This document shows positions 1 through 64,000 of a stretch of DNA of 64,000 nucleotides, in pieces; within the stretch, counting starts at the first letter, position 1, and each line of letters opens with the position of its first letter. Origin of the DNA: Planctomycetota bacterium (lineage in GTDB: Bacteria > Planctomycetota > UBA8108 > SXIK01); NCBI GenBank assembly GCA_965223265.1, contig OZ244999.1, positions 6,528,001-6,592,000 of the forward strand, written 5' to 3'. The translations under genes were made by a program, and so were the position numbers. The notes below the pieces were generated by a model that did no database searches, was not told where the DNA came from, and worked only from the letters and a program-made list of their open reading frames with translations.

Positions 1-239
1 TTCAGGGCGGCACGGCTCAAGCCGCGGAGTAGGTTGGACATTCCTGAAACGTCACCTCTTTAAGTATCGTCAGAATCGTGGCGGAGGAGCCGAGGAGGTT
101 CGCGCAGGGCCAAGAGTGGCGGCACCTCTGCGCTTGCGGCTCGAAAAAAAGACTTTCGCGACGCACACTTTGCCCTAAATTATAGCCCCATCGACGCTGG
201 GCTCCATAAGAATCGCAAGAGAGGGAACGGGAAGCAGCG

Positions 240-1166
240 ATGGCGACCCGCACAGCCAAATCAACTCCACGAGCGCTCCACGAGTGGATCGAGGAGTTCC
301 TCTTCTGCCTGGAGGTCGAACGCGGTCTTTCCGACAACACCTGCGCGGCCTACCGTCGCGATTGCGAAGCTTTCGCGGCGTCGCTGCCTGCGCACCTTTG
401 CGTCTCGCCAGATCTCATAGGGGAGCCGCACCTGTTCCAATTCATCGTCGGCGAACGGGAGAGAGGACAACATGTCCTTTCCATCCGCCGCTCAGTTTCG
501 GCTCTGAAGACGTTCTTTCGCTATTTGCTGGCGCACGGTGCGATCGAAGACACCCCGGCACGCCACCTAGACGCACCACGGCTCGGGTTCCATCTGCCGA
601 GCGTGCTCAGTGTCGATGAAGTCGACCGCCTGATCGAGGCGACCGAGCAGTTCCCCTCTCGTTATCCCCGCCGCGACCGGGCGCTACTGGAACTCCTCTA
701 TGCCTCCGGGCTTCGTGTCGGCGAGCTGACGTCGCTGGAAGTCGATAGCATTCACTTTCGCCTCGGCGTAATTCGATGCCTGGGCAAGGGGTCAAGGGAA
801 CGCATCGTGCCGGTCAGCAAGCGCGCCCTCCGCACCGTAGAAGAATATCTCTTCGAAGAGCGGCCGAAGCTCACGCGGCACCACCCCAGCGAAACACTTT
901 TTCTGTCGCGGAGCGGTCGTGCGCTCGGTCGTGAAGTCGTTCGGGCGCTGGTCCAGAAAAACGCGCGGCTCGCCGGCATTCAGCGCGACGTAACACCGCA
1001 CACGCTGCGGCATTCACTGGCGACGCATCTGATCCAAGGCGGCGCGGATTTGCGTATCGTGCAGGAAATCCTCGGTCATGTTCGCGTCGAGACGACGGAG
1101 ATCTACACGCACTTAGACCGCGCGGACCTCAAGAAAGCGCATCGACGGTTCCACCCACGAGCTTAG
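240..1166 (+). CDS. xerD: Site-specific tyrosine recombinase XerD
   Basis: Motifs RDRALLELLYASGLRVGEL, GKGSRERIVP, HTLRHSLATHL, LGH and TTEIYTH give the R-K-H-R-H-Y catalytic set; ends HPRA like XerC/D. XerD versus XerC is judged by eye. Confidence 0.8.
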   Translation: MATRTAKSTPRALHEWIEEFLFCLEVERGLSDNTCAAYRRDCEAFAASLPAHLCVSPDLIGEPHLFQFIVGERERGQHVLSIRRSVSALKTFFRYLLAHGAIEDTPARHLDAPRLGFHLPSVLSVDEVDRLIEATEQFPSRYPRRDRALLELLYASGLRVGELTSLEVDSIHFRLGVIRCLGKGSRERIVPVSKRALRTVEEYLFEERPKLTRHHPSETLFLSRSGRALGREVVRALVQKNARLAGIQRDVTPHTLRHSLATHLIQGGADLRIVQEILGHVRVETTEIYTHLDRADLKKAHRRFHPRA

Positions 1167-1243
1167 CTCGCGTGGAGCAGTCTCACCGTTCCTCCGCGAC
1201 CGAGCAGATACGCTCCTGACTCGAGGCTCAACGAAGGGCGGGC

Positions 1244-1930
1244 TCAGACCCTGTCGTATTTCAGCATCGTGTAGCCGAGGCGGATGAAGTCGCCTTCCTT
1301 GAGGACGGTCTTCTTGATGCGGTCGCCGTTGACTACGGTCCCGTTGGCACTCTCGAGGTCCGTAATGATGTGTTGGTCGCGGACGGCTTCGATGACGCAG
1401 TGGTCACGCGAGACCTTGCCGTCACACAATCGAAGATCCGACGTGACGCTGCGGCCGATCTTGAAGTGCTCCTTCCCTTTGAGAGAAAAGCGCTTGCCCT
1501 GATCGTCGCCGTCGATGACCACCAGCGCCGGCTGGGAGGCTCGGGTCTTCGTCAGCACGCCACCGTTAAACGCCTGCGCATCGGTCTCGTTGGAATCCGG
1601 AGCTGACGAAGCCAAGCGCCCAGGAGTCTCTTCGTCGACGAGCTCGAAGCTGATCGCCACGTCGCCCGCTTGGATCGTGTCGCCGTCTTGCAGGTCCACC
1701 TTGTCGACAGAATCGCCGTTGACTTGCGTACCGCTCTTCGTCCCCAGATCGTAGATGCTGTACTGCTCACCACTGCGATAGACACGAAAGTGGCTAAACG
1801 CGACGGACTTGTCCTTAAGGTAGATGTGATTACCCTGCGACCTACCCGCCTCGAACACGCTCAGGTTCTTCAGAAGGATTGTCTTTCCTTCGTCAGCGCC
1901 CGCCGTGATGGTGAGACATGCGATATTCAT
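1244..1930 (-). CDS. Tandem FHA-domain protein
   Basis: Two FHA-like repeats: AGRSQGNHIYLKDKSVAFSH...DLGTKSGTQVNG and IGRSVTSDLRLCDGKVSRDH...DLESANGTVVNG. Confidence 0.85.
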   Translation of the reverse strand: MNIACLTITAGADEGKTILLKNLSVFEAGRSQGNHIYLKDKSVAFSHFRVYRSGEQYSIYDLGTKSGTQVNGDSVDKVDLQDGDTIQAGDVAISFELVDEETPGRLASSAPDSNETDAQAFNGGVLTKTRASQPALVVIDGDDQGKRFSLKGKEHFKIGRSVTSDLRLCDGKVSRDHCVIEAVRDQHIITDLESANGTVVNGDRIKKTVLKEGDFIRLGYTMLKYDRV

Positions 1931-2123
1931 GTGTCCTGAGCGTCAAGCAACAGATCTGCAAGCGCGTGCTTCCAAACAAAGTGCCGCGGCGCACGCCTAA
2001 CCGTGGCTGAGAAGTGTAGCCCACTGACGAGCAGCTGGCAAATTGGTCCGAATACTCGGCACGCCGAGTGCAGAAGGCGCCCCATCACTCCTCAACTCGA
2101 CGTGAGAGCGTCGCGTCGTGAAC

Positions 2124-2161
2124 AAAAAAAAGGCCCGTTCCTGACGGGTAGGAACGGGCCT
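2124..2161 (-). terminator. Rho-independent terminator
   Basis: 12-bp stem AGGCCCGTTCCT/AGGAACGGGCCT (2131-2142/2150-2161) with a 7-nt loop; the A8 run at 2124-2131 reads as U8 on the minus strand. Confidence 0.85.
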
Positions 2162-2300
2162 GTGGAACGTGGGTTGGGGGCGTTAGACTCTCCAACGCGT
2201 CACGCGTTCGCTATTTTCTACGGCCAAGAGGATGTTCCTGCTCGGCCGCCCACCAACGTTCAGCCTTCAGCGCTGGCCTGACGGCCAATCACGCGAAAGC
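2124..2300 (-). ncRNA. Putative structured small RNA or leader RNA, family unknown
   Basis: Bounded by a sigma70-like promoter (2307-2335) and an intrinsic terminator; several nested helices; no credible ORF. Confidence 0.55.
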
Positions 2301-2306
2301 CATCGA

Positions 2307-2335
2307 AGACTAAGACGAAACAGAAAAACCGTCAA
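2307..2335 (-). promoter_or_regulatory. Sigma70-type promoter TTGACG-N17-TAGTCT
   Basis: Minus strand reads ttgacg gtttttctgtttcgtct tagtct. Confidence 0.65.
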
Positions 2336-2433
2336 ACGCCAAAATTTGTCACCTCTACGGCCGCTGCTCCGCGTCGCGTCTCGCCCGTTTCAAATTCGTT
2401 CAAATAGGCGAGTATTCGCGGTTTCGCACGCCC

Positions 2434-3243
2434 TTGAGACACCTCCGTCCCGCAGATCCAGTGTCTCAGCCTTGGGCATCGAAAACTTTTTTGACCGCTA
2501 CTTTTGTCGCTGCCGGGGTTACAATCACGTTCATGATTGCTTTGAGCTTCTACGCCGTGGCTGTCATCTACTCGTTCGTAGGTTTGATGCTTTCGTGTAT
2601 CTACCTGTACAGCGAGCGTCTTCGAAGTGCCAAGTGGTTCCATTTGGTGACTCTGTTCGTCGTTTTCGTCGCCACATCTCTCGCCACTTCGGGAGCTTCG
2701 TCGGAGCACAACCAGTTGACCATCGACGAGTATGGTCGCGCTTTCTTCGTTTTCTCTGTGGCAATTCTCTTCTACGTTCCGGTACTCGTCTTCCTTGCGA
2801 TCCACTATTGGGACCTGCTGCTCAATCGCCTCTTCTTTCCGAGCGCCGAGCCGGAAGTGATTGAGCCACCGGCGACCATGAAGGAGTGGTGGCAGCTTCT
2901 CTACAGAACGCTCGACGTGCTGAAAGATCGTCCATCTGACGTACGCCTCCGGCTGCGGGTCGCTCATATCTATCAACAGCTCGGATACTACGATGCCGCT
3001 GCCTATGAGTTCCTGCGGGCCTCGGAGTGGCTTCCGCGCGGGTACTCGCATGGCCACGTCCTCTACAAGGCGGCCTATATCCTGGTAGAAAAACGGCACG
3101 AGGTGCCCCGCGCTTTGCCCGTCTTGCGTCGCTTGATCAGACTGTATCCGAAGAGCTATTTCGCTTCGTACGCACGGCGGATCGTCAACCGACACGAATC
3201 CCACGAACAGCCCAGTAACGGCCCTTCGTGGGATCTACGATAG
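2434..3243 (+). CDS. Membrane protein with C-terminal TPR-like region
   Basis: About 4 hydrophobic segments, then a TPR-like helical region (RLRVAHIYQQLGYYDAA...LIRLYPKSYFASYARR). Start uncertain. Confidence 0.65.
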   Translation: MRHLRPADPVSQPWASKTFLTATFVAAGVTITFMIALSFYAVAVIYSFVGLMLSCIYLYSERLRSAKWFHLVTLFVVFVATSLATSGASSEHNQLTIDEYGRAFFVFSVAILFYVPVLVFLAIHYWDLLLNRLFFPSAEPEVIEPPATMKEWWQLLYRTLDVLKDRPSDVRLRLRVAHIYQQLGYYDAAAYEFLRASEWLPRGYSHGHVLYKAAYILVEKRHEVPRALPVLRRLIRLYPKSYFASYARRIVNRHESHEQPSNGPSWDLR

Positions 3244-3254
3244 CGCTGGGCGGG

Positions 3255-3287
3255 GTTTCTCAGCCGAATGACTTTTTTAACGGGCTG
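3255..3287. mobile_element. MITE family A, terminal fragment
   Basis: GTTTCTCAGCCGAATGACTTTTTTAACGGGCTG nearly matches the right end of the 45906-46064 element. Confidence 0.65.
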
Positions 3288-3290
3288 TCG

Positions 3291-4892
3291 TTAACCGACG
3301 CTCACCGCCTTCGCCCAGATGATCCCAGGCTGCTCAGCGAGCGCTTCCACGACGGCTGGTGTGACCTCCGTGTCGACGTTGAGGACGGCGAGCGCCCGCC
3401 CGCCGCTCTTGTCGCGGCCCAGACTCATGTAGCTGACGTTGACCGCCGCCGCCGCTAACTGCTGTCCGACCACGGCGATCATCCCCGGGCGATCCTCGTT
3501 CGCCGCAAGAATCATCTCGCCTTCGAGTACGGCGTCGAATTGATACTCGTCGAGGGTCACAAGGCGGACGCCGCTGCGGCCGCGAATCGTGCCCCCGAGC
3601 TCACGCGCTCCCCCACTGTCGGCGACTTCGACGCGAATCATGTTCACGAAATAGCGACTGCTGCCTTCGGAGCGCTCTTCGACCACGAGCCCTTGCTCCT
3701 TCGCGAGCGCGCGGACATTGATGAAATTGACGGGCTGAGCGGAGTGGCGGCCGATAAAACCTTCCAGCACGCTCCCCGTCAGGTAGCTCTGAATCCGATC
3801 GGTGAAGAACTGCCCGAAGAACTTGACGATCACTCTCTCCGGCTGCCCTTCGAGCAGCTGAGCGTGCAGACGTCCCATCTTGAGTGCCAGCTGACGATAC
3901 GGTTCGACATCTTTGGTGAGATCTGGGTCGAGCTGAATGGCGTTGACGGGACTGTGGAGCCGTCTCTCGCGTAGGAAATCGATCACCTGCTCCGCCGCCG
4001 TCATGGCGACGTTTTGCTGCGCCTCCCGAGTCGAGGCGCCGAGGTGAGGAGTTGCGACGACGTTCGGATGAGTCGCCAACGCCCACGAGGACGGAGGCTC
4101 TTCGGCGAACACGTCAAGCGCCGCGCCGCCGACCCGTCCTGACTCCAGGGCACGGTAGAGCGCATCCTCATCAACGATGCCGCCGCGCGCGCAGTTGATC
4201 AGGAGCAGTCCCTTCCTAGCGCGTGATAAAACTTCGTCACCAATCAAGCCGCGCGTCTGCGGACTGAGCGGAACGTGAATGGTCAAAATATCGACGTTCG
4301 CGACGAGCGTCTCGAGATCTTTGACAAGCGTAACGTTCAGCTGCTCGGCCAGCTGCGGGGAGACGAAAGGGTCGTAGATCTGCACGCGAAAGCCGAGGCC
4401 GAACGCCATGTCGACGACGTGTCGCCCAATTTTCCCGAGCCCGACGACCCCGAGCGTCTTGCCACGCACCTCCACTCCGAGGAACTTGCTGCGTTCCCAC
4501 AGGTGCTCTTTGATCGACTGATTCGCCGGCGCGACGTTGCGCGCCAGTGCCATCAGTAGAGCGATCGCGTGCTCCGCGGCGGAGCGGGTGTTTCCCTCAG
4601 GAACGTTTTGAACAACGATGCCTTTGCGCGTTGCCGCTTCTACGTCGATGTTATCGACGCCAACACCAGCGCGGACGATCAACTCGAGTGTATCGTTGCC
4701 CTCAAGGAGCTGCGCTGTGATCTTGGTCGCGCTGCGGATGATGACCGCTTGAGACTTCTGAAGCAGCGCTTTCTTGTCGCTCTCAGGCAACCCCGGCTCG
4801 TAGATCGTTTCAATCGACTCGCACTGCTGCAGCAGCTTGAGGGCATCTTCGCTGAATTTGTCAGCGATGAAGACGCATGGACGGTGGTTCAC
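3291..4892 (-). CDS. serA: D-3-phosphoglycerate dehydrogenase (long form with ASB and ACT domains)
   Basis: RAGVGVDNID, GLGKIG, NCARGG, ATPHLGAST and C-terminal ACT domain (NEDRPGMIA). A GTG start overlapping the fabF stop is assumed. Confidence 0.93.
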   Translation of the reverse strand: MNHRPCVFIADKFSEDALKLLQQCESIETIYEPGLPESDKKALLQKSQAVIIRSATKITAQLLEGNDTLELIVRAGVGVDNIDVEAATRKGIVVQNVPEGNTRSAAEHAIALLMALARNVAPANQSIKEHLWERSKFLGVEVRGKTLGVVGLGKIGRHVVDMAFGLGFRVQIYDPFVSPQLAEQLNVTLVKDLETLVANVDILTIHVPLSPQTRGLIGDEVLSRARKGLLLINCARGGIVDEDALYRALESGRVGGAALDVFAEEPPSSWALATHPNVVATPHLGASTREAQQNVAMTAAEQVIDFLRERRLHSPVNAIQLDPDLTKDVEPYRQLALKMGRLHAQLLEGQPERVIVKFFGQFFTDRIQSYLTGSVLEGFIGRHSAQPVNFINVRALAKEQGLVVEERSEGSSRYFVNMIRVEVADSGGARELGGTIRGRSGVRLVTLDEYQFDAVLEGEMILAANEDRPGMIAVVGQQLAAAAVNVSYMSLGRDKSGGRALAVLNVDTEVTPAVVEALAEQPGIIWAKAVSVG

Positions 4893-6139
4893 TGGGCTCC
4901 TTCCCAACGGCCGAACAGTGTCGTGACGTTATGTCCACCAAAACCGAAGGAGTTGCAGATGGCATACTCAATCCTGGCATCTCGCGGCTCATTTGGCACA
5001 TAGTCAAGATCACATTCGGGGTCAGGATGGATGGAGTTGATGGTCGGAGGCGCGACCTGGTGTTGAATCGCAAGCACCGTAACGACAGCCTCGACCGCTC
5101 CAGAAGCACCGAGGAGATGTCCCAACTGGGACTTCGTTGAGCTCACCGCGAGCTTCCGCGCGTGGTCGCCGAAGGTCGTGTGCAGAGCTCGAGTTTCCAT
5201 GACGTCGTTGAGCGGCGTGGACGTCCCATGGGCGTTGACATAATTGACGGCGTCAGGGGTAATCTCAGCGTCACGAATCGCCGCGCGCATCGCCTCCACC
5301 GCCTGAGCTCCATCCGGCAAGGGTGCTGAGATGTGATGTCCGTCGTCAGTCATTCCGACGCCCACGAGCTCAGCGTAGATTCGCGCACCGCGCTTCTGAG
5401 CGAACTCTGCGTCCTCGAGAACCAGGCCTCCTGCTCCTTCGCCGACGACAAAGCCATCGCGATCGATGTTGAAGGGTCGAGACGCCGTGAGCGGATCATC
5501 GTTACGCTCCGAAAGGGCTCGCAGGGCGCAGAATCCACCAACGCCCAAAGGTGTGATCGTTGCCTCGGAGCCGCCGCAGATCACAACGTCCGCTTCGCCA
5601 TTCTGGATCGTACGCAGCGCCAGACCAATTGCGTGCCCTCCGGAGGCGCAGGCTGACGCGACGGCGTAGTTGACGCCTTGGATACCAAAGCGGATCGCGA
5701 TCTGCCCCGCCGCGGCGTTCAGCATCAACTTAGGAATGAAAAACGGATTGATCCGTTTCGGACCACGTTCCATGACGACTTTGTGGGTCGACTCGATCTC
5801 TTCGAGCCCACCGATTCCGGAAGCCCACACACAACCGGTGCGACCTTTCTCGATGCTCGCCAAATCGAGTCCCGAGTCGTGGACTGCTTCGTCCGCCGCG
5901 CCGACCGCGTACAGGACAAACCGGTCCATGTGCCTCGCCTCTTTCTTGGAGAGGTACTTGAGCGGATCGAAGTCTTTGACCTCGGCGGCGAAATGAACGG
6001 CAAACTCGCTGTGGTCGAAACGCGTGATGGGGCCGACACCATTTCGAGAATTAACGACGCCGTCCCACAGATCGGGAACGCCACAGCCGATGGGCGTCAC
6101 CGCTCCAATTCCGGTCACTGCTACTCTTCGCTTACTCAT
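4889..6139 (-). CDS. fabF: 3-oxoacyl-ACP synthase II
   Basis: RRVAVTGIG, SACASG (catalytic Cys), NAHGTST, KSQLGHLLGA, NSFGFGGHN. Confidence 0.96.
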   Translation of the reverse strand: MSKRRVAVTGIGAVTPIGCGVPDLWDGVVNSRNGVGPITRFDHSEFAVHFAAEVKDFDPLKYLSKKEARHMDRFVLYAVGAADEAVHDSGLDLASIEKGRTGCVWASGIGGLEEIESTHKVVMERGPKRINPFFIPKLMLNAAAGQIAIRFGIQGVNYAVASACASGGHAIGLALRTIQNGEADVVICGGSEATITPLGVGGFCALRALSERNDDPLTASRPFNIDRDGFVVGEGAGGLVLEDAEFAQKRGARIYAELVGVGMTDDGHHISAPLPDGAQAVEAMRAAIRDAEITPDAVNYVNAHGTSTPLNDVMETRALHTTFGDHARKLAVSSTKSQLGHLLGASGAVEAVVTVLAIQHQVAPPTINSIHPDPECDLDYVPNEPRDARIEYAICNSFGFGGHNVTTLFGRWEGAQ

Positions 6140-6406
6140 GGGTGCCGCTCTCTTCGCAACCGCTAGTCTTCCAGCATTGGCGGACAGAATTGACCATTCC
6201 AGCGCTCACAAGAAATGACGCCAAGAAACACCTTCGGCTCAGCGAAAAGCACGACATGAGCGACATTCAAGCCGCTACGGACGCACTCTCTGCCGTTCTT
6301 GCTCACCACTTGTTTGCAGGCGTTCGGGTTCATTTGCACCGCCATGCCTCTTCTTCACAGGCTTCGCCCGTGTCTTTCATCAGATGCCCCGCATGTCTCA
6401 TTAAAT

Positions 6407-6533
6407 GCAGCTCATTCAAAGGCACCATTCATTCCAAAACGCCTCATTCCAAGGCGCCTCATTCAACAGCACCTCATACAAGAGCACCTCATACAAGAGC
6501 ACCTCATACAAGAGCACCTCATACAAGAGCACC
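6407..6533. repeat. 15-bp tandem repeat GCACCTCATACAAGA
   Basis: Four perfect copies at 6469-6528, preceded by about four increasingly diverged copies. Confidence 0.9.
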
Positions 6534-6797
6534 GTGACGAGCATTCCGATGAAAAACGCAGGATAAGACCATCGAACACACACAGAGATAGTATAGACGT
6601 GAGCCCTCCGTTCCACACGCTGTCTGTCACAGGGCCCAAGCACTCCCGCCGAAGAACTGGACCAACTCCTCCGGTTCGAACTCTCGCCGGGCCGCTCCCG
6701 ACGGCCAAAGTGCCATTTTGACGTCCGTCAGCAGCACCACAATCAACCGAGAACGTCGGATCGGCGACCATCTCAGTCCGTCCAAGGGCAGCGCGAA

Positions 6798-6889
6798 CAC
6801 GAAATGGCGACGAGAGAATCTCGCGACCGGCCGATCAAGTCCTCGGGACTATCTCCGGCGCGCTCAGTCCCCGGCGGCGCCATTTCGTG
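6798..6889 (-). other. Stem-loop directly downstream of acpP
   Basis: 12-bp inverted repeat CACGAAATGGCG/CGCCATTTCGTG, with an inner GGGACT/AGTCCC pair. Confidence 0.5.
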
Positions 6890-6901
6890 CCGCGTCGGCA
6901 C

Positions 6902-7153
6902 TCACGAAGAGGCATCCCCCTTGTTCTTCACGATGTAGTCGGTCGCTTCGCCAACGGTGCGGATCTTCTCCGCGTCCTCGTCGGGAATGCTCAGGTCGAA
7001 CTCCTCTTCGAGCTCCATGACGAGCTCCACGATGTCGAGAGAGTCGGCGCCGAGATCGTTGATGAAACTTGCCTCCGGCTTGACCTTCTCGCGCTCGACT
7101 TCAAGTTGACTCGCGACAATCGACGCGACACGTTCGGAAATATCTTCTGACAC
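6902..7153 (-). CDS. acpP: Acyl carrier protein
   Basis: [20 protein letters not shown] phosphopantetheine motif; AGGAG ribosome-binding site before GTG at 7153. Confidence 0.96.
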
Positions 7154-7178
7154 GATCTTCGTACTCCTGAAAAGAACC

Positions 7179-7937
7179 TCAAGCGATTCCAAGTCCCCCA
7201 TCCACCCGGATCACTTCTCCAGTCACGTAACCCGCACCAGGACCGGCGAGAAACGCGACGACCTCCGCGACCTCAGCCGCACTCCCGAATCGCCCCAGCG
7301 GTATCTTACCCGCAAATGCCTCGACGACTCCTTCATCCATCGCAGCCGTCATTTCTGTCTCGATAAAACCTGGCGCCACGGCATTGACCGTGACCCCCCT
7401 TGTCGCCAGTTCCTTGGCGAGAGTGTAGGTGAAAGCGATCACTCCCCCTTTGGAGGCGGCGTAGTTCACTTGGCCAGGGTTTCCAACCATTCCGACGACA
7501 CTGGTGATATTGATGACACGTCCAGCGCGCTTCTTCAACATGTGACGCGCGGCGGCCTTGCTCAAATTGAAGACGCCCTTGAGATTAATCGCCAGCACCT
7601 CGTCCCACTCCTCCTCGGACATCCTCAGGATCAAGTTATCCCGCGTGATCCCGGCGTTGTTCACAAGAACGTCGAGGCGATCGAATTCCTTCAGGAACGC
7701 GTTCACGGTCTCGCCCACAGCCGCGAAATTGGCAACATCACACGCAAAGCAGCGAAACTGCTGCTGAGGGAAGTTAGTCGAAAGTTCGTTTGCCACTTCC
7801 TCGAGTGCAGAGGCGTTGCGAGAGACAAGGCCGACATTCGCCCCCTCCGCCGCAAGACGTTTGACTACGGCCTCTCCGATGCCGCGGGAGGCACCAGTCA
7901 CCAGCGCGTTTTGTCCGGTCAGACTCTTCGCTTCCAA
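7179..7937 (-). CDS. fabG: 3-oxoacyl-ACP reductase
   Basis: [28 protein letters not shown]; fab operon context. Confidence 0.96.
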
Positions 7938-8021
7938 ACGATCACTCCTCCGTTCGCCAGCCCGCAGGTCGCACTGGGGACGACTTCATTTTCCTCAAGG
8001 CGAGGGCCTTTCTCATGTAAC

Positions 8022-9011
8022 TCACGCTTCAGTCCCCACGCAGAGCTCCTGGATCTCGGTCGCGTTGCCAACGGAGTGAACTTTCAGTTCAGGGGCAACT
8101 CCTTTGACGAGGCCCTGGAGCACCCGTCCAGGGCCTAGCTCGAGTGCCTCCTGTGGGCGGCTCTCACCGACCAAGGATTGAACGATCGCAACCCACTGAA
8201 CGCTGCTCTCGACTTGGCGGATCAGCCCGTCGCGGATTTCCTCCGGATCGCTGACGGCTCGGCCAGTGACGTTCGAGTAAAACGCAACGCGTGGCGGGGA
8301 GATGCGCAGCGTCGTGAGCAGCGGTCGCAATTGCTGCGTCGCTGGCGCCATCAGCTCGGAATGATAGGCACCCGCGACGCGAAGCGGAACAGCGCGACGC
8401 GCACCGGCCTCCTTGAGCAATTCGCTCGTGGCGGCGACGGCTTCCTTGGTGCCGGAGATCACCGTCTGCTTCGGCGAGTTATAGTTCGCAATGCCAACGC
8501 GGTGCCCTGACGCACGTGCGCCCGCGACAACACGCTCCACAGCCGACGCGTCGAGCCCCAAGACCGACGCCATGGCGCCAGCCTCAGCGTCACACGCCTG
8601 TTGCATGAACTCGCCGCGACGGGCGACGATCTCGAGGGCGTCGTCGAACTCCAAGCTTGCCGCGAAGACGAGCGCAGAATACTCTCCGAGGCTGAGGCCG
8701 GCCGTCGCGCAGGCGTCGCTGTCGGTACAAAACGGCCCAGCTCCGACACCGAGCTCGCGGAGCACTTCAAGTACTGCCATGGAATGGAGAAAGATCACCG
8801 GCTGGCTGATGCGGGTTGAGTTGAGGAGCGCCTCGGGGCCGTCACGGCAAATCTCGAGGTAGTCCACGCCGCGGCGCTCACGCGCTCGGTCAAACACCTT
8901 TTGGGCCGCTGGATAGGCCGCGGCCAAGTCGACGGCCATGCCAAGATGTTGGGCTCCCTGCCCGGGAAAAAGGAACGCGTTTCCCGAAGCCTTTAGCGAA
9001 AGGTCTGCCAT
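8022..9011 (-). CDS. fabD: Malonyl-CoA:ACP transacylase
   Basis: FLFPGQGAQ, GLSLGEY, GAYHS, ELGPGRVLQGL. ATG at 9011 assumed as start. Confidence 0.95.
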   Translation of the reverse strand: MADLSLKASGNAFLFPGQGAQHLGMAVDLAAAYPAAQKVFDRARERRGVDYLEICRDGPEALLNSTRISQPVIFLHSMAVLEVLRELGVGAGPFCTDSDACATAGLSLGEYSALVFAASLEFDDALEIVARRGEFMQQACDAEAGAMASVLGLDASAVERVVAGARASGHRVGIANYNSPKQTVISGTKEAVAATSELLKEAGARRAVPLRVAGAYHSELMAPATQQLRPLLTTLRISPPRVAFYSNVTGRAVSDPEEIRDGLIRQVESSVQWVAIVQSLVGESRPQEALELGPGRVLQGLVKGVAPELKVHSVGNATEIQELCVGTEA

Positions 9012-9058
9012 GTCGGTTGCTCCCGGATGCAATGTGGCCTTTTCAGCTCGTCCCCCCG

Positions 9059-10066
9059 TCACCACCGCAGCAGGTTGTAGCCCCAGGTGAGACCAGCTCC
9101 GAACGCCACCAAAAGGACGATATCTCCACGGTTCAATCGTCCCGCCGCAACCGCCTCATCGAGCGCGATCGGAATGCTCGCGGCAGAGGTGTTGCCGTAC
9201 TTCTCCAGGTTGAGGTGAAGGCGGTTTTCGTCGATCGGAATCTTCTTGAGCGCCGCCTCAATGATCCGATGGTTTACCTGGTGCGGCACGACACACGCGA
9301 TGTCATCGACTTTGAGGTTGTTGCGCTCGAGTGCCGTCTCAATCAATTCGATCATGCTACGAGTCGCGAACTTGAAAACCTCTTTGCCATTCATTGTGAG
9401 GAAGTGCTGACGCGCTTCCACAGTCTCATGCGTTGCCGGCGCTGCTGATCCGCCGGCGCGAATCTCGATCAGGTCTGCCCCGCTGCCATCAGCGCACAAG
9501 TAGTTATCGATGACGGCGGGTCCGGTGGCGGCAACGGTCGTATCCTTCTCACCGCTGCGGCTGAGAACAACCGCACCGGCGCCATCCCCGAACAGAATGC
9601 ACGTGCCGCGATCTTCGTAGTCGATCACTCTCGACAGCGTCTCCGCTCCGATGACGAGCAAGTTGCGGTACATTCCTGTCTGGATCAACGAGCTCCCGAC
9701 CGTAACGCCGTAAACGAAACCAGTACAAGCCGCGCTCAGATCGAATGCAGCCGCACGCTCGCAGCCAAGTTCGCGCTGCACATATACGGCGCCGGCCGGC
9801 ATATACGTGTCTGGCGTGACGGTGCACAGGATGACAGCTTCAATCTCACTCGCCTCACGCTCGGCTGCAGCGAGCGCTTGTCGCGCCGCCTGGATTGCCA
9901 GATCGCTCGTCGACTCACCCTCTGCAGCGATCCGCCGCTCGCGGATGCCGGTGCGCTGCAGGATCCACTCATCGCTCGTGTCGACGATCTTTTCGAGATC
10001 GGCGTTCGTCAACCGTCTCTCCGGCACGTAGGAACCGGTGCCCGCGATATAGCAGTCGTACATCAA
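9059..10066 (-). CDS. fabH: 3-oxoacyl-ACP synthase III
   Basis: DTSDEWILQRTGIRERR, AACTGF, FGDGAGA, PHQVN, YGNTSAASIP. Confidence 0.96.
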   Translation of the reverse strand: MMYDCYIAGTGSYVPERRLTNADLEKIVDTSDEWILQRTGIRERRIAAEGESTSDLAIQAARQALAAAEREASEIEAVILCTVTPDTYMPAGAVYVQRELGCERAAAFDLSAACTGFVYGVTVGSSLIQTGMYRNLLVIGAETLSRVIDYEDRGTCILFGDGAGAVVLSRSGEKDTTVAATGPAVIDNYLCADGSGADLIEIRAGGSAAPATHETVEARQHFLTMNGKEVFKFATRSMIELIETALERNNLKVDDIACVVPHQVNHRIIEAALKKIPIDENRLHLNLEKYGNTSAASIPIALDEAVAAGRLNRGDIVLLVAFGAGLTWGYNLLRW

Positions 10067-10369
10067 AAATCCTCAGGATAGTGGAGGTCCAGACGACGAT
10101 CGCGGCGCATGATCGCACCGCTCAGCAGAAGCCATCGTCATAGTGGGGATTTTGCGTCAGGACCAACCATCGTTCCACCTGGTCTCACTGGGAACGCCAC
10201 ATCGGTGACGCAGAACAACATCGGCGGACCTTGGTCCCCGGGTATTCCGCGGAGAATACTAGTCAAAACAGGTCCAAAGGTCAATTGCAGAAACACTTAA
10301 CAGCACGCGGAAACGGTGCCAAGCCGAAATCTGGCCTCTTCGCCGTACCGGATCGGCTGCGCCGTCGCA

Positions 10370-10447
10370 AAATCCGGCGATGCGCATTCGGCGATGTCGC
10401 AGTCCACCGATGTCGATCCGGCGATGTTGCAACCCCGCGATTCCGCC
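10370..10447. repeat. Degenerate ~15-bp tandem repeat (CCGGCGATG core)
   Basis: About five degenerate units in the plsX-fabH spacer. Confidence 0.5.
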
Positions 10448-10644
10448 TCGCACCCGCACCCGAAGGGACCCTGCCGGCTCGCGACGCGTCGGTGGCGCCG
10501 TCGTCGCACGGGCGACGATTTCCCCCCGCAACCGCGGCTGGCGCAAGAGTCAGAGCGACTTGCCGCCGCGCGGCCGCACCCGTGCCGCACGGAAAAGTTG
10601 CCTTAGCCTCGAGTTTGGGCGTTCGGATCGATCGGACACGTCCG

Positions 10645-11673
10645 TCACTCAGCGTCGATCTGCCGCACTGCTGCACTGATCTTGCGGTTCAGATTGGTAT
10701 CCACCATGCGCGTGGCGAATCCAATCGCGTTCGCAATGGCCCGGTGATCGGACCTACCATGGGCGATGATCGTGACGCCATGGACGCCCAGCAGGGGCGC
10801 ACCCCCATACTCGGAGTAGTGAAACCGGCGCGCCAGGCTTTCGAGGCGAGTCGACGAGCTGCCGTCGGATGCGTGCTGCCCGGGCGCACTCCGCGGCAAA
10901 CCGCGAACAAAGTCGCTGAAGACCACCATCAACCTCTCGGCGAGCCCTTCGGCAACCTTGAGTACGACGTTGCCGACAAACCCGTCGCAGACAACCACGT
11001 GGCAACCGCCGTTGAAGATATCGCCCCCCTCGACGTTGCCCACATAGTGGAGATCGGTCTGGTCAAAGAGCGCGTGCGTCGACTTGACGAGGGCATGCCC
11101 CTTCTCGCTCTCGGCACCGATGTTCAGCAAACCGACGCGCGGCCGATCGATTCTGAGAACGTCCAGCGCGTAGAGATTGGCCATCAGTCCGTACTGCAGC
11201 ATATGAATCGCCCGCGGACTGACATTCGCCCCGGCGTCAATGACGACGACGGGCTGCTCTCCTGCCGGCAGAACGACGGCAATTCCGGCCCGCTTGACAC
11301 CCGGAAGCAGGCCAAGAATGAGAGTGGCAGCGGCGACGCAGGCGCCCGTGTTGCCCGCGCTCAGCATCGCGCTGGCTTTTCCCTCTTTGAGCAGTTTCGC
11401 CATCACCTCGATCGACGAGCCACGGTTGCGGCGCAGCGCCTCGACGGGAGAGTCTCCCATGCCCACGACCCCCTCCGCGTGAACAATCTCAAGCTGGCCG
11501 GAGACCGCGGTGGCACTCGCGAGCGCGTCCAGTTCCGCTCGGATCAGCTCCTGCCGACCTACCAGCAACAAACGGAGGTCCGCGTCGCTGCGGGCCGCCT
11601 CAACCGCCCCTCTCACAATCTCCCCAGGGGCACGGTCGCCACCCATGGCGTCGATTGCGACCGTGCAGGTCAA
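10645..11673 (-). CDS. plsX: Phosphate acyltransferase PlsX
   Basis: AIDAMGGD, SAGNTGA, DAGAN, LLNIGAE, VVCDGFVGN, GGAPLLG, HGRS. Confidence 0.95.
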   Translation of the reverse strand: MTCTVAIDAMGGDRAPGEIVRGAVEAARSDADLRLLLVGRQELIRAELDALASATAVSGQLEIVHAEGVVGMGDSPVEALRRNRGSSIEVMAKLLKEGKASAMLSAGNTGACVAAATLILGLLPGVKRAGIAVVLPAGEQPVVVIDAGANVSPRAIHMLQYGLMANLYALDVLRIDRPRVGLLNIGAESEKGHALVKSTHALFDQTDLHYVGNVEGGDIFNGGCHVVVCDGFVGNVVLKVAEGLAERLMVVFSDFVRGLPRSAPGQHASDGSSSTRLESLARRFHYSEYGGAPLLGVHGVTIIAHGRSDHRAIANAIGFATRMVDTNLNRKISAAVRQIDAE

Positions 11674-11676
11674 GAC

Positions 11677-11862
11677 CTAGAAACCTTCCTCGACAGCGAT
11701 GACCGACTTGCCGCGGTAGTAGCCACACTCGCCACAAACGGTGTGCCTCTCTTTGGCAGCTCCGCAGCGCGAGCACTTGATGAGAGTGACCGCTTGGAGG
11801 GCGAGGTGCGAACGCCGGATGCCCTTGCGGGACTTGGAGGTTTTCCGTTTAGGTACTGCCAT
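11677..11862 (-). CDS. rpmF: 50S ribosomal protein L32 (zinc-binding type)
   Basis: MAVPKRKTSKSRKGIRRSH...CSRCG...HTVCGECGYYRG. Confidence 0.97.
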   Translation of the reverse strand: MAVPKRKTSKSRKGIRRSHLALQAVTLIKCSRCGAAKERHTVCGECGYYRGKSVIAVEEGF

Positions 11863-11995
11863 GAGTGATGCCGCCCTTCGTTGCGGTTAGGTGCGCTGCA
11901 AACTTGTGCGCAGAGTCGCAGCTGTCCAGTCTCCGCAGCGCAGACAAGCGACTCGCAGCACGGCGGTCAGGGACCCCGTGCCGAAGAAACGCGAT

Positions 11996-12024
11996 ATTCT
12001 AAGCAGCTCGCCCACCACTGTCAA
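11996..12024 (-). promoter_or_regulatory. Sigma70 promoter of the rpmF-plsX-fab operon
   Basis: TTGACA-N17-TAGAAT on the minus strand, about 135 bp upstream of rpmF. Confidence 0.75.
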
Positions 12025-12158
12025 AATCAATTCAATGCGCCAGGATACGCCCGAGACGACCCGCAGTCAGCGGGGTTCGTTCCCGATGGCACGTTGGATG
12101 TGTGCGCCGACACCGGCACGACGACAGACCTTGCCCGGTCCCGTTGTGACAGCCTTTT

Positions 12159-14753
12159 TCAGCCACCCAGGCGTTGGAGCACGGCCTGATACGCCGCGTC
12201 GACGGCTGGCGCGAGCTTTGCCTCCTCAAATCGCCCCCCTGCCTGCACCATCTGCGGGCGTCCGCCGCCGCGAGCCCCGAGGACCCCACCCGGCGCTTTA
12301 AAGAGCTCCCTGGCGTCCACTCCTTCGTCGACCAGCGCCTGGCTCACGGCCATCAGAACGCCGAGACGACCGCCCGCCGTGCCGATCAAGAGAGCGACCA
12401 AGCGTGAGCTCTCCTTCTTCAACCGGTCATACTGATCCCGGAGCCCCTTACCGTCAACCTCGGGCAGAATCGCGCCGACGAAGAGCGCGTCGCCGACACT
12501 TTCGCGCCGAACATCCCCGCTCTCCTGGGCGCCCGCCGTGGCTCCCGCCTTGAGTTTTTGCTTCAAGTCGCGGTTCTCCGTCAACAGCTTCTCAACGCGT
12601 TCGAGCACGGCGGCGGGCTGCACCTTGAGCGCAGCGGCGATGTCGCGCAGGCGCTCGGAATTGGATCTGTGCAGAGCCTCCGCCGTGGCAGCGGTCAACG
12701 CCTCGACGCGCCGAACCCCCGACGACACCGACCCCTCTGCGGCGATGAGAAACGGGCCGATCTCACCGGTCCGGGCCACGTGGGTGCCGCCACAGAGCTC
12801 CATCGAAAAATCACCCATCTGGACGACTCGCACGGCGTCGCCATACTTCTCTCCGAAAAGCGCCATGGCACCCCGCTTGACCGCGTCTTCGTAATCGGTT
12901 TCGAACGTCTCGACCGGCAAGTCATCGAGGATTTTTTCGCGCACGAGATCCTCTGCCTTCTCAAGCTCCTCGGGCGTGAAAGCGTTGAAGTGTGTGACGT
13001 CGAATCGCAGGCGTTCGTCCGCCACCAACGATCCCTTTTGGCGCACATGATCTCCCGCCACCTGGCGCAGTGCGGCGTGCAACAGGTGAGTCGCCGAATG
13101 GTTTCTCTGAATGGCGCGGCGGCGATCTCGATCGACGACGCCGCGCGCTGGGACACCGCGGATCAAGTCACCGGCATCGCCGCTGACAAATTTCGCCAGG
13201 TGGACGATGCGCCCGCCTTCCTTCTGGGTGTCAATGACTCGCAGTCGAAACGTGTCAGACTCGATCCACCCTGTGTCGCCAACCTGTCCACCCGCCTCGG
13301 CATAAAAGGGTGAATCTGACAGCAAAATCTGCCACGTCGAGTCGACTTCCCGCGCTGCAACGATCTCCCCCTCTCCTTGCATCGAAGCGTAGCCGCAGAA
13401 TCGCGTCTCCGGGAGGTCGTCGCCCCATCCCGCCAGTGAGTTGACTTGAGAAGCGAACTGAGTCGAACCACGCGACCGCTCTCGCTGATCGGCCATGCGC
13501 TGTTCGAAGCCTTCGAGGTCAACCTGGAAGCCAATCTCGTCAGCCATCCTCTCGACCAGGTCGACTGGAAAGCCGAATGTGTCATAGAGCTTGAAGAGGT
13601 CGGCCCCAGGGATACGTTTCTTACCCGCCTTCGCGAGCCGTTTCGCGGTCTCCTCGAAGAGCTCGATTCCAGTATCGAGCGTCTCGCCGAAGCGCTCTTC
13701 CTCGTTGCTGACAAGTCGCGCGATCAGTGCAGAATTCTGGCGAATCTCGGGGTAATCCTCCCCCATAGTGTCGACGACGACATCCACCAGATGCTCAAGG
13801 ATCGGTCCGCCGGTGTAGATCTTGCGACCGTAACGTGCGGCACGGCGGAGAATACGTCGCAAAACGTAACCGCTACCCTCGTTGGACGGCTGGGCTCCAT
13901 CCCCCAACGCGAAGACGAGAGATCGGATGTGATCGGCCAAGACGCGGTGCGGCACGCCTTCTGGGCCAGCGTCGTACGGCACGCCTGTGATCTCCTCGAT
14001 CCGCTGGATCAGCGCCGTGAAGAGATCGATTCCGTAGGCGGAGTCGACGTCTTGTAGGATCATTGCCACGCGTTCAAGCCCCATGCCGGTATCGATACTG
14101 GGCCTCGGAAGCGGTTCCTTGTCGCCACCCGGCTTTTGATCGAACTGCATGAAGACGAGGTTCCAAATCTCGAAGAAACGCTCGCCGTTGTCGACGTCCG
14201 CAGGGCCGAAGGCGTCGCCCCGATCGAAGAGGATCTCCGAGCACGGGCCGCAAGGACCGACGTCGCCCATACTCCAGTAGTTGTCTTTCTCCCCCATGTC
14301 GACGACTCGCTCCTCGGGCAATCCCGTGACCCGGCGCCAGATCTTGCGCGACTCGGCATCCTCATGGAACACGGTAACCCAGAGTCGATCCGGGGACAGT
14401 CCTAGGCGCTCGACGACCAGCTCCCACGCAAACTCGATCGCCCCTTCCTTGAAGTAATCGCCAAACGAAAAATTGCCAAGCATCTCGAAAAACGTGAGAT
14501 GGCGCGTCGTGTACCCGACGTTGTCGAGGTCGTTGTGCTTGCCACCGGCGCGGATGCACTTCTGCGCCGTCGTGGCGCGGGGAAACTTCGACTTCACCTT
14601 GCCCGTGAAGACTTCCTTGAATTGGTTCATGCCGGCGTTGGTGAACAAGAGGGTCGGATCCCCATGCGGCACCACAGAGCTCGACGGCACGACGACGTGT
14701 CCACGCTCTTCGAAATAGCTCAGGAACTGACGACGGATTTCGCTAGCCTTCAT
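12159..14753 (-). CDS. alaS: Alanine-tRNA ligase
   Basis: DPTLLFTNAGMNQFK, FFEMLGNFSFGDYFK, HSATHLLH and ELCGGTH editing motifs, C-terminal GGGRP. Confidence 0.98.
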   Translation of the reverse strand: MKASEIRRQFLSYFEERGHVVVPSSSVVPHGDPTLLFTNAGMNQFKEVFTGKVKSKFPRATTAQKCIRAGGKHNDLDNVGYTTRHLTFFEMLGNFSFGDYFKEGAIEFAWELVVERLGLSPDRLWVTVFHEDAESRKIWRRVTGLPEERVVDMGEKDNYWSMGDVGPCGPCSEILFDRGDAFGPADVDNGERFFEIWNLVFMQFDQKPGGDKEPLPRPSIDTGMGLERVAMILQDVDSAYGIDLFTALIQRIEEITGVPYDAGPEGVPHRVLADHIRSLVFALGDGAQPSNEGSGYVLRRILRRAARYGRKIYTGGPILEHLVDVVVDTMGEDYPEIRQNSALIARLVSNEEERFGETLDTGIELFEETAKRLAKAGKKRIPGADLFKLYDTFGFPVDLVERMADEIGFQVDLEGFEQRMADQRERSRGSTQFASQVNSLAGWGDDLPETRFCGYASMQGEGEIVAAREVDSTWQILLSDSPFYAEAGGQVGDTGWIESDTFRLRVIDTQKEGGRIVHLAKFVSGDAGDLIRGVPARGVVDRDRRRAIQRNHSATHLLHAALRQVAGDHVRQKGSLVADERLRFDVTHFNAFTPEELEKAEDLVREKILDDLPVETFETDYEDAVKRGAMALFGEKYGDAVRVVQMGDFSMELCGGTHVARTGEIGPFLIAAEGSVSSGVRRVEALTAATAEALHRSNSERLRDIAAALKVQPAAVLERVEKLLTENRDLKQKLKAGATAGAQESGDVRRESVGDALFVGAILPEVDGKGLRDQYDRLKKESSRLVALLIGTAGGRLGVLMAVSQALVDEGVDARELFKAPGGVLGARGGGRPQMVQAGGRFEEAKLAPAVDAAYQAVLQRLGG

Positions 14754-14837
14754 GGAAGGAGATCAACTCGCTCCTGCTTAATCTCTGCCGCGCCAAACAC
14801 ATGCAGCGGCGCCTGACGTTGCCTGCGGCGTCTGCCA

Positions 14838-15407
14838 TCACTCTGACGCCTCAAGCTTGACGCACCAGACGCGATCGTAGCGCGGTGCGACGCCAGGCCG
14901 CAGCGTGCTGTGAAGAAGCGCTACATTCTCTACAGTCTGGGCACATCCGGCAAGACCGCTCTCATTCAGGACTTCCTCCCAATTCTCGATCGCCAGTCCG
15001 CGTGGATTTCGCGCTAACGTCACGTGCGGTGACCAGCGTCGCCGCGGAGGCTCAAACCCTATCGCGGCGGCAGCTCTAATGACACGGTCGCACACAACGC
15101 GGAGCTCCTCTTCGCCGGTCTCGAGTCCGACACTGAGCACGCGCGGAGCGACACGACGATGCCCGAGCAAAACAGCGCGCCCCAGCCGCATTTCGAACCG
15201 CTTCACTCCGAGGAGCGACTCGGCGACGCGCCCGTGAAGATCCGCGACCACCTGCGAATCGGCCTCACCCAAGAACTGCAGCGTCAGGTGGAGATTGGCC
15301 GGTGCAACCCATCGCAATCGTGGCAGACTCCGCTCGGCCGCCGGCAGAAAGCTGGCGTAGACGCTGCGGATCTCTGGGTCAAACTCGACGGCTACGAAAG
15401 CTCTCAT
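14838..15407 (-). CDS. thpR: RNA 2',3'-cyclic phosphodiesterase (2H family)
   Basis: Starts MRAFVAV; two HxT motifs (NLHLTLQFLG, PHVTLAR). Confidence 0.88.
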   Translation of the reverse strand: MRAFVAVEFDPEIRSVYASFLPAAERSLPRLRWVAPANLHLTLQFLGEADSQVVADLHGRVAESLLGVKRFEMRLGRAVLLGHRRVAPRVLSVGLETGEEELRVVCDRVIRAAAAIGFEPPRRRWSPHVTLARNPRGLAIENWEEVLNESGLAGCAQTVENVALLHSTLRPGVAPRYDRVWCVKLEASE

Positions 15408-15619
15408 GGGTTGGATCTCACCACGTGGGGGCGTCTCGGCGACCCTCAAGTTTCGCTTCACTTCGCTTCGGTGCGCGTTTGCGTGGATGTTGGCGACGGC
15501 CCAGTATTTTGAGTCCGCCTCTGTCTCGCATCGGACTCCGTTCCTGCCCGTCTACGCCTCCGGGCGCCACGTTCTCCAGCCGCGGCTCCAACGTCGTCAG
15601 CTCACAGACCGGGAGGTCG

Positions 15620-16522
15620 TCACAGCTTCAAATCGCTGCGAAAACGCTCAAACCGCTGCGCCACCTCGCCTTCTTCGACTGTCGCTATACTGTCAACGCC
15701 GAAATCTTCGACCGTCGTCGAAGCCGCGACGGTGCCATAAGCCATCGCACGTCGGAAGGACACTTCATCGATGTTGCCGACGTCACGAAGGTGTCCCATG
15801 AGAGCGCCAGCAAAGCTATCGCCTGCCCCTGTCGGATCTTGGACCCTCTCAACGGGAAACGCGGGCAGGGCGCTGATGCGTTCCTGGCTGAAGAAGAGCG
15901 AACCATGCTCCCCCTTCTTCACCACGACTCGTTTCGGACCCAGCTCCAAGATTGCCTTGCCTGCGGCGATGAGATTGGGTGCATCGGTGAGCAGCAGAGC
16001 TTCAGAGTCGTTGAGAAGAAGGCCGTCGATCTTGGAGAGCAGCTCGAGCAGCTCTCGCCTTTGGGTCTGGATCCACAGATCCATCGTATCCGCCATGACG
16101 AAAGCCGGGTTCGAGACCTGGTCGAGCACGCTCATCTGCGTCTGCGGGGAGCCGTTCGCAAGAAAGACATACTCGGAGTCGCGGAAGCTGTCCGGAATCT
16201 TCGGCTCAAAGTGCTCGAAGACGTTGAGGTCGACGGACAGCGTCTCGCGGCGATTCATGTCGGGCGAGTATTCCCCACACCAGCGAAACGTCTTGCCTTC
16301 ATCGACAACCTCGAGCCCCTCGAGGTCGATTCCGCGCTGCGTCAAGAATCCCTTGTCCGTGTGCCGAAAGTCTCCGCCGACGACACCGACGAGTCGCACC
16401 TGGCCAAAGAATCGTGCCGCAAGAGAGCAGTACACGGCCGAACCGCCGAGCGCCTCGAACACTTCGCCATGCGGAGTCTTGATGGAGTCGTAGGCGACCG
16501 AACCAACAACCAGTAACGACAT
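15620..16522 (-). CDS. PfkB-family carbohydrate kinase
   Basis: VVGSVAYD, LGGSA, VKKGEHG and DPTGAGDSFAG PfkB signature. Confidence 0.9.
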   Translation of the reverse strand: MSLLVVGSVAYDSIKTPHGEVFEALGGSAVYCSLAARFFGQVRLVGVVGGDFRHTDKGFLTQRGIDLEGLEVVDEGKTFRWCGEYSPDMNRRETLSVDLNVFEHFEPKIPDSFRDSEYVFLANGSPQTQMSVLDQVSNPAFVMADTMDLWIQTQRRELLELLSKIDGLLLNDSEALLLTDAPNLIAAGKAILELGPKRVVVKKGEHGSLFFSQERISALPAFPVERVQDPTGAGDSFAGALMGHLRDVGNIDEVSFRRAMAYGTVAASTTVEDFGVDSIATVEEGEVAQRFERFRSDLKL

Positions 16523-16718
16523 GTTCGCCTCCGTGTAGTGGAAAACGCCTGAGAATACTCGATTTACCCGGCCTCCGATAGATCGGCTGCAGAGCTCAAA
16601 AGCTGCAGGGACTCATGGCGGCCGCGCCCTGCGTTGAAGCTGGAAAGCGGCGGTGTTATTCTGGGAAACTCCCATGCGGGCTCTGTCGATCGAGTCCCGA
16701 AACGCTCTGAGGATCACC

Positions 16719-17780
16719 ATGACACGCCGCCTCCAGGTCACGCCCCAAGGGTTCGATGCCGCGATCCTCGACGAGGCTGCGGCGATCCTCAACGAGGGGG
16801 GGATCGTGGTGTTTCCGACTGAGACGGTCTACGGCGTCGGTGCGGTCGCCGACGACGAGGCTGCCGTCGCCCGGCTCACAGCCCTCAAACAGCGCGTCGA
16901 CAAACCGTTCAGCTACCACGTCGCGGACGACGCACAGCTGCGTCAGTTAGTCGACGAACTCCCAGCGGCAGCGCGCGCCCTCGCCGATCGCTACTGGCCC
17001 GGCCCTCTGACCCTGGTCGTTCCAGGTGCCCAAGGGAGTGAGTCGACGATCGGCATCCGCATGCCGGCCGGCGAGATCGCCCGTGAACTGATCCGTGCGA
17101 CGGGGCGTCCCGTCTTCGTCCCCAGTGCCAACCCTGCCGGCGAAGCTCCCGCTCTGACAGCCGACGAAGCTGAGGCCTACTTCGGTGATGGCGTCGACCT
17201 CATCATCGACGGCGGCACAGTTCAGCTCAAACAGTCGTCCACGGTAGTTCAGGTCGAAGACGAACGCTTTCACATTCTCCGCGAGGGAATTATCAGCCGC
17301 GAGATGGTGCACCAATTGATCTGCGGTAAAACGTTTCTCTTTGTCTGCACTGGCAACACATGTCGCAGCCCCATGGCGGCGGCGCTGTTTCGCAAGCACC
17401 TGGCGGCAAAGCTCGGGAAGTCCGCCGACGACCTTGAGGAGGTCGGATACCAGATTCTTTCGGCGGGCACATTCGCCATGCCCGGCGCACACGCAAGCGG
17501 TAACGCAACGGAAATCATGCGCGAACGCGGCTGCGACCTGAGCGGTCATCGGTCACAGCCGGTGTCGGTTGATCTCCTCGGAGCAGCCGACCGCGTCTAC
17601 GCACTGGGGCCGTCCCACCTCGAGGTGCTCCTACAGGTCGATCCTGAACACGCCGGGAGATTCCAAACGCTCGCCGAAGATGGCATCGTCGACCCGATCG
17701 GCGGCAGCCTCGAGATCTACCGCCGCTGCGCTGACGAGATCGAACGTGCCGTGGTGAAGCTCCTGGAAAACTGGAGTTAG
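16719..17780 (+). CDS. tsaC: Threonylcarbamoyl-AMP synthase (TsaC/Sua5) fused to a low-molecular-weight protein phosphatase
   Basis: FPTETVYG, YWPGPLT and PSAN motifs, followed by FVCTGNTCRS P-loop and DPIGG. Confidence 0.88.
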   Translation: MTRRLQVTPQGFDAAILDEAAAILNEGGIVVFPTETVYGVGAVADDEAAVARLTALKQRVDKPFSYHVADDAQLRQLVDELPAAARALADRYWPGPLTLVVPGAQGSESTIGIRMPAGEIARELIRATGRPVFVPSANPAGEAPALTADEAEAYFGDGVDLIIDGGTVQLKQSSTVVQVEDERFHILREGIISREMVHQLICGKTFLFVCTGNTCRSPMAAALFRKHLAAKLGKSADDLEEVGYQILSAGTFAMPGAHASGNATEIMRERGCDLSGHRSQPVSVDLLGAADRVYALGPSHLEVLLQVDPEHAGRFQTLAEDGIVDPIGGSLEIYRRCADEIERAVVKLLENWS

Positions 17781-17820
17781 CTAACGCCCTGGCAAGTCAG
17801 CAGCCAAGCGAGTCAGCCGT

Positions 17821-19902
17821 CTACGAGCTCGCTTCGGTCGAGTCGAGGATCGCTGCAGCGTTCGGGTCAGCCTCGCGGCGGACACCTCGGCGCCACTCGG
17901 CAAGATAAGTACTCTGTAGTTCTTGAAGAAGCTGACCTCGGTAGCGTTGTTTCTGGGTCTCGAACTCGCTCGAATCCGGCGGCACGATGTCATCGACGCG
18001 AATGAGGAAGCATGCGGCAGCCTGCGCGTCGGTGGTGACGGCGAGCGATCCGGTGGTTTCTTCAGAAAACGCGGCGCGAACGATCGACGGCCCGCCCTCC
18101 TGCGTCTCGGAGTCCTCGCCAGGCGCTGCGTCTGAAGCGTCGCCCTCATCTTCGCCCGCAGGGGAATCGGCCGCGGCGCCGTCGCTGTCGTCCACGGCGG
18201 CTTCTGCCAGATAGCTCAGGCTGAACGCACTACGCTTTACGTACTGATCGGAGACTCTGAGCTCCGCGGCGCTCGGTGCGACGAGGAAACTCTCGCCGTC
18301 GACTTCGACCGTCAAGCCTTCGGAAAGCAGCCCTGAAACCGCACCTTCGCGCTCGGCCGCCGCGACCTCCGTGGCCTTCGAAAGCGCCGCCGCAACGAGC
18401 TCAAGCGCTCTGTCAGTGACGGCTTTCTCCCTCACTTCCGCTTCCGACTCGGAGAACGCCAGCTGCCGCGGAGTCCTGACGTCGACTTCGGTGTAGAGAA
18501 CACGGCCGCCATCCGTTCTTAAAGAATTCTTCGACGGCTCGATCGACGTCTTCTGCGGCTGCCCGAAACGCGGTGTCAACTCCCGGAACCAGCCCGTCAC
18601 CGCGCTCGTGAACGCTTCGCCGAACACCTCTTCGGCGTCGTCCGCCGTCGCGTACTCGGTCGTGCCGCTGCGGAGGAATGGACTCTGACGAAGAATCTCT
18701 TCAAGGCTCGTCGGTTCGCCGGCGCTCGGGTACAGCTTCGAAGTCAGGGTGTTAGCAAAGACCGACATGAGGGAGTCGGTCTCGAGCTCAATCAGCTTCT
18801 CTCGGACCTCCGCCTTGACGTCGTCGAACGGCTTGTACAACTCGTCGTCGAGGGCTTTCTGCTCCTCGGCGGTCCGCAGGACAAACAGGTCTTCCGCACC
18901 ATTGATCGCGGGACGGCGATAGTCGTTGCGGTTCCTTTCGTAGTAGTCGATCAAGTCGTCGTCGGTGACGTCGGCTTCTGCGCGCTCAGCGAAATGTTTC
19001 TCCGGAACGAAAACGTAGCTGGCGCGGACACCAAGTGGACGGCTGAAGGCACGTGGATCCGCATCGAAGACCGCCCGGACTTCCTCGTCCGTCACGGATG
19101 GGCCAACCTTGGCGAGCAGATCCGCAGTTGGTTTGAAGTCGATCCAGCTGAGCTTTCGCTTCTGCTCCTGCTTGCGAAACTCTGCGTAGATCTCCTGGTC
19201 GTCGACATTGACCGTATCAGTGACGAACCTCTGGAGCTTCGCGAGCACCAAAAGCTCTCGAAGAGTCGATTCGAACTGCTGAATCGACATGCGGGTGCTC
19301 GCGACCGTTTCTTTCCAGCCCGCGGCGTCGAACGCGTTTCGCTCTTCGAGCTCACTGAGCTTCTCCTGCGACTTGAAGTACAATTGGAACTGCAGCTGCT
19401 GCGGGTTGTTCATTGCGCCCGGCTGCGCACGAATCTCCTCGCCGGCAAGACGGAACGCTTCTCCCTGGCGCCAAAGGTCACGAATCGACGCGCCGAGTTC
19501 CTCATCGGAGACGCGGATCCCCATGCGCTCTGCTGTTTTAAGATACAGCGCATAGTCGTAGGGATTCACTTGTAACCGGCCGCGGCGGTCACGCTCGGCC
19601 ACGAGTCCAGCGCATGCACCTAACGCAGGGGACGCGACGGCCGCGACGGAGCCGACCCGCTGCGCAGTCTTTTGAAAATCAGCCTCCGTCACCTTCTCCC
19701 CATAGAGAGTCACGCTGGCACCACCGTCGAACCAGCTGGAGAAGATTTGCTCGGCGGGAAGAGTGAACGCGAAAAACGGCGCCAAGATGAGGAGCAAGAC
19801 GACGAGAGCCGTCCGTTCGTTCCGTGCCAGCCAGCGTTGCCACCGCGCCCACAGGGACTTGTCCTCTTGCTTGTCAGTTCGGACCTTCTTCGACTTCGAC
19901 AT
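17821..19902 (-). CDS. SurA/PpiD-like membrane-anchored periplasmic chaperone
   Basis: N-terminal TM segment; AERMGIRVSDEEL, VTDEEVRAVFD, YYERNRNDY and KPFDDVKAEVREKL resemble PpiD/SurA_N. Confidence 0.6.
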   Translation of the reverse strand: MSKSKKVRTDKQEDKSLWARWQRWLARNERTALVVLLLILAPFFAFTLPAEQIFSSWFDGGASVTLYGEKVTEADFQKTAQRVGSVAAVASPALGACAGLVAERDRRGRLQVNPYDYALYLKTAERMGIRVSDEELGASIRDLWRQGEAFRLAGEEIRAQPGAMNNPQQLQFQLYFKSQEKLSELEERNAFDAAGWKETVASTRMSIQQFESTLRELLVLAKLQRFVTDTVNVDDQEIYAEFRKQEQKRKLSWIDFKPTADLLAKVGPSVTDEEVRAVFDADPRAFSRPLGVRASYVFVPEKHFAERAEADVTDDDLIDYYERNRNDYRRPAINGAEDLFVLRTAEEQKALDDELYKPFDDVKAEVREKLIELETDSLMSVFANTLTSKLYPSAGEPTSLEEILRQSPFLRSGTTEYATADDAEEVFGEAFTSAVTGWFRELTPRFGQPQKTSIEPSKNSLRTDGGRVLYTEVDVRTPRQLAFSESEAEVREKAVTDRALELVAAALSKATEVAAAEREGAVSGLLSEGLTVEVDGESFLVAPSAAELRVSDQYVKRSAFSLSYLAEAAVDDSDGAAADSPAGEDEGDASDAAPGEDSETQEGGPSIVRAAFSEETTGSLAVTTDAQAAACFLIRVDDIVPPDSSEFETQKQRYRGQLLQELQSTYLAEWRRGVRREADPNAAAILDSTEASS

Positions 19903-20135
19903 TCTCGGCTCCAGTCAGGATGGATTGGCGCGGTGCGCGTTGGGACAGACTCCCGGAATCGGCGATTTTAGCCAAACTCGGCGGGCCCGGGTAGGCGGAA
20001 ATTCCCGTGCCAACGGCGGCGGCGAAAGTCCCGTGCCGGCAAACTCATCACGGGCCGGCCGCAGCGAGCGCCTGCCCGGAAACAGCGCGCGAGACTGCGT
20101 CCTCGGCGCAGAAGGCCACACGCTCACGCGGCGCG

Positions 20136-21842
20136 TCAGAATCGATACTGATACTCGACGGCGACCGTATGAAGCCGCTCGAGGTCCGCGCTCACGTACT
20201 CGAAGTCGTCGTCGTAGTGGTAGCTCAAGCGCCACTGGTGCCTCGACCACGGACGCCAGCGGACATATGAGCCAAGGCTTGAGGCGCGAAAATCCAGCTC
20301 GGCAAACTGCGCCTCATAATCATAGGCGCGAACGATCGCAGTGAATCCCACGGCAATGTAGCGCTCGAAGTCCTGCTCGATCAGCGCTTCCAGCCCGACG
20401 GACGACGGTTCGCCGTCACCCTCGGCGTCCTCAGGGCGAAAATCAGCCAAACCGTTCGCAAGTGCGGTGTCGTCCAGACGAACCACGCGCCGCGGCAGCT
20501 CGGTGTGAACGTACCGCACGGTCGCGCGGCCCGTTAGCCCGCGCCATGGAGCGTCCGAAATGTCGGCACCGATCCAAACCTCGTGCCAATCGGTGTTGTA
20601 GTTGTCCTCCTCGCTGCCGCCGCGTACCAAGTGCGAGATGACGCCAACGAACGCCCCGTAGTGCTGAAACAAACCCTTGCGCACCTCTAGATAGAACTCG
20701 TCGTAAGGCTCCACGCCGCTGATGTTGAAGTGCTGCTCGACTCGATTCGAGCCGCGCCGAAAAGAAGATTGAGTGAAGTCGAAGATAAAGTCATCCATCT
20801 GGTCGGAGACCTTCGCGACGTAGCGAGCATCCGCCGTCAACTGCAGCGTTTCCGCCGCCGCGTGGGCATCGAAGGTGAGCGAGTGCGGCTCACGGTTGAT
20901 CTGTCGGTAACGGGCAGCCATCCAGCCGAACTCGGGTAGTTCCTGTCGCACCTCGGCTTCAGCGGTATTCCTCAGATAATAGACGTCCGAGAAGTTAAGC
21001 TGCGTTTCGTCGCCGAGCCAGACCGTGACGTGGCCCCCGGCGACGCCGTCGTGAGGCGACGCCGACCTCGAGTAGTACGTCACTCTCGAGCCTCCGAAGA
21101 CGGCAAACTCACTCTCCTGATCGGCGATCGTGACGCCACGTACGCGGGCCGTCGCGCCGTCGAAGTGAGCCCATTCGGCTTCACGCGCATACTGGCGACC
21201 AAGAGTTAACTCCAGGTGGCGCGAAAACGTCTCGACGCGCGCAAACAGCCGCTGGAGCTGAAGAGCTTGGCGATGCTTGAAGCGATCGAATCCGCCGAAC
21301 GACGCCTCGCCCGGCGAAGATCCGTCGATGTCTTTAAAGTATCGGAGCGCCGCTTCGCCTTTGAGCGATTGAATGATTCCTTCCTCCTGCCACGGCACGA
21401 AGAGATCCTCGAAGCGCATTGAGAGGAATTGGTCGACATCTTGGTCGCTCTTGTCATCAGCGCGCATGCGCAACTGCCGCACGTGCTCGAGATCGTCTGC
21501 GGTGACAGGAGAGAATGGCAAATCGGCACGCTTGAAGTCGTACACCTTCGCTTGATAACGAGCGCGATACGTGAGGTGAAGCTTCCCGCCCAGCGTTGGA
21601 TCGTCGGCAAAGCGAGAAAACAGGTTCTCGGTCGCACCGCTATCGCCGTTTGCGTCGTCCGCGTCCTCCGCCCAGAAGTCATCGTCGAGCCCGTCGCCAA
21701 ACGACTCGTCGGACGTCTCATCGAAGGTCGCGTCGTCACCGACGAGGGTGCCTCCGGGACTTAAGAGAATAGCGACTGCAAGCAGCGTCACGACGATGCC
21801 GAATTCCCGTGCGAGAACGGGACGCTGACCCCAACGTTCCAA
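20136..21842 (-). CDS. Outer-membrane beta-barrel (porin-like), partner of the adjacent cytochrome
   Basis: Hydrophobic signal segment, acidic N-terminus, amphipathic aromatic-rich beta-strand pattern, C-terminal VAVEYQYRF beta-signal. Start (TTG 21842 or 21860) is uncertain; the ORF-track extension crosses a repeat. Confidence 0.7.
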   Translation of the reverse strand: MERWGQRPVLAREFGIVVTLLAVAILLSPGGTLVGDDATFDETSDESFGDGLDDDFWAEDADDANGDSGATENLFSRFADDPTLGGKLHLTYRARYQAKVYDFKRADLPFSPVTADDLEHVRQLRMRADDKSDQDVDQFLSMRFEDLFVPWQEEGIIQSLKGEAALRYFKDIDGSSPGEASFGGFDRFKHRQALQLQRLFARVETFSRHLELTLGRQYAREAEWAHFDGATARVRGVTIADQESEFAVFGGSRVTYYSRSASPHDGVAGGHVTVWLGDETQLNFSDVYYLRNTAEAEVRQELPEFGWMAARYRQINREPHSLTFDAHAAAETLQLTADARYVAKVSDQMDDFIFDFTQSSFRRGSNRVEQHFNISGVEPYDEFYLEVRKGLFQHYGAFVGVISHLVRGGSEEDNYNTDWHEVWIGADISDAPWRGLTGRATVRYVHTELPRRVVRLDDTALANGLADFRPEDAEGDGEPSSVGLEALIEQDFERYIAVGFTAIVRAYDYEAQFAELDFRASSLGSYVRWRPWSRHQWRLSYHYDDDFEYVSADLERLHTVAVEYQYRF

Positions 21843-21878
21843 AAAATGCCAACGTTGCAAAAGATGACTGGCGCGGCG

Positions 21879-21980
21879 AAGAGAAAACGCAGAGGTCGGA
21901 GGGGCGCAGAGAGACGCGGAGAGCGTTCTTCTCTGATCTCCGCGGCTCTCTGCGTCTCCGCGTACTCTGCGTTTTCTCTT
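21879..21980. repeat. REP-like imperfect palindrome
   Basis: AAGAGAAAACGCAGAG...GCAGAGAGACGCGGAGA / TCTCCGCGGCTCTCTGC...CTCTGCGTTTTCTCTT. Confidence 0.8.
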
Positions 21981-22063
21981 GCCTTGCGCTGCAGAGTAAG
22001 TGCGCGCTGAGTCGAAAGACTCATACGACTGTAGGGGCTGAGTCGGCCTGGCCCATGGGCGCC

Positions 22064-22828
22064 TCATCGATTGTGACACCCCGCGCAGCTGTCGGCGAAA
22101 TTGTGGCACACGAGGCAGCTCCGGGATCGCAGCAGAGCTGCCTGGCGGTGCCCGCCGCCACCCATGAAGATTGGCGTGTGGTCGGGGGGCGGCTGACTGT
22201 GACAGTTCTCACAGTAAGACACTTCGTGGCACGTAGCACAGGAACGTCGATCATGAGTCGCGAGTCGACCATGAGTCGAACGCGCGAATCGTGGCGTATG
22301 TGATAGAGGCTTGCGAACGGCGTGACAGCCCTGACAATCGTCTTGCACGTGGCACAAAGAACACTTGTAACTCTCTCGCTCCGCCATGTGCTTGTGGTTG
22401 CGAATCCATGTACCGTCATGAAACCGCGGTTTTCGTTGATACCGATTCGTCACATGACATGTGATGCAGTCACGTGATAGGTCGTCGCCGTTGTGACACT
22501 GAAAGCAGCGTGCCATAGCCGGCAGACTCAGCTTGGGGTATGCGTCTGCCGGCGCCTCCGCGCGCAACTCGTTTTCCTCCAGAACGCTCTCTGCGCTGGT
22601 CGAGCTGAAGTGGCAAGTCTCGCACGGCTCAAACGAATGCGTCTCGTGGCTGAAGACGACATCCCCAGCGGCGTACGGTACGTGCTCGACTCCAAAGCGA
22701 AGTCGACTCGCCTCGAAACGGCTCTCTTCAAGCGGAATCAACGCGCAGCTAGCAAAGAAAACAAGAGCCCACAGGGCAAACGACGTCACACGCGCGCGCA
22801 GGGCAGGGCGACCCGCCGATTCGGGCAT
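22064..22828 (-). CDS. Nonaheme c-type cytochrome, probable lipoprotein
   Basis: Nine CxxCH motifs (CETCH, CFQCH, CITCH, CSLCH, CQGCH, CATCH, CENCH, CLVCH, CAGCH); signal peptide ending FFAS-C. Confidence 0.9.
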   Translation of the reverse strand: MPESAGRPALRARVTSFALWALVFFASCALIPLEESRFEASRLRFGVEHVPYAAGDVVFSHETHSFEPCETCHFSSTSAESVLEENELRAEAPADAYPKLSLPAMARCFQCHNGDDLSRDCITCHVTNRYQRKPRFHDGTWIRNHKHMAERESYKCSLCHVQDDCQGCHAVRKPLSHTPRFARSTHGRLATHDRRSCATCHEVSYCENCHSQPPPDHTPIFMGGGGHRQAALLRSRSCLVCHNFADSCAGCHNR

Positions 22829-23033
22829 GACAAACTCCGTGGATGGCGACGCGAATTCCGGCCTCGGATCAACAGGCTTTCGCCGATGGGGCGAGTTCAG
22901 TGGCGCCAGAGCTGAGGCAGTCGCGACGCCAAATGAATCCCTGCGGGCAAGGAATGCAAAGAGGACGGCGGGGAATGAGCGAGAAAGATTGTACCACTCT
23001 CGATGAGAGTCGAGAGCACTTTCGCGTCACGGA

Positions 23034-24305
23034 CTATTGCACGCCGTCGTTGCTCGAACGGAGGAGTCGATCGGCGCGTTCGGCAACTGGTAGGTCCTCG
23101 CCGAACACCTCCTTAACGAGTCGCCAGGTGCGCTGCGCCTCCTTTGGACGACGGCTGTGCGCCTGGCACTCCCCCCGCATGACGAGAGCCTCGGCGCGCC
23201 AAGCTGTCTCCCCCATCTCCAACAGAGCCTCGACGTGCGCGCGCGCGAAGCGAACAGCGGTAGCGCGATCAGAAAAACCATCGCCGTCGCCCCGCAGCGC
23301 CTCTTTTGCGAGCAGATAGTGAAGCGTACTGCCGAGCGGCCCGCGACGGTCTTCCCCAAGAAACACCTCGAGCTTGGGAACTACGCGGGGTTTACCACGA
23401 CGCAGATCGGCTAGGAGCGACTGAAAAACTCGAGCACGCTCCGCGGGCATCGCTCGCTCCACACGCTCGCGCGACGCAGCATTGACGCGTCGTGAGAATC
23501 CCGCGACGTCGGTCCCGAGCGCGGAGGCGAGCTCCATGTGGAATGGTCGACCAGAGCAAACCCTTCGCAGCAGACGGCTCATTCCATCGTCACCTAGCCG
23601 CTCGCTCAACCAATCAACCGCGAGGAAAGCTTCTGCGTAGGTGATGACCGGAGCCTCATCCAGTGTCGAATCAGCGCGGGCCGAAGTCGCCGTCGGACGC
23701 ACCCCGTGAAGAAACGCCGTGGGTTGCTGACCGCGAAACACGGTGAACCCAATGCGCTCGCGCAATCGCGCCGCGCCTTCACCGGCGAAGAGCTGCGAAA
23801 GTCCCTCTCGGAACCACCACGGCACCGACGTATACCGCGACAACTCGCCGCGGTGTGAAGCCAAGACGGCGTGGGCAGTCTCGTGAAAAATCACGCTCTT
23901 CACCGCAGCGGGGTCAGCAAGGAACTTTCGCGCCGGCAGTTCGACGCGAATGCTCTCGCCGTCGAATAGAATACGCCCGAGTTCGAAGTATCCGTGGGGA
24001 ACCGTCGGCACCGTCGCTCGCGGCGCCGCACCGGCAGCACTCGTTTCGAACGCCCAGTCGATGCGATGCGAACCGAAACGCAAATTGAATCGTTCAGCGA
24101 AGGCACGCGCAGCATCCTTGCGGGCCCGTTCGGCCGCTGCAAGCAGGCGAGGGAAGCGTTCGTCCTTCTCGTACACCCCGGGCAGAACCGTCCACCGCGG
24201 TGCAGCCTGCGCACTACCGACACAGCATGTCAGCACCAGAGTCGCGATGAAGGCGCCTTCAACCGCCACGCAGAAACTCGTCCATTGCTTCGTTGGCGAG
24301 TTCAT
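23034..24305 (-). CDS. Exported protein with a gluzincin-like metallopeptidase motif and C-terminal TPR-like region
   Basis: Signal-like N-terminus ending AQA; FHETAH followed by PWWFREGLS. Confidence 0.6.
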
Positions 24306-24699
24306 CACATCTCTCGTTTTCGGCGTGCCCGGCATGGCCGCGGACCCACTGCCAAACAACCTTGTGCGGTCTGGCCACTTCGATCAATCGCTCCCAGAGA
24401 TCCCGGTTCAAGACGGGTTGACGCTTCGAGTTCGTCCAGCCGCGACGTTGCCACGACGCCACCCACTCCGTCATTCCCTTGACCACATACTGTGAGTCGG
24501 TCACAACCGTGACCGTACCCGGCACTTCGATCTGCTCGAAGCCTGCAATCGCAGCTGAAAGCTCCATACGATTGTTCGTCGTATCTGCCTCCGCATGTTT
24601 CAGCTCTTTGAAGATCCCTTCACCTTGAACGATGACGCCAAAGCCACCCACGCCGGGATTGCCCCGGCACGCACCGTCGCAGAAGACGGCGTACCTCAT
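24259..24699 (-). CDS. rnhA: Ribonuclease HI
   Basis: [42 protein letters not shown]. Confidence 0.96.
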
Positions 24700-24887
24700 T
24701 TTCTCGCTCACGCCCTGCCTTTCAACTGTCTCCCGCTCCGCCTTCCGATCAGCCTCGGATCGGGACAGAGCTCCCAAAACGCCAAGTTACCTGCTTCGTC
24801 GATCGATCAATCCAGCTCTCCCTACGCTGGAGGCGATTCCCCGGTCTTCCCGTTCATAACTTTCGGACAGGCTCTCCGCAAGCCCGT

Positions 24888-27044
24888 TCATCCATTATGA
24901 CTCTCTTGAGACCGCCGCTGACGGCCCGACGGTCGAAAACTGATTTCCCGGGCATCCGGATTGACCTCCGACAAGACGACCCGGAGCTTGTCCCCGATCA
25001 AAAACTCGGTTTTCCTCCGTCTCCCTATAAGTTTTCTGCGTTTCTCGTCGTAATCATAAAAGTCATTCCCCATGCTCGCCACATGGACTAGGCCCTCGAC
25101 GAGATTCTCTTCACAGCGGACGACCAAACCATACGGCAGGATATAGATGATATGGACGTCCATTTCTGTTCCAACCAGGGGCTCCAGATAGCGAATCAGC
25201 CGTAGACGGGCCATCTCCCGTTCAGCTTCCTCTGCCCGCCGTTCGAGCTCGGACGCGCGCGCGAGAACCTCCGGTAGCCGTTCTTCCCAGCGCTGCGCAC
25301 GGCTCCGCGACAGATCCCCGCTCAGATGCGCCTCGAGAATCTGGTGGACGAGCAGATCGGGGTAGCGCCGGATCGGGGAGGTAAAATGGCAGTAGGCGTT
25401 GGTCGCGAGCGCGAAGTGCGCAGCTTCCGTTGCCGAGTACTCGGCGTGCCCCATGGTGCGCAGGAGGCTCAGCTGCACAACGGCGCCGAATGGCTCCGAC
25501 TCGACGTCGCGCACCAGCTGCTGCAGTTCCTCAGCCGCAGAGCCACCTCGATACTTCACCCCTATGGCGCCGAGGAACTCCAAGAACTCTTCAAATTTGT
25601 CCCCCTCGGGGGGCGGATGCGTGCGCAGAGCGCGCGGTAGTTTCTTTTTTATGAGAAAACGAGCCACAGTCTCGTTCGCGGCGACCATAAACTCTTCGAT
25701 CAAAGAGTGTGCAGCGTCACGCTCCTCACGTGCGATCCCAGTGACGTTTCCGTCATCGTCAGCCACAAGCACCGGCTTGGGCAGATCCAGGTAGAGCGAA
25801 CCTCGATCGTAGCGCGCCCGCTGCAGAATCCGGCTCAACTCCCCCATCTGCCTCAAGATGAGCCTCGGATCGCTGTGCGTGGCCTCGCCCACTGGTCGAC
25901 CTTTCGCGTCTTCCAAGACCTCCAAAACTTCCTCATACGCGTAGCGGTAGTGTGAACGAATGACGGAACGGACGATCTCACTATTGAGCATCGCACCCTG
26001 AGGGTCGAACGTCATAAACACACTCTTGGTGAGACGATCTTCCTCGGGTCTCAAACTGCAGAGATCATTCGACAATCGCTCCGGCAGCATCGGCACAACG
26101 CGCCCTGAGAGGTAGATCGACGTGCCGCGCGCCTCGGCTTCATGATCGAGAGGAGACCCATCGGGGACGTAGTGAGAAACGTCCGCGATGTGGACGCCGA
26201 GCCTTACGCGCCCCTCTGAGAGCTGCTCCAGCGAGACCGCGTCGTCGAAGTCCTGCGCACCGACCGGATCGATCGTGAACGTCAGAAGATCGCGAAGATC
26301 CCGGCGATCCGGCCACCGTGAGTTCTGCTTGACGCCGCGCGCAGCTTTCGCCTCCTGTAAAGCCTCGGCAGGAAACTCTCCTGGCAACTCGAACTCAGCG
26401 CAGATGACGCGGAAATCTGAATCGAGCGAGCCTTCGTCGCGCAGACGTACTTCCACCTTCCCCCGCAAATCATCGCTCCCTCCGCGCGCAGGCAGCGCAC
26501 GAACCAATACCTTTTCACCGCCGCGAGCGCCGCCGAGGTGCTCGGGAGAAATGTAAATCTCGACGCCGTGGCCGTCGGCCTGAAGCATGGCTCCGCCGCC
26601 CCCAATCTTTCGCAGCCGGCCTCGAAGCAGTTGTCGCGACCTCTCGACGACTTCGACAACTCGCACCTCTCGCAGACGCCCCGTCGGTACTCGCCCTCTC
26701 TTCTTCACGAGCTTGGCCAGCACCAGGTCGCCACCAAGAGCACTACCGCGACCGTCAGGGGCGACGAAGAACTCCTCGTCTGGGTCGCGCACAGAGCGGA
26801 CGTACGCGTGACCTTGCCGCGCCACACGCACCGACCCGATGCGATAGGGGCTCTTCGGCGACAGGTACGACCAGCCCTGACCTCGCAGGCGGTAGATCTG
26901 CCCAGCTCGCTCGAGCCGTGCCAGCTCTGCCTTGAGCTCTGCGGCCCCTGTCTCGTCCAAGCCCCAGAATCGGACGAGCTCCGCGCTGCCCTGATGGGGT
27001 TGCTCCTCAAGGTGTGCGAGGATCTCTTGACTCGTCGGCGGCAT
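24888..27044 (-). CDS. rnr: Ribonuclease R (RNB family)
   Basis: FTIDPVGAQDFDDA, VHIADVSHYV, IEEFMVAANE, HFTSPIRRYPDL and C-terminal S1 domain. Confidence 0.92.
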   Translation of the reverse strand: MPPTSQEILAHLEEQPHQGSAELVRFWGLDETGAAELKAELARLERAGQIYRLRGQGWSYLSPKSPYRIGSVRVARQGHAYVRSVRDPDEEFFVAPDGRGSALGGDLVLAKLVKKRGRVPTGRLREVRVVEVVERSRQLLRGRLRKIGGGGAMLQADGHGVEIYISPEHLGGARGGEKVLVRALPARGGSDDLRGKVEVRLRDEGSLDSDFRVICAEFELPGEFPAEALQEAKAARGVKQNSRWPDRRDLRDLLTFTIDPVGAQDFDDAVSLEQLSEGRVRLGVHIADVSHYVPDGSPLDHEAEARGTSIYLSGRVVPMLPERLSNDLCSLRPEEDRLTKSVFMTFDPQGAMLNSEIVRSVIRSHYRYAYEEVLEVLEDAKGRPVGEATHSDPRLILRQMGELSRILQRARYDRGSLYLDLPKPVLVADDDGNVTGIAREERDAAHSLIEEFMVAANETVARFLIKKKLPRALRTHPPPEGDKFEEFLEFLGAIGVKYRGGSAAEELQQLVRDVESEPFGAVVQLSLLRTMGHAEYSATEAAHFALATNAYCHFTSPIRRYPDLLVHQILEAHLSGDLSRSRAQRWEERLPEVLARASELERRAEEAEREMARLRLIRYLEPLVGTEMDVHIIYILPYGLVVRCEENLVEGLVHVASMGNDFYDYDEKRRKLIGRRRKTEFLIGDKLRVVLSEVNPDAREISFRPSGRQRRSQESHNG

Positions 27045-27319
27045 GCAGATGCTCGATCTTCTCTTCGGTGCCCGACCAGTTCATACCACACTTCCAGGCG
27101 CAGGCGTGCAAAAAAGGCCTCCGGCCCCGGACGCCTCCACAAAAGTCCCCATTCGAAACACATCGGACTGCGTTCGTCTCTGGGGGCACACTTCGAGGCG
27201 AAGGATCAGCCGGATGGGTTGGACTGGTTAGAGTATCTCGCGCAGTCTCCCTGGCTTTCTAGCGAAGTACCCAAACCAGCCGACCCGCAAGCCTCTGGAC
27301 GGACGTCGGTAGCAGCCTG

Positions 27320-28543
27320 TCAATTGATCGTTTCGATGATCTTGATCAGAGGCATGAACAGCGCCACCACGATGAAGCCGACGACGCCTCCCAGGCCGAC
27401 GATAATCATCGGCTCGATGAGGCTGGAGACACCTTCCACCGCAACGTCGACGTCAGCCTCGTAGTTGTCGGCAATCTTGATCAACATCTTGTCGAGCTCG
27501 CCGGTCTCTTCACCGACGTCGATCATGTTGACCAGGAGTTCATCGAACACACCAGAGTTTCTCAACGGCTCGGCGACGGTGTCACCTTCGCGAATACTGC
27601 CGTGGACCTCCTCGATAGCATTCGCAATGACGACATTCCCGACCGCGTCTTTGACGATACGCAGCGCCTCCAGAATCGGCACGCCAGAGGCGATGAGAGT
27701 TCCGAGAGTACGGCAAAACCTCGAGATCGATGACTTCTTGATGATCATGCCGAAGACAGGAATCTTCAGCTTGATGCGATCAAGGAGGGTCTTCCCGTTG
27801 TCCGTGCTCGCCACGGCCTTACCCACCACGAACAGCACAAACGGCACGCCCGGGAGCAAGTACCAATAGGTGCGTACGAGGTGACTACTGGCGAGAAGCA
27901 GCTGCGTCGGACCAGGAAGCTCCTGGCCCAGGTCCTTGAACATCTTTTCGAACGACGGCACGACGAACATCATGATGCACGCCACGATGAGCACCGCCAC
28001 GACGATGACCGCGATGGGATAGACGAGCGCCCCCTTCACCTTCTTTTTGATCTTCTCGGCCTTCTCCATGAAGGTCGCGAGTCGAGACAGAATCACGTCG
28101 AGCACACCGCCGGCTTCACCGGCTCTGACCATACTGACGTAGAGCTTGTCGAAGCTCTTGGGATACTTCGACAGAGCCTCGGAGAAGGTACTTCCCTGTT
28201 CGACGTCGTCACTCGTGCCTTCTAGCTGGTCACGGAACTTGCCCGGCTTTTGCTGCTCGGCAAGAATGCGCAGGCTCCGCACGATCGGCAGCCCCGCATC
28301 CTGCAGCGTCGAAAGCTGGGTGGTGAACGTGACGATCTGCTGGTGCTTGACGCGATCGAGAAGGGACCCGCCCTTTTTCTTCTTCTTTGCTTTCGGTGCG
28401 GACCGTGCCCGCATCGAGACACGCGTCGGTCGAAGGCCTTCGGAGCGTGCTTGCTTGATCGCATCGTCCTTGGACGACGCGTTGATCTCCTTCTTGACCT
28501 TCTGCCCGTTGTTGTCAACCGCTTCAACTGCGAAAACGGGCAT
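27320..28543 (-). CDS. pilC: Type IV pilus/T2SS inner-membrane platform protein (PilC/GspF)
   Basis: FTTQLSTLQDAGLP, AGEAGGVLD, YPIAV, GEETGELDKML, LIEP. Confidence 0.88.
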   Translation of the reverse strand: MPVFAVEAVDNNGQKVKKEINASSKDDAIKQARSEGLRPTRVSMRARSAPKAKKKKKGGSLLDRVKHQQIVTFTTQLSTLQDAGLPIVRSLRILAEQQKPGKFRDQLEGTSDDVEQGSTFSEALSKYPKSFDKLYVSMVRAGEAGGVLDVILSRLATFMEKAEKIKKKVKGALVYPIAVIVVAVLIVACIMMFVVPSFEKMFKDLGQELPGPTQLLLASSHLVRTYWYLLPGVPFVLFVVGKAVASTDNGKTLLDRIKLKIPVFGMIIKKSSISRFCRTLGTLIASGVPILEALRIVKDAVGNVVIANAIEEVHGSIREGDTVAEPLRNSGVFDELLVNMIDVGEETGELDKMLIKIADNYEADVDVAVEGVSSLIEPMIIVGLGGVVGFIVVALFMPLIKIIETIN

Positions 28544-28808
28544 ACTTCCCTCCTATCGGGTACTTGCTTCACACGACCGACGAAGAGTCGGCACTAGATC
28601 TTACGGTTTTCTTTCGTGCCAGAATCCGTCCGCCGCGGGTGAGACCGGGCGACACCATCTTATCCCACGCGCCAGCGGCTTCCAAGGTCGAATGGTAGGG
28701 TTTCCTCCAGCTTCTGGCAAGAGAATCAAGGTCTCCTGACTTGGCGCAGCGTAGACGGCCGCCACGACTCGTCGGGGAACCTCCCTCCACCGACCTCCCG
28801 TCGCCCTG

Positions 28809-30503
28809 TTAGGTCATGATCGTTTCCTTCACCACCTCTTCGATGGTCGTCACTCCGTCGTAGATGTGAAGCAGTCCGGCGTCGCGAAGCGTTCGCATGC
28901 CGTCCTCCTTGGCTGCGACCCGAAGCTCGGCGGTCGAAGCGTGGTTCATAATCATGTCACGCAAGCGATCCGTGATAATGAACATCTCGAAAATCGCGAT
29001 ACGGCCCTTGTATCCCGTGTTGTTACACTTCTTGCAGCCCTTGCCGTAGAAGAACTGCTGTCCTTCGACGCCGGTGCGGGTGAGCTCAAGCTCGTAAAGC
29101 TCTTCGTCGGTCGGCTCGTACGGCTCCTTGCAGTCGACACAGATCCGCCGCACCAGGCGCTGGGCAATGATGCCCTCAAGACACGCGGTCATGAGGAAGG
29201 GCTCCAGCCCCAAGTCAAGAAGCCGCGTCACCGCCGACGGGGCATCGTTGGTGTGGAGGGTGCTAAAAACAATGTGCCCAGTCAGCGCCGCCTCGACGGA
29301 GATCTCCGCCGTCTCGAGGTCGCGAATCTCACCGACGAGAATCTTGTCGGGATCTTGCCGCAAGATACTGCGCAGACACGCGGCGAACGTGGTACCGATC
29401 TCATCGTTGATCTGGACCTGCACGATACCCTCGAGGTCGTATTCGACAGGATCTTCAGTCGTGATGATCTTGACGCCGACGTCGTTGGCTTCGTGCAGAA
29501 CGGAATAGAGCGTCGTTGTTTTACCGCTTCCGGTAGGTCCAGTGACAAGAATAATGCCGTTCGGCTTGCCACAAACCTTGCGCATCTTCTCCAGCTCATC
29601 CGGACGCAAACCCAGCGACTCGAGATTGAGCGCGAGGTTTTGGCGGTCAAGAATACGCATGACAACGCTCTCGCCATACATGGTCGGAAGAGTCGAAACA
29701 CGCAAGTCGACTGGGCTGCCGCCGATATTGAGTTCGATCCGTCCGTCCTGCGGCAGTCGCGTTTCGGCGATGTCGAGATTCGCCATGACCTTGACGCGTG
29801 AAATCACCGCCCGGGCCAGGTGAATCGGCGGCGGCATCATTTCATAGAGGACGCCGTCAACGCGGTAACGCACCTTGAATTCGTGTTCGAACGGCTCAAG
29901 GTGAATGTCCGCAGACCGGTCGCGAATCGCCTGAAGGAGAATCATGTTGAGGAGCTTGACGACGGGAGCGGCGTTCGCATCGGCCTCCATCTGGGCGATG
30001 TCGATGCTCTGCCGCTCCTTCCCGCTCGCCTCGGAGCCCGAGCCATCGAGAAGAGCATCCATGCGATTCGGCTCGTAGAAGCGCTCGAGGGCACGCTTGA
30101 GGCCTTCTTCGCTCGCCATGACGATGCGAAAGTTATCGATCTTCGGCAGCGAGAAACGCAAATCGTCGACGAGACTCAACTCGTCAGACTTGCAGGTCGC
30201 GACGGTCAGGGTGGCGCCGTCGTATTCAATCGGCATGATCTGAAACGTTTCAGCCGTTGTCGAGTCGACCAGCTCAAGGACTTCAGGAACGATTTCCTCC
30301 TTGTCGAGGTCGCGGTACTCGAGCCCACGCTGGACCGCCAGAGCGCGCGCCAAGTCATCCTCGGAGATCAGTCCGAGTTCCTCGCGCAGAATCTCTCCCA
30401 GCGCGCCGCCTTTCTCCTTCTGGACCTCAAGCGCCTGCTGCACATCGAATTCGGAGACAATCTCCAGTTCCTTGAGGATCTGACCGAGTCTCTTGTTCAG
30501 CAC
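28809..30503 (-). CDS. pilB: PilB/GspE assembly ATPase with MshEN-like N-terminus
   Basis: RLGQIL N-terminus, GPTGSGKTTT, EDPVEY, LRQDPD, STLHTND and a tetra-Cys motif. Confidence 0.88.
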   Translation of the reverse strand: MLNKRLGQILKELEIVSEFDVQQALEVQKEKGGALGEILREELGLISEDDLARALAVQRGLEYRDLDKEEIVPEVLELVDSTTAETFQIMPIEYDGATLTVATCKSDELSLVDDLRFSLPKIDNFRIVMASEEGLKRALERFYEPNRMDALLDGSGSEASGKERQSIDIAQMEADANAAPVVKLLNMILLQAIRDRSADIHLEPFEHEFKVRYRVDGVLYEMMPPPIHLARAVISRVKVMANLDIAETRLPQDGRIELNIGGSPVDLRVSTLPTMYGESVVMRILDRQNLALNLESLGLRPDELEKMRKVCGKPNGIILVTGPTGSGKTTTLYSVLHEANDVGVKIITTEDPVEYDLEGIVQVQINDEIGTTFAACLRSILRQDPDKILVGEIRDLETAEISVEAALTGHIVFSTLHTNDAPSAVTRLLDLGLEPFLMTACLEGIIAQRLVRRICVDCKEPYEPTDEELYELELTRTGVEGQQFFYGKGCKKCNNTGYKGRIAIFEMFIITDRLRDMIMNHASTAELRVAAKEDGMRTLRDAGLLHIYDGVTTIEEVVKETIMT

Positions 30504-30569
30504 GCCAATTCTCCTTGCTCTTTCTTACGAATGCTGCCCTGCGGGATGTCGCGCTCGCCTTGCATCTGA

Positions 30570-32243
30570 TCAGTCGGCGCGGTGGGTGATCCTCAGAACT
30601 TCTTGAAACGTGGTGATTCCCGCCAGCGCTTTGCGCACGGCGTCTTCCTGGAGACTCGTCATTCCCTCCGACCGCGCCTTGGCGCGCAGCTCCTGCGTTG
30701 GCTTCATTTCGAATGCCATTTCGCGCAGATCGCCAGTCATCTCCATGAGCTCGTAGGCCCCGCGCCGTCCACGGTAACCGGCGTTGCCGCACGCCTGACA
30801 TCCGCCAGGCTCGAAAACAGTGGAGCCCTCAAGATCGGCACGCGTGATGCCGACTTGCGTCAACTCCGTATCTGACGGCTCATAAGGTTGCTTACACTCC
30901 GGGCACAAAATGCGGATCAAACGCTGAGCCATGATAGCCATGACCGCGGAGGCGACGAGGAACGGCTTGACGCCCATGTCGATCAGACGTGTCAACGCAG
31001 ACGGTGCGTCATTGGTGTGCAGCGTGCTGAACACAAGGTGTCCGGTGAGTGCCGCCTGGATGGCGATATCGGCAGTCTCTTGGTCGCGAATCTCTCCGAC
31101 GAGAATAATGTTTGGCGCCTGCCGCATCATGGCGCGCAGGATGCGCTGGAACGTTAGCCCGATTTCGTGGCGCACTTCGGCCTGATTGATCCCCGCCAAG
31201 TTGTACTCGATGGGGTTCTCGGCCGTGATGATCTTGACGTCCGGGCGGTTCAGTTTTTTGAGCGCCGCGTAAAGCGTTGTGGTCTTTCCCGATCCGGTCG
31301 GGCCGGTGACCAAAAAGATTCCCGTCGGGCGCTTAATGATCTTCTCAAAACGGTTGTAGTCGGATTCGTGAAACCCGAGCTCTTCGAGATCGACAAGACT
31401 CTTCTCCTTGTCGAGGATACGCATGACGACACTTTCGCCGTGGCGCGCAGGGAGAGCCGAGACGCGAAGATCGATCTCACGTCCGTGCAAATGGATCTTG
31501 ATACGACCGTCCTGTGGACGCCGCTTCTCGGCCATGTCCATGTCGGACATGATCTTGATGCGCGAAAGGATCGGGCCCTGAAGCTTCTTCGGCGGATTCT
31601 CCTTCTCTATGCAGACGCCGTCGACGCGGTATCGAATGCGGACGCGCTTCTCGAACGGCTCGACGTGAATATCGCTGGCGCGCTCCTTGAGCGCATTCGA
31701 AATGAGCTGCGTGACATACTTGATGACCGGAGCGTCGTCTTCAGCTGAGCCTTCCCCGGCGTACTCGTGTCTCCCCACCTGGACTTCGTCGTCGCCTAAG
31801 ACTTCGCCGAGATTGCCGGAAAGGCGGTAGTACTGATCGAGCGACTCTTCAATCTCCTCAGGCGTCGAAATCGCCGCTTCGACCTCGGTGTTGAGCAGAA
31901 AGCGAAGATTGTCGAGCACCATGTAGTCGAGACCCGACATGGCGACGTAGAGACTGCCGTTTTTCCGGGCAACGGGGACGATGCTGTTCTCAAGCGCGAC
32001 CTCCTTGGGTACGAGCGCGATGACATCGCGAGCCACCTCCCCTTTCGACAGGTTCGCGAACGGCAAGTCCCAATGTTTCGCGAGGGCACGACTGACCTGC
32101 TCCTGGGAGCAGACCTCCTGCTTGACGAGCGCTTCGCCGATGCGGCAGTCGTTCGTCTCCGCGTATTGCGCCGCCTTTTCGAGCTGTTGGTCCGACGCGG
32201 CACCCATCGCCTTGAGAATCTGACCAACCGATTTCTTATTCAA
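30570..32243 (-). CDS. pilB: Second PilB/GspE ATPase
   Basis: GPTGSGKTTT, ENPIEY, MRQAPN, STLHTND, CPEC...CQAC. Confidence 0.85.
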   Translation of the reverse strand: MNKKSVGQILKAMGAASDQQLEKAAQYAETNDCRIGEALVKQEVCSQEQVSRALAKHWDLPFANLSKGEVARDVIALVPKEVALENSIVPVARKNGSLYVAMSGLDYMVLDNLRFLLNTEVEAAISTPEEIEESLDQYYRLSGNLGEVLGDDEVQVGRHEYAGEGSAEDDAPVIKYVTQLISNALKERASDIHVEPFEKRVRIRYRVDGVCIEKENPPKKLQGPILSRIKIMSDMDMAEKRRPQDGRIKIHLHGREIDLRVSALPARHGESVVMRILDKEKSLVDLEELGFHESDYNRFEKIIKRPTGIFLVTGPTGSGKTTTLYAALKKLNRPDVKIITAENPIEYNLAGINQAEVRHEIGLTFQRILRAMMRQAPNIILVGEIRDQETADIAIQAALTGHLVFSTLHTNDAPSALTRLIDMGVKPFLVASAVMAIMAQRLIRILCPECKQPYEPSDTELTQVGITRADLEGSTVFEPGGCQACGNAGYRGRRGAYELMEMTGDLREMAFEMKPTQELRAKARSEGMTSLQEDAVRKALAGITTFQEVLRITHRAD

Positions 32244-32453
32244 CGTAACCTCCTACGGGAAAAACCTTCGACGCGCCGCGCGACCGCTACGACGGTCATC
32301 GCAACAGAATCTCGAAGGTTGTCGCTCGTCCGAATCCTCCAGATGATTGGAGGATTGATGATGAGGTGAGACGGGGACGGTTCGCGACGGAAAATGCGGA
32401 TCGATCTTGGGGATAAGAGCGTCCAAGCGAGACTGGACGCGGAGTAAGAAATT

Positions 32454-32481
32454 AGTATATGCTCGACACTTAACGAGTCAA
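32454..32481 (-). promoter_or_regulatory. Sigma70-type promoter of the pilB-pilB-pilC operon
   Basis: TTGACT-N16-TATACT on the minus strand. Confidence 0.6.
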
Positions 32482-32569
32482 GGGTGCCCACGTGGGTGCC
32501 GGGCGGCAACGAGACCGGCCGGCAGTCAACACGCCCCTAAGACCGCAAAGCGTGCACGCCAACCCCGCC

Positions 32570-32620
32570 CCCCTTGCCGGTCGAAACCCCTTCCGGACGG
32601 GCCCTTTCCGGACGGGCCCC
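32570..32620. repeat. 15-bp tandem duplication
   Basis: CCCTTCCGGACGGGC CCTTTCCGGACGGGC, plus a degenerate upstream copy. Confidence 0.55.
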
Positions 32621-32653
32621 GCCTCGTGGCCGAGCTGGACATTCAGCGGACTG

Positions 32654-33574
32654 TTAGTCGCCAAACGTGGAAAAGTCCTTCAATGGCCACCATCGGACCA
32701 CGACCTTTCCTTTAACGTTTTGGACCGAGACGGCATCGAACGAACGGCTGTCGTGGCTGTCAGGCCGATTATCTCCGAGCACGTAAAAAGAGTCGGTGGG
32801 CACCGTCTCGTCGATGGCTCGCTCGTGGTAGTACGTAGGTGGGGTGATGTAATCTTCGTGGAAAAGTTCGCCGTTGAGGTAAACCTGGCCGTTACGGATC
32901 TCAACAGCGTCTCCGGGAAGCCCAACCACACGCTTGATCAGATCCTTCCCCGGATCCTCCGGCGAAGCGAAGACGATCACGTCTCCCCTACCGACGCTAA
33001 AGAGTGTCTTGAGGACGACCACGCGTTCGCCGTTGTGAAACGAAGGCTCCATGCTGCGGCCCTTGATCTCGTAGGCCTCGGCGACGTAGGTCTTCAGCGT
33101 CAGCGCCAACGCGAACGCAACGCAAACCAACGCGAGAGCCTCAAGGAGACCACTTCGCTGTCGCGGCGGCGACGGCTTCGACTCGACCTCTTTGGCGGGC
33201 GGCGCGGTTGACGGCAGTGCCGGCTCCGGTTCTGCAAGGCCGAGCGCGAGATCGTCGAGCAGGCGTAATTCGTCGTCGTCGGATGCGAGGGCACTGCGGC
33301 GGCGGCGTAGCGGATGGGAAGGTTCGAATTCGTCGTCGGCGTCTTGAAGATCTTCCTCCCTGGGAAAAGCCTCGCTTGGGAAGGGAACGTCGTCGGCGAG
33401 AGGCGGCGCATCGCGCGAACCGAGTCGCAGATCGTCTCCTGAACCACCTCGGAGCCCGCCCCCATCGCCGTCCTCACCATCGCCCGCACCGTATCGACGA
33501 GACGGCCATGGTTCCTTCGAGAAGTCAGAAGCGCTTGACTTCGAGGCGTTAGGAAAATCGTCGATCGGTTTCAC
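32654..33574 (-). CDS. lepB: Signal peptidase I with long acidic N-terminal extension
   Basis: GRSMEP (Ser), LIKRVVGLPGD (Lys), GDNRPDSHDSR. Confidence 0.92.
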   Translation of the reverse strand: MKPIDDFPNASKSSASDFSKEPWPSRRYGAGDGEDGDGGGLRGGSGDDLRLGSRDAPPLADDVPFPSEAFPREEDLQDADDEFEPSHPLRRRRSALASDDDELRLLDDLALGLAEPEPALPSTAPPAKEVESKPSPPRQRSGLLEALALVCVAFALALTLKTYVAEAYEIKGRSMEPSFHNGERVVVLKTLFSVGRGDVIVFASPEDPGKDLIKRVVGLPGDAVEIRNGQVYLNGELFHEDYITPPTYYHERAIDETVPTDSFYVLGDNRPDSHDSRSFDAVSVQNVKGKVVVRWWPLKDFSTFGD

Positions 33575-33592
33575 AAATCCCTCTGCTGAGCT

Positions 33593-33854
33593 CTAGCCTC
33601 GAGTCTGGCCATTTCGCGTCGAGCCTGGGAGCGCCAGGAGCGTCGAGGCCAAGGAGCGACTCGGGCGCGATCCCGCCCGGGTCGTGGCGGAGGACGGGCG
33701 CAGGCATCGGCGCTCCTGGCGCTCCCCGAAGGGCCGGACAGGAGTTTTTGAACATGCACAAGCGTTCTCAGGGTAGAAAAAAGTCGAAACGGCCTCGGAA
33801 TCCTCGCGAAACTCGTCCGGCCAGGCCGGCGCGAAATGGCCAGACTCGAGCTAG
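33593..33854. mobile_element. MITE-like element, family B
   Basis: 21-bp perfect terminal inverted repeat CTCGAGTCTGGCCATTTCGCG (33598-33618 / 33830-33850); CTAG on both flanks; no transposase. Confidence 0.7.
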
Positions 33855-33934
33855 CAGCCCGCCTGAAAAAGTCATTCGGCTGAGAAACCGGCCTCTTCAC
33901 GCCCAGTTTTCAGCTCGTAGCACTCAACAGGCTG
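33855..33934. mobile_element. MITE family A, internally deleted copy
   Basis: CAGCCCGCCTGAAAAAGTCATTCGGCTGAGAAAC...TCAACAGGCTG matches both ends of 45906-46064. Confidence 0.7.
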
Positions 33935-34421
33935 CTGGCGACGGGCGTGACGACGATGGTAGCAGGAAGGCCGACAGTCCACAACCCGCCCCCCAGCCGC
34001 TTTCCCAAGCATCGTGCTGTAGAAGGATTACGTCGTTTCGGCTTGGACTCGATGCGCCATCGCTGGGCGCGGCTCCCCCGACAAGGTGCGCTGGTCGTCG
34101 CGGGGAGTGCCAATAAGGGGCGCGTCGGCCGCGACTGACGGCCGACGCTCGGGCTCGATTTGCCGCCGCGCGAGTACCCGAATATACTTCGAACGTGAGG
34201 CCGCAGGCCGCGCGCTGTGCCGAAAAGCGATGGTGGCAAAGAATCCGCCCGGCGCTGGGTTGTGCGCCGCCGTCAAAGAGCTCGCGGCTCTTTCGCCGAG
34301 TGCCTACCGCACGGAGCGGGCCAGCTAGCCATCGCGTGGTTTTTGCCTGGGAGCACTGCGCAACTCCTAAACAGACAGCACGACCTGCCCGCGGGTCCGC
34401 AGCAGTTGAGGGAACAACACG

Positions 34422-35744
34422 GTGGAAAAGTCCGAAACTGGCTCGGCCGAACTCCTGGCTGACGACCTCGAGGTCACTACCACCGTCTACGAGTTCGCGG
34501 ATGGAAGAATCAGTCGCTCGATTCATGGCCCGCTCTGCCTCCTTGAAATCGTTGGGACCTATACGGCGCCCCTCGGCAAAGAGCTCGAGCGCCTGGCGGT
34601 GTGGCAAGGCGATCTCGGAATCGTCTTCGGCGAGATCAAGGTCAACCCCCGAACCAAACGCCGGTTTGACGGCACCATGGTCGCCCTCCTGAGCAACATT
34701 TCAACTCGCCGCAACGCGAGTGGTCGCAGCCTCTCGCTTTGCCAACCACCGAGCGAGTTGGTCGACGCTCTGAAACTCGCTGGCACGGAGATGCGGTTCG
34801 ACATCATCAGCGCCGAGGAAGTCGAAGATTGGGCAGAGAGGACACGCGGAAGGAGTCCGAAGACACCGACTGAAACCTCTCCCAACTCAAATCTCACCGA
34901 CGACGCGCAAGCCCCAACGGGCGAGGCGACCACCGCGCGCCGGCGCATCCGACGGTTCAATCAATCACTCAAACGCACCGCAAAACTGGAGCATGGGCTG
35001 GATGTCGCGGCCCGTTACGTCGAGCGATTCCTCCCTCGTCATGCTCCCAAGGTCTCCGGCTATGAGTTCGCCCACGTCTATCGTACGTCGGAGAAGGTCG
35101 GCGGCGATTTCTTCGATTTCATCCCACTTGAAGGAGGACGACTAGGCATCGTGATCGGCGACGTGTCGGGCCACGGAATCGACGCGGCTCTGCTCATGGG
35201 AATCTCAAAGAAGGTCCTGCGCATTCGCGCTACTGACGACGCAAGCCGATCGCCCCACGAGGTCCTTTGCACGGTGAGCCGGGACATCAGCGATGATTTC
35301 GAGCGCTCGAGCTTCGTCACCGCAGTCTACGGCATCCTTGACCCGCCAAGCGGCCGCTTCGTTTACGCGCGGGCCGGACATGAAAACCCGATCGTGGTCT
35401 CGCCCCGCGACGGGCGCGTACAGACCGTCGCCTCCCGCGGCGCCCCGCTAGGGCTTGACCAGGTGTGCGATCTCCCTGGCTTGCTGGAACAGGCCGAGCT
35501 CAACCTAGCGCCTGGGGAACTCCTTGTGCTCTCGACCGACGGACTCCCCGAGACACGCAACGACAGAGGCGCAACCTTCAGCCGTGGTCGCGCCGCCTAT
35601 GCACTCTCTAAGGTGCCGGAAAACGCCAACTGCCAAGAAGCACTCGATGTTCTCGCCGATTCCCTCGACGAGTTCTCCGGCGACGCGCCACAAGAAGACG
35701 ATCTGACCGTGCTGGTGGTCAAGCGGTCGGTTATCGGCTCATAG
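34422..35744 (+). CDS. PP2C/SpoIIE-family Ser/Thr phosphatase with STAS-like N-terminus
   Basis: VGGDFFD, IGDVSGHG, RAGHE, STDGLPE, QEDDLT. Confidence 0.88.
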   Translation: MEKSETGSAELLADDLEVTTTVYEFADGRISRSIHGPLCLLEIVGTYTAPLGKELERLAVWQGDLGIVFGEIKVNPRTKRRFDGTMVALLSNISTRRNASGRSLSLCQPPSELVDALKLAGTEMRFDIISAEEVEDWAERTRGRSPKTPTETSPNSNLTDDAQAPTGEATTARRRIRRFNQSLKRTAKLEHGLDVAARYVERFLPRHAPKVSGYEFAHVYRTSEKVGGDFFDFIPLEGGRLGIVIGDVSGHGIDAALLMGISKKVLRIRATDDASRSPHEVLCTVSRDISDDFERSSFVTAVYGILDPPSGRFVYARAGHENPIVVSPRDGRVQTVASRGAPLGLDQVCDLPGLLEQAELNLAPGELLVLSTDGLPETRNDRGATFSRGRAAYALSKVPENANCQEALDVLADSLDEFSGDAPQEDDLTVLVVKRSVIGS

Positions 35745-35846
35745 AATTGCTCGATGCCCGAAATCAGGTCACTCTGAGATGAGCCCATAGCTATCCAGCG
35801 GCAAGTGTAACTAGACTAAGAACGACGACATCATCGAGATCACGTA

Positions 35847-38800
35847 GTGGCTTTCAGAGGCGACGTTTCCCAGATCCCCCTGTCCAACATCGTTCAAGCT
35901 CTGATGATGAACGGGCAGGAAGGCGTGCTAACTCTTGAAGGCGACCGCTTCGGCGCCCGCCTCTGCATGCTCAAGATCGGAATCCGACCTCTGAACCATC
36001 AGCAACAGCCGCCCGATCTTCTGCGGCACATTTTGCTGAAACAAAAGCTACTGACGGAGTCGCAGTTCCAGAACATATTCTCGACATGGGTGCCGGGAAC
36101 CTCCTATCCCGGCGACTACCTGATCAATCGACGGATTCTCAAGCCCGAAACGGTTCACACCGAGCTTCGCAAGCAGCTCGAGGATTTCATCTTTCAGATC
36201 TTCTTGGAGCCGCGACTCAAGTACGAGTTCATAGCGGGAGAAGATAGCACCAGTTTTGAGCTCTTCTCACCGGACGGTCTTGGAGAGTCGCTCATCTACA
36301 ACACGAACGGCGTCCTCATGGAGACCGTTCGGCGACAGGATGAATGGAACCGCTTCCGCGAAGTGATCGCAGCTCCGCAGGAGATCTACAATCTCGATAA
36401 GGGGGCTAAGATCAATGCGGAGGAATTTGGAGTTCCTTCTCAGCGTGTGGAAGAAGTCCAACGATTGATCGATGGTTCTAGTAGCGTCGAGCAGGTGATC
36501 GCCCGATCAATCTACAGCCCGTTCGACGTCTACGAAGTACTATTCCACTTCCACAATCGGGGCTTGATCAGGCAACTCGACTTAGGCGAAAAGAAGAGAC
36601 TCGCTCAGCGTCTGAGCAAATCTCTCCGTCCACACGACTCGATCTCGATCTACCAGAGCCTGCTGCTGGACGACCCCGGCAACGTCGGAATCCGCAAGAA
36701 GCTGATCGGGTTGCTGCACAAAAACGGCGCCTCGCAAGCCGAGTTGGTCGAGCAATACTCAAAGCTGGCAGCCGTTTTGGAGGAAGAGGACCCCGAGCAA
36801 GCCGGCGAATGCCTCCGCAAAGTTCTTGCGATCGAACCTCGCAATCTCGCCGCCCTTGACCAGTTGTTCGACCTCCACATCGCAGCCGGCCACCAACGCG
36901 AAGCCGCACAGGTCATGCGCACGCTCGTGAGCGTAGCGCAGGAAGACCTCGACTCGCAAGCCGCCATCGAGCTGCTCTACAAGTTGGTGAACTATTTCCC
37001 CGAAGACGTGACCCTCTTCCATCAACTGGCAGAGATCCTCGCGGACACCAACAACATCGACGAAGCGGTGTCTTGCTTGAAGTCCGTTGCGGAGGTGTAT
37101 CACCGCCGCAAGGACTACCAGAAGCTGCGCAAGACGTACGAAAAGATCAGCCGCCTACGTCCTGAAGAAGGCGCGAAGCTTAGGAAGCTGAAAGACATTG
37201 AGAAGCGCACGGAGCGCTCCAAGGGACAACTCGTCAAGTTCGCATCAATCACCCTGGTCGTTGGCTTGCTGGCAGGGTTCGCGAGCGTCGCTGCCATGCA
37301 TGAGCTGCGTGCACGACAGCTGTATCGAGAGGTCGTTCAATCTGTCTCAACCATGACGGAACTTGAGGAATACCAGCAGGCCGAGCGACTATTGGCCGAT
37401 TTTCGCTCGACGTTTCCATTCTCAAGCGTTCGCAGTGAGGCCTACGCCCTTGAACTCGAATTGGGCACGCTTCGAGAACAACAGACGGTGGCTGACCGGG
37501 AAAAAGAGAAGAGTCGGACGTTCGAGGAGCGCTCCAAGTTCACGAAGGTCAAAATCAAATATAAAGAACGAGAGTATCTCGAGGCTCACGAGATTCTTGA
37601 AACTCTCGACCCCAAGCTTCTCTCGGTCAAGGCGCAGAGAGAGGTCGAAAGCATTGCCGCGTTGATCGAGGAGCACTTCGCAGTTGCGGAGGAGACGTGG
37701 AAGCGCGCCGAACTGGCGTTCGAGAACGGAGACTACGCGACCGCACACAAGTTTTCGAGATCCATCGTCCTCGATGGAACAAGCTCCCCGACCGCCGAGC
37801 ACGTTCGGATACCCGTCTACGTGGAGACCATTCCGCCTGGCGCGGAGGTACTCGTCGCCGGCGAAATCGTTGGTAATACTCCGTTGGCGCTCCGCTTCAT
37901 GCCGAAAAGCAAGATTCCGTCTGTCGAGATTCGGAAACTCGGATACGAAAGCAGAAACCTCGACGAACTGGAGATCGACGAACAACCGTTCAATCCACTG
38001 ACGACAGCGAGTTTGCGGATCGAGCTGCCCAAATCAATCGAATGGAGCTTCGACTCCCACGGCCCGATCGAAGGATTCCCTGTGGCGGCGGACGGCCGCG
38101 TGTTCTTCGGAAACCGATCGGGGAGTGTCTACGCACTGAAGCTCGATTCGCGTCAAGAGGTTTGGAGGTTCGAGGTCGACTTCCGCATGGACGTGACAGG
38201 TGGCATCAACACATGGAATCAACTCATCTACTTTGGTTCGGCGAACGGATACTTGTACGTCCTCAACGCAACCAACGGCCAACTGCTCCAAAAGGTTGGA
38301 GCTTCTCGGAACATGCTTCCGGTGAAAGAAGCGCCCTCGAGAGTGAACGCCGAAGGCGTGACGTTCGTCAATTGCGGTGGCAAGACCCTCTCCGCGATTA
38401 AGCTGACAACTGGCAAATTCGCGTGGCCGAGCGTTTCGACTCAACGCCGCCAATTCGTCGGCACACCGATGCTCCGAGAATCCTCTTGCATCGTCATCAC
38501 GTCGAGTGGTGAGGCTGTTGAGTTTTCTCAACAGACGGGCAAACGACTGGTGACGCATTCAGTGACGTCGGCCCCAGTTTCGCTGTCGGGAGCCATGGTC
38601 GGTCAACGTTTGATCGTATGTGACGGTGCGCACAAGGTCGTCGTCTACGACGTCGAGAAGAGATCCACGAAGTGGACGTTCGACTGCGGTGCCAAGATCA
38701 CGGCGCCACCGACCGTCGACGCCGACTACGTGGTTGTCGCGACGGCGGCTCGGCAGCTGATATGCCTCGGGGAGGATGGCCAAAAGCTGTGGACCATCAC

Positions 38801-39029
38801 GACCGAACACCCGATCACGACCGCCGGAACGATTTTCAAGAGTCTGCTGATTGTCGGGTCGTCGAGCGGAGAGCTCCTCTGCGCCGATCTCCTAACAGGT
38901 CGGAAGATGTGGACCTATAAGACGAGCGGCTTTCCGACGCACGGCATCACAGCGCGTGGCGCTGTGGACGATGGACGAATCTATATCGGAGCACAGGACG
39001 GTGCGTTCTACTGCGTCACTGCGGAGTAA
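35847..39029 (+). CDS. DUF4388 (PATAN-like)-TPR-TM-PEGA-PQQ-like beta-propeller protein
   Basis: FRGDVSQIPLSNIVQALMMNGQEGVLTL and LMETVRRQDEW (DUF4388); TPR repeats; TM segment near aa 466-485; ETIPPGAEVLVAGEIVGNTP (PEGA); repeated W-x-F/Y propeller blades. Confidence 0.8.
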   Translation: MAFRGDVSQIPLSNIVQALMMNGQEGVLTLEGDRFGARLCMLKIGIRPLNHQQQPPDLLRHILLKQKLLTESQFQNIFSTWVPGTSYPGDYLINRRILKPETVHTELRKQLEDFIFQIFLEPRLKYEFIAGEDSTSFELFSPDGLGESLIYNTNGVLMETVRRQDEWNRFREVIAAPQEIYNLDKGAKINAEEFGVPSQRVEEVQRLIDGSSSVEQVIARSIYSPFDVYEVLFHFHNRGLIRQLDLGEKKRLAQRLSKSLRPHDSISIYQSLLLDDPGNVGIRKKLIGLLHKNGASQAELVEQYSKLAAVLEEEDPEQAGECLRKVLAIEPRNLAALDQLFDLHIAAGHQREAAQVMRTLVSVAQEDLDSQAAIELLYKLVNYFPEDVTLFHQLAEILADTNNIDEAVSCLKSVAEVYHRRKDYQKLRKTYEKISRLRPEEGAKLRKLKDIEKRTERSKGQLVKFASITLVVGLLAGFASVAAMHELRARQLYREVVQSVSTMTELEEYQQAERLLADFRSTFPFSSVRSEAYALELELGTLREQQTVADREKEKSRTFEERSKFTKVKIKYKEREYLEAHEILETLDPKLLSVKAQREVESIAALIEEHFAVAEETWKRAELAFENGDYATAHKFSRSIVLDGTSSPTAEHVRIPVYVETIPPGAEVLVAGEIVGNTPLALRFMPKSKIPSVEIRKLGYESRNLDELEIDEQPFNPLTTASLRIELPKSIEWSFDSHGPIEGFPVAADGRVFFGNRSGSVYALKLDSRQEVWRFEVDFRMDVTGGINTWNQLIYFGSANGYLYVLNATNGQLLQKVGASRNMLPVKEAPSRVNAEGVTFVNCGGKTLSAIKLTTGKFAWPSVSTQRRQFVGTPMLRESSCIVITSSGEAVEFSQQTGKRLVTHSVTSAPVSLSGAMVGQRLIVCDGAHKVVVYDVEKRSTKWTFDCGAKITAPPTVDADYVVVATAARQLICLGEDGQKLWTITTEHPITTAGTIFKSLLIVGSSSGELLCADLLTGRKMWTYKTSGFPTHGITARGAVDDGRIYIGAQDGAFYCVTAE

Positions 39030-39233
39030 GCCCCCGTACGTGAGAGCGAATCCGCTCTTGCGTATCGCTCGCCGGTACACGGCTTCACCGTTTTCGGACG
39101 ATGCAGGCCTCTTGTAACGCACCGATTTGCCGGCTCAAACCGTCCATCCTATTCTCACTTGGATACATGAGCTAAAGAACCCCCGACGAACCGATCGAAG
39201 AAACGGTCAGACTCAACTCAGGAAATAAGCCCC

Positions 39234-40292
39234 GTGTTCTCACTCTTCTCTGCACTCCTAAACACATACCGTCGCAAGCAACTCGAAGCTGCCTACGACA
39301 GATACAAGGCGTCGCCTGGGGCCCAAGAGAGCATCCGTCTGTCACGTTTATTGCTCGCCACGGGTCGAGGGTATCAAGCCGTCAAAGTCATCTCCGAAGC
39401 CAAGCGGCAATACCCCGATCACGCAGGGGTCTTGAAGCAGCACAAACGAACCAAGATCCGCCAGGCGATCGCGTCGCTCAATCGAATCGACCGGCTTCTT
39501 GCACGGGACCGCAGCTTAAGACTCTTGTGCAAAGCGTCGGATTTGGCGTGCGCTCAAGGCGACTACGCGAAAGCAGAACGCTACGCGGAGGAAGCCGTCC
39601 AGGCCTTCCCGGAAGATTGGCAATCGCATTTCGCAATGGGAAAGCTCTTCTTTCACCGTTTCAACGCCACGCGTGACACTGAGGACCAAGAGCGAGCTCT
39701 GTCGTCTCTCGACGAAGCTTATCAGTTGAACTCGGAAGAATACGACGTTCTCCTGCTGCTCGGCTTGACGCTTGCGAGAGCCGGTGAGTACGCCGCCGCC
39801 CGTGACGTCACGAACCTGATCCTCGAGATCGAACCGGACGATATTAAAGCGTCCCAACTTCTTGACTACGTCGAGCAGTCGCTGCGTCGAGCCTCTTCAG
39901 CTCCTGCCGCAATTCAGACCGAAGAGCGCGTCGTTTCGGACGTCGACACGGACGTCCTGTTGGAACGCCTCCAAGACATTGAAGGTGTCGTCGGCCTCTA
40001 TCTCTTCGACTCCGAAGGCAACTTGGCGACTACGTTCGCCAAGGAGAACCAGACGTTTGCCTTCTCCGATTCTCACTCGCCGATGGATGCCATGCTCAAG
40101 ACGTGCCATCTGGACGTCTCCCGCATTGGTCTCGGGAGTTTTCGTTCTTGCCTGATCTGCGGCGAAGGCTGGCAAACGATCGTGCGCTCTTTCGAGAGCG
40201 TTCAAGTGATCGGGTTCTTCGAGCAGTACCCGCACGGAGAGGCACTCGAACAAGAAATCGACGATATCGTGCGAGCCTCAGCCGTTGCGTAG
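39234..40292 (+). CDS. TPR protein with C-terminal roadblock/LC7-like domain
   Basis: TPR helices, then LLERLQDIEGVVGLYLFDSEG, typical of the start of a roadblock fold. Confidence 0.7.
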   Translation: MFSLFSALLNTYRRKQLEAAYDRYKASPGAQESIRLSRLLLATGRGYQAVKVISEAKRQYPDHAGVLKQHKRTKIRQAIASLNRIDRLLARDRSLRLLCKASDLACAQGDYAKAERYAEEAVQAFPEDWQSHFAMGKLFFHRFNATRDTEDQERALSSLDEAYQLNSEEYDVLLLLGLTLARAGEYAAARDVTNLILEIEPDDIKASQLLDYVEQSLRRASSAPAAIQTEERVVSDVDTDVLLERLQDIEGVVGLYLFDSEGNLATTFAKENQTFAFSDSHSPMDAMLKTCHLDVSRIGLGSFRSCLICGEGWQTIVRSFESVQVIGFFEQYPHGEALEQEIDDIVRASAVA

Positions 40293-40376
40293 GGCATTGA
40301 CGATAGTACTGCCGATCCCAGACCTCAGATTCGATAGATAACGTCACAGCGGACAAACGGTAAAGAAAGCCACACC

Positions 40377-40727
40377 ATGCAAGAGATACTCACAAAGCTC
40401 AACGATAGAGCCGACGTCTTAGGCAGCATGGTCATCACACCTGACGGAATCACTGTGGCGACGGCCCTGCACTCCGACCTCGACGAGGAGACGGTCGCAG
40501 CGTTCGCCTCCTCACTTCTTGTTACGCTCAAGAAAAGCCTTTCGGATCTGGAAACTGCCGGAACGCTCTCCTTCTGTACGCTCAATTCGACGGAAGGAAA
40601 ACTCGTCTTCTTTGACATGAAAAACTCTTATCTCGTGGTGGTGACGAAGCCGAATACTCAGATTGCAAGTCGCATCGTCGCAATCGAACAAGCCATCGAC
40701 GAGATTCAGAACCGCCGGGTCGCATAG
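40377..40727 (+). CDS. Roadblock/LC7 domain protein (MglB/MglC-like)
   Basis: MQEILTKLN...VLGSMVITPDGITVA...EETVAAFASSL. Confidence 0.85.
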   Translation: MQEILTKLNDRADVLGSMVITPDGITVATALHSDLDEETVAAFASSLLVTLKKSLSDLETAGTLSFCTLNSTEGKLVFFDMKNSYLVVVTKPNTQIASRIVAIEQAIDEIQNRRVA

Positions 40728-40757
40728 ATCGGGAGTAGCACTGGAGCATAACACGTT

Positions 40758-41777
40758 ATGGTACAAATCAACTTTGCTCTAAAAGAAGTCAACTGCAAGA
40801 TCGTCTACTACGGACCCGGCCTGAGTGGAAAGACGACGAACCTCGAAGTCATCCACAGCAAGGCCCCAAAGACGAACGTTGGCGAGTTGACCTCGATTGC
40901 GACCGAAGGCGACCGAACTCTGTTCTTCGATTTTCTCCCGCTAAGTCTCGGCTCGGTTGCTGGAATGACGACGAAGTTCCAGATCTACACCGTGCCGGGC
41001 CAAGTCTATTACAACTCGACGCGCAAGCTCGTTCTTCAGGGAGCTGACGGAATCGTTTTCGTCGCCGATTCCCGACGCGGAAAGATGGACGAGAATCTCG
41101 AGTCTCTCTCCAATCTAATGGAGAATCTCGAAGAGTACGGCATGAACGTCAACACGCTCCCCTTGGTCATGCAGTACAACAAGCGCGATCTCCCAGACGT
41201 CTACGCCGTCGAGGAGCTCGAAGAGAAACTGAATCACCTCAACACGCCTCACTACGAGGCGGTGGCCGTTACCGGCGAAGGAGTCTTCCCAACGCTGAAG
41301 AAGCTCTCCCAAATGGTTCTGGAGAACCTCAACAAACAGCAAGGGTCGACCGTAGTGAAGGTCCCGAAGAAACAGGTCGAAGCCAAGGAGCCTGTCGCGG
41401 TCGGCGCGCCCGCACGCGCTGCGGCGAACACCAAGCAGAGCTCGAATCGACCTCGAACCGCGGCAGCCGCGTCGGCTGGCGGTGCTGGCGGACGCGCAGG
41501 CAGCGTCGTCCGGGAGTCCGTGACGTCGTCGCCAGGAGTTAAGCAGATCGAACGCAAGACTCCCGCAGCCAACGAATCGGGTGTCCAAACTCGTCAAAAG
41601 AAGCGACCGAGCACGGTCCAGAATCGAACACGAAAAGCCGGCTCTAGCCGAAAACAAACGCCGCCAAAGAAAAAGAGTTCGGCCGGCATTTGGGTCGTCG
41701 TAGTGATCTTGACTCTGGCAGCCGCCGGTGCTGGTTTGTACTTCAGCGGCGTTCTTGACTCCGTCTTGGGTAAATGA
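40758..41777 (+). CDS. mglA: MglA small GTPase with C-terminal linker and transmembrane anchor
   Basis: NCKIVYYGPGLSGKTTNL, DRTLFFDFLPL, YTVPGQV and QYNKRDLP closely match Myxococcus MglA; C-terminus KKKSSAGIWVVVVILTLAAAGAGLYF. Confidence 0.92.
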   Translation: MVQINFALKEVNCKIVYYGPGLSGKTTNLEVIHSKAPKTNVGELTSIATEGDRTLFFDFLPLSLGSVAGMTTKFQIYTVPGQVYYNSTRKLVLQGADGIVFVADSRRGKMDENLESLSNLMENLEEYGMNVNTLPLVMQYNKRDLPDVYAVEELEEKLNHLNTPHYEAVAVTGEGVFPTLKKLSQMVLENLNKQQGSTVVKVPKKQVEAKEPVAVGAPARAAANTKQSSNRPRTAAAASAGGAGGRAGSVVRESVTSSPGVKQIERKTPAANESGVQTRQKKRPSTVQNRTRKAGSSRKQTPPKKKSSAGIWVVVVILTLAAAGAGLYFSGVLDSVLGK

Positions 41778-41874
41778 GAACAACTAAAACGTTGTCGCTC
41801 CGGTCAGAGATCTTCATCTCTCACGTGACAACAGATTTCTAAGTGAGCTTCCTTAGCTCAGGAGGTGGGCCATC

Positions 41875-42381
41875 ATAACCGACAGTGACAATATCAGAGA
41901 AAAACGCCTCGTCTTCTACAAAGACGACATTGACAAGATCAATGGCATCCTCAAGGAGTTCCTCAATCTTTCAGATTGCAAATGCAACATCTTGATTGAT
42001 AAGGAAGGTCACCTTGTGACCAAGGCGGGAAGCACGGACGACTTCGACATGCAGGCCGTCTCCGCTCTTGTTGCTGGAAGTTACGCCGCGACTCGCGAAA
42101 TGGCACGTCTCCTGGGAGAGGACGAATTCTCCGTGCTTTTTCACCAAGGGCGCAAAGACAACATCCAGTTGACACTTGTCGGCGACCGCACGATCTTAGC
42201 GACCGTATTCGACGAACGCACGACGATCGGCATGGTGCGGCTCTACGCCAAAGAAGCGGCGGAAAAGTTGCAGCAGATCTTTGGAGAAATCTCGAAGCGA
42301 GGCGACGACGGCACGAAAGCTCTGGGCAAAGAGTTTTCCGAATCCGCCAAGAATCAGCTCGACACTTTCTTCGCCGATTAA
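41875..42381 (+). CDS. mglB: MglB roadblock protein (GTPase-activating partner), non-canonical start
   Basis: LVFYKDDIDKIN...LIDKEGHLV...SALVAGSYAATREMARLLGEDEFSVLFHQG resembles MglB. The frame is open from 41857; AGGAGGT precedes ATC (41872) and ATA (41875). Confidence 0.85.
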   Translation: MTDSDNIREKRLVFYKDDIDKINGILKEFLNLSDCKCNILIDKEGHLVTKAGSTDDFDMQAVSALVAGSYAATREMARLLGEDEFSVLFHQGRKDNIQLTLVGDRTILATVFDERTTIGMVRLYAKEAAEKLQQIFGEISKRGDDGTKALGKEFSESAKNQLDTFFAD

Positions 42382-42441
42382 GGCCGCAGGGCAGAACCGC
42401 AAATCGTTCCTACATCTGCCCTGCGCTGGCCGCACCCGTTC

Positions 42442-42747
42442 TCAACGGAGTTGAGGCGTGTCCACGTCATCGTTGACTGGCATCACCGGCCGCGACGAGA
42501 CGTCGGCTTCGCGATCGGCGAAATCCGCTGCGGCCTGGGCGATCTCGCCGAGGCATTTGAAGCTGAGAAAGAGCGCCACGCCACCGATAATCCAGATGAC
42601 GAGACTCAGCAAGAACAGAGACGTCGAGCGAAACTCTCCCTGCCGCCAGAGCTGAGCGGTCAAACCGATGCCCACCGCGACGAGCAGTACTTCTAGATAA
42701 GCCCCGACGATCATAAGATTCGCGAGCGATCGAAGCGGCGAACGCAT
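42442..42747 (-). CDS. Small two-TM hypothetical membrane protein
   Basis: Two hydrophobic segments; GGAG upstream of the ATG. Confidence 0.55.
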   Translation of the reverse strand: MRSPLRSLANLMIVGAYLEVLLVAVGIGLTAQLWRQGEFRSTSLFLLSLVIWIIGGVALFLSFKCLGEIAQAAADFADREADVSSRPVMPVNDDVDTPQLR

Positions 42748-42876
42748 CTCCGGGCCCTCCTCGAGCCCTCCCCATGGCGCCTGCCCACCGCGTCGATGGA
42801 ACGTCTCGCGCCGGAGACTTCTCTGAGGCCTTAGCTTGCAGCTGGACGCCGTGGCTCCGCGGGAGCCGCGCCGCCC

Positions 42877-45453
42877 TCAGACGTCGTCTTCTTCAAGATC
42901 TTCGTCGTCCTCGAGATCTTCCTCGTCCTCGAGATCTTCCTCGTCCTCGAGATCTTCCTCGTCCTCGAGATCTTCCTCGTCCTCGAGATCTTCCTCGTCC
43001 TCGAGATCTTCCTCGTCCTCGAGATCTTCCTCGTCCTCGAGATCTTCCTCGTCCTCGAGATCTTCCTCGTCCTCGAGATCTTCCTCGTCCTCGAGATCCT
43101 CCTCGTCTTCGAGGTCCTCGTCGTCCGACAGATCTTCCTCGTCCTCAAGACCCTCGTCGTCTTCCGCCAACCCGGCGACGACTGAATCTCCATCGTCGGA
43201 GCGCAGCAGCACCTCCAGTCGTGTGGCGGCTGGTGCTGAAGCGCCGCCAAAGGCGATCCACGCGAAACGCCGTAGAGCCGGATCTTCTTCCGCCATGCCA
43301 TCCTGGATAGCGCTGAGAACACGACCCGACGCTCCTCCGCTGCCACGCAGCACTCTCCCAAGCGCGTCCATCGCCGCAGCACGGATTTCCACTGAGTTGT
43401 CTTGGTTGGAGTACACGCTCGCCAGCTCCTCTGCGGCTGACTCGGCACCCATGCGCCCGAGAGCTACCAAGCTCGGAAGCCGAATGCTGTCGGGACGATC
43501 GTGGATCACCCGCGTCAACGCCGCCGCGGTGTCTTCAACGGGAATCAGCGTGTGAGACGCCGATGACAGTTCCGCCAACGTCGACGCAGCATCAACCGCG
43601 ATCGCTGTCGCCTCTGCCTGGGCTCCCCTCTCAGAGCGGGCGATGCGCTGATAGATGAGTTCCCTGAGACCTTGAGTGTCAATGTTCTCTGAAATCACGG
43701 TCACTTTCCGCTCTTCACTCTCGTGGAGCGATCGCGCTTCAGCGAGATCGGCGGACGGTACCACGACGACGACTGGGACGTTCGCCGTCCGGTAGTTGTT
43801 CCGCAGCTGCTGAACAAAATGCGTTACGGGAGCAACGCCGCGCGGCGAACTCTCAAGTCTGACGCTCAGGTCAACCAACACGGCATCAGGTGGCGTGCCC
43901 GTCACGGCCGCATAGCCCTCTTCGAACGACTTCGCGGCGCCGAGAGAATCAATGTTCAGCTCCCGTAGCATGCGGTCCATGCGATTCGCGAGGGCTTGGT
44001 CGGCCATAATCCGCTGCACCACACGCGAGCCACCCGTCTGGACGGCCTCCGCCAAAATGCTCGCGACGTCGGCGCCGGCATCGAAGTCCTCCGCTGGGTT
44101 CCACTCCGCAATCACGGTCGCCGCAGCAAATCGAACGAGCCTCGAGTCGCTCCGAAGAGCCTGCGTCACTTGATCAGGAACCGAGCCGCGGCTTGGCCCG
44201 ACGGCACGAACCGTCTGGAGCAACCTACGCGCCACGAGCGGACGCGGCCGCTTCGTGTTGAGTGCCACCCCGAGCGCCTTATAGAGAACGCGCGCGGGGG
44301 TCGCCAGCAAGCGAAGCCGCAGGAAATTGTTTACGTACGGTCGCTGCGACTCGAGAATCTGGGCGATCGCAGGTTGGGCGGAGCCTACATTCTGGTCGTA
44401 CTCAAGCAGCATCGCCGCGTCCACGCAGGCGAGGAGAACACGTGCCTCTTCGTAGTCGGGGTCGAGCTGCAGCGCTGCTTCCAAGGACTGCTTCGCCATC
44501 ACATCGCTGAGCTGGAACTGAGCCACCTCGACCGCCGCGATTTGCTCGCCATCCTGCATGAACACCTGCGGGATACCTTGCCGTTGATCGAACAAATTAC
44601 GGCTCGGACGGTAGAAGTAGTTGTAGGCGTTCAGCAGATAGTACTGCTTGGCCGAACGACCGCTACGATACTGTCGAAAGCCCGACAGACCGCCGATCGA
44701 TTCGCTGGCGACCCCGCGGACTTCAGCGCTCGCGTCGGATTCTGCCATCGCACTCAGCGCCGCCAGCGAGCTCGGATGCTTCAATTGCCCGAGAAGCGTA
44801 GCAACGTTGCGTCGCACCAATTCGTTCGGAAACGTCGTCGCGGCTTGTAAGACCTGGATCACTCCGATGTCGAGGTCGGCGAGACTGTGAAGCCACAGAA
44901 GAGCAACCGTCCGGTTGCTCGCATCGGCGTGACCAAGCCGCGCGACGAGTGCTGGAGCTAAAGAGCGGCCGTAGGCGACGGACGCTTCCGCGCGGGCGCG
45001 AAGCGCTCCACCCTGGGCCAGCACTTCCTCCACCACACTCTCGACGGCTTCACGATCCGCGCGACGCGCGCGCCCGATCTCAGCACTGCGCGACAAAAGC
45101 GTCAATGCAACGCCGCGGGCCTGTGGGTCCTCGCTCGCGGCCATCCGCAGCACTTTCTTCATGCGACCGTCGCGGAGCGAGTTGTAGAGACTTTCGCTCG
45201 ACGGATCTTGCTGCAGGATTCGCTCCAACCTCTCCGCCGCGGAGCGGAGATTGCCGGCGTCGAATTCTTCCAGCGCGCGTGCGACCTGGTCTCCCACCTG
45301 GGCGTCACATGGTCGGCTCGCGACCACAGAGGCAACAAAAACAACAGCAATCAAAGCGCTTGGGAGCGCACGCCGGGCGAAACGGCTCTCGATACCCATG
45401 ACCTCAAAACCCTTTCTTACGATGATGAGCAAGGCGACGGGTTCCGTTCGCAC
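42877..45453 (-). CDS. Exported HEAT-repeat protein with receiver-like domain and poly-acidic (DEEDLE)n tail
   Basis: Signal/TM N-terminus; HEAT-like motifs (VRRNVATLLGQL, VRFAAA, IRAAAMDALG); PPDAVLVDL REC-like segment; acidic tail. Start uncertain. Confidence 0.75.
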   Translation of the reverse strand: MRTEPVALLIIVRKGFEVMGIESRFARRALPSALIAVVFVASVVASRPCDAQVGDQVARALEEFDAGNLRSAAERLERILQQDPSSESLYNSLRDGRMKKVLRMAASEDPQARGVALTLLSRSAEIGRARRADREAVESVVEEVLAQGGALRARAEASVAYGRSLAPALVARLGHADASNRTVALLWLHSLADLDIGVIQVLQAATTFPNELVRRNVATLLGQLKHPSSLAALSAMAESDASAEVRGVASESIGGLSGFRQYRSGRSAKQYYLLNAYNYFYRPSRNLFDQRQGIPQVFMQDGEQIAAVEVAQFQLSDVMAKQSLEAALQLDPDYEEARVLLACVDAAMLLEYDQNVGSAQPAIAQILESQRPYVNNFLRLRLLATPARVLYKALGVALNTKRPRPLVARRLLQTVRAVGPSRGSVPDQVTQALRSDSRLVRFAAATVIAEWNPAEDFDAGADVASILAEAVQTGGSRVVQRIMADQALANRMDRMLRELNIDSLGAAKSFEEGYAAVTGTPPDAVLVDLSVRLESSPRGVAPVTHFVQQLRNNYRTANVPVVVVVPSADLAEARSLHESEERKVTVISENIDTQGLRELIYQRIARSERGAQAEATAIAVDAASTLAELSSASHTLIPVEDTAAALTRVIHDRPDSIRLPSLVALGRMGAESAAEELASVYSNQDNSVEIRAAAMDALGRVLRGSGGASGRVLSAIQDGMAEEDPALRRFAWIAFGGASAPAATRLEVLLRSDDGDSVVAGLAEDDEGLEDEEDLSDDEDLEDEEDLEDEEDLEDEEDLEDEEDLEDEEDLEDEEDLEDEEDLEDEEDLEDEEDLEDEEDLEDEEDLEDDEDLEEDDV
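42884..43165. repeat. 18-bp coding tandem repeat CTCGAGATCTTCCTCGTC
   Basis: About ten identical copies plus degenerate flanking copies; encodes DEEDLE on the minus strand. Confidence 0.95.
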
Positions 45454-45697
45454 CCTTGCTTCTCTCTCTTACGGACGGTCGAAACCAAGTTTCCGTCGCC
45501 GAACTCGTCGCTCGGCCGCCCCCGGCGGAAGAAGGCTCTGTGGTAGCACTCGCCGCGGTGGAAAAATCAAAACGCGGCTCTCAGATCCAGCGACCAGTCT
45601 TGGCAGTTGCCGCACATCGCTGAAGCTGAGGCTCGTGACCCTCAGACTCGAGTATAGATCGTGATTCAGTGGGACGTTACCGGAAATTGGCTGGTGA

Positions 45698-45727
45698 ATT
45701 ATACGGCTGCTGCGAAGCCAGTGTCAA
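45698..45727 (-). promoter_or_regulatory. Consensus sigma70 promoter upstream of the HEAT-repeat gene
   Basis: TTGACA-N18-TATAAT on the minus strand. Confidence 0.7.
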
Positions 45728-45901
45728 GGAACGCAGAAAGAGCGTGAACGCTGGGGCGAACAAATGTTGAAAACGTGCCTCGGGTGGGAAACCGGGTCCA
45801 GTCGCGCCCGGATCGGGGCCGGAACGCCCACTGATCCGGCCGACCTCCCACGACGCCAGCCACTCGAGCGCTGAGGAATCGATCAATGTTCGGTCCATAG
45901 G

Positions 45902-46068
45902 CTAGCAGCCTGTTGAAAAAGTGCTTCGAGTCGAAAACTGGTCGCTTCGCGTCCAGATCGACCGCGGCGAACGTAGGTAATCTCCGAGATTTTCGAGGCT
46001 CGCCGCGGTCGATCTGGGCGTGAAGAGGCCAGTTTCTCGGCCGAATGACTTTTTCAACGGGCTGCTAG
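45902..46068. mobile_element. MITE family A, complete copy
   Basis: Terminal inverted repeat CAGCCTGTTGAAAAAGT / ACTTTTTCAACGGGCTG (16/17 match); CTAG duplicated on both sides; internal hairpin CCAGATCGACCGCGGCGA/TCGCCGCGGTCGATCTGG. Confidence 0.85.
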
Positions 46069-46260
46069 GGGTCCTGTACGATCACGTGCCGCCGCCCCGC
46101 GTGAAACCGCCAGAGCCCCGCAGTGTTCGCCGGCGCAGCAGCCATGATACAATGCAGCGTCAACGGCCGTTGCCCCCGCGTCCACACACACAGCCGATTC
46201 ACGTGCGCTGCCTCGACGCTCCCAGCGCGAGCAGGCTGACGCGAAGCGGCCAGACACGAG

Positions 46261-46443
46261 CTAACAGCCGGTTGACAAAGGGGCGTCGAGCCGAAAACTG
46301 ATCTCTTTCGCGTCCGGAATCGGCCGCGGCAGACGCGGGTGATCGGGCGCGCTTGGGCGCTCTCGGACGGGCTTGAGCAGGTCTTGAGCGATCGAGGAGA
46401 GGTGAAGAGGCCGTCGTCCGGACGCATGATTTTTCAACCGCTC
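46261..46443. mobile_element. MITE family A, diverged copy
   Basis: CTAA-CAGCCGGTTGACAAAG...TCGAGCCGAAAACTG...GTGAAGAGGCC...TGATTTTTCAACCG. Confidence 0.6.
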
Positions 46444-46508
46444 GGTTTGCCACTGTCCATTTGTGCCCGGATGGCCCAGTCTCGAGCGCGAAGCACCGCC
46501 GGCCAACT

Positions 46509-47852
46509 ATGACACGTATCGCCTACTTTCAACCGTTCTCCGGCATCAGCGGCGACATGGCCCTTGGCGCGCTGGTCGACGCAGGAGTTTCGTTACCCGA
46601 GTTGTCACGGCAGCTCGAGGCGCTTCATCTGCCGGGTTGGCGCCTGGCGCACGAATCTGTTTATCGCGGCGCCTTTCGCGCCAGCCGAATTCGTGTTCTC
46701 TTGGAGAACGACGCCGCAACAGCGCAGGGGCACCCACACCAGCATCGCTCTTCACAAGTGCATGACGCCGGCGAGCACGAGCATGAGCATTCACACTCAC
46801 ACCAACATGGGCATGCGCATGCTCATGAGCACGAGCTACACCCGCCGGGCGGCGACGGCGCTCCCGGGCAAGAAGATCGCTCGCTGTCGACGATCCGGCG
46901 CCTGATCAACGCCAGCGAGATTCCTCCCGAGGTCAAGAGCCAAGCGATCGCAGTCTTTGAGCGACTTGGAAGCGCGGAGGCCAAAGTCCACGGCATCCCC
47001 GTCGAGCAGGTGCACTTTCACGAAGTCGGCGCGATCGATTCCATCATCGACATCGTCGGCGTCTGCCTCGGTCTCCACCTCCTCGGAGTGGACGCCGTGC
47101 ACTCAGCGCCGGTCACTGTCGGCACCGGATACGTCCGCGGCGATCACGGTCGAATGCCTCTCCCGGCCCCCGCAACGGCGGAGCTCCTGCTAGGGTTTCC
47201 GATCGAACAGCGCGACAGTCGCGCCGAGCTCACAACCCCAACCGGTGCGGCGCTCCTGACAACACTCGGCGCCGGGTTCGGCACCATGCCGCGCGGAAGC
47301 ATCACGAAAATCGGCTACGGCGCAGGCGACGATCGTCCGGGCGCGGTCCCCAACGTTCTGCGGCTCTTCCTCCTCGACAGCGCTGAAACTCCGCATGGCG
47401 ACCGTGTCGTCGTTTTGGCGACGAACATCGACGATCTCTCCCCGGAGTGGCTCGCGCACGTGGTGGAGGAGACGTTTGCGGCTGGTGCTCTCGACGTTTG
47501 GCTGACGCCGATTCTGATGAAGAAGGGACGCGCCGCCCACGAACTCAAAGCCATCGTCAAAGAGTCCAAGCGCGAAGAGGTGATTCATGCACTCTTTCGC
47601 CAGGGCGCCACACTGGGCGTGCGCATCACCGAAACGGACCGCGCCACACTCCAGCGACGACAAATTGAGGTCCAAACCTCCTGGGGACCGGTGCGGGTCA
47701 AGATCGGTACGTTCTGTGGCGCGGAAGTCTCAGTGGCGCCGGAATTCGACGATTTGCAAGCGGTTGCACGCAAAGCGAAACGGTCGATCCGAGAGGTTCA
47801 TCAACTCGTCATGGCGACCATTTCTGCGGACGGCACCACTTCGGGGACGTGA
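46509..47852 (+). CDS. larC: Nickel pincer cofactor biosynthesis protein LarC
   Basis: FSGISGDMALGAL, His-rich insert, AEAKVHG...HFHEVGAIDSIIDIVG, ELTTPTGAA, NIDD, MKKGR, PEFDD. Confidence 0.92.
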   Translation: MTRIAYFQPFSGISGDMALGALVDAGVSLPELSRQLEALHLPGWRLAHESVYRGAFRASRIRVLLENDAATAQGHPHQHRSSQVHDAGEHEHEHSHSHQHGHAHAHEHELHPPGGDGAPGQEDRSLSTIRRLINASEIPPEVKSQAIAVFERLGSAEAKVHGIPVEQVHFHEVGAIDSIIDIVGVCLGLHLLGVDAVHSAPVTVGTGYVRGDHGRMPLPAPATAELLLGFPIEQRDSRAELTTPTGAALLTTLGAGFGTMPRGSITKIGYGAGDDRPGAVPNVLRLFLLDSAETPHGDRVVVLATNIDDLSPEWLAHVVEETFAAGALDVWLTPILMKKGRAAHELKAIVKESKREEVIHALFRQGATLGVRITETDRATLQRRQIEVQTSWGPVRVKIGTFCGAEVSVAPEFDDLQAVARKAKRSIREVHQLVMATISADGTTSGT

Positions 47853-47950
47853 GAGGGGCGGCCTGTGCCCGCATCTTGGCTTGGCGCGATCGACTATCCT
47901 GGAGGCTCTCCGCGTGAAGACCCTCAGAGAGACGGCGCTAGCTGTCGGCT

Positions 47951-48874
47951 TCAGCTCAAGAGTTCGGCTTGGTACTTCTTCAACTGATTCTTAAGCCGAA
48001 AGATGATACGGGAGTGAAGCTGGCAGACGCGAGACTCGGAGAGATTCAGTGTCGCACCGATCTCGCGCATGGTGAGATCTTCGTAGTAGTAGAGAAGCAG
48101 GATGAGACGTTCCTTGCGACTCAACCCCTTCGTAATGAACTCCGTGATCTCCTTGCGTTTCAACTCGTACTCGGGATCGACGCCTTTCTTGTCCTCGAGG
48201 ACATCGATCTTGCGAAGCGTTTTCGATCCCTGATCTTCTTTCGTCTTGTCGGTCAAACTGACGATCGTGATCGCGCTCGCTTCGCGGATCAACTCGTGGT
48301 ACTCGTCGATCGAGATCTCGAGCGATTGGGCCATCTCCATGTCGGTCGGAACACGGCCGAGCTGGACCTCGAGAGTCTTCCACGTCGTCTCGATGCGATT
48401 TGCCTTATTGCGAACGATGCGAGGCACCCAGTCGAGCGAGCGTAACTCGTCGAGGATGGCGCCCCGAATGCGTGTCGTGCAGTAGGTCTCGAACTTGACG
48501 CCGCGGCTGAGGTCGTAGCCGTTGACGGCGTCCATCAAACCGAAAATACCGGCACTCGTAAGGTCATCGAGCTCAATATTCTGCGGCAGTTTCGCCAGCA
48601 GGCGCTCAGCGATGTATTTGACCAGCGGTAGGTATCGTTCGATGAGGATGTTGCGAAGTCGTTCGTCGCCTGTGCGTTTGAAATCGCGCCACACCTGCTC
48701 TATGTCGATGCCGGAATCTTTGACAGCGCGAGCGCCGCCTCGCTTCGTTGTCTTGGCGACGCGAGTCCGTGGCCTTGCGGGGCGCGAGGCCGCCAAGCGG
48801 CTCTTCCCCGGCTTCACAAGCGCACCGGCGGAAGTCGTTTCTCGAGTTCTCTTACGTTCTCTGGCTCCGCTCAC
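47951..48874 (-). CDS. fliA: RNA polymerase sigma factor FliA/WhiG (sigma28)
   Basis: FETYCTTRIRGAILDELRSLDWVPR, LYYYEDLTMREIG, SESRVCQLH; follows flhF-flhG. Confidence 0.92.
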   Translation of the reverse strand: MSGARERKRTRETTSAGALVKPGKSRLAASRPARPRTRVAKTTKRGGARAVKDSGIDIEQVWRDFKRTGDERLRNILIERYLPLVKYIAERLLAKLPQNIELDDLTSAGIFGLMDAVNGYDLSRGVKFETYCTTRIRGAILDELRSLDWVPRIVRNKANRIETTWKTLEVQLGRVPTDMEMAQSLEISIDEYHELIREASAITIVSLTDKTKEDQGSKTLRKIDVLEDKKGVDPEYELKRKEITEFITKGLSRKERLILLLYYYEDLTMREIGATLNLSESRVCQLHSRIIFRLKNQLKKYQAELLS

Positions 48875-49127
48875 CGCGGTTCCTCCACACTTCTTCCGAC
48901 CCGCTGCTGCGGTCCGGCACTCTTCTCAAGATCAGTCGGTCGAATGCGGCCCTCACGGTCGATTTGCACGTCGGTTGGTCAGGCCATCAATTTCGCGGCC
49001 CCCTCCTCCCTCGAATACAGTCGGGGCCAACTTCGCTTCTCTTCTCGCTGCGTTGACGCAGCAACCCAATCAAAAACGCTATTCGGCCGAGAAACTGAGT
49101 CTTCGACTCGAAGCGCCTCGTCGTAGG

Positions 49128-49976
49128 CTATTGACTCTTCATTCCATAGACGGCAGTTGCGAACTTACGAATGAACCCAGTCGCTGGTGCCTGCTCTGAG
49201 ACGATTTTCTCCGCAATCAGCCGAATCTTCCGGGCGGCCGACGACTTCGGTGAGCCGACGACGAACGGGACGCGCCGCCGAATCGCATGGCTGACGCGCT
49301 GATCCGTGGGAACAAAACCCAGACCATCGACTTCGAGCGATAGGAATTTCTGCGCCACCATCCGGATGCGCTCGAACACTCGCCCCGCTTCCCGAGCGTC
49401 CCGACACTGGTTGACGATCAATCGAATGCGTCCACGTCCCTTCTCTCTGGCCACCGCCTTGATCACCGCGTACGCATCGGTCATCGCGGTTGGTTCCGGA
49501 ATCGTGATAACCAACACCTCGTCAGATATCGCCGCAAACTGAACCACATTCTTCGAGATTCCCGCCGCCGTGTCGAAGATGACGACATCGAAGCTGCGAC
49601 CGAGATCCTGAAAGCCCTGCACGAGGAAGTCTCGCTCCGCTTGTTCCAAGTCCGAAATGTGTCTGACACCGGTACATCCGGAAAGGAGCGTGACGCCAAA
49701 GGGTGTTGGCACCAAGGTGTCGCGAACACTCGTTTCCCCTGAAAGAACATGGCCGAGGTTGTAGCGCGGCTGTACCGATAACATCACGTCGACGTTCGCT
49801 AGGCCAATGTCGAGATCGACGAGGGCAACGCGCTTGCCAAGCTGCACCAGCGAAACCGCCAAGTTGACGGCGCAACTCGATTTCCCGACGCCACCTTTGC
49901 CGCTCGCGACGGCCAAGAACTTCGCTCGCCCCTCCTCCCCTGCGACAAGGTCCCTCAGCTTCTTTGCCTGGTCCAT
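49128..49976 (-). CDS. flhG: MinD-like ATPase FlhG/FleN
   Basis: MDQAKKLR, SGKGGVGKS, DLDIGLANVD, PEPTAMTDAYA. Confidence 0.92.
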   Translation of the reverse strand: MDQAKKLRDLVAGEEGRAKFLAVASGKGGVGKSSCAVNLAVSLVQLGKRVALVDLDIGLANVDVMLSVQPRYNLGHVLSGETSVRDTLVPTPFGVTLLSGCTGVRHISDLEQAERDFLVQGFQDLGRSFDVVIFDTAAGISKNVVQFAAISDEVLVITIPEPTAMTDAYAVIKAVAREKGRGRIRLIVNQCRDAREAGRVFERIRMVAQKFLSLEVDGLGFVPTDQRVSHAIRRRVPFVVGSPKSSAARKIRLIAEKIVSEQAPATGFIRKFATAVYGMKSQ

Positions 49977-49985
49977 GTGGCACCT

Positions 49986-51179
49986 TCAATGAACTGCGTT
50001 CTTGAGCACAAGATCGGCAAGTCGTTCTGGATCGCCGGGCATGATGTCATCCGGGACATTTTGACCATCGGTGATGAATGACACGGGCCGTCCGATCGTA
50101 AAAAGCGCTTTCACGAGCGCGCCGAAGGAAACGGTCTCGTCGACCTTCGTCAGGATCACGGCGTCAAAATCGATCCCCATGAAGCGGTTCGCGATATTCT
50201 CCAGAGTCGAACCGTGAGTCGTGGTACTCAAGACGAGGTGCGTCTCGACATCCGGCAGCACGGATAGAAATCCTCTCAGCTCGGCCATCTTGAGTTCGTC
50301 GCGATGACTGCGGCCGGCGGAATCGATGAAAACAAGATCCACCTCTCGCTCGCGAAATTCATCGATAACATCGCTCAACTCCTGCGGCTGCGCGGCCACT
50401 GCCATTGGTAGCCCGATGATCTCCGCATACTTCTCCAACTGGTCGATCGCAGCGATACGGAACGTATCGAGCGTCACGAGACCAACCCGCATCCGTTCAT
50501 TGATCTTGGCCCGTGCAGCCAGCTTTGCGATGGTCGTTGTTTTGCCGACGCCGGTCGGGCCAACGAGTGCGATCAAACGCGGCTTGATCTTCTTGTTGAG
50601 GGGCGGGGACGGGAGAAAGAGCTGCGTCAACTGGGAATGGACGACTGAACGCACTCGCGCGGGCTCCGGAAATCCTTCCGGAATCTTCAGCGTCGCGATG
50701 TGCTGCGAGAGCCGATCAGCGATCTGGGGATCGACCTCCTTCGAGATCAGGAGCTCGTAGCATTCCGAGAGAAACGGATGGTCATACTTCTGAAGCCCGC
50801 CGGTGCGAGAGACAAACTCCCGGATTTCTTGGCGGATTTGACTCAGGGCGTTGGCGAATTCTTCGTACGACGCAGACGATTGATCTTCGCTTGCCTCGGT
50901 CGCTGGGGTCTCGACTGGAGCCGAGCCGTTCATGGTTTCCGCGCGACTGGGTACGATCTTCCGAGTTCGATTCAGATTCTCTCGCTTGACGTTCTCGATT
51001 CGAGATCGCGTGTCCGCAGCGAACACTTCGACCACCTCGCGACCGCCGAAGCCGAGAACCCCTCCACGCCGAAACGTCCGCGTCTTGACGATCATCGCGT
51101 CGCTCCCCAGCATGGTGCGAACCTTTTCTAAGGCCTCGTCCATGGTGGGGGCTTCGACTCTCGTGAGTCGAAAACTCAT
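49986..51179 (-). CDS. flhF: SRP-family GTPase FlhF
   Basis: GPTGVGKTTTIAKLAA, DTFRIAA, DSAGR, TKVDE, GQNVPDD. Confidence 0.93.
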   Translation of the reverse strand: MSFRLTRVEAPTMDEALEKVRTMLGSDAMIVKTRTFRRGGVLGFGGREVVEVFAADTRSRIENVKRENLNRTRKIVPSRAETMNGSAPVETPATEASEDQSSASYEEFANALSQIRQEIREFVSRTGGLQKYDHPFLSECYELLISKEVDPQIADRLSQHIATLKIPEGFPEPARVRSVVHSQLTQLFLPSPPLNKKIKPRLIALVGPTGVGKTTTIAKLAARAKINERMRVGLVTLDTFRIAAIDQLEKYAEIIGLPMAVAAQPQELSDVIDEFREREVDLVFIDSAGRSHRDELKMAELRGFLSVLPDVETHLVLSTTTHGSTLENIANRFMGIDFDAVILTKVDETVSFGALVKALFTIGRPVSFITDGQNVPDDIMPGDPERLADLVLKNAVH

Positions 51180-51274
51180 ACTCTCTTCCTCCTTTTGCTC
51201 GCTTTTCTGTCCACTGTTTTCATCGCTCAGCTTCGCGGCGACCTCCTACGCCCCACGACGATCGATATCGGCGG

Positions 51275-53413
51275 CTATGCAACGTGCTTCAACGCAACGA
51301 CACCACCGCTTTCGACTTGGATGTCGTCTGGAACCTCCTCATAGGCCAAAACCGGAAGATCCGGAAGTCGACGCTGGACCCAACGCTGCAGAAGCGGTCG
51401 CACGACGCCGGGGCAAAGAACGACTGTCGGCGCAGACTGATCTTCGACCGAGTCATAGCTCTGCGCCAGCGCGTCCGAAACGAGTCGTTCAAGCTCGGAG
51501 CTCGACGACTCGTCCGTCTCTTCGCCACCACCAGCCGCACGCTGAAGCATTTCCTCGTCAGCTGGGGAAAGATAAAGCGCCCGTAGCCTACCGTTAGGCC
51601 CTGCGATGACTCGACAGATAACGTCGCCCATAGAGCGCCGCACGCGTTCAGCAAGAAGCATCGGATCGCGGCACTCGCCGACGTTTTCAGCAAGAACTCC
51701 GAGTATCGATTCGAGGTCGCGGATCGAAATCCTTTCGCTCAGTAGCCTCTGCAAAACCTTGTGCAGCTCGGTGAGCTTCAAAACTCCTGGCACGAGCTCC
51801 CCAACCAGAACCGGGGAGCGATCTTTGAGATCGGCAACAAGCCGCGCCGTCTCCTCTCGCGTGAGAATCTCCGCAGCTCGCGCTCTAACGACGTCGTAGA
51901 GGTGATCAGAAATCAACTCTGGAGTCGTCCTCATCGTCGACGCAGCGCTCGCTGGCGAGGCGCCTTGGTCGTTCTTGATCCATGCCCCTTCTTGTCCGGT
52001 TATGGGGTCCTCACCGATCTTCGCGTGCGGGACCTTCGCCTGCGGCGCAATCGGCGAAACAAAGACGTGATCCGGATACACACGCCAAGCGCCAAGGGAC
52101 TGACCGCGCAGTCGGATCGAATACTCCGTCGGGCGCAGGCGAATGTTGTCACGAACCTTCACAGCGGGCATGACGAACCCAAGTTCCAGCGCAATTCTCT
52201 CTCGTACCCGAGCAAGACGGTCAAACAGATCGCCCCCACGCCCCTCGTCGACAAAGCCGACAAGTCGAAAGCCAACCTCGAGCTCGATCGGCTCGAGGAC
52301 AAGCAACGACCGGACCGATTCCGGCGAAGCGCCATGCGGTTCTGCGAGCTCAGGCTCGTCGAACGGTTCCTCGGAGGGATAGTCCTCTTCCAGACGCGGC
52401 CGGCGCAGGTACAGCCCGATTCCAAAGCAGACTCCGGCACCCGCAATCAGTACGAGCTTTGGCAGCCCCGACGCCAGCAGCAAGAGCAGAAATCCTCCGA
52501 GGACGAACAGCACGCGGTCGTTGACGAACAACTGCCTTGTCATGTCCCGACTCAAGTTCTCACCGCCGGTGTTCTTGGTCACCAACAACGCAGTCGCGAC
52601 GCTCACCAAAAGGGCCGGCACCTGGCTGACCAGCCCGTCGCCAATCGTGAGCCGTGTGTAGACCTCGGCTGCCTGAGCAATGCCCATGTTGCCCAAGCCC
52701 GCGCCGATGCAGAACCCAGCCACGATGTTGACGAAAGTAATGATGAGACCCGCCACCGCTTCGCCGCGCACAAACTTGCTGGCTCCATCCATCGTGCCGT
52801 AAAAGTCGGCTTGCTCGCTGAGCTCACTCCGAAGCTCCCGCGCAGTCTCTTCGTCGATCAACCCAGATGAATAGTCGTTGTCGATGCTCATTTGCTTCCC
52901 CGGCATGGCATCGAGAGCGAACCGGGCGGCGACCTCGGAAATACGTGTCGCCCCCTTCGTAATGACGACGAACTGAACGACAACGATGATCGCGAAGACG
53001 ATCAAGCCGACGACGATGTTGTCGCCAGCAATAAAGTTTGCGAACGCGTCGATCACGCCACCAGCCGGCTGTGAAGCGCCGGGAACGCTACCAAGGATCA
53101 GTCGCGTTGTCGCGATATTCAACGAGAGTCGGAAAAACGTGATCAGTAGAAGCAGCGACGGAAACACACTGAACTCGAGCGGTGACGCGAGACACGCTGT
53201 GGTCATGAGGATCAGCAGCGAGACAGTGATGTTCAGGACCAGCAGCGCGTCCATAAGCCCTGGCGGAAGCGGGACCAGGATGACGAACAGCACAGCGAGA
53301 AGCCCCGCTGGCACGGCGATGTCGGCTCCGAACCCGGTGCGTCCGAAGGAGTGTGCGTCAAAGTGAGTCTCGCGACTCTGATCGCCAGGATCGGCTCGTC
53401 CCATCTCTTCCAC
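51275..53413 (-). CDS. flhA: Export gate protein FlhA
   Basis: FPSLLL, FRLSLNIATTRLIL, EVAARFALDAMPGKQM, FYGTMDGASKFVRG, TIGDGLVSQVP. Confidence 0.93.
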   Translation of the reverse strand: MEEMGRADPGDQSRETHFDAHSFGRTGFGADIAVPAGLLAVLFVILVPLPPGLMDALLVLNITVSLLILMTTACLASPLEFSVFPSLLLLITFFRLSLNIATTRLILGSVPGASQPAGGVIDAFANFIAGDNIVVGLIVFAIIVVVQFVVITKGATRISEVAARFALDAMPGKQMSIDNDYSSGLIDEETARELRSELSEQADFYGTMDGASKFVRGEAVAGLIITFVNIVAGFCIGAGLGNMGIAQAAEVYTRLTIGDGLVSQVPALLVSVATALLVTKNTGGENLSRDMTRQLFVNDRVLFVLGGFLLLLLASGLPKLVLIAGAGVCFGIGLYLRRPRLEEDYPSEEPFDEPELAEPHGASPESVRSLLVLEPIELEVGFRLVGFVDEGRGGDLFDRLARVRERIALELGFVMPAVKVRDNIRLRPTEYSIRLRGQSLGAWRVYPDHVFVSPIAPQAKVPHAKIGEDPITGQEGAWIKNDQGASPASAASTMRTTPELISDHLYDVVRARAAEILTREETARLVADLKDRSPVLVGELVPGVLKLTELHKVLQRLLSERISIRDLESILGVLAENVGECRDPMLLAERVRRSMGDVICRVIAGPNGRLRALYLSPADEEMLQRAAGGGEETDESSSSELERLVSDALAQSYDSVEDQSAPTVVLCPGVVRPLLQRWVQRRLPDLPVLAYEEVPDDIQVESGGVVALKHVA

Positions 53414-53455
53414 TTCTCTAGTGCGACGGACGTCAAACGCGTCCGACCGCAGGTG

Positions 53456-54223
53456 TCACTGCAGCGGTTCCCTACGCTCTCGCAACTGGGCGCGGCGGCG
53501 CGCTTTTACACTTTGGTTTCCGTCCTCACGCAGCGCTTCCTCGCGCACTTCGGCGCGCGTCATCCGAAGGCTTCCCTCGAGAAACCATCGCTGCACGCCA
53601 TAGTCGATGGCGCCCAGCACGACGAGTGCCAGCGCCAACTGTAGTGCGAATCTCAGCACGTTTTCCCAAGTCCCGACCCATGGAGACTCACTCGCCGCGA
53701 ACCCACCGCGCGTCACAAACCCGGCGAGGGCAAACCAGAACATCAGCCCGACGACGAGCAGCTTCAAGGCCGCAAAAATGCCCCGAGCCACACTCGAAGG
53801 AGCCAGCAGTCGTGACAAGCCTGATAGCGGAGCGACGCGGCCCCACTGGGGCAGCACGATCTGCGGAAGAAAAACCCACACCCCTTGCAGAGCGAAACAG
53901 AGGACCATCGTCAGGCAGGCAAACACCGCGATCGGAAAGACACTGGCGGCAAGATATGATGAGAGCTTCCCCGACAGAGTCGCCAGCCCCCCCTCGGTGA
54001 CGAGTTGCCTGGCGTCGTTGAGCTGCGAAAGAGTGCTGCTGGTGAAGCGGAAGGTCTGATCGGCGAGCTGCGGCATCAGCCATCCGAGGCAGGCGAACGT
54101 CGCGAGCAATGAGAAGGCGACGGTCAAATCGCGACTCTTTGCGATCTGACCGCCTTGTCGAGCCTCCCTCCGTCGTCGTGCGGTCGGCTGTTCAGTCCGC
54201 TGCTCTTTGTCATGATCAGCCAT
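53456..54223 (-). CDS. flhB: FlhB, C-terminally truncated (no NPTH/cytoplasmic domain)
   Basis: RTEQPTARRRREARQGGQIAKSRDL N-terminus, 4 TM segments, LRMTRAEVREE...DGNQSVKARRR, then a stop at 255 aa. Confidence 0.85.
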   Translation of the reverse strand: MADHDKEQRTEQPTARRRREARQGGQIAKSRDLTVAFSLLATFACLGWLMPQLADQTFRFTSSTLSQLNDARQLVTEGGLATLSGKLSSYLAASVFPIAVFACLTMVLCFALQGVWVFLPQIVLPQWGRVAPLSGLSRLLAPSSVARGIFAALKLLVVGLMFWFALAGFVTRGGFAASESPWVGTWENVLRFALQLALALVVLGAIDYGVQRWFLEGSLRMTRAEVREEALREDGNQSVKARRRAQLRERREPLQ

Positions 54224-54322
54224 GTGGATTTCCTCGGTCGCAGAACTGCTCGAAGAGACGACCGTGCACCGAGCACCTCACGACAGCACCTAAAGTCAGA
54301 TCCACTCTTGTGCGGTGCGTTT

Positions 54323-55129
54323 TCAATTCACGAACCCCTGCACTGATAGCCGACTCTCGGAAACCGCGGCGTCGAAAAACCGCGCGCAGGTGTCGACGAA
54401 GAACGGGAGCGAAAGCGCCACGACTCCAAGGGCAACGAGCGTACGAAGAAGGAAGCCGAACACGACAGTCTCCAGCTCTGGAAAGAGCCGACTCAAAAAC
54501 CCCTGAGCAACGGAAGCCAAGAGGAGGACGGCAGAAACCGGCAGGACGAGTATCGGCACGGCTTGGAGCAGTAAGGCGCCGACCATCAGCGTGATGCGAC
54601 CGAGGCCGGCTGCAAGACCGTCGGCAGTGAGTTGCCCGGGAGCGATGATCTGGAAGCTGTCGGCAACGGCTCTCAAGATCTCGTGATGAACCTCGACTGC
54701 AAGCAGCGTGAATGTCGCGAGACCACCGTACAGAAGCTTCAACACAGAATCGCCAGCGTCGGCATAGGGATCCAGAAATCCACCAAACGCGAAGCCAGTC
54801 TGCTCGCCGATGAGCGTCGCCGCCGAGCGTACCGCAGCGATCACCAGCAGCGAGGCAGCTCCGATCGCTGCGCCGATGACCGCTTCGCCGAGGATGGTCG
54901 GCAGGAGCGCCAGCGAAACGGGCGGGACGGCTGGCGCCGGCGGCAATCCTTGGAGCAGCGCGAAGGCCAACAAGACAGACACCGCGAGTCGAAATCGAAA
55001 CGGCAGAATACGGCTGGAAAGAACCGGCAACGTCATTGCCAGACCCATGAGACGAGCGGCCGCGAGAAGCGGCACCGCACCGATTCCACTCCACAGCGTT
55101 GACCAGGTTGTCGACGCTATATCGATCAT
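54323..55129 (-). CDS. fliR: Export gate protein FliR
   Basis: Hydrophobic; RLMGLAMTLPVL, GEAVIG, QTGFAF, SRLFPEL; lies between fliQ and flhB. Confidence 0.88.
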   Translation of the reverse strand: MIDIASTTWSTLWSGIGAVPLLAAARLMGLAMTLPVLSSRILPFRFRLAVSVLLAFALLQGLPPAPAVPPVSLALLPTILGEAVIGAAIGAASLLVIAAVRSAATLIGEQTGFAFGGFLDPYADAGDSVLKLLYGGLATFTLLAVEVHHEILRAVADSFQIIAPGQLTADGLAAGLGRITLMVGALLLQAVPILVLPVSAVLLLASVAQGFLSRLFPELETVVFGFLLRTLVALGVVALSLPFFVDTCARFFDAAVSESRLSVQGFVN

Positions 55130-55153
55130 GAAAAGACCTCGGCCCTACGCATC

Positions 55154-55435
55154 TCAGCTACCGAGAACCACATTCATCATGGTTGTCAGCACACTCCGGG
55201 TGTAGTCGGTCACAACATTCAGGATCCACGGCATGAAAAAAAACAGCGTGGCCGCCATCGCAAGTAGCTTCGGAATGATCGAGAGCGTCTGTTCCTGAAT
55301 TTGCGTCACCGCTTGAAAGATGCTGACGAGTAAACCAATGACTAGCCCCACGACAAGAACAGGCAACGCAATCTGCATCGCCGTGAAAAGCGCGCCTCGA
55401 CACAACTCCGTTGCAAGGTCCAGCTGATCCATCAA
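55154..55435 (-). CDS. fliQ: Export gate protein FliQ
   Basis: GLLVSIFQAVTQIQEQTLSIIPK. Confidence 0.95.
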   Translation of the reverse strand: MMDQLDLATELCRGALFTAMQIALPVLVVGLVIGLLVSIFQAVTQIQEQTLSIIPKLLAMAATLFFFMPWILNVVTDYTRSVLTTMMNVVLGS

Positions 55436-55452
55436 TCTTTCGACGCCACCCT

Positions 55453-56319
55453 CTACTGAAAGCTTTGCATCACCTGTCCGACGACCAAGTTCCAGCCGTC
55501 AACGAGAACAAAGACGAGAACCTTTAGCGGTAAAGAAACAAGAACCGGCGGCAACATGAACATGCCCATCGAGAGGAGCACAGCGCTGACAACCAGATCG
55601 ATCATCAAAAACGGCAGCAGCAAAATGAAACCGATCTGAAACGCAGCTTTGAGCTCGCTCAGAACGAACGCCGGCAGCACGATCAAGAAGCTGAGGTCTT
55701 CCACCTTGGTGGCACCGCCAGCGTGTGGGTTCCCGGCTGGATCGGTACCGGCGGACGCGCGTGGCCGCCGTGACGCACCGTCGCCATCAACCAGTTCCAT
55801 CATGAGCGCCAAATCGGATCGCAGCGTATGACGCAGCATGAACTTCTTCAGCGGCGCCTCAGCCAGCGCGACGGCGGCGCTGAGATCTTCGATCTCCCCG
55901 CTGACGAGCGGATCGTAGGCTTTGATACGAACCTCTTGCCAGACCGGAAGCATCACAACGGCAGTGAGAACCAATGCAAGACCATTCATCACGTGGGGCG
56001 GCGGAAGTTCCTGGGTTCCTAACGCTCGCCGCAAGAACGCCAGCACAATCACGATGCGTGGATAGCAGGTCGTCAGAAGGACGATCGTCGGCACAGCCCC
56101 GAACACAGTCACCAACATCATGAAACGAACGGCAACTTGGATGCCTCCAGGCTCAGCACCCATGATCTGGCGCATCAAACCGGACGACCCACCGGCGTCG
56201 TTCGCCCACAGCTCCGCCGGCGTCACTAGGCCGACGACCACGGCTGCCGCGGCACAGAATGCGCGCGTGAGAGTTCGGCGATCCGTCACGGGTCTGAACA
56301 TGTTAAGCGCCCTATCCAT
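55453..56319 (-). CDS. fliP: Export gate protein FliP
   Basis: RRALGTQELPP, PAFVLSELKAAFQIGF, DLVVSAVLLSMGMFMLPP, FVLVDGW. Start uncertain. Confidence 0.93.
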   Translation of the reverse strand: MDRALNMFRPVTDRRTLTRAFCAAAAVVVGLVTPAELWANDAGGSSGLMRQIMGAEPGGIQVAVRFMMLVTVFGAVPTIVLLTTCYPRIVIVLAFLRRALGTQELPPPHVMNGLALVLTAVVMLPVWQEVRIKAYDPLVSGEIEDLSAAVALAEAPLKKFMLRHTLRSDLALMMELVDGDGASRRPRASAGTDPAGNPHAGGATKVEDLSFLIVLPAFVLSELKAAFQIGFILLLPFLMIDLVVSAVLLSMGMFMLPPVLVSLPLKVLVFVLVDGWNLVVGQVMQSFQ

Positions 56320-56348
56320 TGTGTCTTCGCCGTTTGAATCCGGCACGG

Positions 56349-56528
56349 CTAACAGCCCGTTGAAAGAGTCATTCGGCCGAGAACGGGCCTCCGTACGCTC
56401 AGCTCGAACGCGTCAATACTCGCCGTAGTACCTTAGAGAAGAGGGCCGGGGATTACCTGCGCTGGTGACACCCGATCTGGATGCGAAGCGACCGGTTTTC
56501 GACTCGAAGCACTTTTTCAATCAGTCTG
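56349..56528. mobile_element. MITE family A copy between fliO and fliP
   Basis: CTAA-CAGCCCGTTGAAAGAGTCATTCGGCCGAGAA...GTTTTCGACTCGAAGCACTTTTTCAA; inverted relative to 45906-46064. Confidence 0.8.
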
Positions 56529-56573
56529 GAAACCTCAATTCAGCGATTGGATTGGCGCCCTTGAGATCCCGCG

Positions 56574-57284
56574 TCACGGGCTGCGTTCGAAACGCTCGCC
56601 CTCACTGCCAGAGCGCCAATTCTGAAGCAAACTACGCAACCTCGTGACTTCACGCCGATACGGCGTCAAGTCATCGGTGAGTTTCGAAGAAGAGGGATTC
56701 CCACCGCAGGATTCACCGTCCTCAGGATCATCACCCCGAGACTCGCTGTGCGGGCGGAACCAGTACGGGTCCCCGCCGCCGCCCTTGGCAGTGACCGCCG
56801 AATCGAGCGTCAAGGGTGAAACACCCTCGGCGCCGGCATGAACACTGCTCGGTCGGTCGAAAACCGCTAGTGTGGAGATGTTGTCCGGAGTCACGCCGAC
56901 AACAAGCTCGCGATCTCGAACTCGAAGTACCCAGACAGAGTGACGCGGAGAGAGCGCCAGACGATCGACAAGACGAATGTCGTCTCCCGAAGTGCCGACT
57001 CCTAGCCTGCCACGCCGTCGGCGACGATAGACGAACGCGAGACAGCCGACGAGACCGAGCCCGGCTGCAATGTAGCCGACGAGCTGCAGCCTATCCCGAG
57101 CAGGCGAAACACTACTTCGCGCTGGCAGTTCGCGAGCTGAGCGCAGCGGCTGAATCGTGTCTCCAGGCCGAACGTACCCGCCGCTACGAGCGGTTTCAGC
57201 CTCCACCCTAATGCCCGATAGAGTGACGGTGACTGCGACGACGACGGCAGCAATGAGCTTGCCGAATCCTGTTGCTTTCTTCAT
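56574..57284 (-). CDS. fliO: FliO
   Basis: TM segment followed by IRLVDRLALSPRHSVWVLRVRDRELVVGVTPDNISTL. Confidence 0.85.
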   Translation of the reverse strand: MKKATGFGKLIAAVVVAVTVTLSGIRVEAETARSGGYVRPGDTIQPLRSARELPARSSVSPARDRLQLVGYIAAGLGLVGCLAFVYRRRRRGRLGVGTSGDDIRLVDRLALSPRHSVWVLRVRDRELVVGVTPDNISTLAVFDRPSSVHAGAEGVSPLTLDSAVTAKGGGGDPYWFRPHSESRGDDPEDGESCGGNPSSSKLTDDLTPYRREVTRLRSLLQNWRSGSEGERFERSP

Positions 57285-57706
57285 GCTCCCTCCCCATGAC
57301 TGCTGCCCGGGGTTGGCAGAACTTCGGTAACACGGACGCAGAAGCAGTTGTTGAGCACGAGGATCTCACCCCGAGCCAAGAGGATGTCGTTGACGTACAG
57401 GTCTACCGGCTCGTCGGTCCCTCGATCTAGTTCGAGCACAGACCCGCTCTGTAAACGCAAAACGTCCCGCAGCGGCATCCGGCGTCGCCCAAGCTCGACC
57501 CGAACGTCGAGATGGAGCTGCCGGGTGAGCTCAGGAATGGAGTCTTCCACTCCACTGGCAGACACACGATTCTTCGCGGGCGCGGCGACCTCCGCCTCCT
57601 CAGCCGGAAGATCAAGAACCGGCGTCAGGTCGGCGGGAATGTTCGTAGAATCGAGCGCCTCGGCCAGAAGATCGCTCGACTCATCACCTTTTTTTGACGC
57701 GACCAT
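57281..57706 (-). CDS. fliN: C-ring protein FliN (SpoA domain)
   Basis: VRVELGRRRMPLRDVLRLQSGSVLEL...EPVDLYVND...ARGEILV...VRVTEV. Confidence 0.9.
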   Translation of the reverse strand: MVASKKGDESSDLLAEALDSTNIPADLTPVLDLPAEEAEVAAPAKNRVSASGVEDSIPELTRQLHLDVRVELGRRRMPLRDVLRLQSGSVLELDRGTDEPVDLYVNDILLARGEILVLNNCFCVRVTEVLPTPGSSHGEGA

Positions 57707-57835
57707 TCTCTAATCTCCTACGGCTCGACGTTCGTCCCTACCTCTGGTTCGAACGCCAGACGACTCTTCAACTCGCTCTGTCCCTTCACTTCTTCACCTC
57801 TTGTCATGCGACGGCACCCGCTGACGAGCTCTCTC

Positions 57836-58300
57836 TCAACCGTTCGTGCCTCCGGGGACAGGGTCAAACCTCTCCCTGCCGCGTGAGACCCGGGAGATGA
57901 CGGCGTCCTCGTAGTCACGCTCGCGCAACCTTGACTCACGCGCCACAACATCGCGCCGCCGACGCGCCACCAATCTGTCAGTTGCTTGGAGACGGTTCTC
58001 GTCTCTCACCCACTCTTCGAGCCGGACTTGGAGGCGCGTTTGAAGTCGCTGCAACGCGCTCTCAAGAGTCAGTTTCGCGGCAACTCTCTGAGCGAGAGCA
58101 CGGCGCCTCTCAGGCTCACTCAGCGTCGCGTCCGCGTCGACACGCTCGCACCCTTGGAGACAATTGCGCATCCGTCGCTGCAGCACATCGAACTCCTGAT
58201 GAGCGCTCAGGTAGAGGGCCTTGCTACGCGCCAGGTCCAGTTCCCTCAAGCGACGCAGCGCCTGCATCGACCGAATGGTCTCATTTCGTGCGTCAGTCAT
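57836..58300 (-). CDS. fliJ: FliJ-like coiled-coil protein
   Basis: Directly after fliI; MQALRRLRE N-terminus; about 150 aa, helical and charged. Sequence is divergent, so the call rests mostly on position. Confidence 0.6.
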   Translation of the reverse strand: MTDARNETIRSMQALRRLRELDLARSKALYLSAHQEFDVLQRRMRNCLQGCERVDADATLSEPERRRALAQRVAAKLTLESALQRLQTRLQVRLEEWVRDENRLQATDRLVARRRRDVVARESRLRERDYEDAVISRVSRGRERFDPVPGGTNG

Positions 58301-59627
58301 GCACAGCCTCCTCCACATCACCCGCTGCTGCTGTCAACGCTACGAGACGATCCACTGTGCTGGCGAGTTCGCTCGTCTCGAACTCGCTCTGCCGCAAGAA
58401 CGCCTCGATTTCGGGGTAAACCTTCAAAGACGCGTCGATCTGTGGATCCGTGCCCAAGGAGTAGGCGCCCAAACGCACAAAGTCCTCGACTTGACGGTGA
58501 CGTGCCAAGTGCGCTCGCGCCCTGTTGGACGCCGCGAGATGCTGCGGCGTCACGATGCGGCTCTGCGCTCGACTCAGACTAGACAGCGGATCAATCGCGG
58601 GGAAATGCCCCTTCTCCGCCAAGTCACGACTGAGCCAGAGGTGACCGTCGAGAATTCCTCGTGACGAATCGGCGATCGGATCGTGGCGGTCGTCGGCCTC
58701 GACGAGAACTGAGAAAAAACCGGTGACGCTTCCCGCCTCCGTCGGCCCCGCGCGCTCAAGAAGTCGCGGCAAAAGGGCGAATACAGACGGCGGATAACCT
58801 CGAGTCGTCGGTGGTTCGCCGCAGGAAAGCCCTAACTCCCGTTGAGCGGTCGCGACGCGAGTGAGCGAATCCATGAGCAACAGCACCTCGTGCCCCTGGT
58901 CACGGAAGTGCTCCGCGATCGCCGTGGCGACGAACGCAGCTTGAATGCGTCGCAGTGCGGACTCCTCGCTCGTGGCAGCCACAACGATGCATCGACTGAG
59001 GCCATCGTTACGGAGAACCTGCTCGACAAAATCTCGCACCTCGCGACTACGCTCGCCGATCAGCCCGATGACGACGATGGACGCCTCCGTGTGCCGCGCA
59101 ATCATACCGAGAAGCATGCTCTTGCCGACACCGCTGCCGGAGAAGATCCCCATTCGCTGGCCGCGCCCGACGGTCACCAACGAATCGATCACGCGCACGC
59201 CTGTAGCGAGTGGGCGTCGGATCTGCGCACGACTCAATGGGTTTTCAGGGGGGCGATAGAGAGGCACATCGACACCGCGGGAGAGCCGTCCATCGTCGTC
59301 GAGAAGCCGCCCCTCGGAGTCGACGACGTGGCCAACCATGTCATTGCCGACCCGGACTGTGGTGGTCTCTCCTTCGTAGACGATCCGATCGCCGGCGGAG
59401 ATACCGCGCAGGTCATCAAAAGGTGCAACGAATGTATTCTCACGCCGAAAACCGATCACCTCCGCAGCCAGTCGGCGACCGTTGCGACACGTGATCTCGC
59501 ATCGTGCACCGAGCGGCGCGAAGAGCCCACGCGCCTCGACCGTGAGGCCGGAGACGCGGTGAACGCAGCCTTCGATCCGTGCCGCGAAAGCGCTGCGGAC
59601 GATCTGCTCCAGACCGTTCATGTCCAA
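58293..59627 (-). CDS. fliI: Export ATPase FliI
   Basis: GQRMGIFSGSGVGKS, IGERSREV, LLMDSLTR, GEPPTTRGYPPSV, LDGH, FPAID. Confidence 0.95.
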   Translation of the reverse strand: MDMNGLEQIVRSAFAARIEGCVHRVSGLTVEARGLFAPLGARCEITCRNGRRLAAEVIGFRRENTFVAPFDDLRGISAGDRIVYEGETTTVRVGNDMVGHVVDSEGRLLDDDGRLSRGVDVPLYRPPENPLSRAQIRRPLATGVRVIDSLVTVGRGQRMGIFSGSGVGKSMLLGMIARHTEASIVVIGLIGERSREVRDFVEQVLRNDGLSRCIVVAATSEESALRRIQAAFVATAIAEHFRDQGHEVLLLMDSLTRVATAQRELGLSCGEPPTTRGYPPSVFALLPRLLERAGPTEAGSVTGFFSVLVEADDRHDPIADSSRGILDGHLWLSRDLAEKGHFPAIDPLSSLSRAQSRIVTPQHLAASNRARAHLARHRQVEDFVRLGAYSLGTDPQIDASLKVYPEIEAFLRQSEFETSELASTVDRLVALTAAAGDVEEAVHD

Positions 59628-60649
59628 CGCTCCCGCTGCAGATCACGTCCATCCTCGTGGCGGCGACGCGCTTTTGACACAACGTTTTCTGCACCGACGT
59701 CGTGTGCGTCGACACCGCCCTGCACGCGGCCCGCCGCCATGGCCGACACATTCGTACTTTGCAGCAGCGCGTCTTCAACTGCCTTCGTCACCAGCTCCAA
59801 CTGCACCCCTATGCTCTGGTCGACGATTCCCGTCCCCGAGACGACGCGACAACCACCGCGGTCGACGTCGACACACTCGGCAACTTCGATGGCTTCGAAT
59901 CCTTCGATCCAACGAGGCTTGCGGCTCAAGATCTCCCGGAACGCCGCGGCATCGTCGGGATGAAGCTGTACCACAACGTCACCGCGGCGAAACGTCAAGT
60001 CGACGGCGCTCTGAACGTTGCGCAGTGCGACCTCGCTGTCGTGAGCAATCTCGTGCTTGAGAATCTTGCGAGCGATCTCTTTGGCAATCAGGACGACCTG
60101 CGACGACAGGTCGGCAAAGGAGTCGTCGAACTTCCCCTGCACGTCGCGCACGGCGGTCGTGAACGCGCTCGCGAGATGAGCCAGCTCTGATCGAGCCTCC
60201 GTCCTTCCCGCATCGATCCCTTCTCGCTCGCCGGCGTCATAACCAGCGCGATACCCTTCCTCATAGCCTTCCTTGCGCCCAGCTTCGAACCCAAGCTCTC
60301 TGCCGGCAGAGGCCGCCTCATCCTGCGCCAGGTCGAATGCCTCTGTAGCCATCTGCTGACGCCGATCGATCTCCGCTCGCACGTCCTGCTCGTGGCGCTC
60401 AAAGTCCTTGCGCGCACAAATCCAGCGCTCACGGATTTCATCCTCAAGCCGCCGGCGTAATCCCTCGAGCTCTTGGAGCCGGTCGCGTGCCGTGCGGATC
60501 AAAGAGGTGCAGATCGCATCGACGCCGCGCTGCTCGACATGCTTTGAGAAATCTCTGCGGCGCGACGGCGCGTCCTCCCCCGTCGTGACAGCACGAATCA
60601 CACGTCCGCTCCCTGCCAAGCTCTGCCGATCGTCAGGCACTTGTCTCAT
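59618..60649 (-). CDS. fliH: FliH
   Basis: GxxxG repeats (GFEAGRKEGYEEGYRAGYDAGEREG); VQLHPDD; RGGCRVVSGTGIVD. Confidence 0.88.
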   Translation of the reverse strand: MRQVPDDRQSLAGSGRVIRAVTTGEDAPSRRRDFSKHVEQRGVDAICTSLIRTARDRLQELEGLRRRLEDEIRERWICARKDFERHEQDVRAEIDRRQQMATEAFDLAQDEAASAGRELGFEAGRKEGYEEGYRAGYDAGEREGIDAGRTEARSELAHLASAFTTAVRDVQGKFDDSFADLSSQVVLIAKEIARKILKHEIAHDSEVALRNVQSAVDLTFRRGDVVVQLHPDDAAAFREILSRKPRWIEGFEAIEVAECVDVDRGGCRVVSGTGIVDQSIGVQLELVTKAVEDALLQSTNVSAMAAGRVQGGVDAHDVGAENVVSKARRRHEDGRDLQRERWT

Positions 60650-61989
60650 GGCGTCGGCCTCCGCTCAGCGTCTCGCTTCTGGTCAGAGAGTTCGCGCACG
60701 AGCTCTGTGGTCACGCCGCCCTCATGAAGCTCGAAGATGCCTTCGAGAACGCGGCGACGAGCAGCTTCGACTTCGAGAAGGCGAGTTGGTCCGAGAGCCT
60801 GGATCTTCTCGCGTAGACGCTCCCCATGACGCCGTGACAGGTTACGTGTCACCTTCTTGAAAACCTCGCGCCCCGTGCTCTTCAGTGCCATCGCGAGGTC
60901 ATTGGGATCGACCCTTTTGAGCGCCTTCTGAAGGTACCTGTCCTCGAGCTGGATGAGCTGTTCGAAGACGAGGAGATGCTTGCCGACCTCTTCGGCAATC
61001 TCCGGTGCGACCTGCTTCATGTGGTCAAATGACTCGGCCGCTTCGTCACGGTTAGACGCCCTGAGAATTTGAGCGACAGCTTGAGCGCCCGTCTGACCAG
61101 AGAGCGATGCGAATCGTGCCCCCGACAGCTGCGTCTTCAGGACTCTTTCGACAGCACGAAGAGCTTCCTGCGAGGCGCCGTCGAGCGTGGCCAGACGTCG
61201 AAGAACACCATGGCGACGCTGCGGGGTCAGCCGTGCCAAAACGTCGGAGGCGAGTGCCGGACCAACGTGTGCCAGGACGATCGCTACGGTTTGCTCCCGT
61301 TCGTCTTGCAGGCAGGAGAGAAGACTTTCGCCGTTGACGTGCTTTGAAATCGAAAAATGCTTGCGGCCGTGATGGGCAGCCAAGAGCCGCAGCAGGTGAT
61401 CGGCCTTCTGCGGCGCGATCGAACTTCTGATGAGCTTTGATGCCAACTCCCAGCCGCCCTCTTGGACAACACCTTGGGCTCGCTCGATGTCGTGAAACTC
61501 CTCGATCACCTCCATGACGGCGTCTCGATCCACGACACCAAGGCTAGCGATCTCCGCAGTGACGCGACTCATCTCCTCGTCGGAAAGGCAGCGTAGGAGA
61601 CGTGAAGCCGCTTCCTCATCGAGCGCGAGGACGAAAATGGCGGCTTTCGAGATTCCCTTCAGCTGAGTGCGACGCGGGTCAGGATGACGCGGGTCAGGGT
61701 GACGGGGGGCGAACGCTCCGACGGTGCTTTCGTCTGCGGGACTGGTGCGGCTGTCAGCGCTCGACAGCAGGTGAGACGGCGGAGCCCCTTCGTCAACGGC
61801 GACGAAGTCGTGGTCGAGGTCTGCTGCGTCCTCAGGCTCACCGTCGTCGAGCCGCTCCGCACCATCAAACTCCGCGGCAGCGTCCTCAGGCTCAAGGTCC
61901 GTAGACGAGCGCGCGGTCTCATCGAGGTGAGTACGACGGTAACGTCGGCCTTGAGATTCCTGATCGACCGCGATGGCGTCGACTTCCAT
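60646..61989 (-). CDS. fliG: FliG, divergent
   Basis: LKGISKAAIFVLAL, QTVAIVLAH, VFEQL, LAMALK, LGPTRLLEVEAAR; acidic N-terminal extension. Confidence 0.88.
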   Translation of the reverse strand: MEVDAIAVDQESQGRRYRRTHLDETARSSTDLEPEDAAAEFDGAERLDDGEPEDAADLDHDFVAVDEGAPPSHLLSSADSRTSPADESTVGAFAPRHPDPRHPDPRRTQLKGISKAAIFVLALDEEAASRLLRCLSDEEMSRVTAEIASLGVVDRDAVMEVIEEFHDIERAQGVVQEGGWELASKLIRSSIAPQKADHLLRLLAAHHGRKHFSISKHVNGESLLSCLQDEREQTVAIVLAHVGPALASDVLARLTPQRRHGVLRRLATLDGASQEALRAVERVLKTQLSGARFASLSGQTGAQAVAQILRASNRDEAAESFDHMKQVAPEIAEEVGKHLLVFEQLIQLEDRYLQKALKRVDPNDLAMALKSTGREVFKKVTRNLSRRHGERLREKIQALGPTRLLEVEAARRRVLEGIFELHEGGVTTELVRELSDQKRDAERRPTP

Positions 61990-63668
61990 CAGTGCGCATC
62001 TCCTTCGGCCTGGAGCGAAGACTTAGAGTCTTCTGAAAGCCACACGCGCACCACCGACGCCGCTGCCTGGGGCCGCTCACAGACCCATTGGCTCGCGCGT
62101 TCGACTGAGCCGAGAAAGGACTCTGGCGTCGCAGCTTGCTCTGCTTTGGCACCGTACCCACCCACTTGAGACGTGTCGTCCGCGACTTCCTCTTGTTGAG
62201 CCGCAGCTCCTTTGCGACCGGTTGCAACGCGCCGCCGCGCCGCACGGCGGCGCCAGAAAAGACCGACGAACGCGACAAGGACGACACCAGACGCAGCGCC
62301 GGCAACCCAACGCTTCGGCTGAGAATCGAACAAGACGAACAACGACCCGAAGGCGCGTTGGAACGACTGCAAGGCCGAAGTCGGCTCACTGGCGGCCGTT
62401 GACTCGCCGGTCGCTGGGTCGTTCCCCACCTCCTCGGTGCCAGCGCCTTCTTCGGTGTCTACCACGGTTGCAACCCCTTGGGGTTCAGTGTCGCCATCGT
62501 CAGGCCTCACGACGATCAAGACGTGAGACACAAACGGCGCAAAGTGTGTCAGCAGCTGACGTCGGTGCGCATCTTCAAACCAGCGTAGTTCTAGCGAGCC
62601 GTCGTCGCTGTCGACACCATCAGCGACGCTGCACGATAAGCGCAGCACGGCCGATTCGGCGAGTGTGACACGAATCCGTGCCGCACCGGCGAGCTCCACT
62701 ACATCCGCGCTGGATCCGCTCGCGGCGTGCCCGGCGGCCGGCGACGCGCCACCTACGTCGCTGCCGGCATCGTCTCCCAACGCTTCGTCTCCGATGGCGC
62801 CGTCTCTTGTGGTAGCGTCATGGGCGACGCTCGGAACTGGCTGAAAAGTACCAATGCCGCCGGCAGCGCCATGTGCAGCCGCTCGACGCGGCACGCCTCG
62901 AACAACGCGCACGGAGACGTCGAATTCGTGCGGCGGCAAGACGCCGCCGTAGAACTCACCCAAGCCATCGAGCAGCCACTCGTGTAGCTCTTCGGGCGTC
63001 CGAGGTGCACTCACCCGTTGAGTGTAGACGTTCCCGTGATCGTCGGTGATCGAAACTCGGTCCGCGCCGAGGTTGAATGACCTGCTGACCATCTGACGCA
63101 CGGCACGGGCTTGACGTGCAGGCAGTCGCATCACGCCGTGCCCGAGCGTAAGAAAAACCGAGGCCGTACCGTCTGCCGCGTCGTGGAGGCGCCCTCCCCG
63201 CGGCTTGTTCAGTTCGACCGTGGCCCGGGCGACGGTACTGTAGCCCTCGATGTTGCGGCTGATGCGCTTGCGCTTCAAATCTGCGTTCCGATCTGAAAGC
63301 CAGGTCGAAGGCACCCACGGGGACGGTGGCTTGTCAAACGCATTCGGCGGTTCGGCCGACTCGACCTCAAGAAGCTTGACGGCACGGGGCAGTTGATCGA
63401 CCGCGACCTCGAGGCGACTACCGCCAGCCGCCGGGGCAGCGCGGACGATGATCCCCGCCCCCTCGAGCCGCTGGCGGAGGGCCGCGACTTCGTGATCCGA
63501 GGAGTCGAGGAGCACGACGAACTCAGGCCTAGGAACGGTCGTCGCCCCCCACACAATCAAACCAAGCGCCGCGGCCATGACGCCGACGTAGGCGAGCCTT
63601 TGCAGTGGCGACAGCGACTGCCAGAGGTTCCTCACCTCAGCTTGAATTCGGTGCACGAAGGGTCTCAC
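61989..63668 (-). CDS. fliF: FliF/YscJ-like MS-ring protein, divergent
   Basis: N-terminal TM; ASVFLTL...QARAVRQMVSRSF...RVSITDDHGN ring motif; second TM; C-terminal RPQAAASVVRVWL FliG-binding motif. GTG at 63668 (after GAGGT) assumed as start. Confidence 0.8.
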   Translation of the reverse strand: MRPFVHRIQAEVRNLWQSLSPLQRLAYVGVMAAALGLIVWGATTVPRPEFVVLLDSSDHEVAALRQRLEGAGIIVRAAPAAGGSRLEVAVDQLPRAVKLLEVESAEPPNAFDKPPSPWVPSTWLSDRNADLKRKRISRNIEGYSTVARATVELNKPRGGRLHDAADGTASVFLTLGHGVMRLPARQARAVRQMVSRSFNLGADRVSITDDHGNVYTQRVSAPRTPEELHEWLLDGLGEFYGGVLPPHEFDVSVRVVRGVPRRAAAHGAAGGIGTFQPVPSVAHDATTRDGAIGDEALGDDAGSDVGGASPAAGHAASGSSADVVELAGAARIRVTLAESAVLRLSCSVADGVDSDDGSLELRWFEDAHRRQLLTHFAPFVSHVLIVVRPDDGDTEPQGVATVVDTEEGAGTEEVGNDPATGESTAASEPTSALQSFQRAFGSLFVLFDSQPKRWVAGAASGVVLVAFVGLFWRRRAARRRVATGRKGAAAQQEEVADDTSQVGGYGAKAEQAATPESFLGSVERASQWVCERPQAAASVVRVWLSEDSKSSLQAEGDAH

Positions 63669-63952
63669 CGCGACCTCAGAGCCAGTCCGGGCGGCGACGC
63701 CCAGCAGCAATCCTCTTCCGAGAAAAAAAGGGAAAAGGAACGAGCGTCCACGACCAGAAGACCCGTCCCCGTTTCCCGTCTCTCCTAGCGGCCAAAACCG
63801 CTAAGCTCCAACCCCGAATGCTCCAAACTCTTCTCTCTTCACTCACGACAGCTGACCCGCGGGGGGAGCAGCCGCAATCCAAGGGCGCCGGGCTTGGAAA
63901 TCCTTCCGTAACCCCAAGTTATGGCTCTGGAGCACTCGAGAGCTGGTCCGCT

Positions 63953-63981
63953 AACATAGCGACTGTTTTACAAAGTGTAAA
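63953..63981 (-). promoter_or_regulatory. Putative sigma70 promoter with overlapping palindrome upstream of fliF
   Basis: TTTACA-N17-TATGTT on the minus strand; inverted repeat TTTACA-AAG-TGTAAA at 63967-63981. Confidence 0.5.
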
Positions 63982-64000
63982 GCAGATTCTGAGATTTCCG

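Follow-up and report, generated by a model that had tools for sequence, protein, structure and literature searches.

MglA is the model for small-GTPase control of polarity in bacteria, and every mechanistic model of it known to us assumes that the protein is soluble and moves back and forth between cytosol and poles. Planctomycetes of several orders show polar budding and stable poles; to our knowledge, little has been established about what determines where planctomycetes bud and place their organelles. A tail-anchored protein has one transmembrane (TM) segment at its extreme C-terminus, with no more than about 30 residues beyond it, and no N-terminal signal peptide. Among GTPases, Miro is a large multidomain protein with a C-terminal tail anchor and SR-beta has an N-terminal TM segment; the lipidated LAMTOR1 ties Ragulator to the membrane. 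Rab, Ras and Rho combine a G domain, a C-terminal hypervariable region and a lipid anchor (for Rab, PMC10933270).

Characterised MglA chains in the PDB are 195-203 aa long and, in the available text of PMC13408092, M. xanthus MglA remained diffuse in lipid-stabilised droplets, which agrees with the portrayal of characterised MglA as short and soluble in the preliminary description of the locus studied here. The MglA survey of Wuichet & Sogaard-Andersen 2014 (PMC4316618), as far as its text was available to us, excluded sequences longer than 240 aa. Within that same portion of the survey, Group 1 is distinguished by an intrinsic arginine finger adjoining the G2 threonine and by TVPGQ in place of DxxGQ in G3, its phylum list does not include Planctomycetes, PATAN genes adjoin Group 1 MglA genes, and the actinobacterial conservon (CvnA-D) is a membrane-associated complex with MglA and MglB homologues. 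In the literature searched, we did not find a membrane-anchored, TM-tailed MglA described.

The mglA-TM gene and its G domain

The window (the whole stretch of 64,000 nucleotides analysed, from a Planctomycetota contig) contains a gene, here called mglA-TM, with the following parts:

40758..41777, + strand: mglA-TM gene, 339 aa plus stop, ATG start (ORF list)
40758..41342, + strand: G domain, aa 1-195, by alignment to 5ymx_A, 6h17_A and 3t12_A; folded in the AlphaFold2 model
41343..41681, + strand: basic disordered linker, aa 196-308 (113 aa), 25 K+R against 5 D+E
41505-41567, + strand: conserved linker island, about aa 250-270, lineage-specific
41682..41750, + strand: predicted TM helix, aa 309-331, best 19-aa Kyte-Doolittle window (KD19) 2.29; AlphaFold2 helix at 309-330
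41751..41774, + strand: short tail past the helix, aa 332-339 (8 residues), predicted extracytoplasmic

Residues 3-197 match M. xanthus MglA (5ymx_A, E 7.1e-73), and the same region aligns to T. thermophilus MglA (3t12_A, E 4.7e-66), compared with only about 1e-5 for the next-best families, Arf and Rab; Pfam returned only generic Arf, Ras and Gtr1 matches for the product. The G-domain motifs are a P-loop at G19-T26, the arginine finger R53 followed by T54, T78-V-P-G-Q82, and N141-K-R-D144. In an alignment of 114 homologues, D52-R53-T54-L55 and P80-G81-Q82 are kept invariant, and the P-loop, R53/T54, TVPGQ and NKRD are invariant or nearly so; the catalytic Arg (R53) and Gln (Q82) that had been read from the sequence at the outset are thus borne out, as is the assignment to MglA. 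The protein is the sole MglA match in its 9.18-Mb source genome.

The Group 1 traits, namely an MglA-like G domain, R53 beside T54, TVPGQ at 78-82 and an adjoining mglB, are all present, and by these motifs the mglA-TM product is a genuine Group-1-type MglA with intact catalytic residues. At 339 aa it exceeds the 240-aa upper limit of the 2014 survey (single-domain proteins of 150-240 aa). That limit is a survey filter and not a biochemical criterion, and we classify the protein as an MglA that carries an extra module.

The linker, hydrophobic helix and tail

The preliminary description gave the extension as about 115 aa of basic linker, KKK, about 20 hydrophobic residues and a short tail, and measurement agrees closely: 113 aa, a basic cluster at K304-K306 directly N-terminal of the hydrophobic stretch, residues 309-331, and 8 aa. 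The best KD19 window is 311-329, at 2.29, whereas no G-domain window exceeds 1.15; when the tail was shuffled 5000 times, 3 shuffles reached 2.29. AlphaFold2 models 198-308 without secondary structure, the 10-residue blocks there having mean pLDDT values of 43-63, and 309-330 as a helix whose blocks average about 94.

The product has no second hydrophobic segment and no N-terminal signal peptide (the G-domain KD19 maximum again being 1.15); the chain opens with strand beta-1 of the G domain. With 8 residues past 309-331, it falls within our working definition of a tail anchor (about 30 residues or fewer past a sole C-terminal TM segment). Judged from sequence and model, the C-terminal helix has the features of a tail anchor and is predicted to insert into the membrane.

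An ESM Atlas search with aa 196-339 gave no usable match. The 'SPGVK.IER' island of the linker was considered as a phylum-wide binding motif and ruled out, being found in about 46-49 of 160 sequences, all of them close kin.

The tail across homologues and the phylum

Among the 120 close homologues listed, all 114 of at least 300 aa have a C-terminal hydrophobic window of at least 1.4, so that close homologues keep the tail rather than lack it. The remaining six, shorter than 300 aa, have no TM segment; contig records are missing for three of them, the others seem to be cut short or frameshifted, and there may be a genuine short MglA form among the six.

At E 1e-30 or better, 226 of the 401 Planctomycetota genomes sampled contain an MglA match. 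Because the other 175 sampled genomes gave no match, MglA is not universal or essential in Planctomycetota. Where the sampled planctomycete gene is complete, it ends in a TM segment in 45 of 47 cases and in an amphipathic basic end in the other two. The 30 best phylum loci have the TM segment at the end of 27/27 complete genes; 20 more distant loci comprise 15 tail-anchored forms, three with a TM segment followed by 57-143 aa, and two with strongly amphipathic basic ends (hydrophobic moment 0.80 in one, reached by 3 of 1000 shuffles, and 0.85 in the other, reached by 1 of 1000). No TM segment was found in the 74 non-planctomycete MglA loci. In the tree, one split (SH-aLRT 96) parts 56 planctomycete rows, of which 50 have the TM segment, two are amphipathic and four are cut by contig ends, from the 74 TM-less non-planctomycete rows. 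The TM-tailed protein had at first been framed as one odd gene, a view that the 45/47 count overturns: by these comparisons the TM-tailed form is the common form of MglA in Planctomycetota and looks standard there.

Across 157 TM-bearing homologues, the linker has a median length of 114 aa (82-290) and is net positive in 155. The 15 aa before the helix have a mean net charge of +3.45 (positive in 155/157), compared with a mean of +0.27 after it, and the charge before exceeds the charge after in 149/157, the pattern of the positive-inside rule. After the best 19-aa window there is a median of 8 residues, and at most 15 in 151/157. The sequence of linker and TM segment drifts while hydrophobicity, position and charge pattern stay, which fits selection for membrane anchoring.

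As a separate observation on annotation, many of the mglA-TM homologues carry the JGI label 'signal recognition particle receptor subunit beta'.

The gene neighbourhood

The genes around mglA-TM are as follows:

35847..39029, + strand: membrane-spanning PATAN protein, 1060 aa, with DUF4388 (PATAN-type), TPR, TM, PEGA and PQQ-type beta-propeller (Pfam)
39234..40292, + strand: TPR protein, 352 aa (Pfam TPR families)
40377..40727, + strand: small Roadblock/LC7 protein, 116 aa (Pfam Robl_LC7, E 1.8e-9)
41872..42381, + strand: mglB (Roadblock GAP), about 169 aa (M. xanthus MglB 6izw_B, E 9e-33)
42442..42747, - strand: small hydrophobic protein, 101 aa, no Pfam family, KD window 2.57

The mglB gene begins 94 nt 3' of mglA-TM. 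Read from 41872, it aligns over residues 12-168 and reaches the MglB C-terminus (residue 158 of 167). The first ATG, GTG or TTG (41992) falls downstream of the homologous N-terminus, and the start is probably ATC 41872, behind AGGAGG at 41860-41865. In most of 46 related loci the homologous position is occupied by ATG, GTG or TTG; ATC or ATT stands there in five (L001, which is this window, L002, L003, L014 and L050), and L016 has an ATT one codon upstream. Overall, mglB is downstream of mglA in 46 of 50 loci (L001-L050), and three of the four exceptions run off their contig.

The small Roadblock gene ends 30 nt 5' of mglA-TM, and the best PDB match of its product is the Roadblock/LC7 protein 7yh1_D (E 3.5e-6). 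In 20 loci of twenty kb, the same-strand neighbours of mglA include the upstream Roadblock gene (17 loci), mglB (18) and the PATAN gene (14); a TPR homologue lies upstream in 7/20, with weak E-values outside close kin. Matches to the TPR and PATAN proteins in distant loci have modest E-values and come from repeat-rich queries. From these counts, the order Roadblock, mglA-TM, mglB appears conserved, often with the PATAN-TPR-propeller gene ahead. The PATAN protein has its TM segment at about aa 465-483 (window KD 2.1), with DUF4388 and TPR on one side and PEGA and the propeller on the other. We considered whether aa 235-352 of the TPR protein form a third Roadblock domain and dropped the idea, since BLASTP against the upstream Roadblock protein gave nothing significant (best E 0.076). 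Homologues of the small hydrophobic protein were found in close kin only (L131, L132 and L135), and its membership of the module is uncertain.

Compared with M. xanthus and T. thermophilus MglA, the mglA-TM product has the G domain end to end, the arginine finger, TVPGQ, NKRD and the adjoining mglB in common. In contrast to those short, soluble proteins, it adds 144 aa (linker, TM helix and tail), and its locus also has a second Roadblock gene upstream.

Further away in the window are type IV pilus-type genes at 27320-32243 (PilC-like and two PilB-like ATPases) and the flagellar genes FliA, FlhG, FlhF, FlhA, FlhB, FliP and FliO at 47951-57284. Across the 20 twenty-kb loci, FliA and FlhG occur in one, with one additional weak FlhG-like match, and a T2SSE ATPase in one. 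Pilus and flagellar genes are close by only in the closest relatives, and the functional tie of mglA-TM to these organelles is weak. The conserved neighbourhood contains no membrane-remodelling domain. No Rfam family matched at 39000-43000, and a promoter and terminator scan gave nothing usable between genes, the terminator-like sites lying within ORFs (14 against 8.4 expected).

Proposed function and alternative readings

We think it probable that mglA-TM encodes a fully equipped Group-1-type MglA switch residing permanently at the cytoplasmic membrane. The predicted arrangement is a tail anchor with the N-terminus inside: the G domain would be cytoplasmic, followed by the basic linker of about 113 aa, a single C-terminal TM helix and about 8 residues on the far side. 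The MglB encoded downstream would act as its GAP, and the small Roadblock, TPR and PATAN-TPR-TM-PEGA-propeller proteins are likely co-regulators, effectors or envelope-side input. With the anchor, GTP/GDP cycling would take place in the membrane plane and no longer in the cytosol. MglA-GTP would recruit soluble effectors there, as Rab, Ras and Rho do in eukaryotes, instead of itself going to a pole, and the likely output is the placing of polar envelope structures (pili, flagellum or bud site).

Rab, Ras and Rho resemble this protein in their succession of G domain, unstructured variable linker and extreme C-terminal anchor, the linker being basic as in the polybasic tails of Ras and Rho. Their anchor is prenyl or palmitoyl whereas that of mglA-TM would be an encoded TM helix, so GDI-style membrane extraction would not be expected, and the likeness is one of analogy, not orthology. 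Miro and SR-beta share with it a Ras-superfamily G domain held by a single TM helix, but no specific sequence relationship to mglA-TM was found for either, and the SR-beta anchor is N-terminal. Rag/Ragulator and the conservon likewise join a small GTPase to Roadblock-fold partners at a membrane; there, however, a partner gives the membrane link (LAMTOR1 or the sensor kinase CvnA), whereas the mglA-TM GTPase would anchor itself.

TM-tailed MglA thus belongs to a known family, with an added anchor module that is apparently new to the literature. If the orthologue is indeed membrane-resident phylum-wide, the switch works in two dimensions, which would alter GAP exclusion, effector recruitment and relocation. 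It would then be a natural bacterial counterpart of the anchored Rab, Ras and Rho GTPases, and a concrete candidate, open to genetic tests, for the control of polarity in Planctomycetota.

A tentative variant, overlapping with the membrane-resident switch and sharpening its input side, places a trans-envelope receptor ahead of the anchored MglA, which would be its output G protein; we regard this as possible, though on the unlikely side. In this variant, proposed just as tentatively, the PATAN protein would detect a signal from the envelope or periplasm and, jointly with the Roadblock proteins, determine the nucleotide state of MglA; the conservon is a comparable membrane-associated complex. 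The same-strand PATAN-type gene upstream in 14/20 loci fits such a receptor, as does the TM segment of its product, which separates cytoplasmic-type DUF4388/TPR from PEGA/propeller; the PATAN-MglA links and the conservon described in the available text of PMC4316618 offer precedent. Nevertheless, 6/20 loci have no detectable PATAN homologue within 10 kb, and the matches in distant genomes may reflect TPR or propeller repeats.

The preliminary description took the permanent tether to mean a static landmark, with fixed polarity or membrane remodelling rather than Myxococcus-like oscillation, which seems to us doubtful, somewhat more so than the receptor. The anchor is conserved across the phylum, and planctomycetes of several orders bud at a pole and keep stable poles. 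Furthermore, a TM anchor would remove the cytosolic pool that M. xanthus uses for fast relocation, as far as the available text of PMC13408092 indicates. However, a true MglB and all catalytic residues are kept, so GTP cycling would be expected; a single-pass anchor on a flexible linker of about 113 aa would still permit lateral diffusion or relocation; and the conserved neighbourhood is without a membrane-remodelling domain. Sequence says nothing about dynamics, and 'fixed polarity rather than oscillation' is speculation.

We consider it unlikely, more so than the static landmark, that planctomycetes took an independent route to a eukaryote-style anchored GTPase in which the protein is a switch for membrane-domain identity, or a landmark, that would choose the bud or division site or organise cytoplasmic-membrane invaginations in cells without conventional FtsZ-based division, rather than governing motility reversals.

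Very improbable is a reading of the hydrophobic stretch as an oligomerisation or protein-protein helix, a degradation tag or a cleaved sorting signal and not an anchor. The evidence for insertion is hydropathy, charge bias and the AlphaFold2 model, and the helix is rich in small residues (consensus 'AGAALYFSG') and could pack helix against helix. However, a basic cluster before the helix is the reverse of sortase and PEP-CTERM signals, and the protein begins without a signal peptide; the sequence varies freely between homologues, yet the length of the hydrophobic stretch and its end position are preserved; and some lineages swap in an amphipathic basic end or an extended TM form, which fits selected membrane attachment.

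Finally, a sequencing or assembly error, or a gene call fusing mglA to a downstream gene for a small membrane protein, has a negligible probability and is refuted by the identity of contigs from four runs, by the recurrence of the architecture (114/114 long homologues, 45/47 complete phylum loci) and by the codon-level pattern. Logan contigs of the four runs, which represent two samples of one study and are possibly the source of the assembly itself, span the ORF from end to end and show neither a differing letter nor a gap, and at the junction near 41340, which the preliminary description had singled out for a read-level check, they have no stop near aa 195. The length differs from those of L002 and L003 by 39 and 48 nt, both divisible by three, and the third codon position of the tail is the least conserved; the linker nucleotide alignment with these two loci is too divergent for placing individual indels. 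The sole hint of an artefact is a linker GC of 0.59-0.61 against 0.52, together with a spurious antisense ORF at 41115-41783.

Other long MglA forms

The 240-aa survey cut-off removed the TM class, and with it two or more further classes of long MglA. Among the best 150 representatives (50% clustering), 59 have the TM segment, 26 a basic/aromatic end of the 'KKKGFF..LF' type, and 65 another end; many of the 65 share a conserved C-terminal block, itself without a Pfam match. In named loci, the basic/aromatic motif belongs to Fibrobacterota and the conserved block to Acidobacteriota and allied groups. Like mglA-TM, these forms extend the MglA G domain by a long and variable C-terminal stretch, but their ends differ from that of mglA-TM. 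The Fibrobacterota ends, which we take to resemble a MinD-type membrane-targeting sequence, did not stand out by hydrophobic moment (11-residue, 100-degree), with values of 0.37-0.44 reached by 592-858 of 1000 shuffles. The basic/aromatic pattern itself occurs in 26 of 91 TM-less ends compared with 4 of 1031 internal 20-mers, a count that loosely supports the MinD-type likeness.

The MglA gene and its C-terminal tail

The MglA GTPase gene, here mglA-TM, belongs to a same-strand gene series spanning 35847-42381 (+), which is set out below together with the flanking pilus-type and flagellar genes.

Genes of the MglA module and its surroundings (positions, strand, product, basis)
27320-32243, -, type IV pilus-type genes upstream of the module: a PilC-like gene and two genes for PilB-like secretion ATPases that carry MshEN domains
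35847-39029, +, 1060-aa protein with DUF4388 (PATAN-type), TPR, a TM window at ~aa 465-483, PEGA and a PQQ-type propeller (Pfam; hydropathy window)
39234-40292, +, TPR protein (Pfam)
40377-40727, +, Roadblock/LC7 protein of 116 aa (Pfam; structure match)
40758-41777, +, mglA-TM, ORF of 339 aa from ATG (MglA alignment)
41872-42381, +, mglB (M. xanthus MglB alignment)
47951-57284, -, flagellar block downstream of the module: FliA sigma factor, FlhG, FlhF, FlhA, FlhB, FliP, FliO

In comparisons with solved structures, residues 3-197 align without gaps to MglA of M. xanthus (5ymx_A, E 7.1e-73) and of T. thermophilus (3t12_A, E 4.7e-66), while the second-ranked families, Arf and an archaeal Rab, reach only ~1e-5. 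All Pfam matches are generic ones (Arf, Gtr1/RagA and Ras), and an NCBIfam search with the protein found no specific model above cut-off. The catalytic Arg and Gln motifs reported in the preliminary description are both present, as D52-R53-T54-L55 and P80-G81-Q82, as are the P-loop and N141-K-R-D144, and all four vary little or not at all across 114 aligned homologues. The linker after residue 195 is 113 aa long with 25 K+R against 5 D+E, and K304-K306 stand immediately N-terminal to a hydrophobic stretch at 309-331, after which the last 8 residues follow. The top 19-residue Kyte-Doolittle window of the tail is 2.29 (G-domain maximum 1.15), a value attained by 3 of 5000 tail shuffles. An AlphaFold2 model made from the 114-sequence alignment has a folded G domain; residues 198-308 lack secondary structure, with mean pLDDT of 43-63 in blocks of 10 residues, and residues 309-330 form a helix (pLDDT ~94). 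Composition, hydropathy and this model bear out the earlier account of a basic linker, KKK, hydrophobic stretch and short tail behind the G domain.

The long ORF is not an artefact. At the junction for which the preliminary description advised a check of sequencing data, Logan contigs of four runs agree with the ORF through the linker, covering 40300-42400 with 0 differing letters and 0 gaps; one study supplied all four runs, from two samples, and the assembly itself may have been built from them. mglA-TM is the sole MglA match in the window's 9.18-Mb genome, a single contig. Among the best 120 homologue clusters (90% identity), 114 are at least 300 aa long, and the search for C-terminal TM segments in these close homologues found the tail kept in 114/114, with a hydrophobic window of at least 1.4. 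The remaining six clusters are 200-267 aa long without such a window; three have no contig record, the others stop within the linker or in seemingly out-of-frame sequence, and a genuine short form may be among them. Coding length differs from the two nearest genomes by 39 and 48 nt, and tail conservation by codon position is 0.61/0.66/0.45 and 0.57/0.63/0.42; the third position is least conserved, a pattern which shows that the tail is translated in this frame and under selection. An antisense ORF of 222 aa (41115-41783, -) overlaps the GC-rich linker region and most likely arises from base composition, the sense frame being the conserved one.

The predicted anchor across Planctomycetota

At an MglA threshold of E 1e-30 or better, MglA was found in 226 of 401 Planctomycetota genomes (120/244 high-quality genomes; 172/287 genera). 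All 27 complete genes among the best 30 loci have a TM segment at the end, the other three being cut by contig ends. From 20 more distant loci, drawn from other families, 15 are tail-anchored, three have a TM segment followed by 57-143 more residues, and two have no TM segment and a short basic end with hydrophobic moments of 0.80 and 0.85, equalled by 3 and 1 of 1000 shuffles, respectively. A TM segment is present in 157 of 160 distinct long planctomycete MglA sequences. MglA with a predicted built-in membrane anchor is thus typical of Planctomycetota, and the tail observation is confirmed on a broader scale than was first supposed.

The charge pattern of the 157 TM-bearing sequences is positive-inside: net charge over the 15 residues before the helix averages +3.45 (positive in 155) and after the helix +0.27, the former exceeding the latter in 149. 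A median of 8 residues lies beyond the best 19-aa window (<=15 in 151). Linkers have a median length of 114 aa (range 82-290) and positive net charge in 155/157. No conservation of linker sequence across the phylum was found in the 160 long sequences, and a linker island at ~aa 250-270, prominent among close relatives, occurs in only about 46-49 of them.

Loci L035 and L038 (family f17) and L049 and L053 (family f26) encode 57-143 or more residues beyond the TM segment, Pro/Ala-rich or acidic and of low complexity; these proteins would be membrane-spanning with a far-side tail, not strictly tail-anchored.

Gene neighbourhood and mglB

Among 20 loci sampled across the phylum, none longer than 20 kb, the conserved partners near mglA are the upstream Roadblock gene (17 loci), mglB (18) and the PATAN-type protein (14), and shorter MglA loci agree on these neighbours. 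The pilus and flagellar genes lie near the module only in the closest relatives, and their proximity is for that reason weak evidence of function.

The start of mglB appears to be the non-canonical codon ATC 41872, six bases downstream of AGGAGG (41860-41865). The product read from it matches M. xanthus MglB (E 9e-33, residues 12-168, almost to the MglB C-terminus), and the first ATG/GTG/TTG, at 41992, lies downstream of the MglB-homologous N-terminus. In most of 46 related loci the homologous position holds ATG, GTG or TTG; ATC or ATT occurs in five (the window's own L001, the two nearest genomes L002 and L003, L014 and L050), and in L016 an ATT precedes that position by one codon. Such a start might keep MglB levels low.

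A SpoIIE/PP2C-type phosphatase gene (34422-35744, +) lies immediately upstream of the PATAN-type gene, a position kept in relatives L131, L132 and L135, and may provide regulatory input to the MglA module. Inside the ORF 42877-45453, an 18-nt unit repeated in tandem 14.8 times (42896-43161, coding on the - strand) encodes an acidic run of 'DEEDLE' units. The product of the ORF is a HEAT-repeat protein of 858 aa with this run at its C-terminus and a hydrophobic, signal-like segment at its N-terminus. Homologues of this protein adjoin the MglA module in relatives L132-L135.

A proposed membrane-held MglA/MglB switch

The best-supported reading of sequence and model is an MglA/MglB switch in which the GTPase would be tethered to the cytoplasmic membrane through a tail anchor of its own, a flexible basic linker leaving the G domain on the cytoplasmic side. 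The membrane tether proposed earlier is well supported in silico by tail architecture, conservation and charge pattern; insertion in this orientation is predicted. MglB would act as GAP, and the second Roadblock, TPR and PATAN-propeller proteins probably serve the same module. Since some planctomycete lineages have swapped the TM segment for an amphipathic basic end or extended the protein past the helix, selection would seem to keep membrane attachment, not a particular tail sequence.

The preliminary description further proposed that, with the tether, polarity is fixed or the membrane remodelled, in place of oscillation. This further step is speculative: the module keeps everything needed for GTP cycling, and a protein with a single-pass anchor can still move laterally. 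By analogy with M. xanthus, where MglA is described as positioning the motility machines, the tethered switch might likewise have a spatial output.

A 2014 survey of prokaryotic small GTPases (PMC4316618) does not name Planctomycetes in its list of phyla with Group 1 MglA, and its main text lacks the word stem 'planctomyc'. No description of a transmembrane or tail-anchored MglA was found in full-text literature, a scope mostly outside subscription journals. In lipid-stabilised droplets, as outlined in PMC13408092, M. xanthus MglA is diffuse and MglB is at the lipid/water interface. Compared with MglA of this characterised kind, mglA-TM belongs to a known family, and the predicted built-in membrane anchor is the new part. 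PMC10933270 notes that Asgard Rab-like proteins are missing the C-terminal extension with which eukaryotic Rabs insert into membranes, so a bacterial small GTPase that brings a C-terminal anchor of its own offers a useful contrast.

MglA outside the phylum

Among named genome records, a scan found 80 MglA loci, five labelled Planctomycetota and one labelled only 'bacterium' with a planctomycete-like tail; these six have TM-type tails or are cut by a contig end. None of the 74 non-planctomycete loci (including Gemmatimonadota, Acidobacteriota, Fibrobacterota, Myxococcota and Desulfuromonadales) has a hydrophobic window >1.29 in any MglA extension, and 57 encode MglA of ~191-210 aa. When 130 G domains were placed in a quick maximum-likelihood tree, one split (SH-aLRT 96) separated 56 planctomycete rows (50 with TM, 2 with amphipathic ends, 4 truncated at contig ends) from the 74 others, and TM versus no TM required two changes. 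These data are consistent with the anchor having arisen once but do not prove it, because the tree is unrooted and row L060 sits on a very long branch.

Two further classes of long MglA have no TM segment. One (~290-670 aa) has a short basic and aromatic end of the 'KKKGFF..LF' type, reminiscent of the amphipathic membrane-targeting end of MinD; it includes representatives P0154, P0165, P0166, P0168, P0171, P0174, P0177, P0178, P0184, P0192, P0199, P0200, P0212 and P0265, among others, and loci L061, L066 and L092 (Fibrobacterota). A simple rule for such ends matched 26/91 representatives without a TM segment versus 4/1031 internal 20-mers, and a hydrophobic-moment test on the three Fibrobacterota ends was not significant. 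Members of the other class (~380-620 aa) have in common a conserved, strand-like block at the C-terminus (for example '...LRLKITLDVNLLP' or '...VLKLRI...RAA'), for which a Pfam search matched no family; the class comprises loci L082, L085, L101, L109 and L127 (Thermoanaerobaculia/Acidobacteriota), L117, L063 and L090, and many of P0185-P0270. Thermoanaerobaculia records hold both a 194-aa MglA form and a long form, in separate tree clades.

Follow-up and report, generated by a model that had tools for sequence, protein, structure and literature searches.

In Salmonella, FlgM exits only after the hook-basal body has been completed and the switch that depends on the C-terminal domain of FlhB (FlhB-C) has occurred. 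Buchnera, which has basal bodies, keeps the rod, hook and L/P-ring genes and is not known to have fliA or flgM. Chlamydia is a relative of the bacterium analyzed here within the PVC group. [quoted passage not shown] Chlamydia is described as non-flagellated, with a sigma-28 that controls a non-flagellar developmental regulon and with the flagellar orphans fliI, flhA and fliF (PMC10597470; PMC2830194); its authors speculate that the T3SS secretes a yet unnamed anti-sigma factor (PMC10597470). In Lysobacter enzymogenes OH11, the export apparatus was reported to be expressed and functional; there is no functional fliC, most flagellar genes are kept, and the authors take a hook-basal body to be present, with FlgD secreted (PMC7688988). 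The needleless T3SS* of Myxococcus (Myxo-type NF-T3SS) is presented as a type III basal body that has neither needle nor secretin (PMC3459982; PMC12075869).

In the present study, we analyzed a flagellar export operon in a stretch of 64,000 nucleotides (the window). The first-pass annotation had described it as a stripped-down, non-motility derivative that keeps the ring, ATPase, gate, FlhF/FlhG and sigma-28, and the analysis supported this description.

Results

Layout of the operon

The genome of the window (G000) is closed and consists of a single contig of 9.18 Mb. Its marker-based completeness was 91.65% despite the one closed contig. Pfam searches verified the claimed gene set and order, fliF-G-H-I-(J)-N-O-P-Q-R-flhB-flhA-flhF-flhG-fliA, as 15 genes on the minus strand, and every frame was open. 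The features, in window coordinates, were as follows:

fliF, 61989-63710, minus strand: 573 aa, MS-ring protein; Pfam YscJ_FliF, E 3.8e-10
fliG, 60646-61989, minus strand: 447 aa, rotor/C-ring protein; Pfam FliG_N, FliG_M, FliG_C
fliH, 59618-60649, minus strand: 343 aa, ATPase regulator/stator; Pfam FliH, E 3.4e-16
fliI, 58293-59627, minus strand: 444 aa, export ATPase; Pfam ATP-synt_ab, E 1.1e-84, and T3SS_ATPase_C
fliJ-like ORF, 57836-58321, minus strand: 161 aa, Arg-rich coiled-coil type, named by position only
fliN, 57281-57706, minus strand: 141 aa, C-ring/sorting platform; Pfam FliMN_C, E 1.6e-23
fliO, 56574-57284, minus strand: 236 aa; Pfam FliO, E 5.3e-12
fliP, 55453-56346, minus strand: 297 aa, export gate; Pfam FliP, E 1.1e-65
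fliQ, 55154-55435, minus strand: 93 aa, export gate; Pfam Bac_export_3, E 1.4e-28
fliR, 54323-55129, minus strand: 268 aa, export gate; Pfam Bac_export_1, E 1.1e-38, and tblastn frame
flhB-N, 53456-54223, minus strand: 255 aa, transmembrane domain and linker helix; Pfam Bac_export_2
flhA, 51275-53413, minus strand: 712 aa, export gate; Pfam FHIPEP, E 3.6e-214
flhF, 49986-51179, minus strand: 397 aa, SRP-type GTPase; Pfam SRP54, E 3.9e-45
flhG, 49128-49976, minus strand: 282 aa, MinD/ParA-type ATPase; Pfam ParA/CbiA
fliA, 47951-48874, minus strand: 307 aa as called, sigma-28; Pfam Sigma70 r2, r3 and r4
Candidate sigma-70-like promoter TTTACA-17-TATGTT, 63953-63981, minus strand: 5' of fliF, read by eye

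The longest ORF at fliR (54216-55094) was rejected as out of frame, as its translation was nonsense-like, whereas the Bac_export_1 match lay in 54323-55129. The G+C content of the operon region (0.58-0.63) was equal to that of the genome (0.608). The gap between fliJ and fliN, given earlier as about 130 bp, measured 129 bp. The DNA upstream of fliF had been described as about 290 bp of non-coding sequence with a promoter-like site in place of flgB, flgC and fliE; it was indeed non-coding, with a candidate promoter and without these genes, but 290 bp was the distance to the end of the window. In the whole genome, the non-coding DNA extended 215 bp past this end, and the next gene, on the minus strand like fliF, encoded an 82-aa MerR-family protein.

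Core proteins and truncation of FlhB

The ATPase and GTPase motifs noted previously were all present, namely SGSGVGKS and LLLMDS (Walker A and B) in FliI, the G motifs GPTGVGKT and TKVD in FlhF, and KGGVGKS in FlhG. In tblastn comparison with G005, a flagellated genome of the same order, FliI and FlhG each showed 54% identity. FliA was the best-conserved product of the operon, with 81% identity to its G005 counterpart against 21-60% for the structural genes, and FliF, FliG, FliH, FliR and FlhB were strongly diverged (21-32%). The fliJ-like ORF matched no Pfam or NCBIfam model and gave no BLAST match to the ORF at the fliJ position of the relative; the ORF in this position of the reduced operon of family f6 did match Pfam FliJ. 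The cytoplasmic domain of FlhA was full (FHIPEP profile positions 1-656 of 657), and its C domain (FlhA-C) could be aligned with B. subtilis FlhA-C (3MIX) over residues 34-380 of the latter.

We aligned FliG to T. maritima FliG (1LKV) and to relatives. About 105 aa at the N-terminus of the protein form an acidic extension. The degenerate contacts claimed for it were found as a change of EHPQ to EREQ and a Lys at one of the two acidic residues of the torque helix; however, both flanking Arg residues were retained, and both motifs were intact in the family member G002. Judged from these alignments, the degeneracy of FliG is mild and variable between relatives. In FliF, the YscJ_FliF match covered residues 61-230 only, where the RBM1-2 region was recognizable, and no PDB sequence matched at E <= 0.01. 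The later periplasmic ring region was divergent, as had been proposed: it gave no YscJ_FliF_C match, whereas FliF of G005 has one. The C-terminus nevertheless kept RPxxAAxVxRxWL, a FliG-binding-type motif common to FliF of the relatives.

The reported loss of the FlhB switch domain was borne out. The 255-aa protein, the sole FlhB match in G000, covered Pfam profile positions 1-239 of 335 and ended behind the linker helix but short of the NPTH motif carried by full-length FlhB in an alignment with 32 relatives, so that the autocleaving C-terminal switch/docking domain was missing. Because the gap between flhB and flhA is just 42 bp, no remnant of this domain is left. FlhB-N scored under every NCBIfam equivalog cut-off. 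Its length was 255-286 aa in 19/19 reduced genomes of families f1, f2 and f6, and 354-375 aa in all seven flagellated class members and all six outgroups. The comparison indicated that the truncation point is convergent.

Flagellar genes elsewhere in the genome

The Pfam models Flg_bb_rod, Flg_bbr_C, FliE, Flagellin_N and MotB_plug had 0 matches in the closed G000, and each matched in four flagellated model genomes used as controls. When ORFs from the full flagellar operon in G005 were used as tblastn queries, only core genes matched, and the ORFs at the flgB, flgC, fliE, fliK, flgD, flgE and fliL positions had no match. Queries with the ORFs of nine additional flagellar-region loci, taken from four flagellated relatives, yielded no flagellar match outside the operon, and neither did the MotA and MotB of relatives. 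One of these loci in G000 was without the rod-like gene that the relatives carry there, and the conserved neighbours lay 48 bp apart. Genes that complete a flagellum would have refuted the first-pass annotation; rod, hook, flagellin, FliE, MotB and FlhB-C genes were not found in the closed genome, but fliM was present 1.4 Mb from the operon. Unexpectedly, flgM was also found outside the operon. G000 contained no second, injectisome-type FHIPEP gene.

Conservation and selection across the class

We sampled 41 genomes of the class, with families (f1, f2, f4, f5, f6) and genera (such as g5 and g13) coded. FlhA was found in 39 of them, and the rod and flagellin models matched an identical set of nine. 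Each genome had one FlhA, nested among the flagellar FlhA of the class; within the family of the window, FlhA identity was 53% (G000 versus G001). In the maximum-likelihood (ML) tree of FlhA, the f1 and f2 reduced clade (support 100) was apart from the f6 reduced clade (100), which joined flagellated f4/f6 (84), and the f5 reduced pair had a flagellated f5 genome as its sister (99). On the basis of the coded taxonomy and this single gene tree, one or more other families underwent the reduction convergently.

The branches of the reduced lineages were accelerated. The dN/dS values of reduced pairs were 0.12-0.20 for FlhA and 0.23-0.43 for FlhB-N, compared with 0.09 and 0.11 in a flagellated pair. 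Thus the reduced operon was conserved in relatives with dN/dS of 0.12-0.43, not near 1, and these sequence comparisons showed purifying selection on the remaining genes across the order-level clade. The f5 genomes of genus g13, with a full FlhB, a FliE-like ORF and dN/dS of 0.35, seem to represent an earlier step, under more relaxed constraint. The gate proteins FliOPQR-FlhBA were within the minimal set kept by every reduced lineage, and flhF and flhG were kept in every reduced operon examined. In f2 genus g5 and in f6, no FliG, FliM or FliN was detected.

FlgM and predicted sigma-28 promoters

FlgM is encoded at G000:6611142-6611258 (Pfam FlgM, 38.4 bits). A class profile detected it in 28/41 genomes, including 4/4 of f1, 13/14 of f2 and 9/9 flagellated genomes; it was thus retained in 17/18 genomes of the order-level reduced clade of the window (f1 and f2). 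In the f6 reduced clade, which keeps the machine and fliA, the profile found FlgM in 0/11. FlgM was 67% identical between G000 and G001, against 53% for FlhA, and the N-terminus MEI[QH]GP.G..GP was present in 16 of the 17 sequences from reduced f1/f2 genomes. FlgM is the one classical export cargo left.

All sigma-28 promoters described here are motif predictions. The 0-mismatch motif occurred six times genome-wide in G000, versus once for the reversed control. A perfect TAAA-N16-GCCGATAA lay upstream of flgM in G000, and sites with at most one mismatch preceded flgM in eight of the 16 reduced genomes for which upstream sequence was available, as well as in three flagellated ones. At ftsK, a DNA translocase/division gene that is single-copy in G000, a predicted T[AC]AAG-N15/16-GCCGATAA was located 71-145 nt upstream in 17/17 reduced f1/f2 genomes examined (16 at 0 mismatch, one at 1 mismatch), and the spacers were unrelated between genera. 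The sigma factor appears to be wired to this cell-division gene. A perfect site in the same coaBC-ftsK spacer was also found in flagellated G028 (1/9 flagellated genomes), and flagellated G009 had a 2-mismatch site, suggesting that the link may predate flagellum loss. The one f6 reduced genome examined had no sigma-28 site at ftsK. A lipoprotein-like family (family X) had a predicted site in 11/13 reduced f1/f2 genomes and in 0/3 flagellated homologues. The Sec/lipoprotein-type signal read by eye in its G002 member argues that family X is not a type III substrate.

Discussion

The conserved FlgM/sigma-28 module, with predicted promoters preceding flgM, ftsK and a third gene, suggested a regulatory (checkpoint) use of the operon and not effector secretion. 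We tentatively favor the explanation that a rodless export gate has been retained as a FlgM-export switch gating a rewired sigma-28 regulon of predicted promoters. The machine would be a functional, rodless flagellar type III export apparatus composed of a FliF ring, a FliG/FliN C-ring with the distant FliM, a FliH/I/J ATPase complex, a gate of FliPQR, FlhB-N and FlhA assisted by FliO, FlhF and FlhG for placement, and sigma-28. We infer polar targeting from the presence of flhF and flhG, its sole basis. The apparatus would build nothing any more and would be kept for exporting FlgM, the anti-sigma-28 factor, probably to the periplasm, as a rod channel is missing. The freed sigma-28 would then read the promoters of flgM, ftsK and the conserved lipoprotein-like gene in this clade. 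With FlgM export and the sigma-28 regulon kept, the flagellar assembly checkpoint would have outlived the flagellum as a secretion-gated transcription switch, possibly linked to the pole and the cell cycle. The loss of FlhB-C would fit the loss of the early (rod/hook-type) substrates that dock there and of the FliK-driven switch, and FlhA-C, the late-substrate receptor, is kept whole. Against this explanation, the release of FlgM in Salmonella requires a finished hook-basal body and the FlhB-C-dependent switch, both of which are missing here, losing flgM and the machine together would be simpler if only sigma-28 control were needed, and the retention of FliG, FliM and FliN in f1 is not required by it. 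As f6 is without FlgM and without the ftsK site in the one genome examined, FlgM export is not demonstrable as a general reason for retention.

The first-pass annotation had proposed a new secretion machine, which would serve non-flagellar cargo delivered to the periplasm or, with further outer parts, beyond, much as is proposed for the Myxococcus needleless T3SS*. The conserved core under selection, including the ATPase complex, full FlhA-C and, in f1, the C-ring/sorting platform, is consistent with this proposal, as are the f6 clade, which keeps the engine without detectable FlgM, and the fT3SS-dependent non-flagellar secretion reported for non-flagellated Lysobacter (PMC7688988). However, we found neither a cargo or chaperone candidate nor a secretin or outer component inside or beside the operon, and nothing that indicated new secreted cargo or a machine extending beyond the inner membrane. 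The predicted sigma-28-dependent family X has a Sec/lipoprotein-type signal in G002, and a 511-aa cargo candidate was rejected since it was not conserved (4/21 genomes). We regard the new-cargo explanation as unlikely.

It is doubtful, to a greater degree, that the operon encodes a non-exporting polar scaffold, a landmark or division-site/number-control device that moves no protein. In Campylobacter, basal flagellar parts act with FlhG against polar division. The universal flhF and flhG of the reduced operons examined and the place of ftsK in the predicted regulon would suit such a device, and FlgSR activation in Campylobacter is reported to require the MS ring, the rotor and the T3SS (PMC3760246). 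On the other hand, the FliI ATPase motifs are intact, and what is universally kept is FliH/I/J and FlhA-C, which serve cargo delivery, while the C-ring proteins were lost in f2 g5 and f6.

The reduced state is not decay because it is conserved in relatives. The accelerated branches, the dN/dS somewhat above that of flagellated relatives, the 21-32% identity of five proteins to G005 and the apparently more relaxed f5 genus g13 might suggest a disappearing relic, but none of the 15 frames is interrupted in the closed genome, the gene set persists over family- and order-level divergence, dN/dS is well under 1, and the deletions are clean with a convergent FlhB truncation point, making simple decay highly improbable. 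The probability that a flagellum is completed by axial, stator and FlhB-C genes diverged past recognition is negligible: the Pfam rod models comprise only 31 and 46 positions and marker completeness was 91.65%, though in one closed contig, but flagellated queries of the same order and class also matched nothing, the rod-like gene is missing between neighbours 48 bp apart, and the rod and flagellin models matched the same 9/41 genomes.

Comparison with known systems

Like Buchnera, G000 has no flagellin, is predicted to be non-motile and keeps basal parts, but the pattern is reversed, as rod and hook genes are absent and fliA and flgM are present. The nanotube CORE of Bacillus subtilis shares FliOPQR-FlhBA with the minimal set of every reduced lineage, but the Bacillus genes are described as also building a flagellum (PMC6456723); the reduced FlhB is without its C domain, FliF, FliH/I/J, FlhF/G and FliA are also kept, and the analysis of G000 gave no sign of nanotubes. 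The Myxococcus T3SS* is similarly long conserved, with functionality argued from sequence and gene-order conservation (PMC3459982), but it is assigned to the non-flagellar branch with sct genes (PMC3459982; PMC12075869), whereas the G000 operon is a recent in-situ derivative of the flagellar operon of its own lineage and keeps FliG/FliM/FliN, FlhF/FlhG and FliA. Chlamydia resembles G000 in keeping sigma-28 without a flagellum (PMC10597470), but the cited accounts give it a complete injectisome, only three flagellar orphans and no known FlgM (PMC10597470; PMC2830194); G000 has a complete flagellar export core and FlgM, and no injectisome-type second FHIPEP. In L. enzymogenes OH11, the flagellar export apparatus is likewise kept without a filament and co-opted (PMC7688988; PMC7277350). 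G000, by contrast, is without all axial genes and FlhB-C, and has FliH/I and a fliJ-like ORF, fliH being reportedly absent from OH11 (PMC7688988).

Compared with the FlgM/sigma-28 checkpoint of Salmonella and many flagellates, G000 is without a hook-basal body to sense, FliK and the FlhB-C switch, and without flagellin and late structural genes, its predicted regulon including ftsK and a lipoprotein-like gene instead. It nevertheless resembles this checkpoint in having fliA, flgM with a predicted canonical sigma-28 promoter, a conserved FlgM N-terminus, and the export gate, ATPase complex and FlhA-C.

The export operon and its truncated FlhB

The genome that carries the window (G000) is one contig of 9.18 Mb with a G+C content of 60.8%, and the window occupies positions 6528001-6592000 of it. 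On the minus strand of the window, fliF, fliG, fliH, fliI, fliN, fliO, fliP, fliQ, flhB, flhA, flhF, flhG, and fliA were assigned using Pfam. The fliR gene was also assigned, and a longer ORF overlapping it was rejected as out of frame:

54323-55129, minus strand: fliR, a 268-aa frame matched by Pfam

All six gate genes (FliP, FliQ, FliR, FlhA, FlhB, and FliO) had Pfam matches, as did FliH and FliI of the ATPase complex and the MS-ring protein FliF, and nucleotide-binding motifs were found in FliI, FlhF, and FlhG. The 161-aa ORF between fliI and fliN had no family match in Pfam or NCBIfam; the name fliJ was given only from its position and Arg-rich coiled-coil composition. The FlhB protein was 255 aa long, covered positions 1-239 of the 335 in the Pfam profile, and was followed by flhA 42 bp on. 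It therefore comprised the membrane domain plus linker only, and positions 240-335, the autocleaving NPTH substrate-specificity domain (FlhB-C), were missing. The truncated gene was the single FlhB match in the genome, which confirmed the loss of the switch domain proposed by the first-pass annotation. Separate FlhB-C genes do occur in other Planctomycetota; no such gene was found anywhere in G000. The C-terminal domain of FlhA was complete, with flagellar FlhA rather than SctV as its best PDB matches.

The first-pass annotation had also placed a promoter-like site, instead of flgB-flgC-fliE, before fliF. A sigma-70-like TTTACA-17-TATGTT site was indeed observed, and flgB, flgC, and fliE were not found upstream of fliF. 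The frame-free stretch was about 500 bp; the 290 bp originally given reflected the edge of the window. Beyond it lay an 82-aa MerR-family gene on the same strand and, further out, a divergent GTPase-like gene. An ACACTTT(A/G)TAA...GTAAA(A)C-like motif preceded fliF (63953-63985, minus strand), and a similar motif preceded the MerR-family gene (6592552-6592580 of G000, minus strand; about 552-580 of locus L040), which could represent a shared operator or promoter element. Downstream of fliA, an 858-aa HEAT/TPR-repeat gene was located (42877-45453, minus strand). It was syntenic, at 35-43% identity, in two reduced relatives (G001 and G002) and in the flagellated G005, indicating an ancestral neighbourhood rather than a part of the reduction.

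Axial, stator, and switch genes in the closed genome

To search for the remaining flagellar genes, Pfam profiles were run on the whole genome. Flg_bb_rod, Flg_bbr_C, FliE, Flagellin_N, and MotB_plug gave 0 matches in G000, and as positive controls the rod, FliE, flagellin, and MotB searches all matched in four flagellated model genomes. MotB_plug likewise gave 0 matches in G001 and G023, and was found in the flagellated G005 and G036. We then used every ORF of at least 90 aa from the full operon of G005, a flagellated relative of the same order, in tblastn against G000. The G005 operon reads flgB-flgC-fliE-fliF-G-H-I-J-x-fliK-flgD-flgE-x-fliN-O-P-Q-R-flhB(370 aa)-flhA-flhF-flhG-x-fliA by position and length, with the rod/hook motifs and FliF confirmed by searches. 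The identities in G000 were 21% for FliF, 32% for FliG, 28% for FliH, 54% for FliI, 54% for FliN, 52% for FliP, 60% for FliQ, 29% for FliR, 26% for FlhB (residues 1-246 only), 44% for FlhA, 41% for FlhF, 54% for FlhG, and 81% for FliA. The other ORFs of the G005 operon had no match. ORFs from nine other flagellar-region loci of four flagellated relatives gave no flagellar match outside the G000 operon, and no tblastn match was obtained with relatives' ORFs for FlgD, FliK, and FliD or for MotA and MotB. Two MotA_ExbB-family genes were present in G000 and are presumed to be of the ExbB/TolQ type. At 2066499-2066547 of G000, two conserved neighbours stood 48 bp apart; between the same neighbours, G005 and G036 carried a rod-motif gene some 240 aa long, which indicates that this gene was cleanly deleted in G000.

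One gene that the first-pass annotation had expected to be lost was recovered away from the operon, adjoining enolase:

G000, 5124176-5125669: fliM, 497 aa, containing both a FliM and a FliN-C domain

A CheY-binding N-terminus of the LSQxEIDxLL type was not seen by eye in this FliM, and CheW-domain genes were present in G000. Rod, hook, flagellin, motAB, and FlhB-C genes elsewhere would have spoken against the reduced core that had been proposed; searches of the closed genome detected none of them. A complete flagellum with hidden parts is hardly conceivable.

Distribution and grades of reduction in the class

A survey of the class was performed on 41 genomes, including G000.

Table. Matches in the class survey.
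FHIPEP (FlhA): 39/41
Rod: 9/41
Flagellin: 9/41, identical set to rod
FliG_C: 19/41
FliM: 16/41

The results revealed that FlhA was kept in 31 of the 32 genomes without rod and flagellin (reduced genomes). The reduced state recurs in relatives. The degree of reduction varied among families (coded f1 to f6; G000 belongs to f1). FliG and FliM were kept in f1 and in the f2 genera g9-g11, with the exceptions that FliG was not found in the f1 member G003 and FliM was not found in the g9 member G012. The f2 genus g5 and the f6 reduced genera kept only a FliF-like gene, FliH/I/J, FliOPQR, the membrane domain and linker helix of FlhB (FlhB-N), FlhA, FlhF/G, and FliA. In the f5 genus g13, rod and flagellin were not found, full-length FlhB was kept, and one ORF resembled that occupying the fliE position of G005. 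Its members G022 and G024 (loci L027 and L146) had only a partial FliG_C match and a dN/dS of 0.35. The same reduction may be at an earlier, or a more relaxed, stage in this genus.

The FliF-like proteins of f6 reduced genomes were 639-651 aa long (L025 14401-16338, L026 15074-16993, and L028 14951-16906) and carried a long C-terminal cytoplasmic extension, which resembled a FliG N-terminal-type helical domain in the FliF alignment. FliG_C was not found in these genomes, and the extended protein may be a FliF-FliG_N fusion. Among the flagellin genes of relatives (loci L034, L036, and L037), 3/9 were directly preceded by csrA and the other 6/9 had AAGGAGGA leaders, typical of CsrA/FliW control; this module was not seen in G000. 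Outside the window, G000 carried tandem fusions of a TIR domain to the FlhA cytoplasmic domain (FHIPEP C-terminal), of 553 and 531 aa (334332-337585 of G000; L039 8332-11585), with a DUF4062-CHASE2 gene coming next. Extra FHIPEP matches of this type occurred only in G000 among the 41 genomes, and PADLOC matched the TIR part only. They may be defence-type sensors made from a flagellar cargo receptor.

Recurrent truncation of FlhB

FlhB length divided the genomes cleanly, being short in the reduced f1/f2/f6 genomes and long elsewhere.

Table. FlhB length by group.
Reduced f1/f2/f6 genomes (19/19): 255-286 aa
Flagellated class members (7/7): 364-370 aa
f5 genus g13 (both genomes): 364 aa
Outgroups (6/6): 354-375 aa

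The short forms ended no more than about 25 residues past the conserved linker helix, ahead of the point at which long forms carry TNPTH. In a phylum sample, FlhB was found in 37/61 genomes and was truncated only in G000, in G023, and in one gene cut by a contig end. A query of the genome contig collection with FlhB-N found no related locus. An FlhB-N scan of 1.84 billion representatives yielded 5669 matches, and lengths were taken for the best 150 (P0001-P0150). Among these best 150 of 5669, 64 were 178-284 aa long (63 of them 247-284 aa), 2 were 306-307 aa, and 84 were at least 320 aa; the NP[TEAS][HY] motif was present in 0/64 short forms versus 49/84 long forms. A FastTree of short and long representatives, built from the N-terminal part only, placed 36 of the 64 short forms in an f1/f2-type clade, 2 with f6, and 26, each 247-284 aa long, scattered among long forms, some as well-supported sisters of the latter. 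The scattered forms could represent further FlhB-C losses or split genes, and one or the other seems to recur outside the f1/f2 and f6 clades. The removal of FlhB-C fits a genome from which all early substrates and FliK have gone; mutations in FlhB-C can bypass FliK, according to one report (PMC3708937). The convergent cut at the boundary between linker and C-domain marks that boundary as the border of a functional module.

Origins and selection

The origin of the reduced systems was analyzed using a maximum-likelihood tree of FlhA (32 rows, quick mode) whose root was set with four genomes from other classes. The f1/f2 reduced sequences, 11 in all, formed one clade (support 100). Eight f6 reduced sequences formed a second clade (100), grouped with flagellated f4 and f6 (84), and the f5 reduced pair was sister to a flagellated f5 genome (99). 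FlhA of the reduced genomes was thus nested within flagellar FlhA of the same class. Because each genome had a single FlhA, the reduced systems are in-situ derivatives rather than an old paralogous system. The tree and the coded taxonomy together suggest that axial genes were lost at least three times and FlhB-C twice in the class, as judged from one gene tree. Given this nesting and the flagellar PDB matches, we did not file the operon as a non-flagellar T3SS, as far as sequence comparison can place it.

Selection was evaluated by dN/dS using the Nei-Gojobori method.

Table. dN/dS of genome pairs.
Five reduced f1/f2/f6 pairs: FlhA 0.12-0.20; FlhB-N 0.23-0.43
Flagellated pair: FlhA 0.09; FlhB 0.11
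f5 genus g13 pair: FlhA 0.35; FlhB 0.35

The first-pass annotation had taken values near 1, combined with no conservation in relatives, as the mark of simple decay, and neither gene in the reduced pairs approached this value. In addition, the nearest relative of G000, G001, shared only 53% FlhA identity, and the persistence of 15 open frames at this distance is evidence of constraint. Decay as an explanation of the operon is very remote. Collectively, these results demonstrated that the rodless, stator-less core without FlhB-C is conserved, convergent, and constrained.

FlgM and sigma-28-type promoters

An anti-sigma factor gene was found beyond the window, 19.5 kb upstream of fliF:

G000, 6611142-6611258, minus strand: flgM

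The Pfam FlgM score was 38.4 bits (cut-off 25), and NCBIfam TIGR03824 scored 40.7, slightly below its cut-off of 40.75. A class profile built from four class FlgM sequences detected FlgM in 28/41 genomes: f1 4/4, f2 13/14, flagellated 9/9, and f5 genus g13 2/3. With the same profile it was not found in the f6 reduced genomes (0/11). FlgM of G000 and G001 shared 67% identity, and 16/17 reduced f1/f2 sequences began with MEI[QH]GP.G..GP, an N-terminus resembling that of flagellated relatives. In Salmonella, the N-terminal part of FlgM contains the export signal. Sigma-28 regions 2, 3, and 4 were present in FliA of G000 (Pfam), which was by far the best-conserved operon product, with 81% identity to G005 and 64-79% to other close lineages. 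These results demonstrated that fliA and flgM are co-retained in the clade of the window.

Upstream of flgM in G000, TAAACTTT-N12-GCCGATAA constitutes, at the motif level, a textbook sigma-28 promoter. When up to one mismatch was allowed, flgM was preceded by a site in 8/16 reduced genomes whose upstream sequence was long enough, as well as in 3 flagellated genomes. The nine flagellin genes of flagellated relatives shared no bipartite upstream motif by eye, and the promoter consensus was therefore derived from flgM upstream regions. Scanning G000 with T[AC]AA[GC]-N14-16-GCCGATAA yielded 6 perfect hits versus 1 for the reversed control pattern; these sites preceded flgM, ftsK, a gene for a 511-aa membrane protein, a GHL10-like gene, secDF, and a 643-aa gene. 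The membrane protein was rejected as a regulon member, with homologues in 4/21 genomes only. In four other reduced genomes the pattern occurred 3-6 times versus 0-3 in the control, and nearly all hits had the fuller form TAAAG...GCCGATAA.

The ftsK gene, single-copy in G000, had a site 71-145 nt upstream of its start in 17/17 reduced f1/f2 genomes inspected; 16 of these sites were perfect, and the remaining one had a single mismatch. These genomes belonged to six genera whose spacers shared no sequence between them. Inspection of 4 f5/f6 reduced genomes revealed no ftsK site. Among nine flagellated relatives, G028 (family f5) had a perfect site, likewise within the coaBC-ftsK spacer (contig C117; L226 about 1162-1189), G009 and G005 had two-mismatch candidates, and six had none. 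The perfect site in G028 suggests that the link between sigma-28 and ftsK may predate flagellum loss. A lipoprotein-like gene, family X, was preceded in 11/13 reduced f1/f2 genomes by a site that had no more than one mismatch, and its weaker homologues in 3 flagellated and 2 f5 reduced genomes had none. The family X protein of G002 carried a lipoprotein-type signal; family X had no known Pfam domain and no PDB match below E 0.1, and an NCBIfam SctY match (17.9 bits versus a cut-off of 70) was disregarded. Upstream of fliA, no site with at most one mismatch was found in G000, and one sigma-28-type site was found in G004. A one-mismatch sigma-28-like site, TAAAGAAAGACACCTCCGCTACCGATAA, also preceded each of four identical 443-aa transposase-like genes (912139, 2361511, 2376111, and 3476045 of G000). 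At the motif level, predicted sigma-28-type promoters (TAAA-N15-GCCGATAA) are thus conserved across genera at flgM, ftsK, and family X, with unrelated spacers.

Proposed role of the retained core

The apparatus is very probably functional, in a role other than motility. As the favoured, though still tentative, explanation on the sequence evidence, the rodless core would still export FlgM, and this export would gate sigma-28. Since sigma-28 would have had, or gained, non-flagellar targets, the whole switch would have become indispensable. This proposal has two weak points: the f6 reduced clade is without detectable FlgM, and the ftsK site in one flagellated genome means that the link may have been inherited and not newly gained. 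A more specific form is rather unlikely as a whole. In it, a polar rodless gate with FlgM as sole cargo would act as a secretion timer, coupling sigma-28 transcription of the division/segregation gene ftsK and a few other genes to the pole or cell-cycle state in the FtsZ-poor Planctomycetota. The same stripped design, with FlhB-C removed at the same residue range, would have arisen two or more times within the class, and a flagellar assembly checkpoint would have outlived the flagellum. On this reading, the short FlhB forms that occur widely in metagenomes would hint at a frequent, overlooked end point of flagellar loss.

Two further alternatives were weighed. A secretion machine for new cargo, which would likewise keep the gate and ATPase, is unlikely; the f6 clade without FlgM leaves room for it, and no secretin or needle gene was found within or beside the operon. 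A polar scaffold that does not export would fit the retained FlhF/FlhG, and is improbable.

The usual explanations for reduced flagellar cores are decay and new secretion systems. To these, FlgM export as the retained function adds a third that can be tested, regulatory entrenchment, in which the export engine would stay since its sigma/anti-sigma switch had gained non-flagellar targets. The system is also a natural experiment on a type III gate without rod and FlhB-C, bearing on gate opening and substrate classes. Through the predicted promoter, moreover, ftsK is connected with a flagellar sigma factor in a phylum with unusual division machinery.

Comparison with known systems

Literature searches, supplementary tables aside, found no described case of a reduced flagellar T3SS in Planctomycetota, of a natural FlhB truncation, or of ftsK being controlled by sigma-28; the partial flagellar loci of Abby and Rocha 2012 may hold such cases. 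Buchnera provides a known analogue of a reduced flagellar core. Other known analogues are the Bacillus nanotube CORE (PMC6456723) and a hat-shaped structure related to the flagellar T3SS (preprint 10.1101/2021.09.03.458937). The needleless T3SS* of Myxococcus belongs to the non-flagellar branch (PMC3459982; PMC12075869). Lysobacter OH11, as described in PMC7688988, differs in that its flagellar T3SS was kept without flagellin while most other flagellar genes were present, and a hook-basal body was assumed by the authors. For Chlamydia, PMC10597470 describes a two-gene developmental sigma-28 regulon; its authors raise, as a speculation, the secretion of an unidentified anti-sigma factor through a T3SS. 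None of these analogues combines the loss of all axial genes, the removal of FlhB-C, the retention of FlgM and FliA, and predicted non-flagellar sigma-28 promoters. The system described here, in which FlgM is actually present, would be a concrete counterpart to the secreted anti-sigma factor envisaged for Chlamydia.
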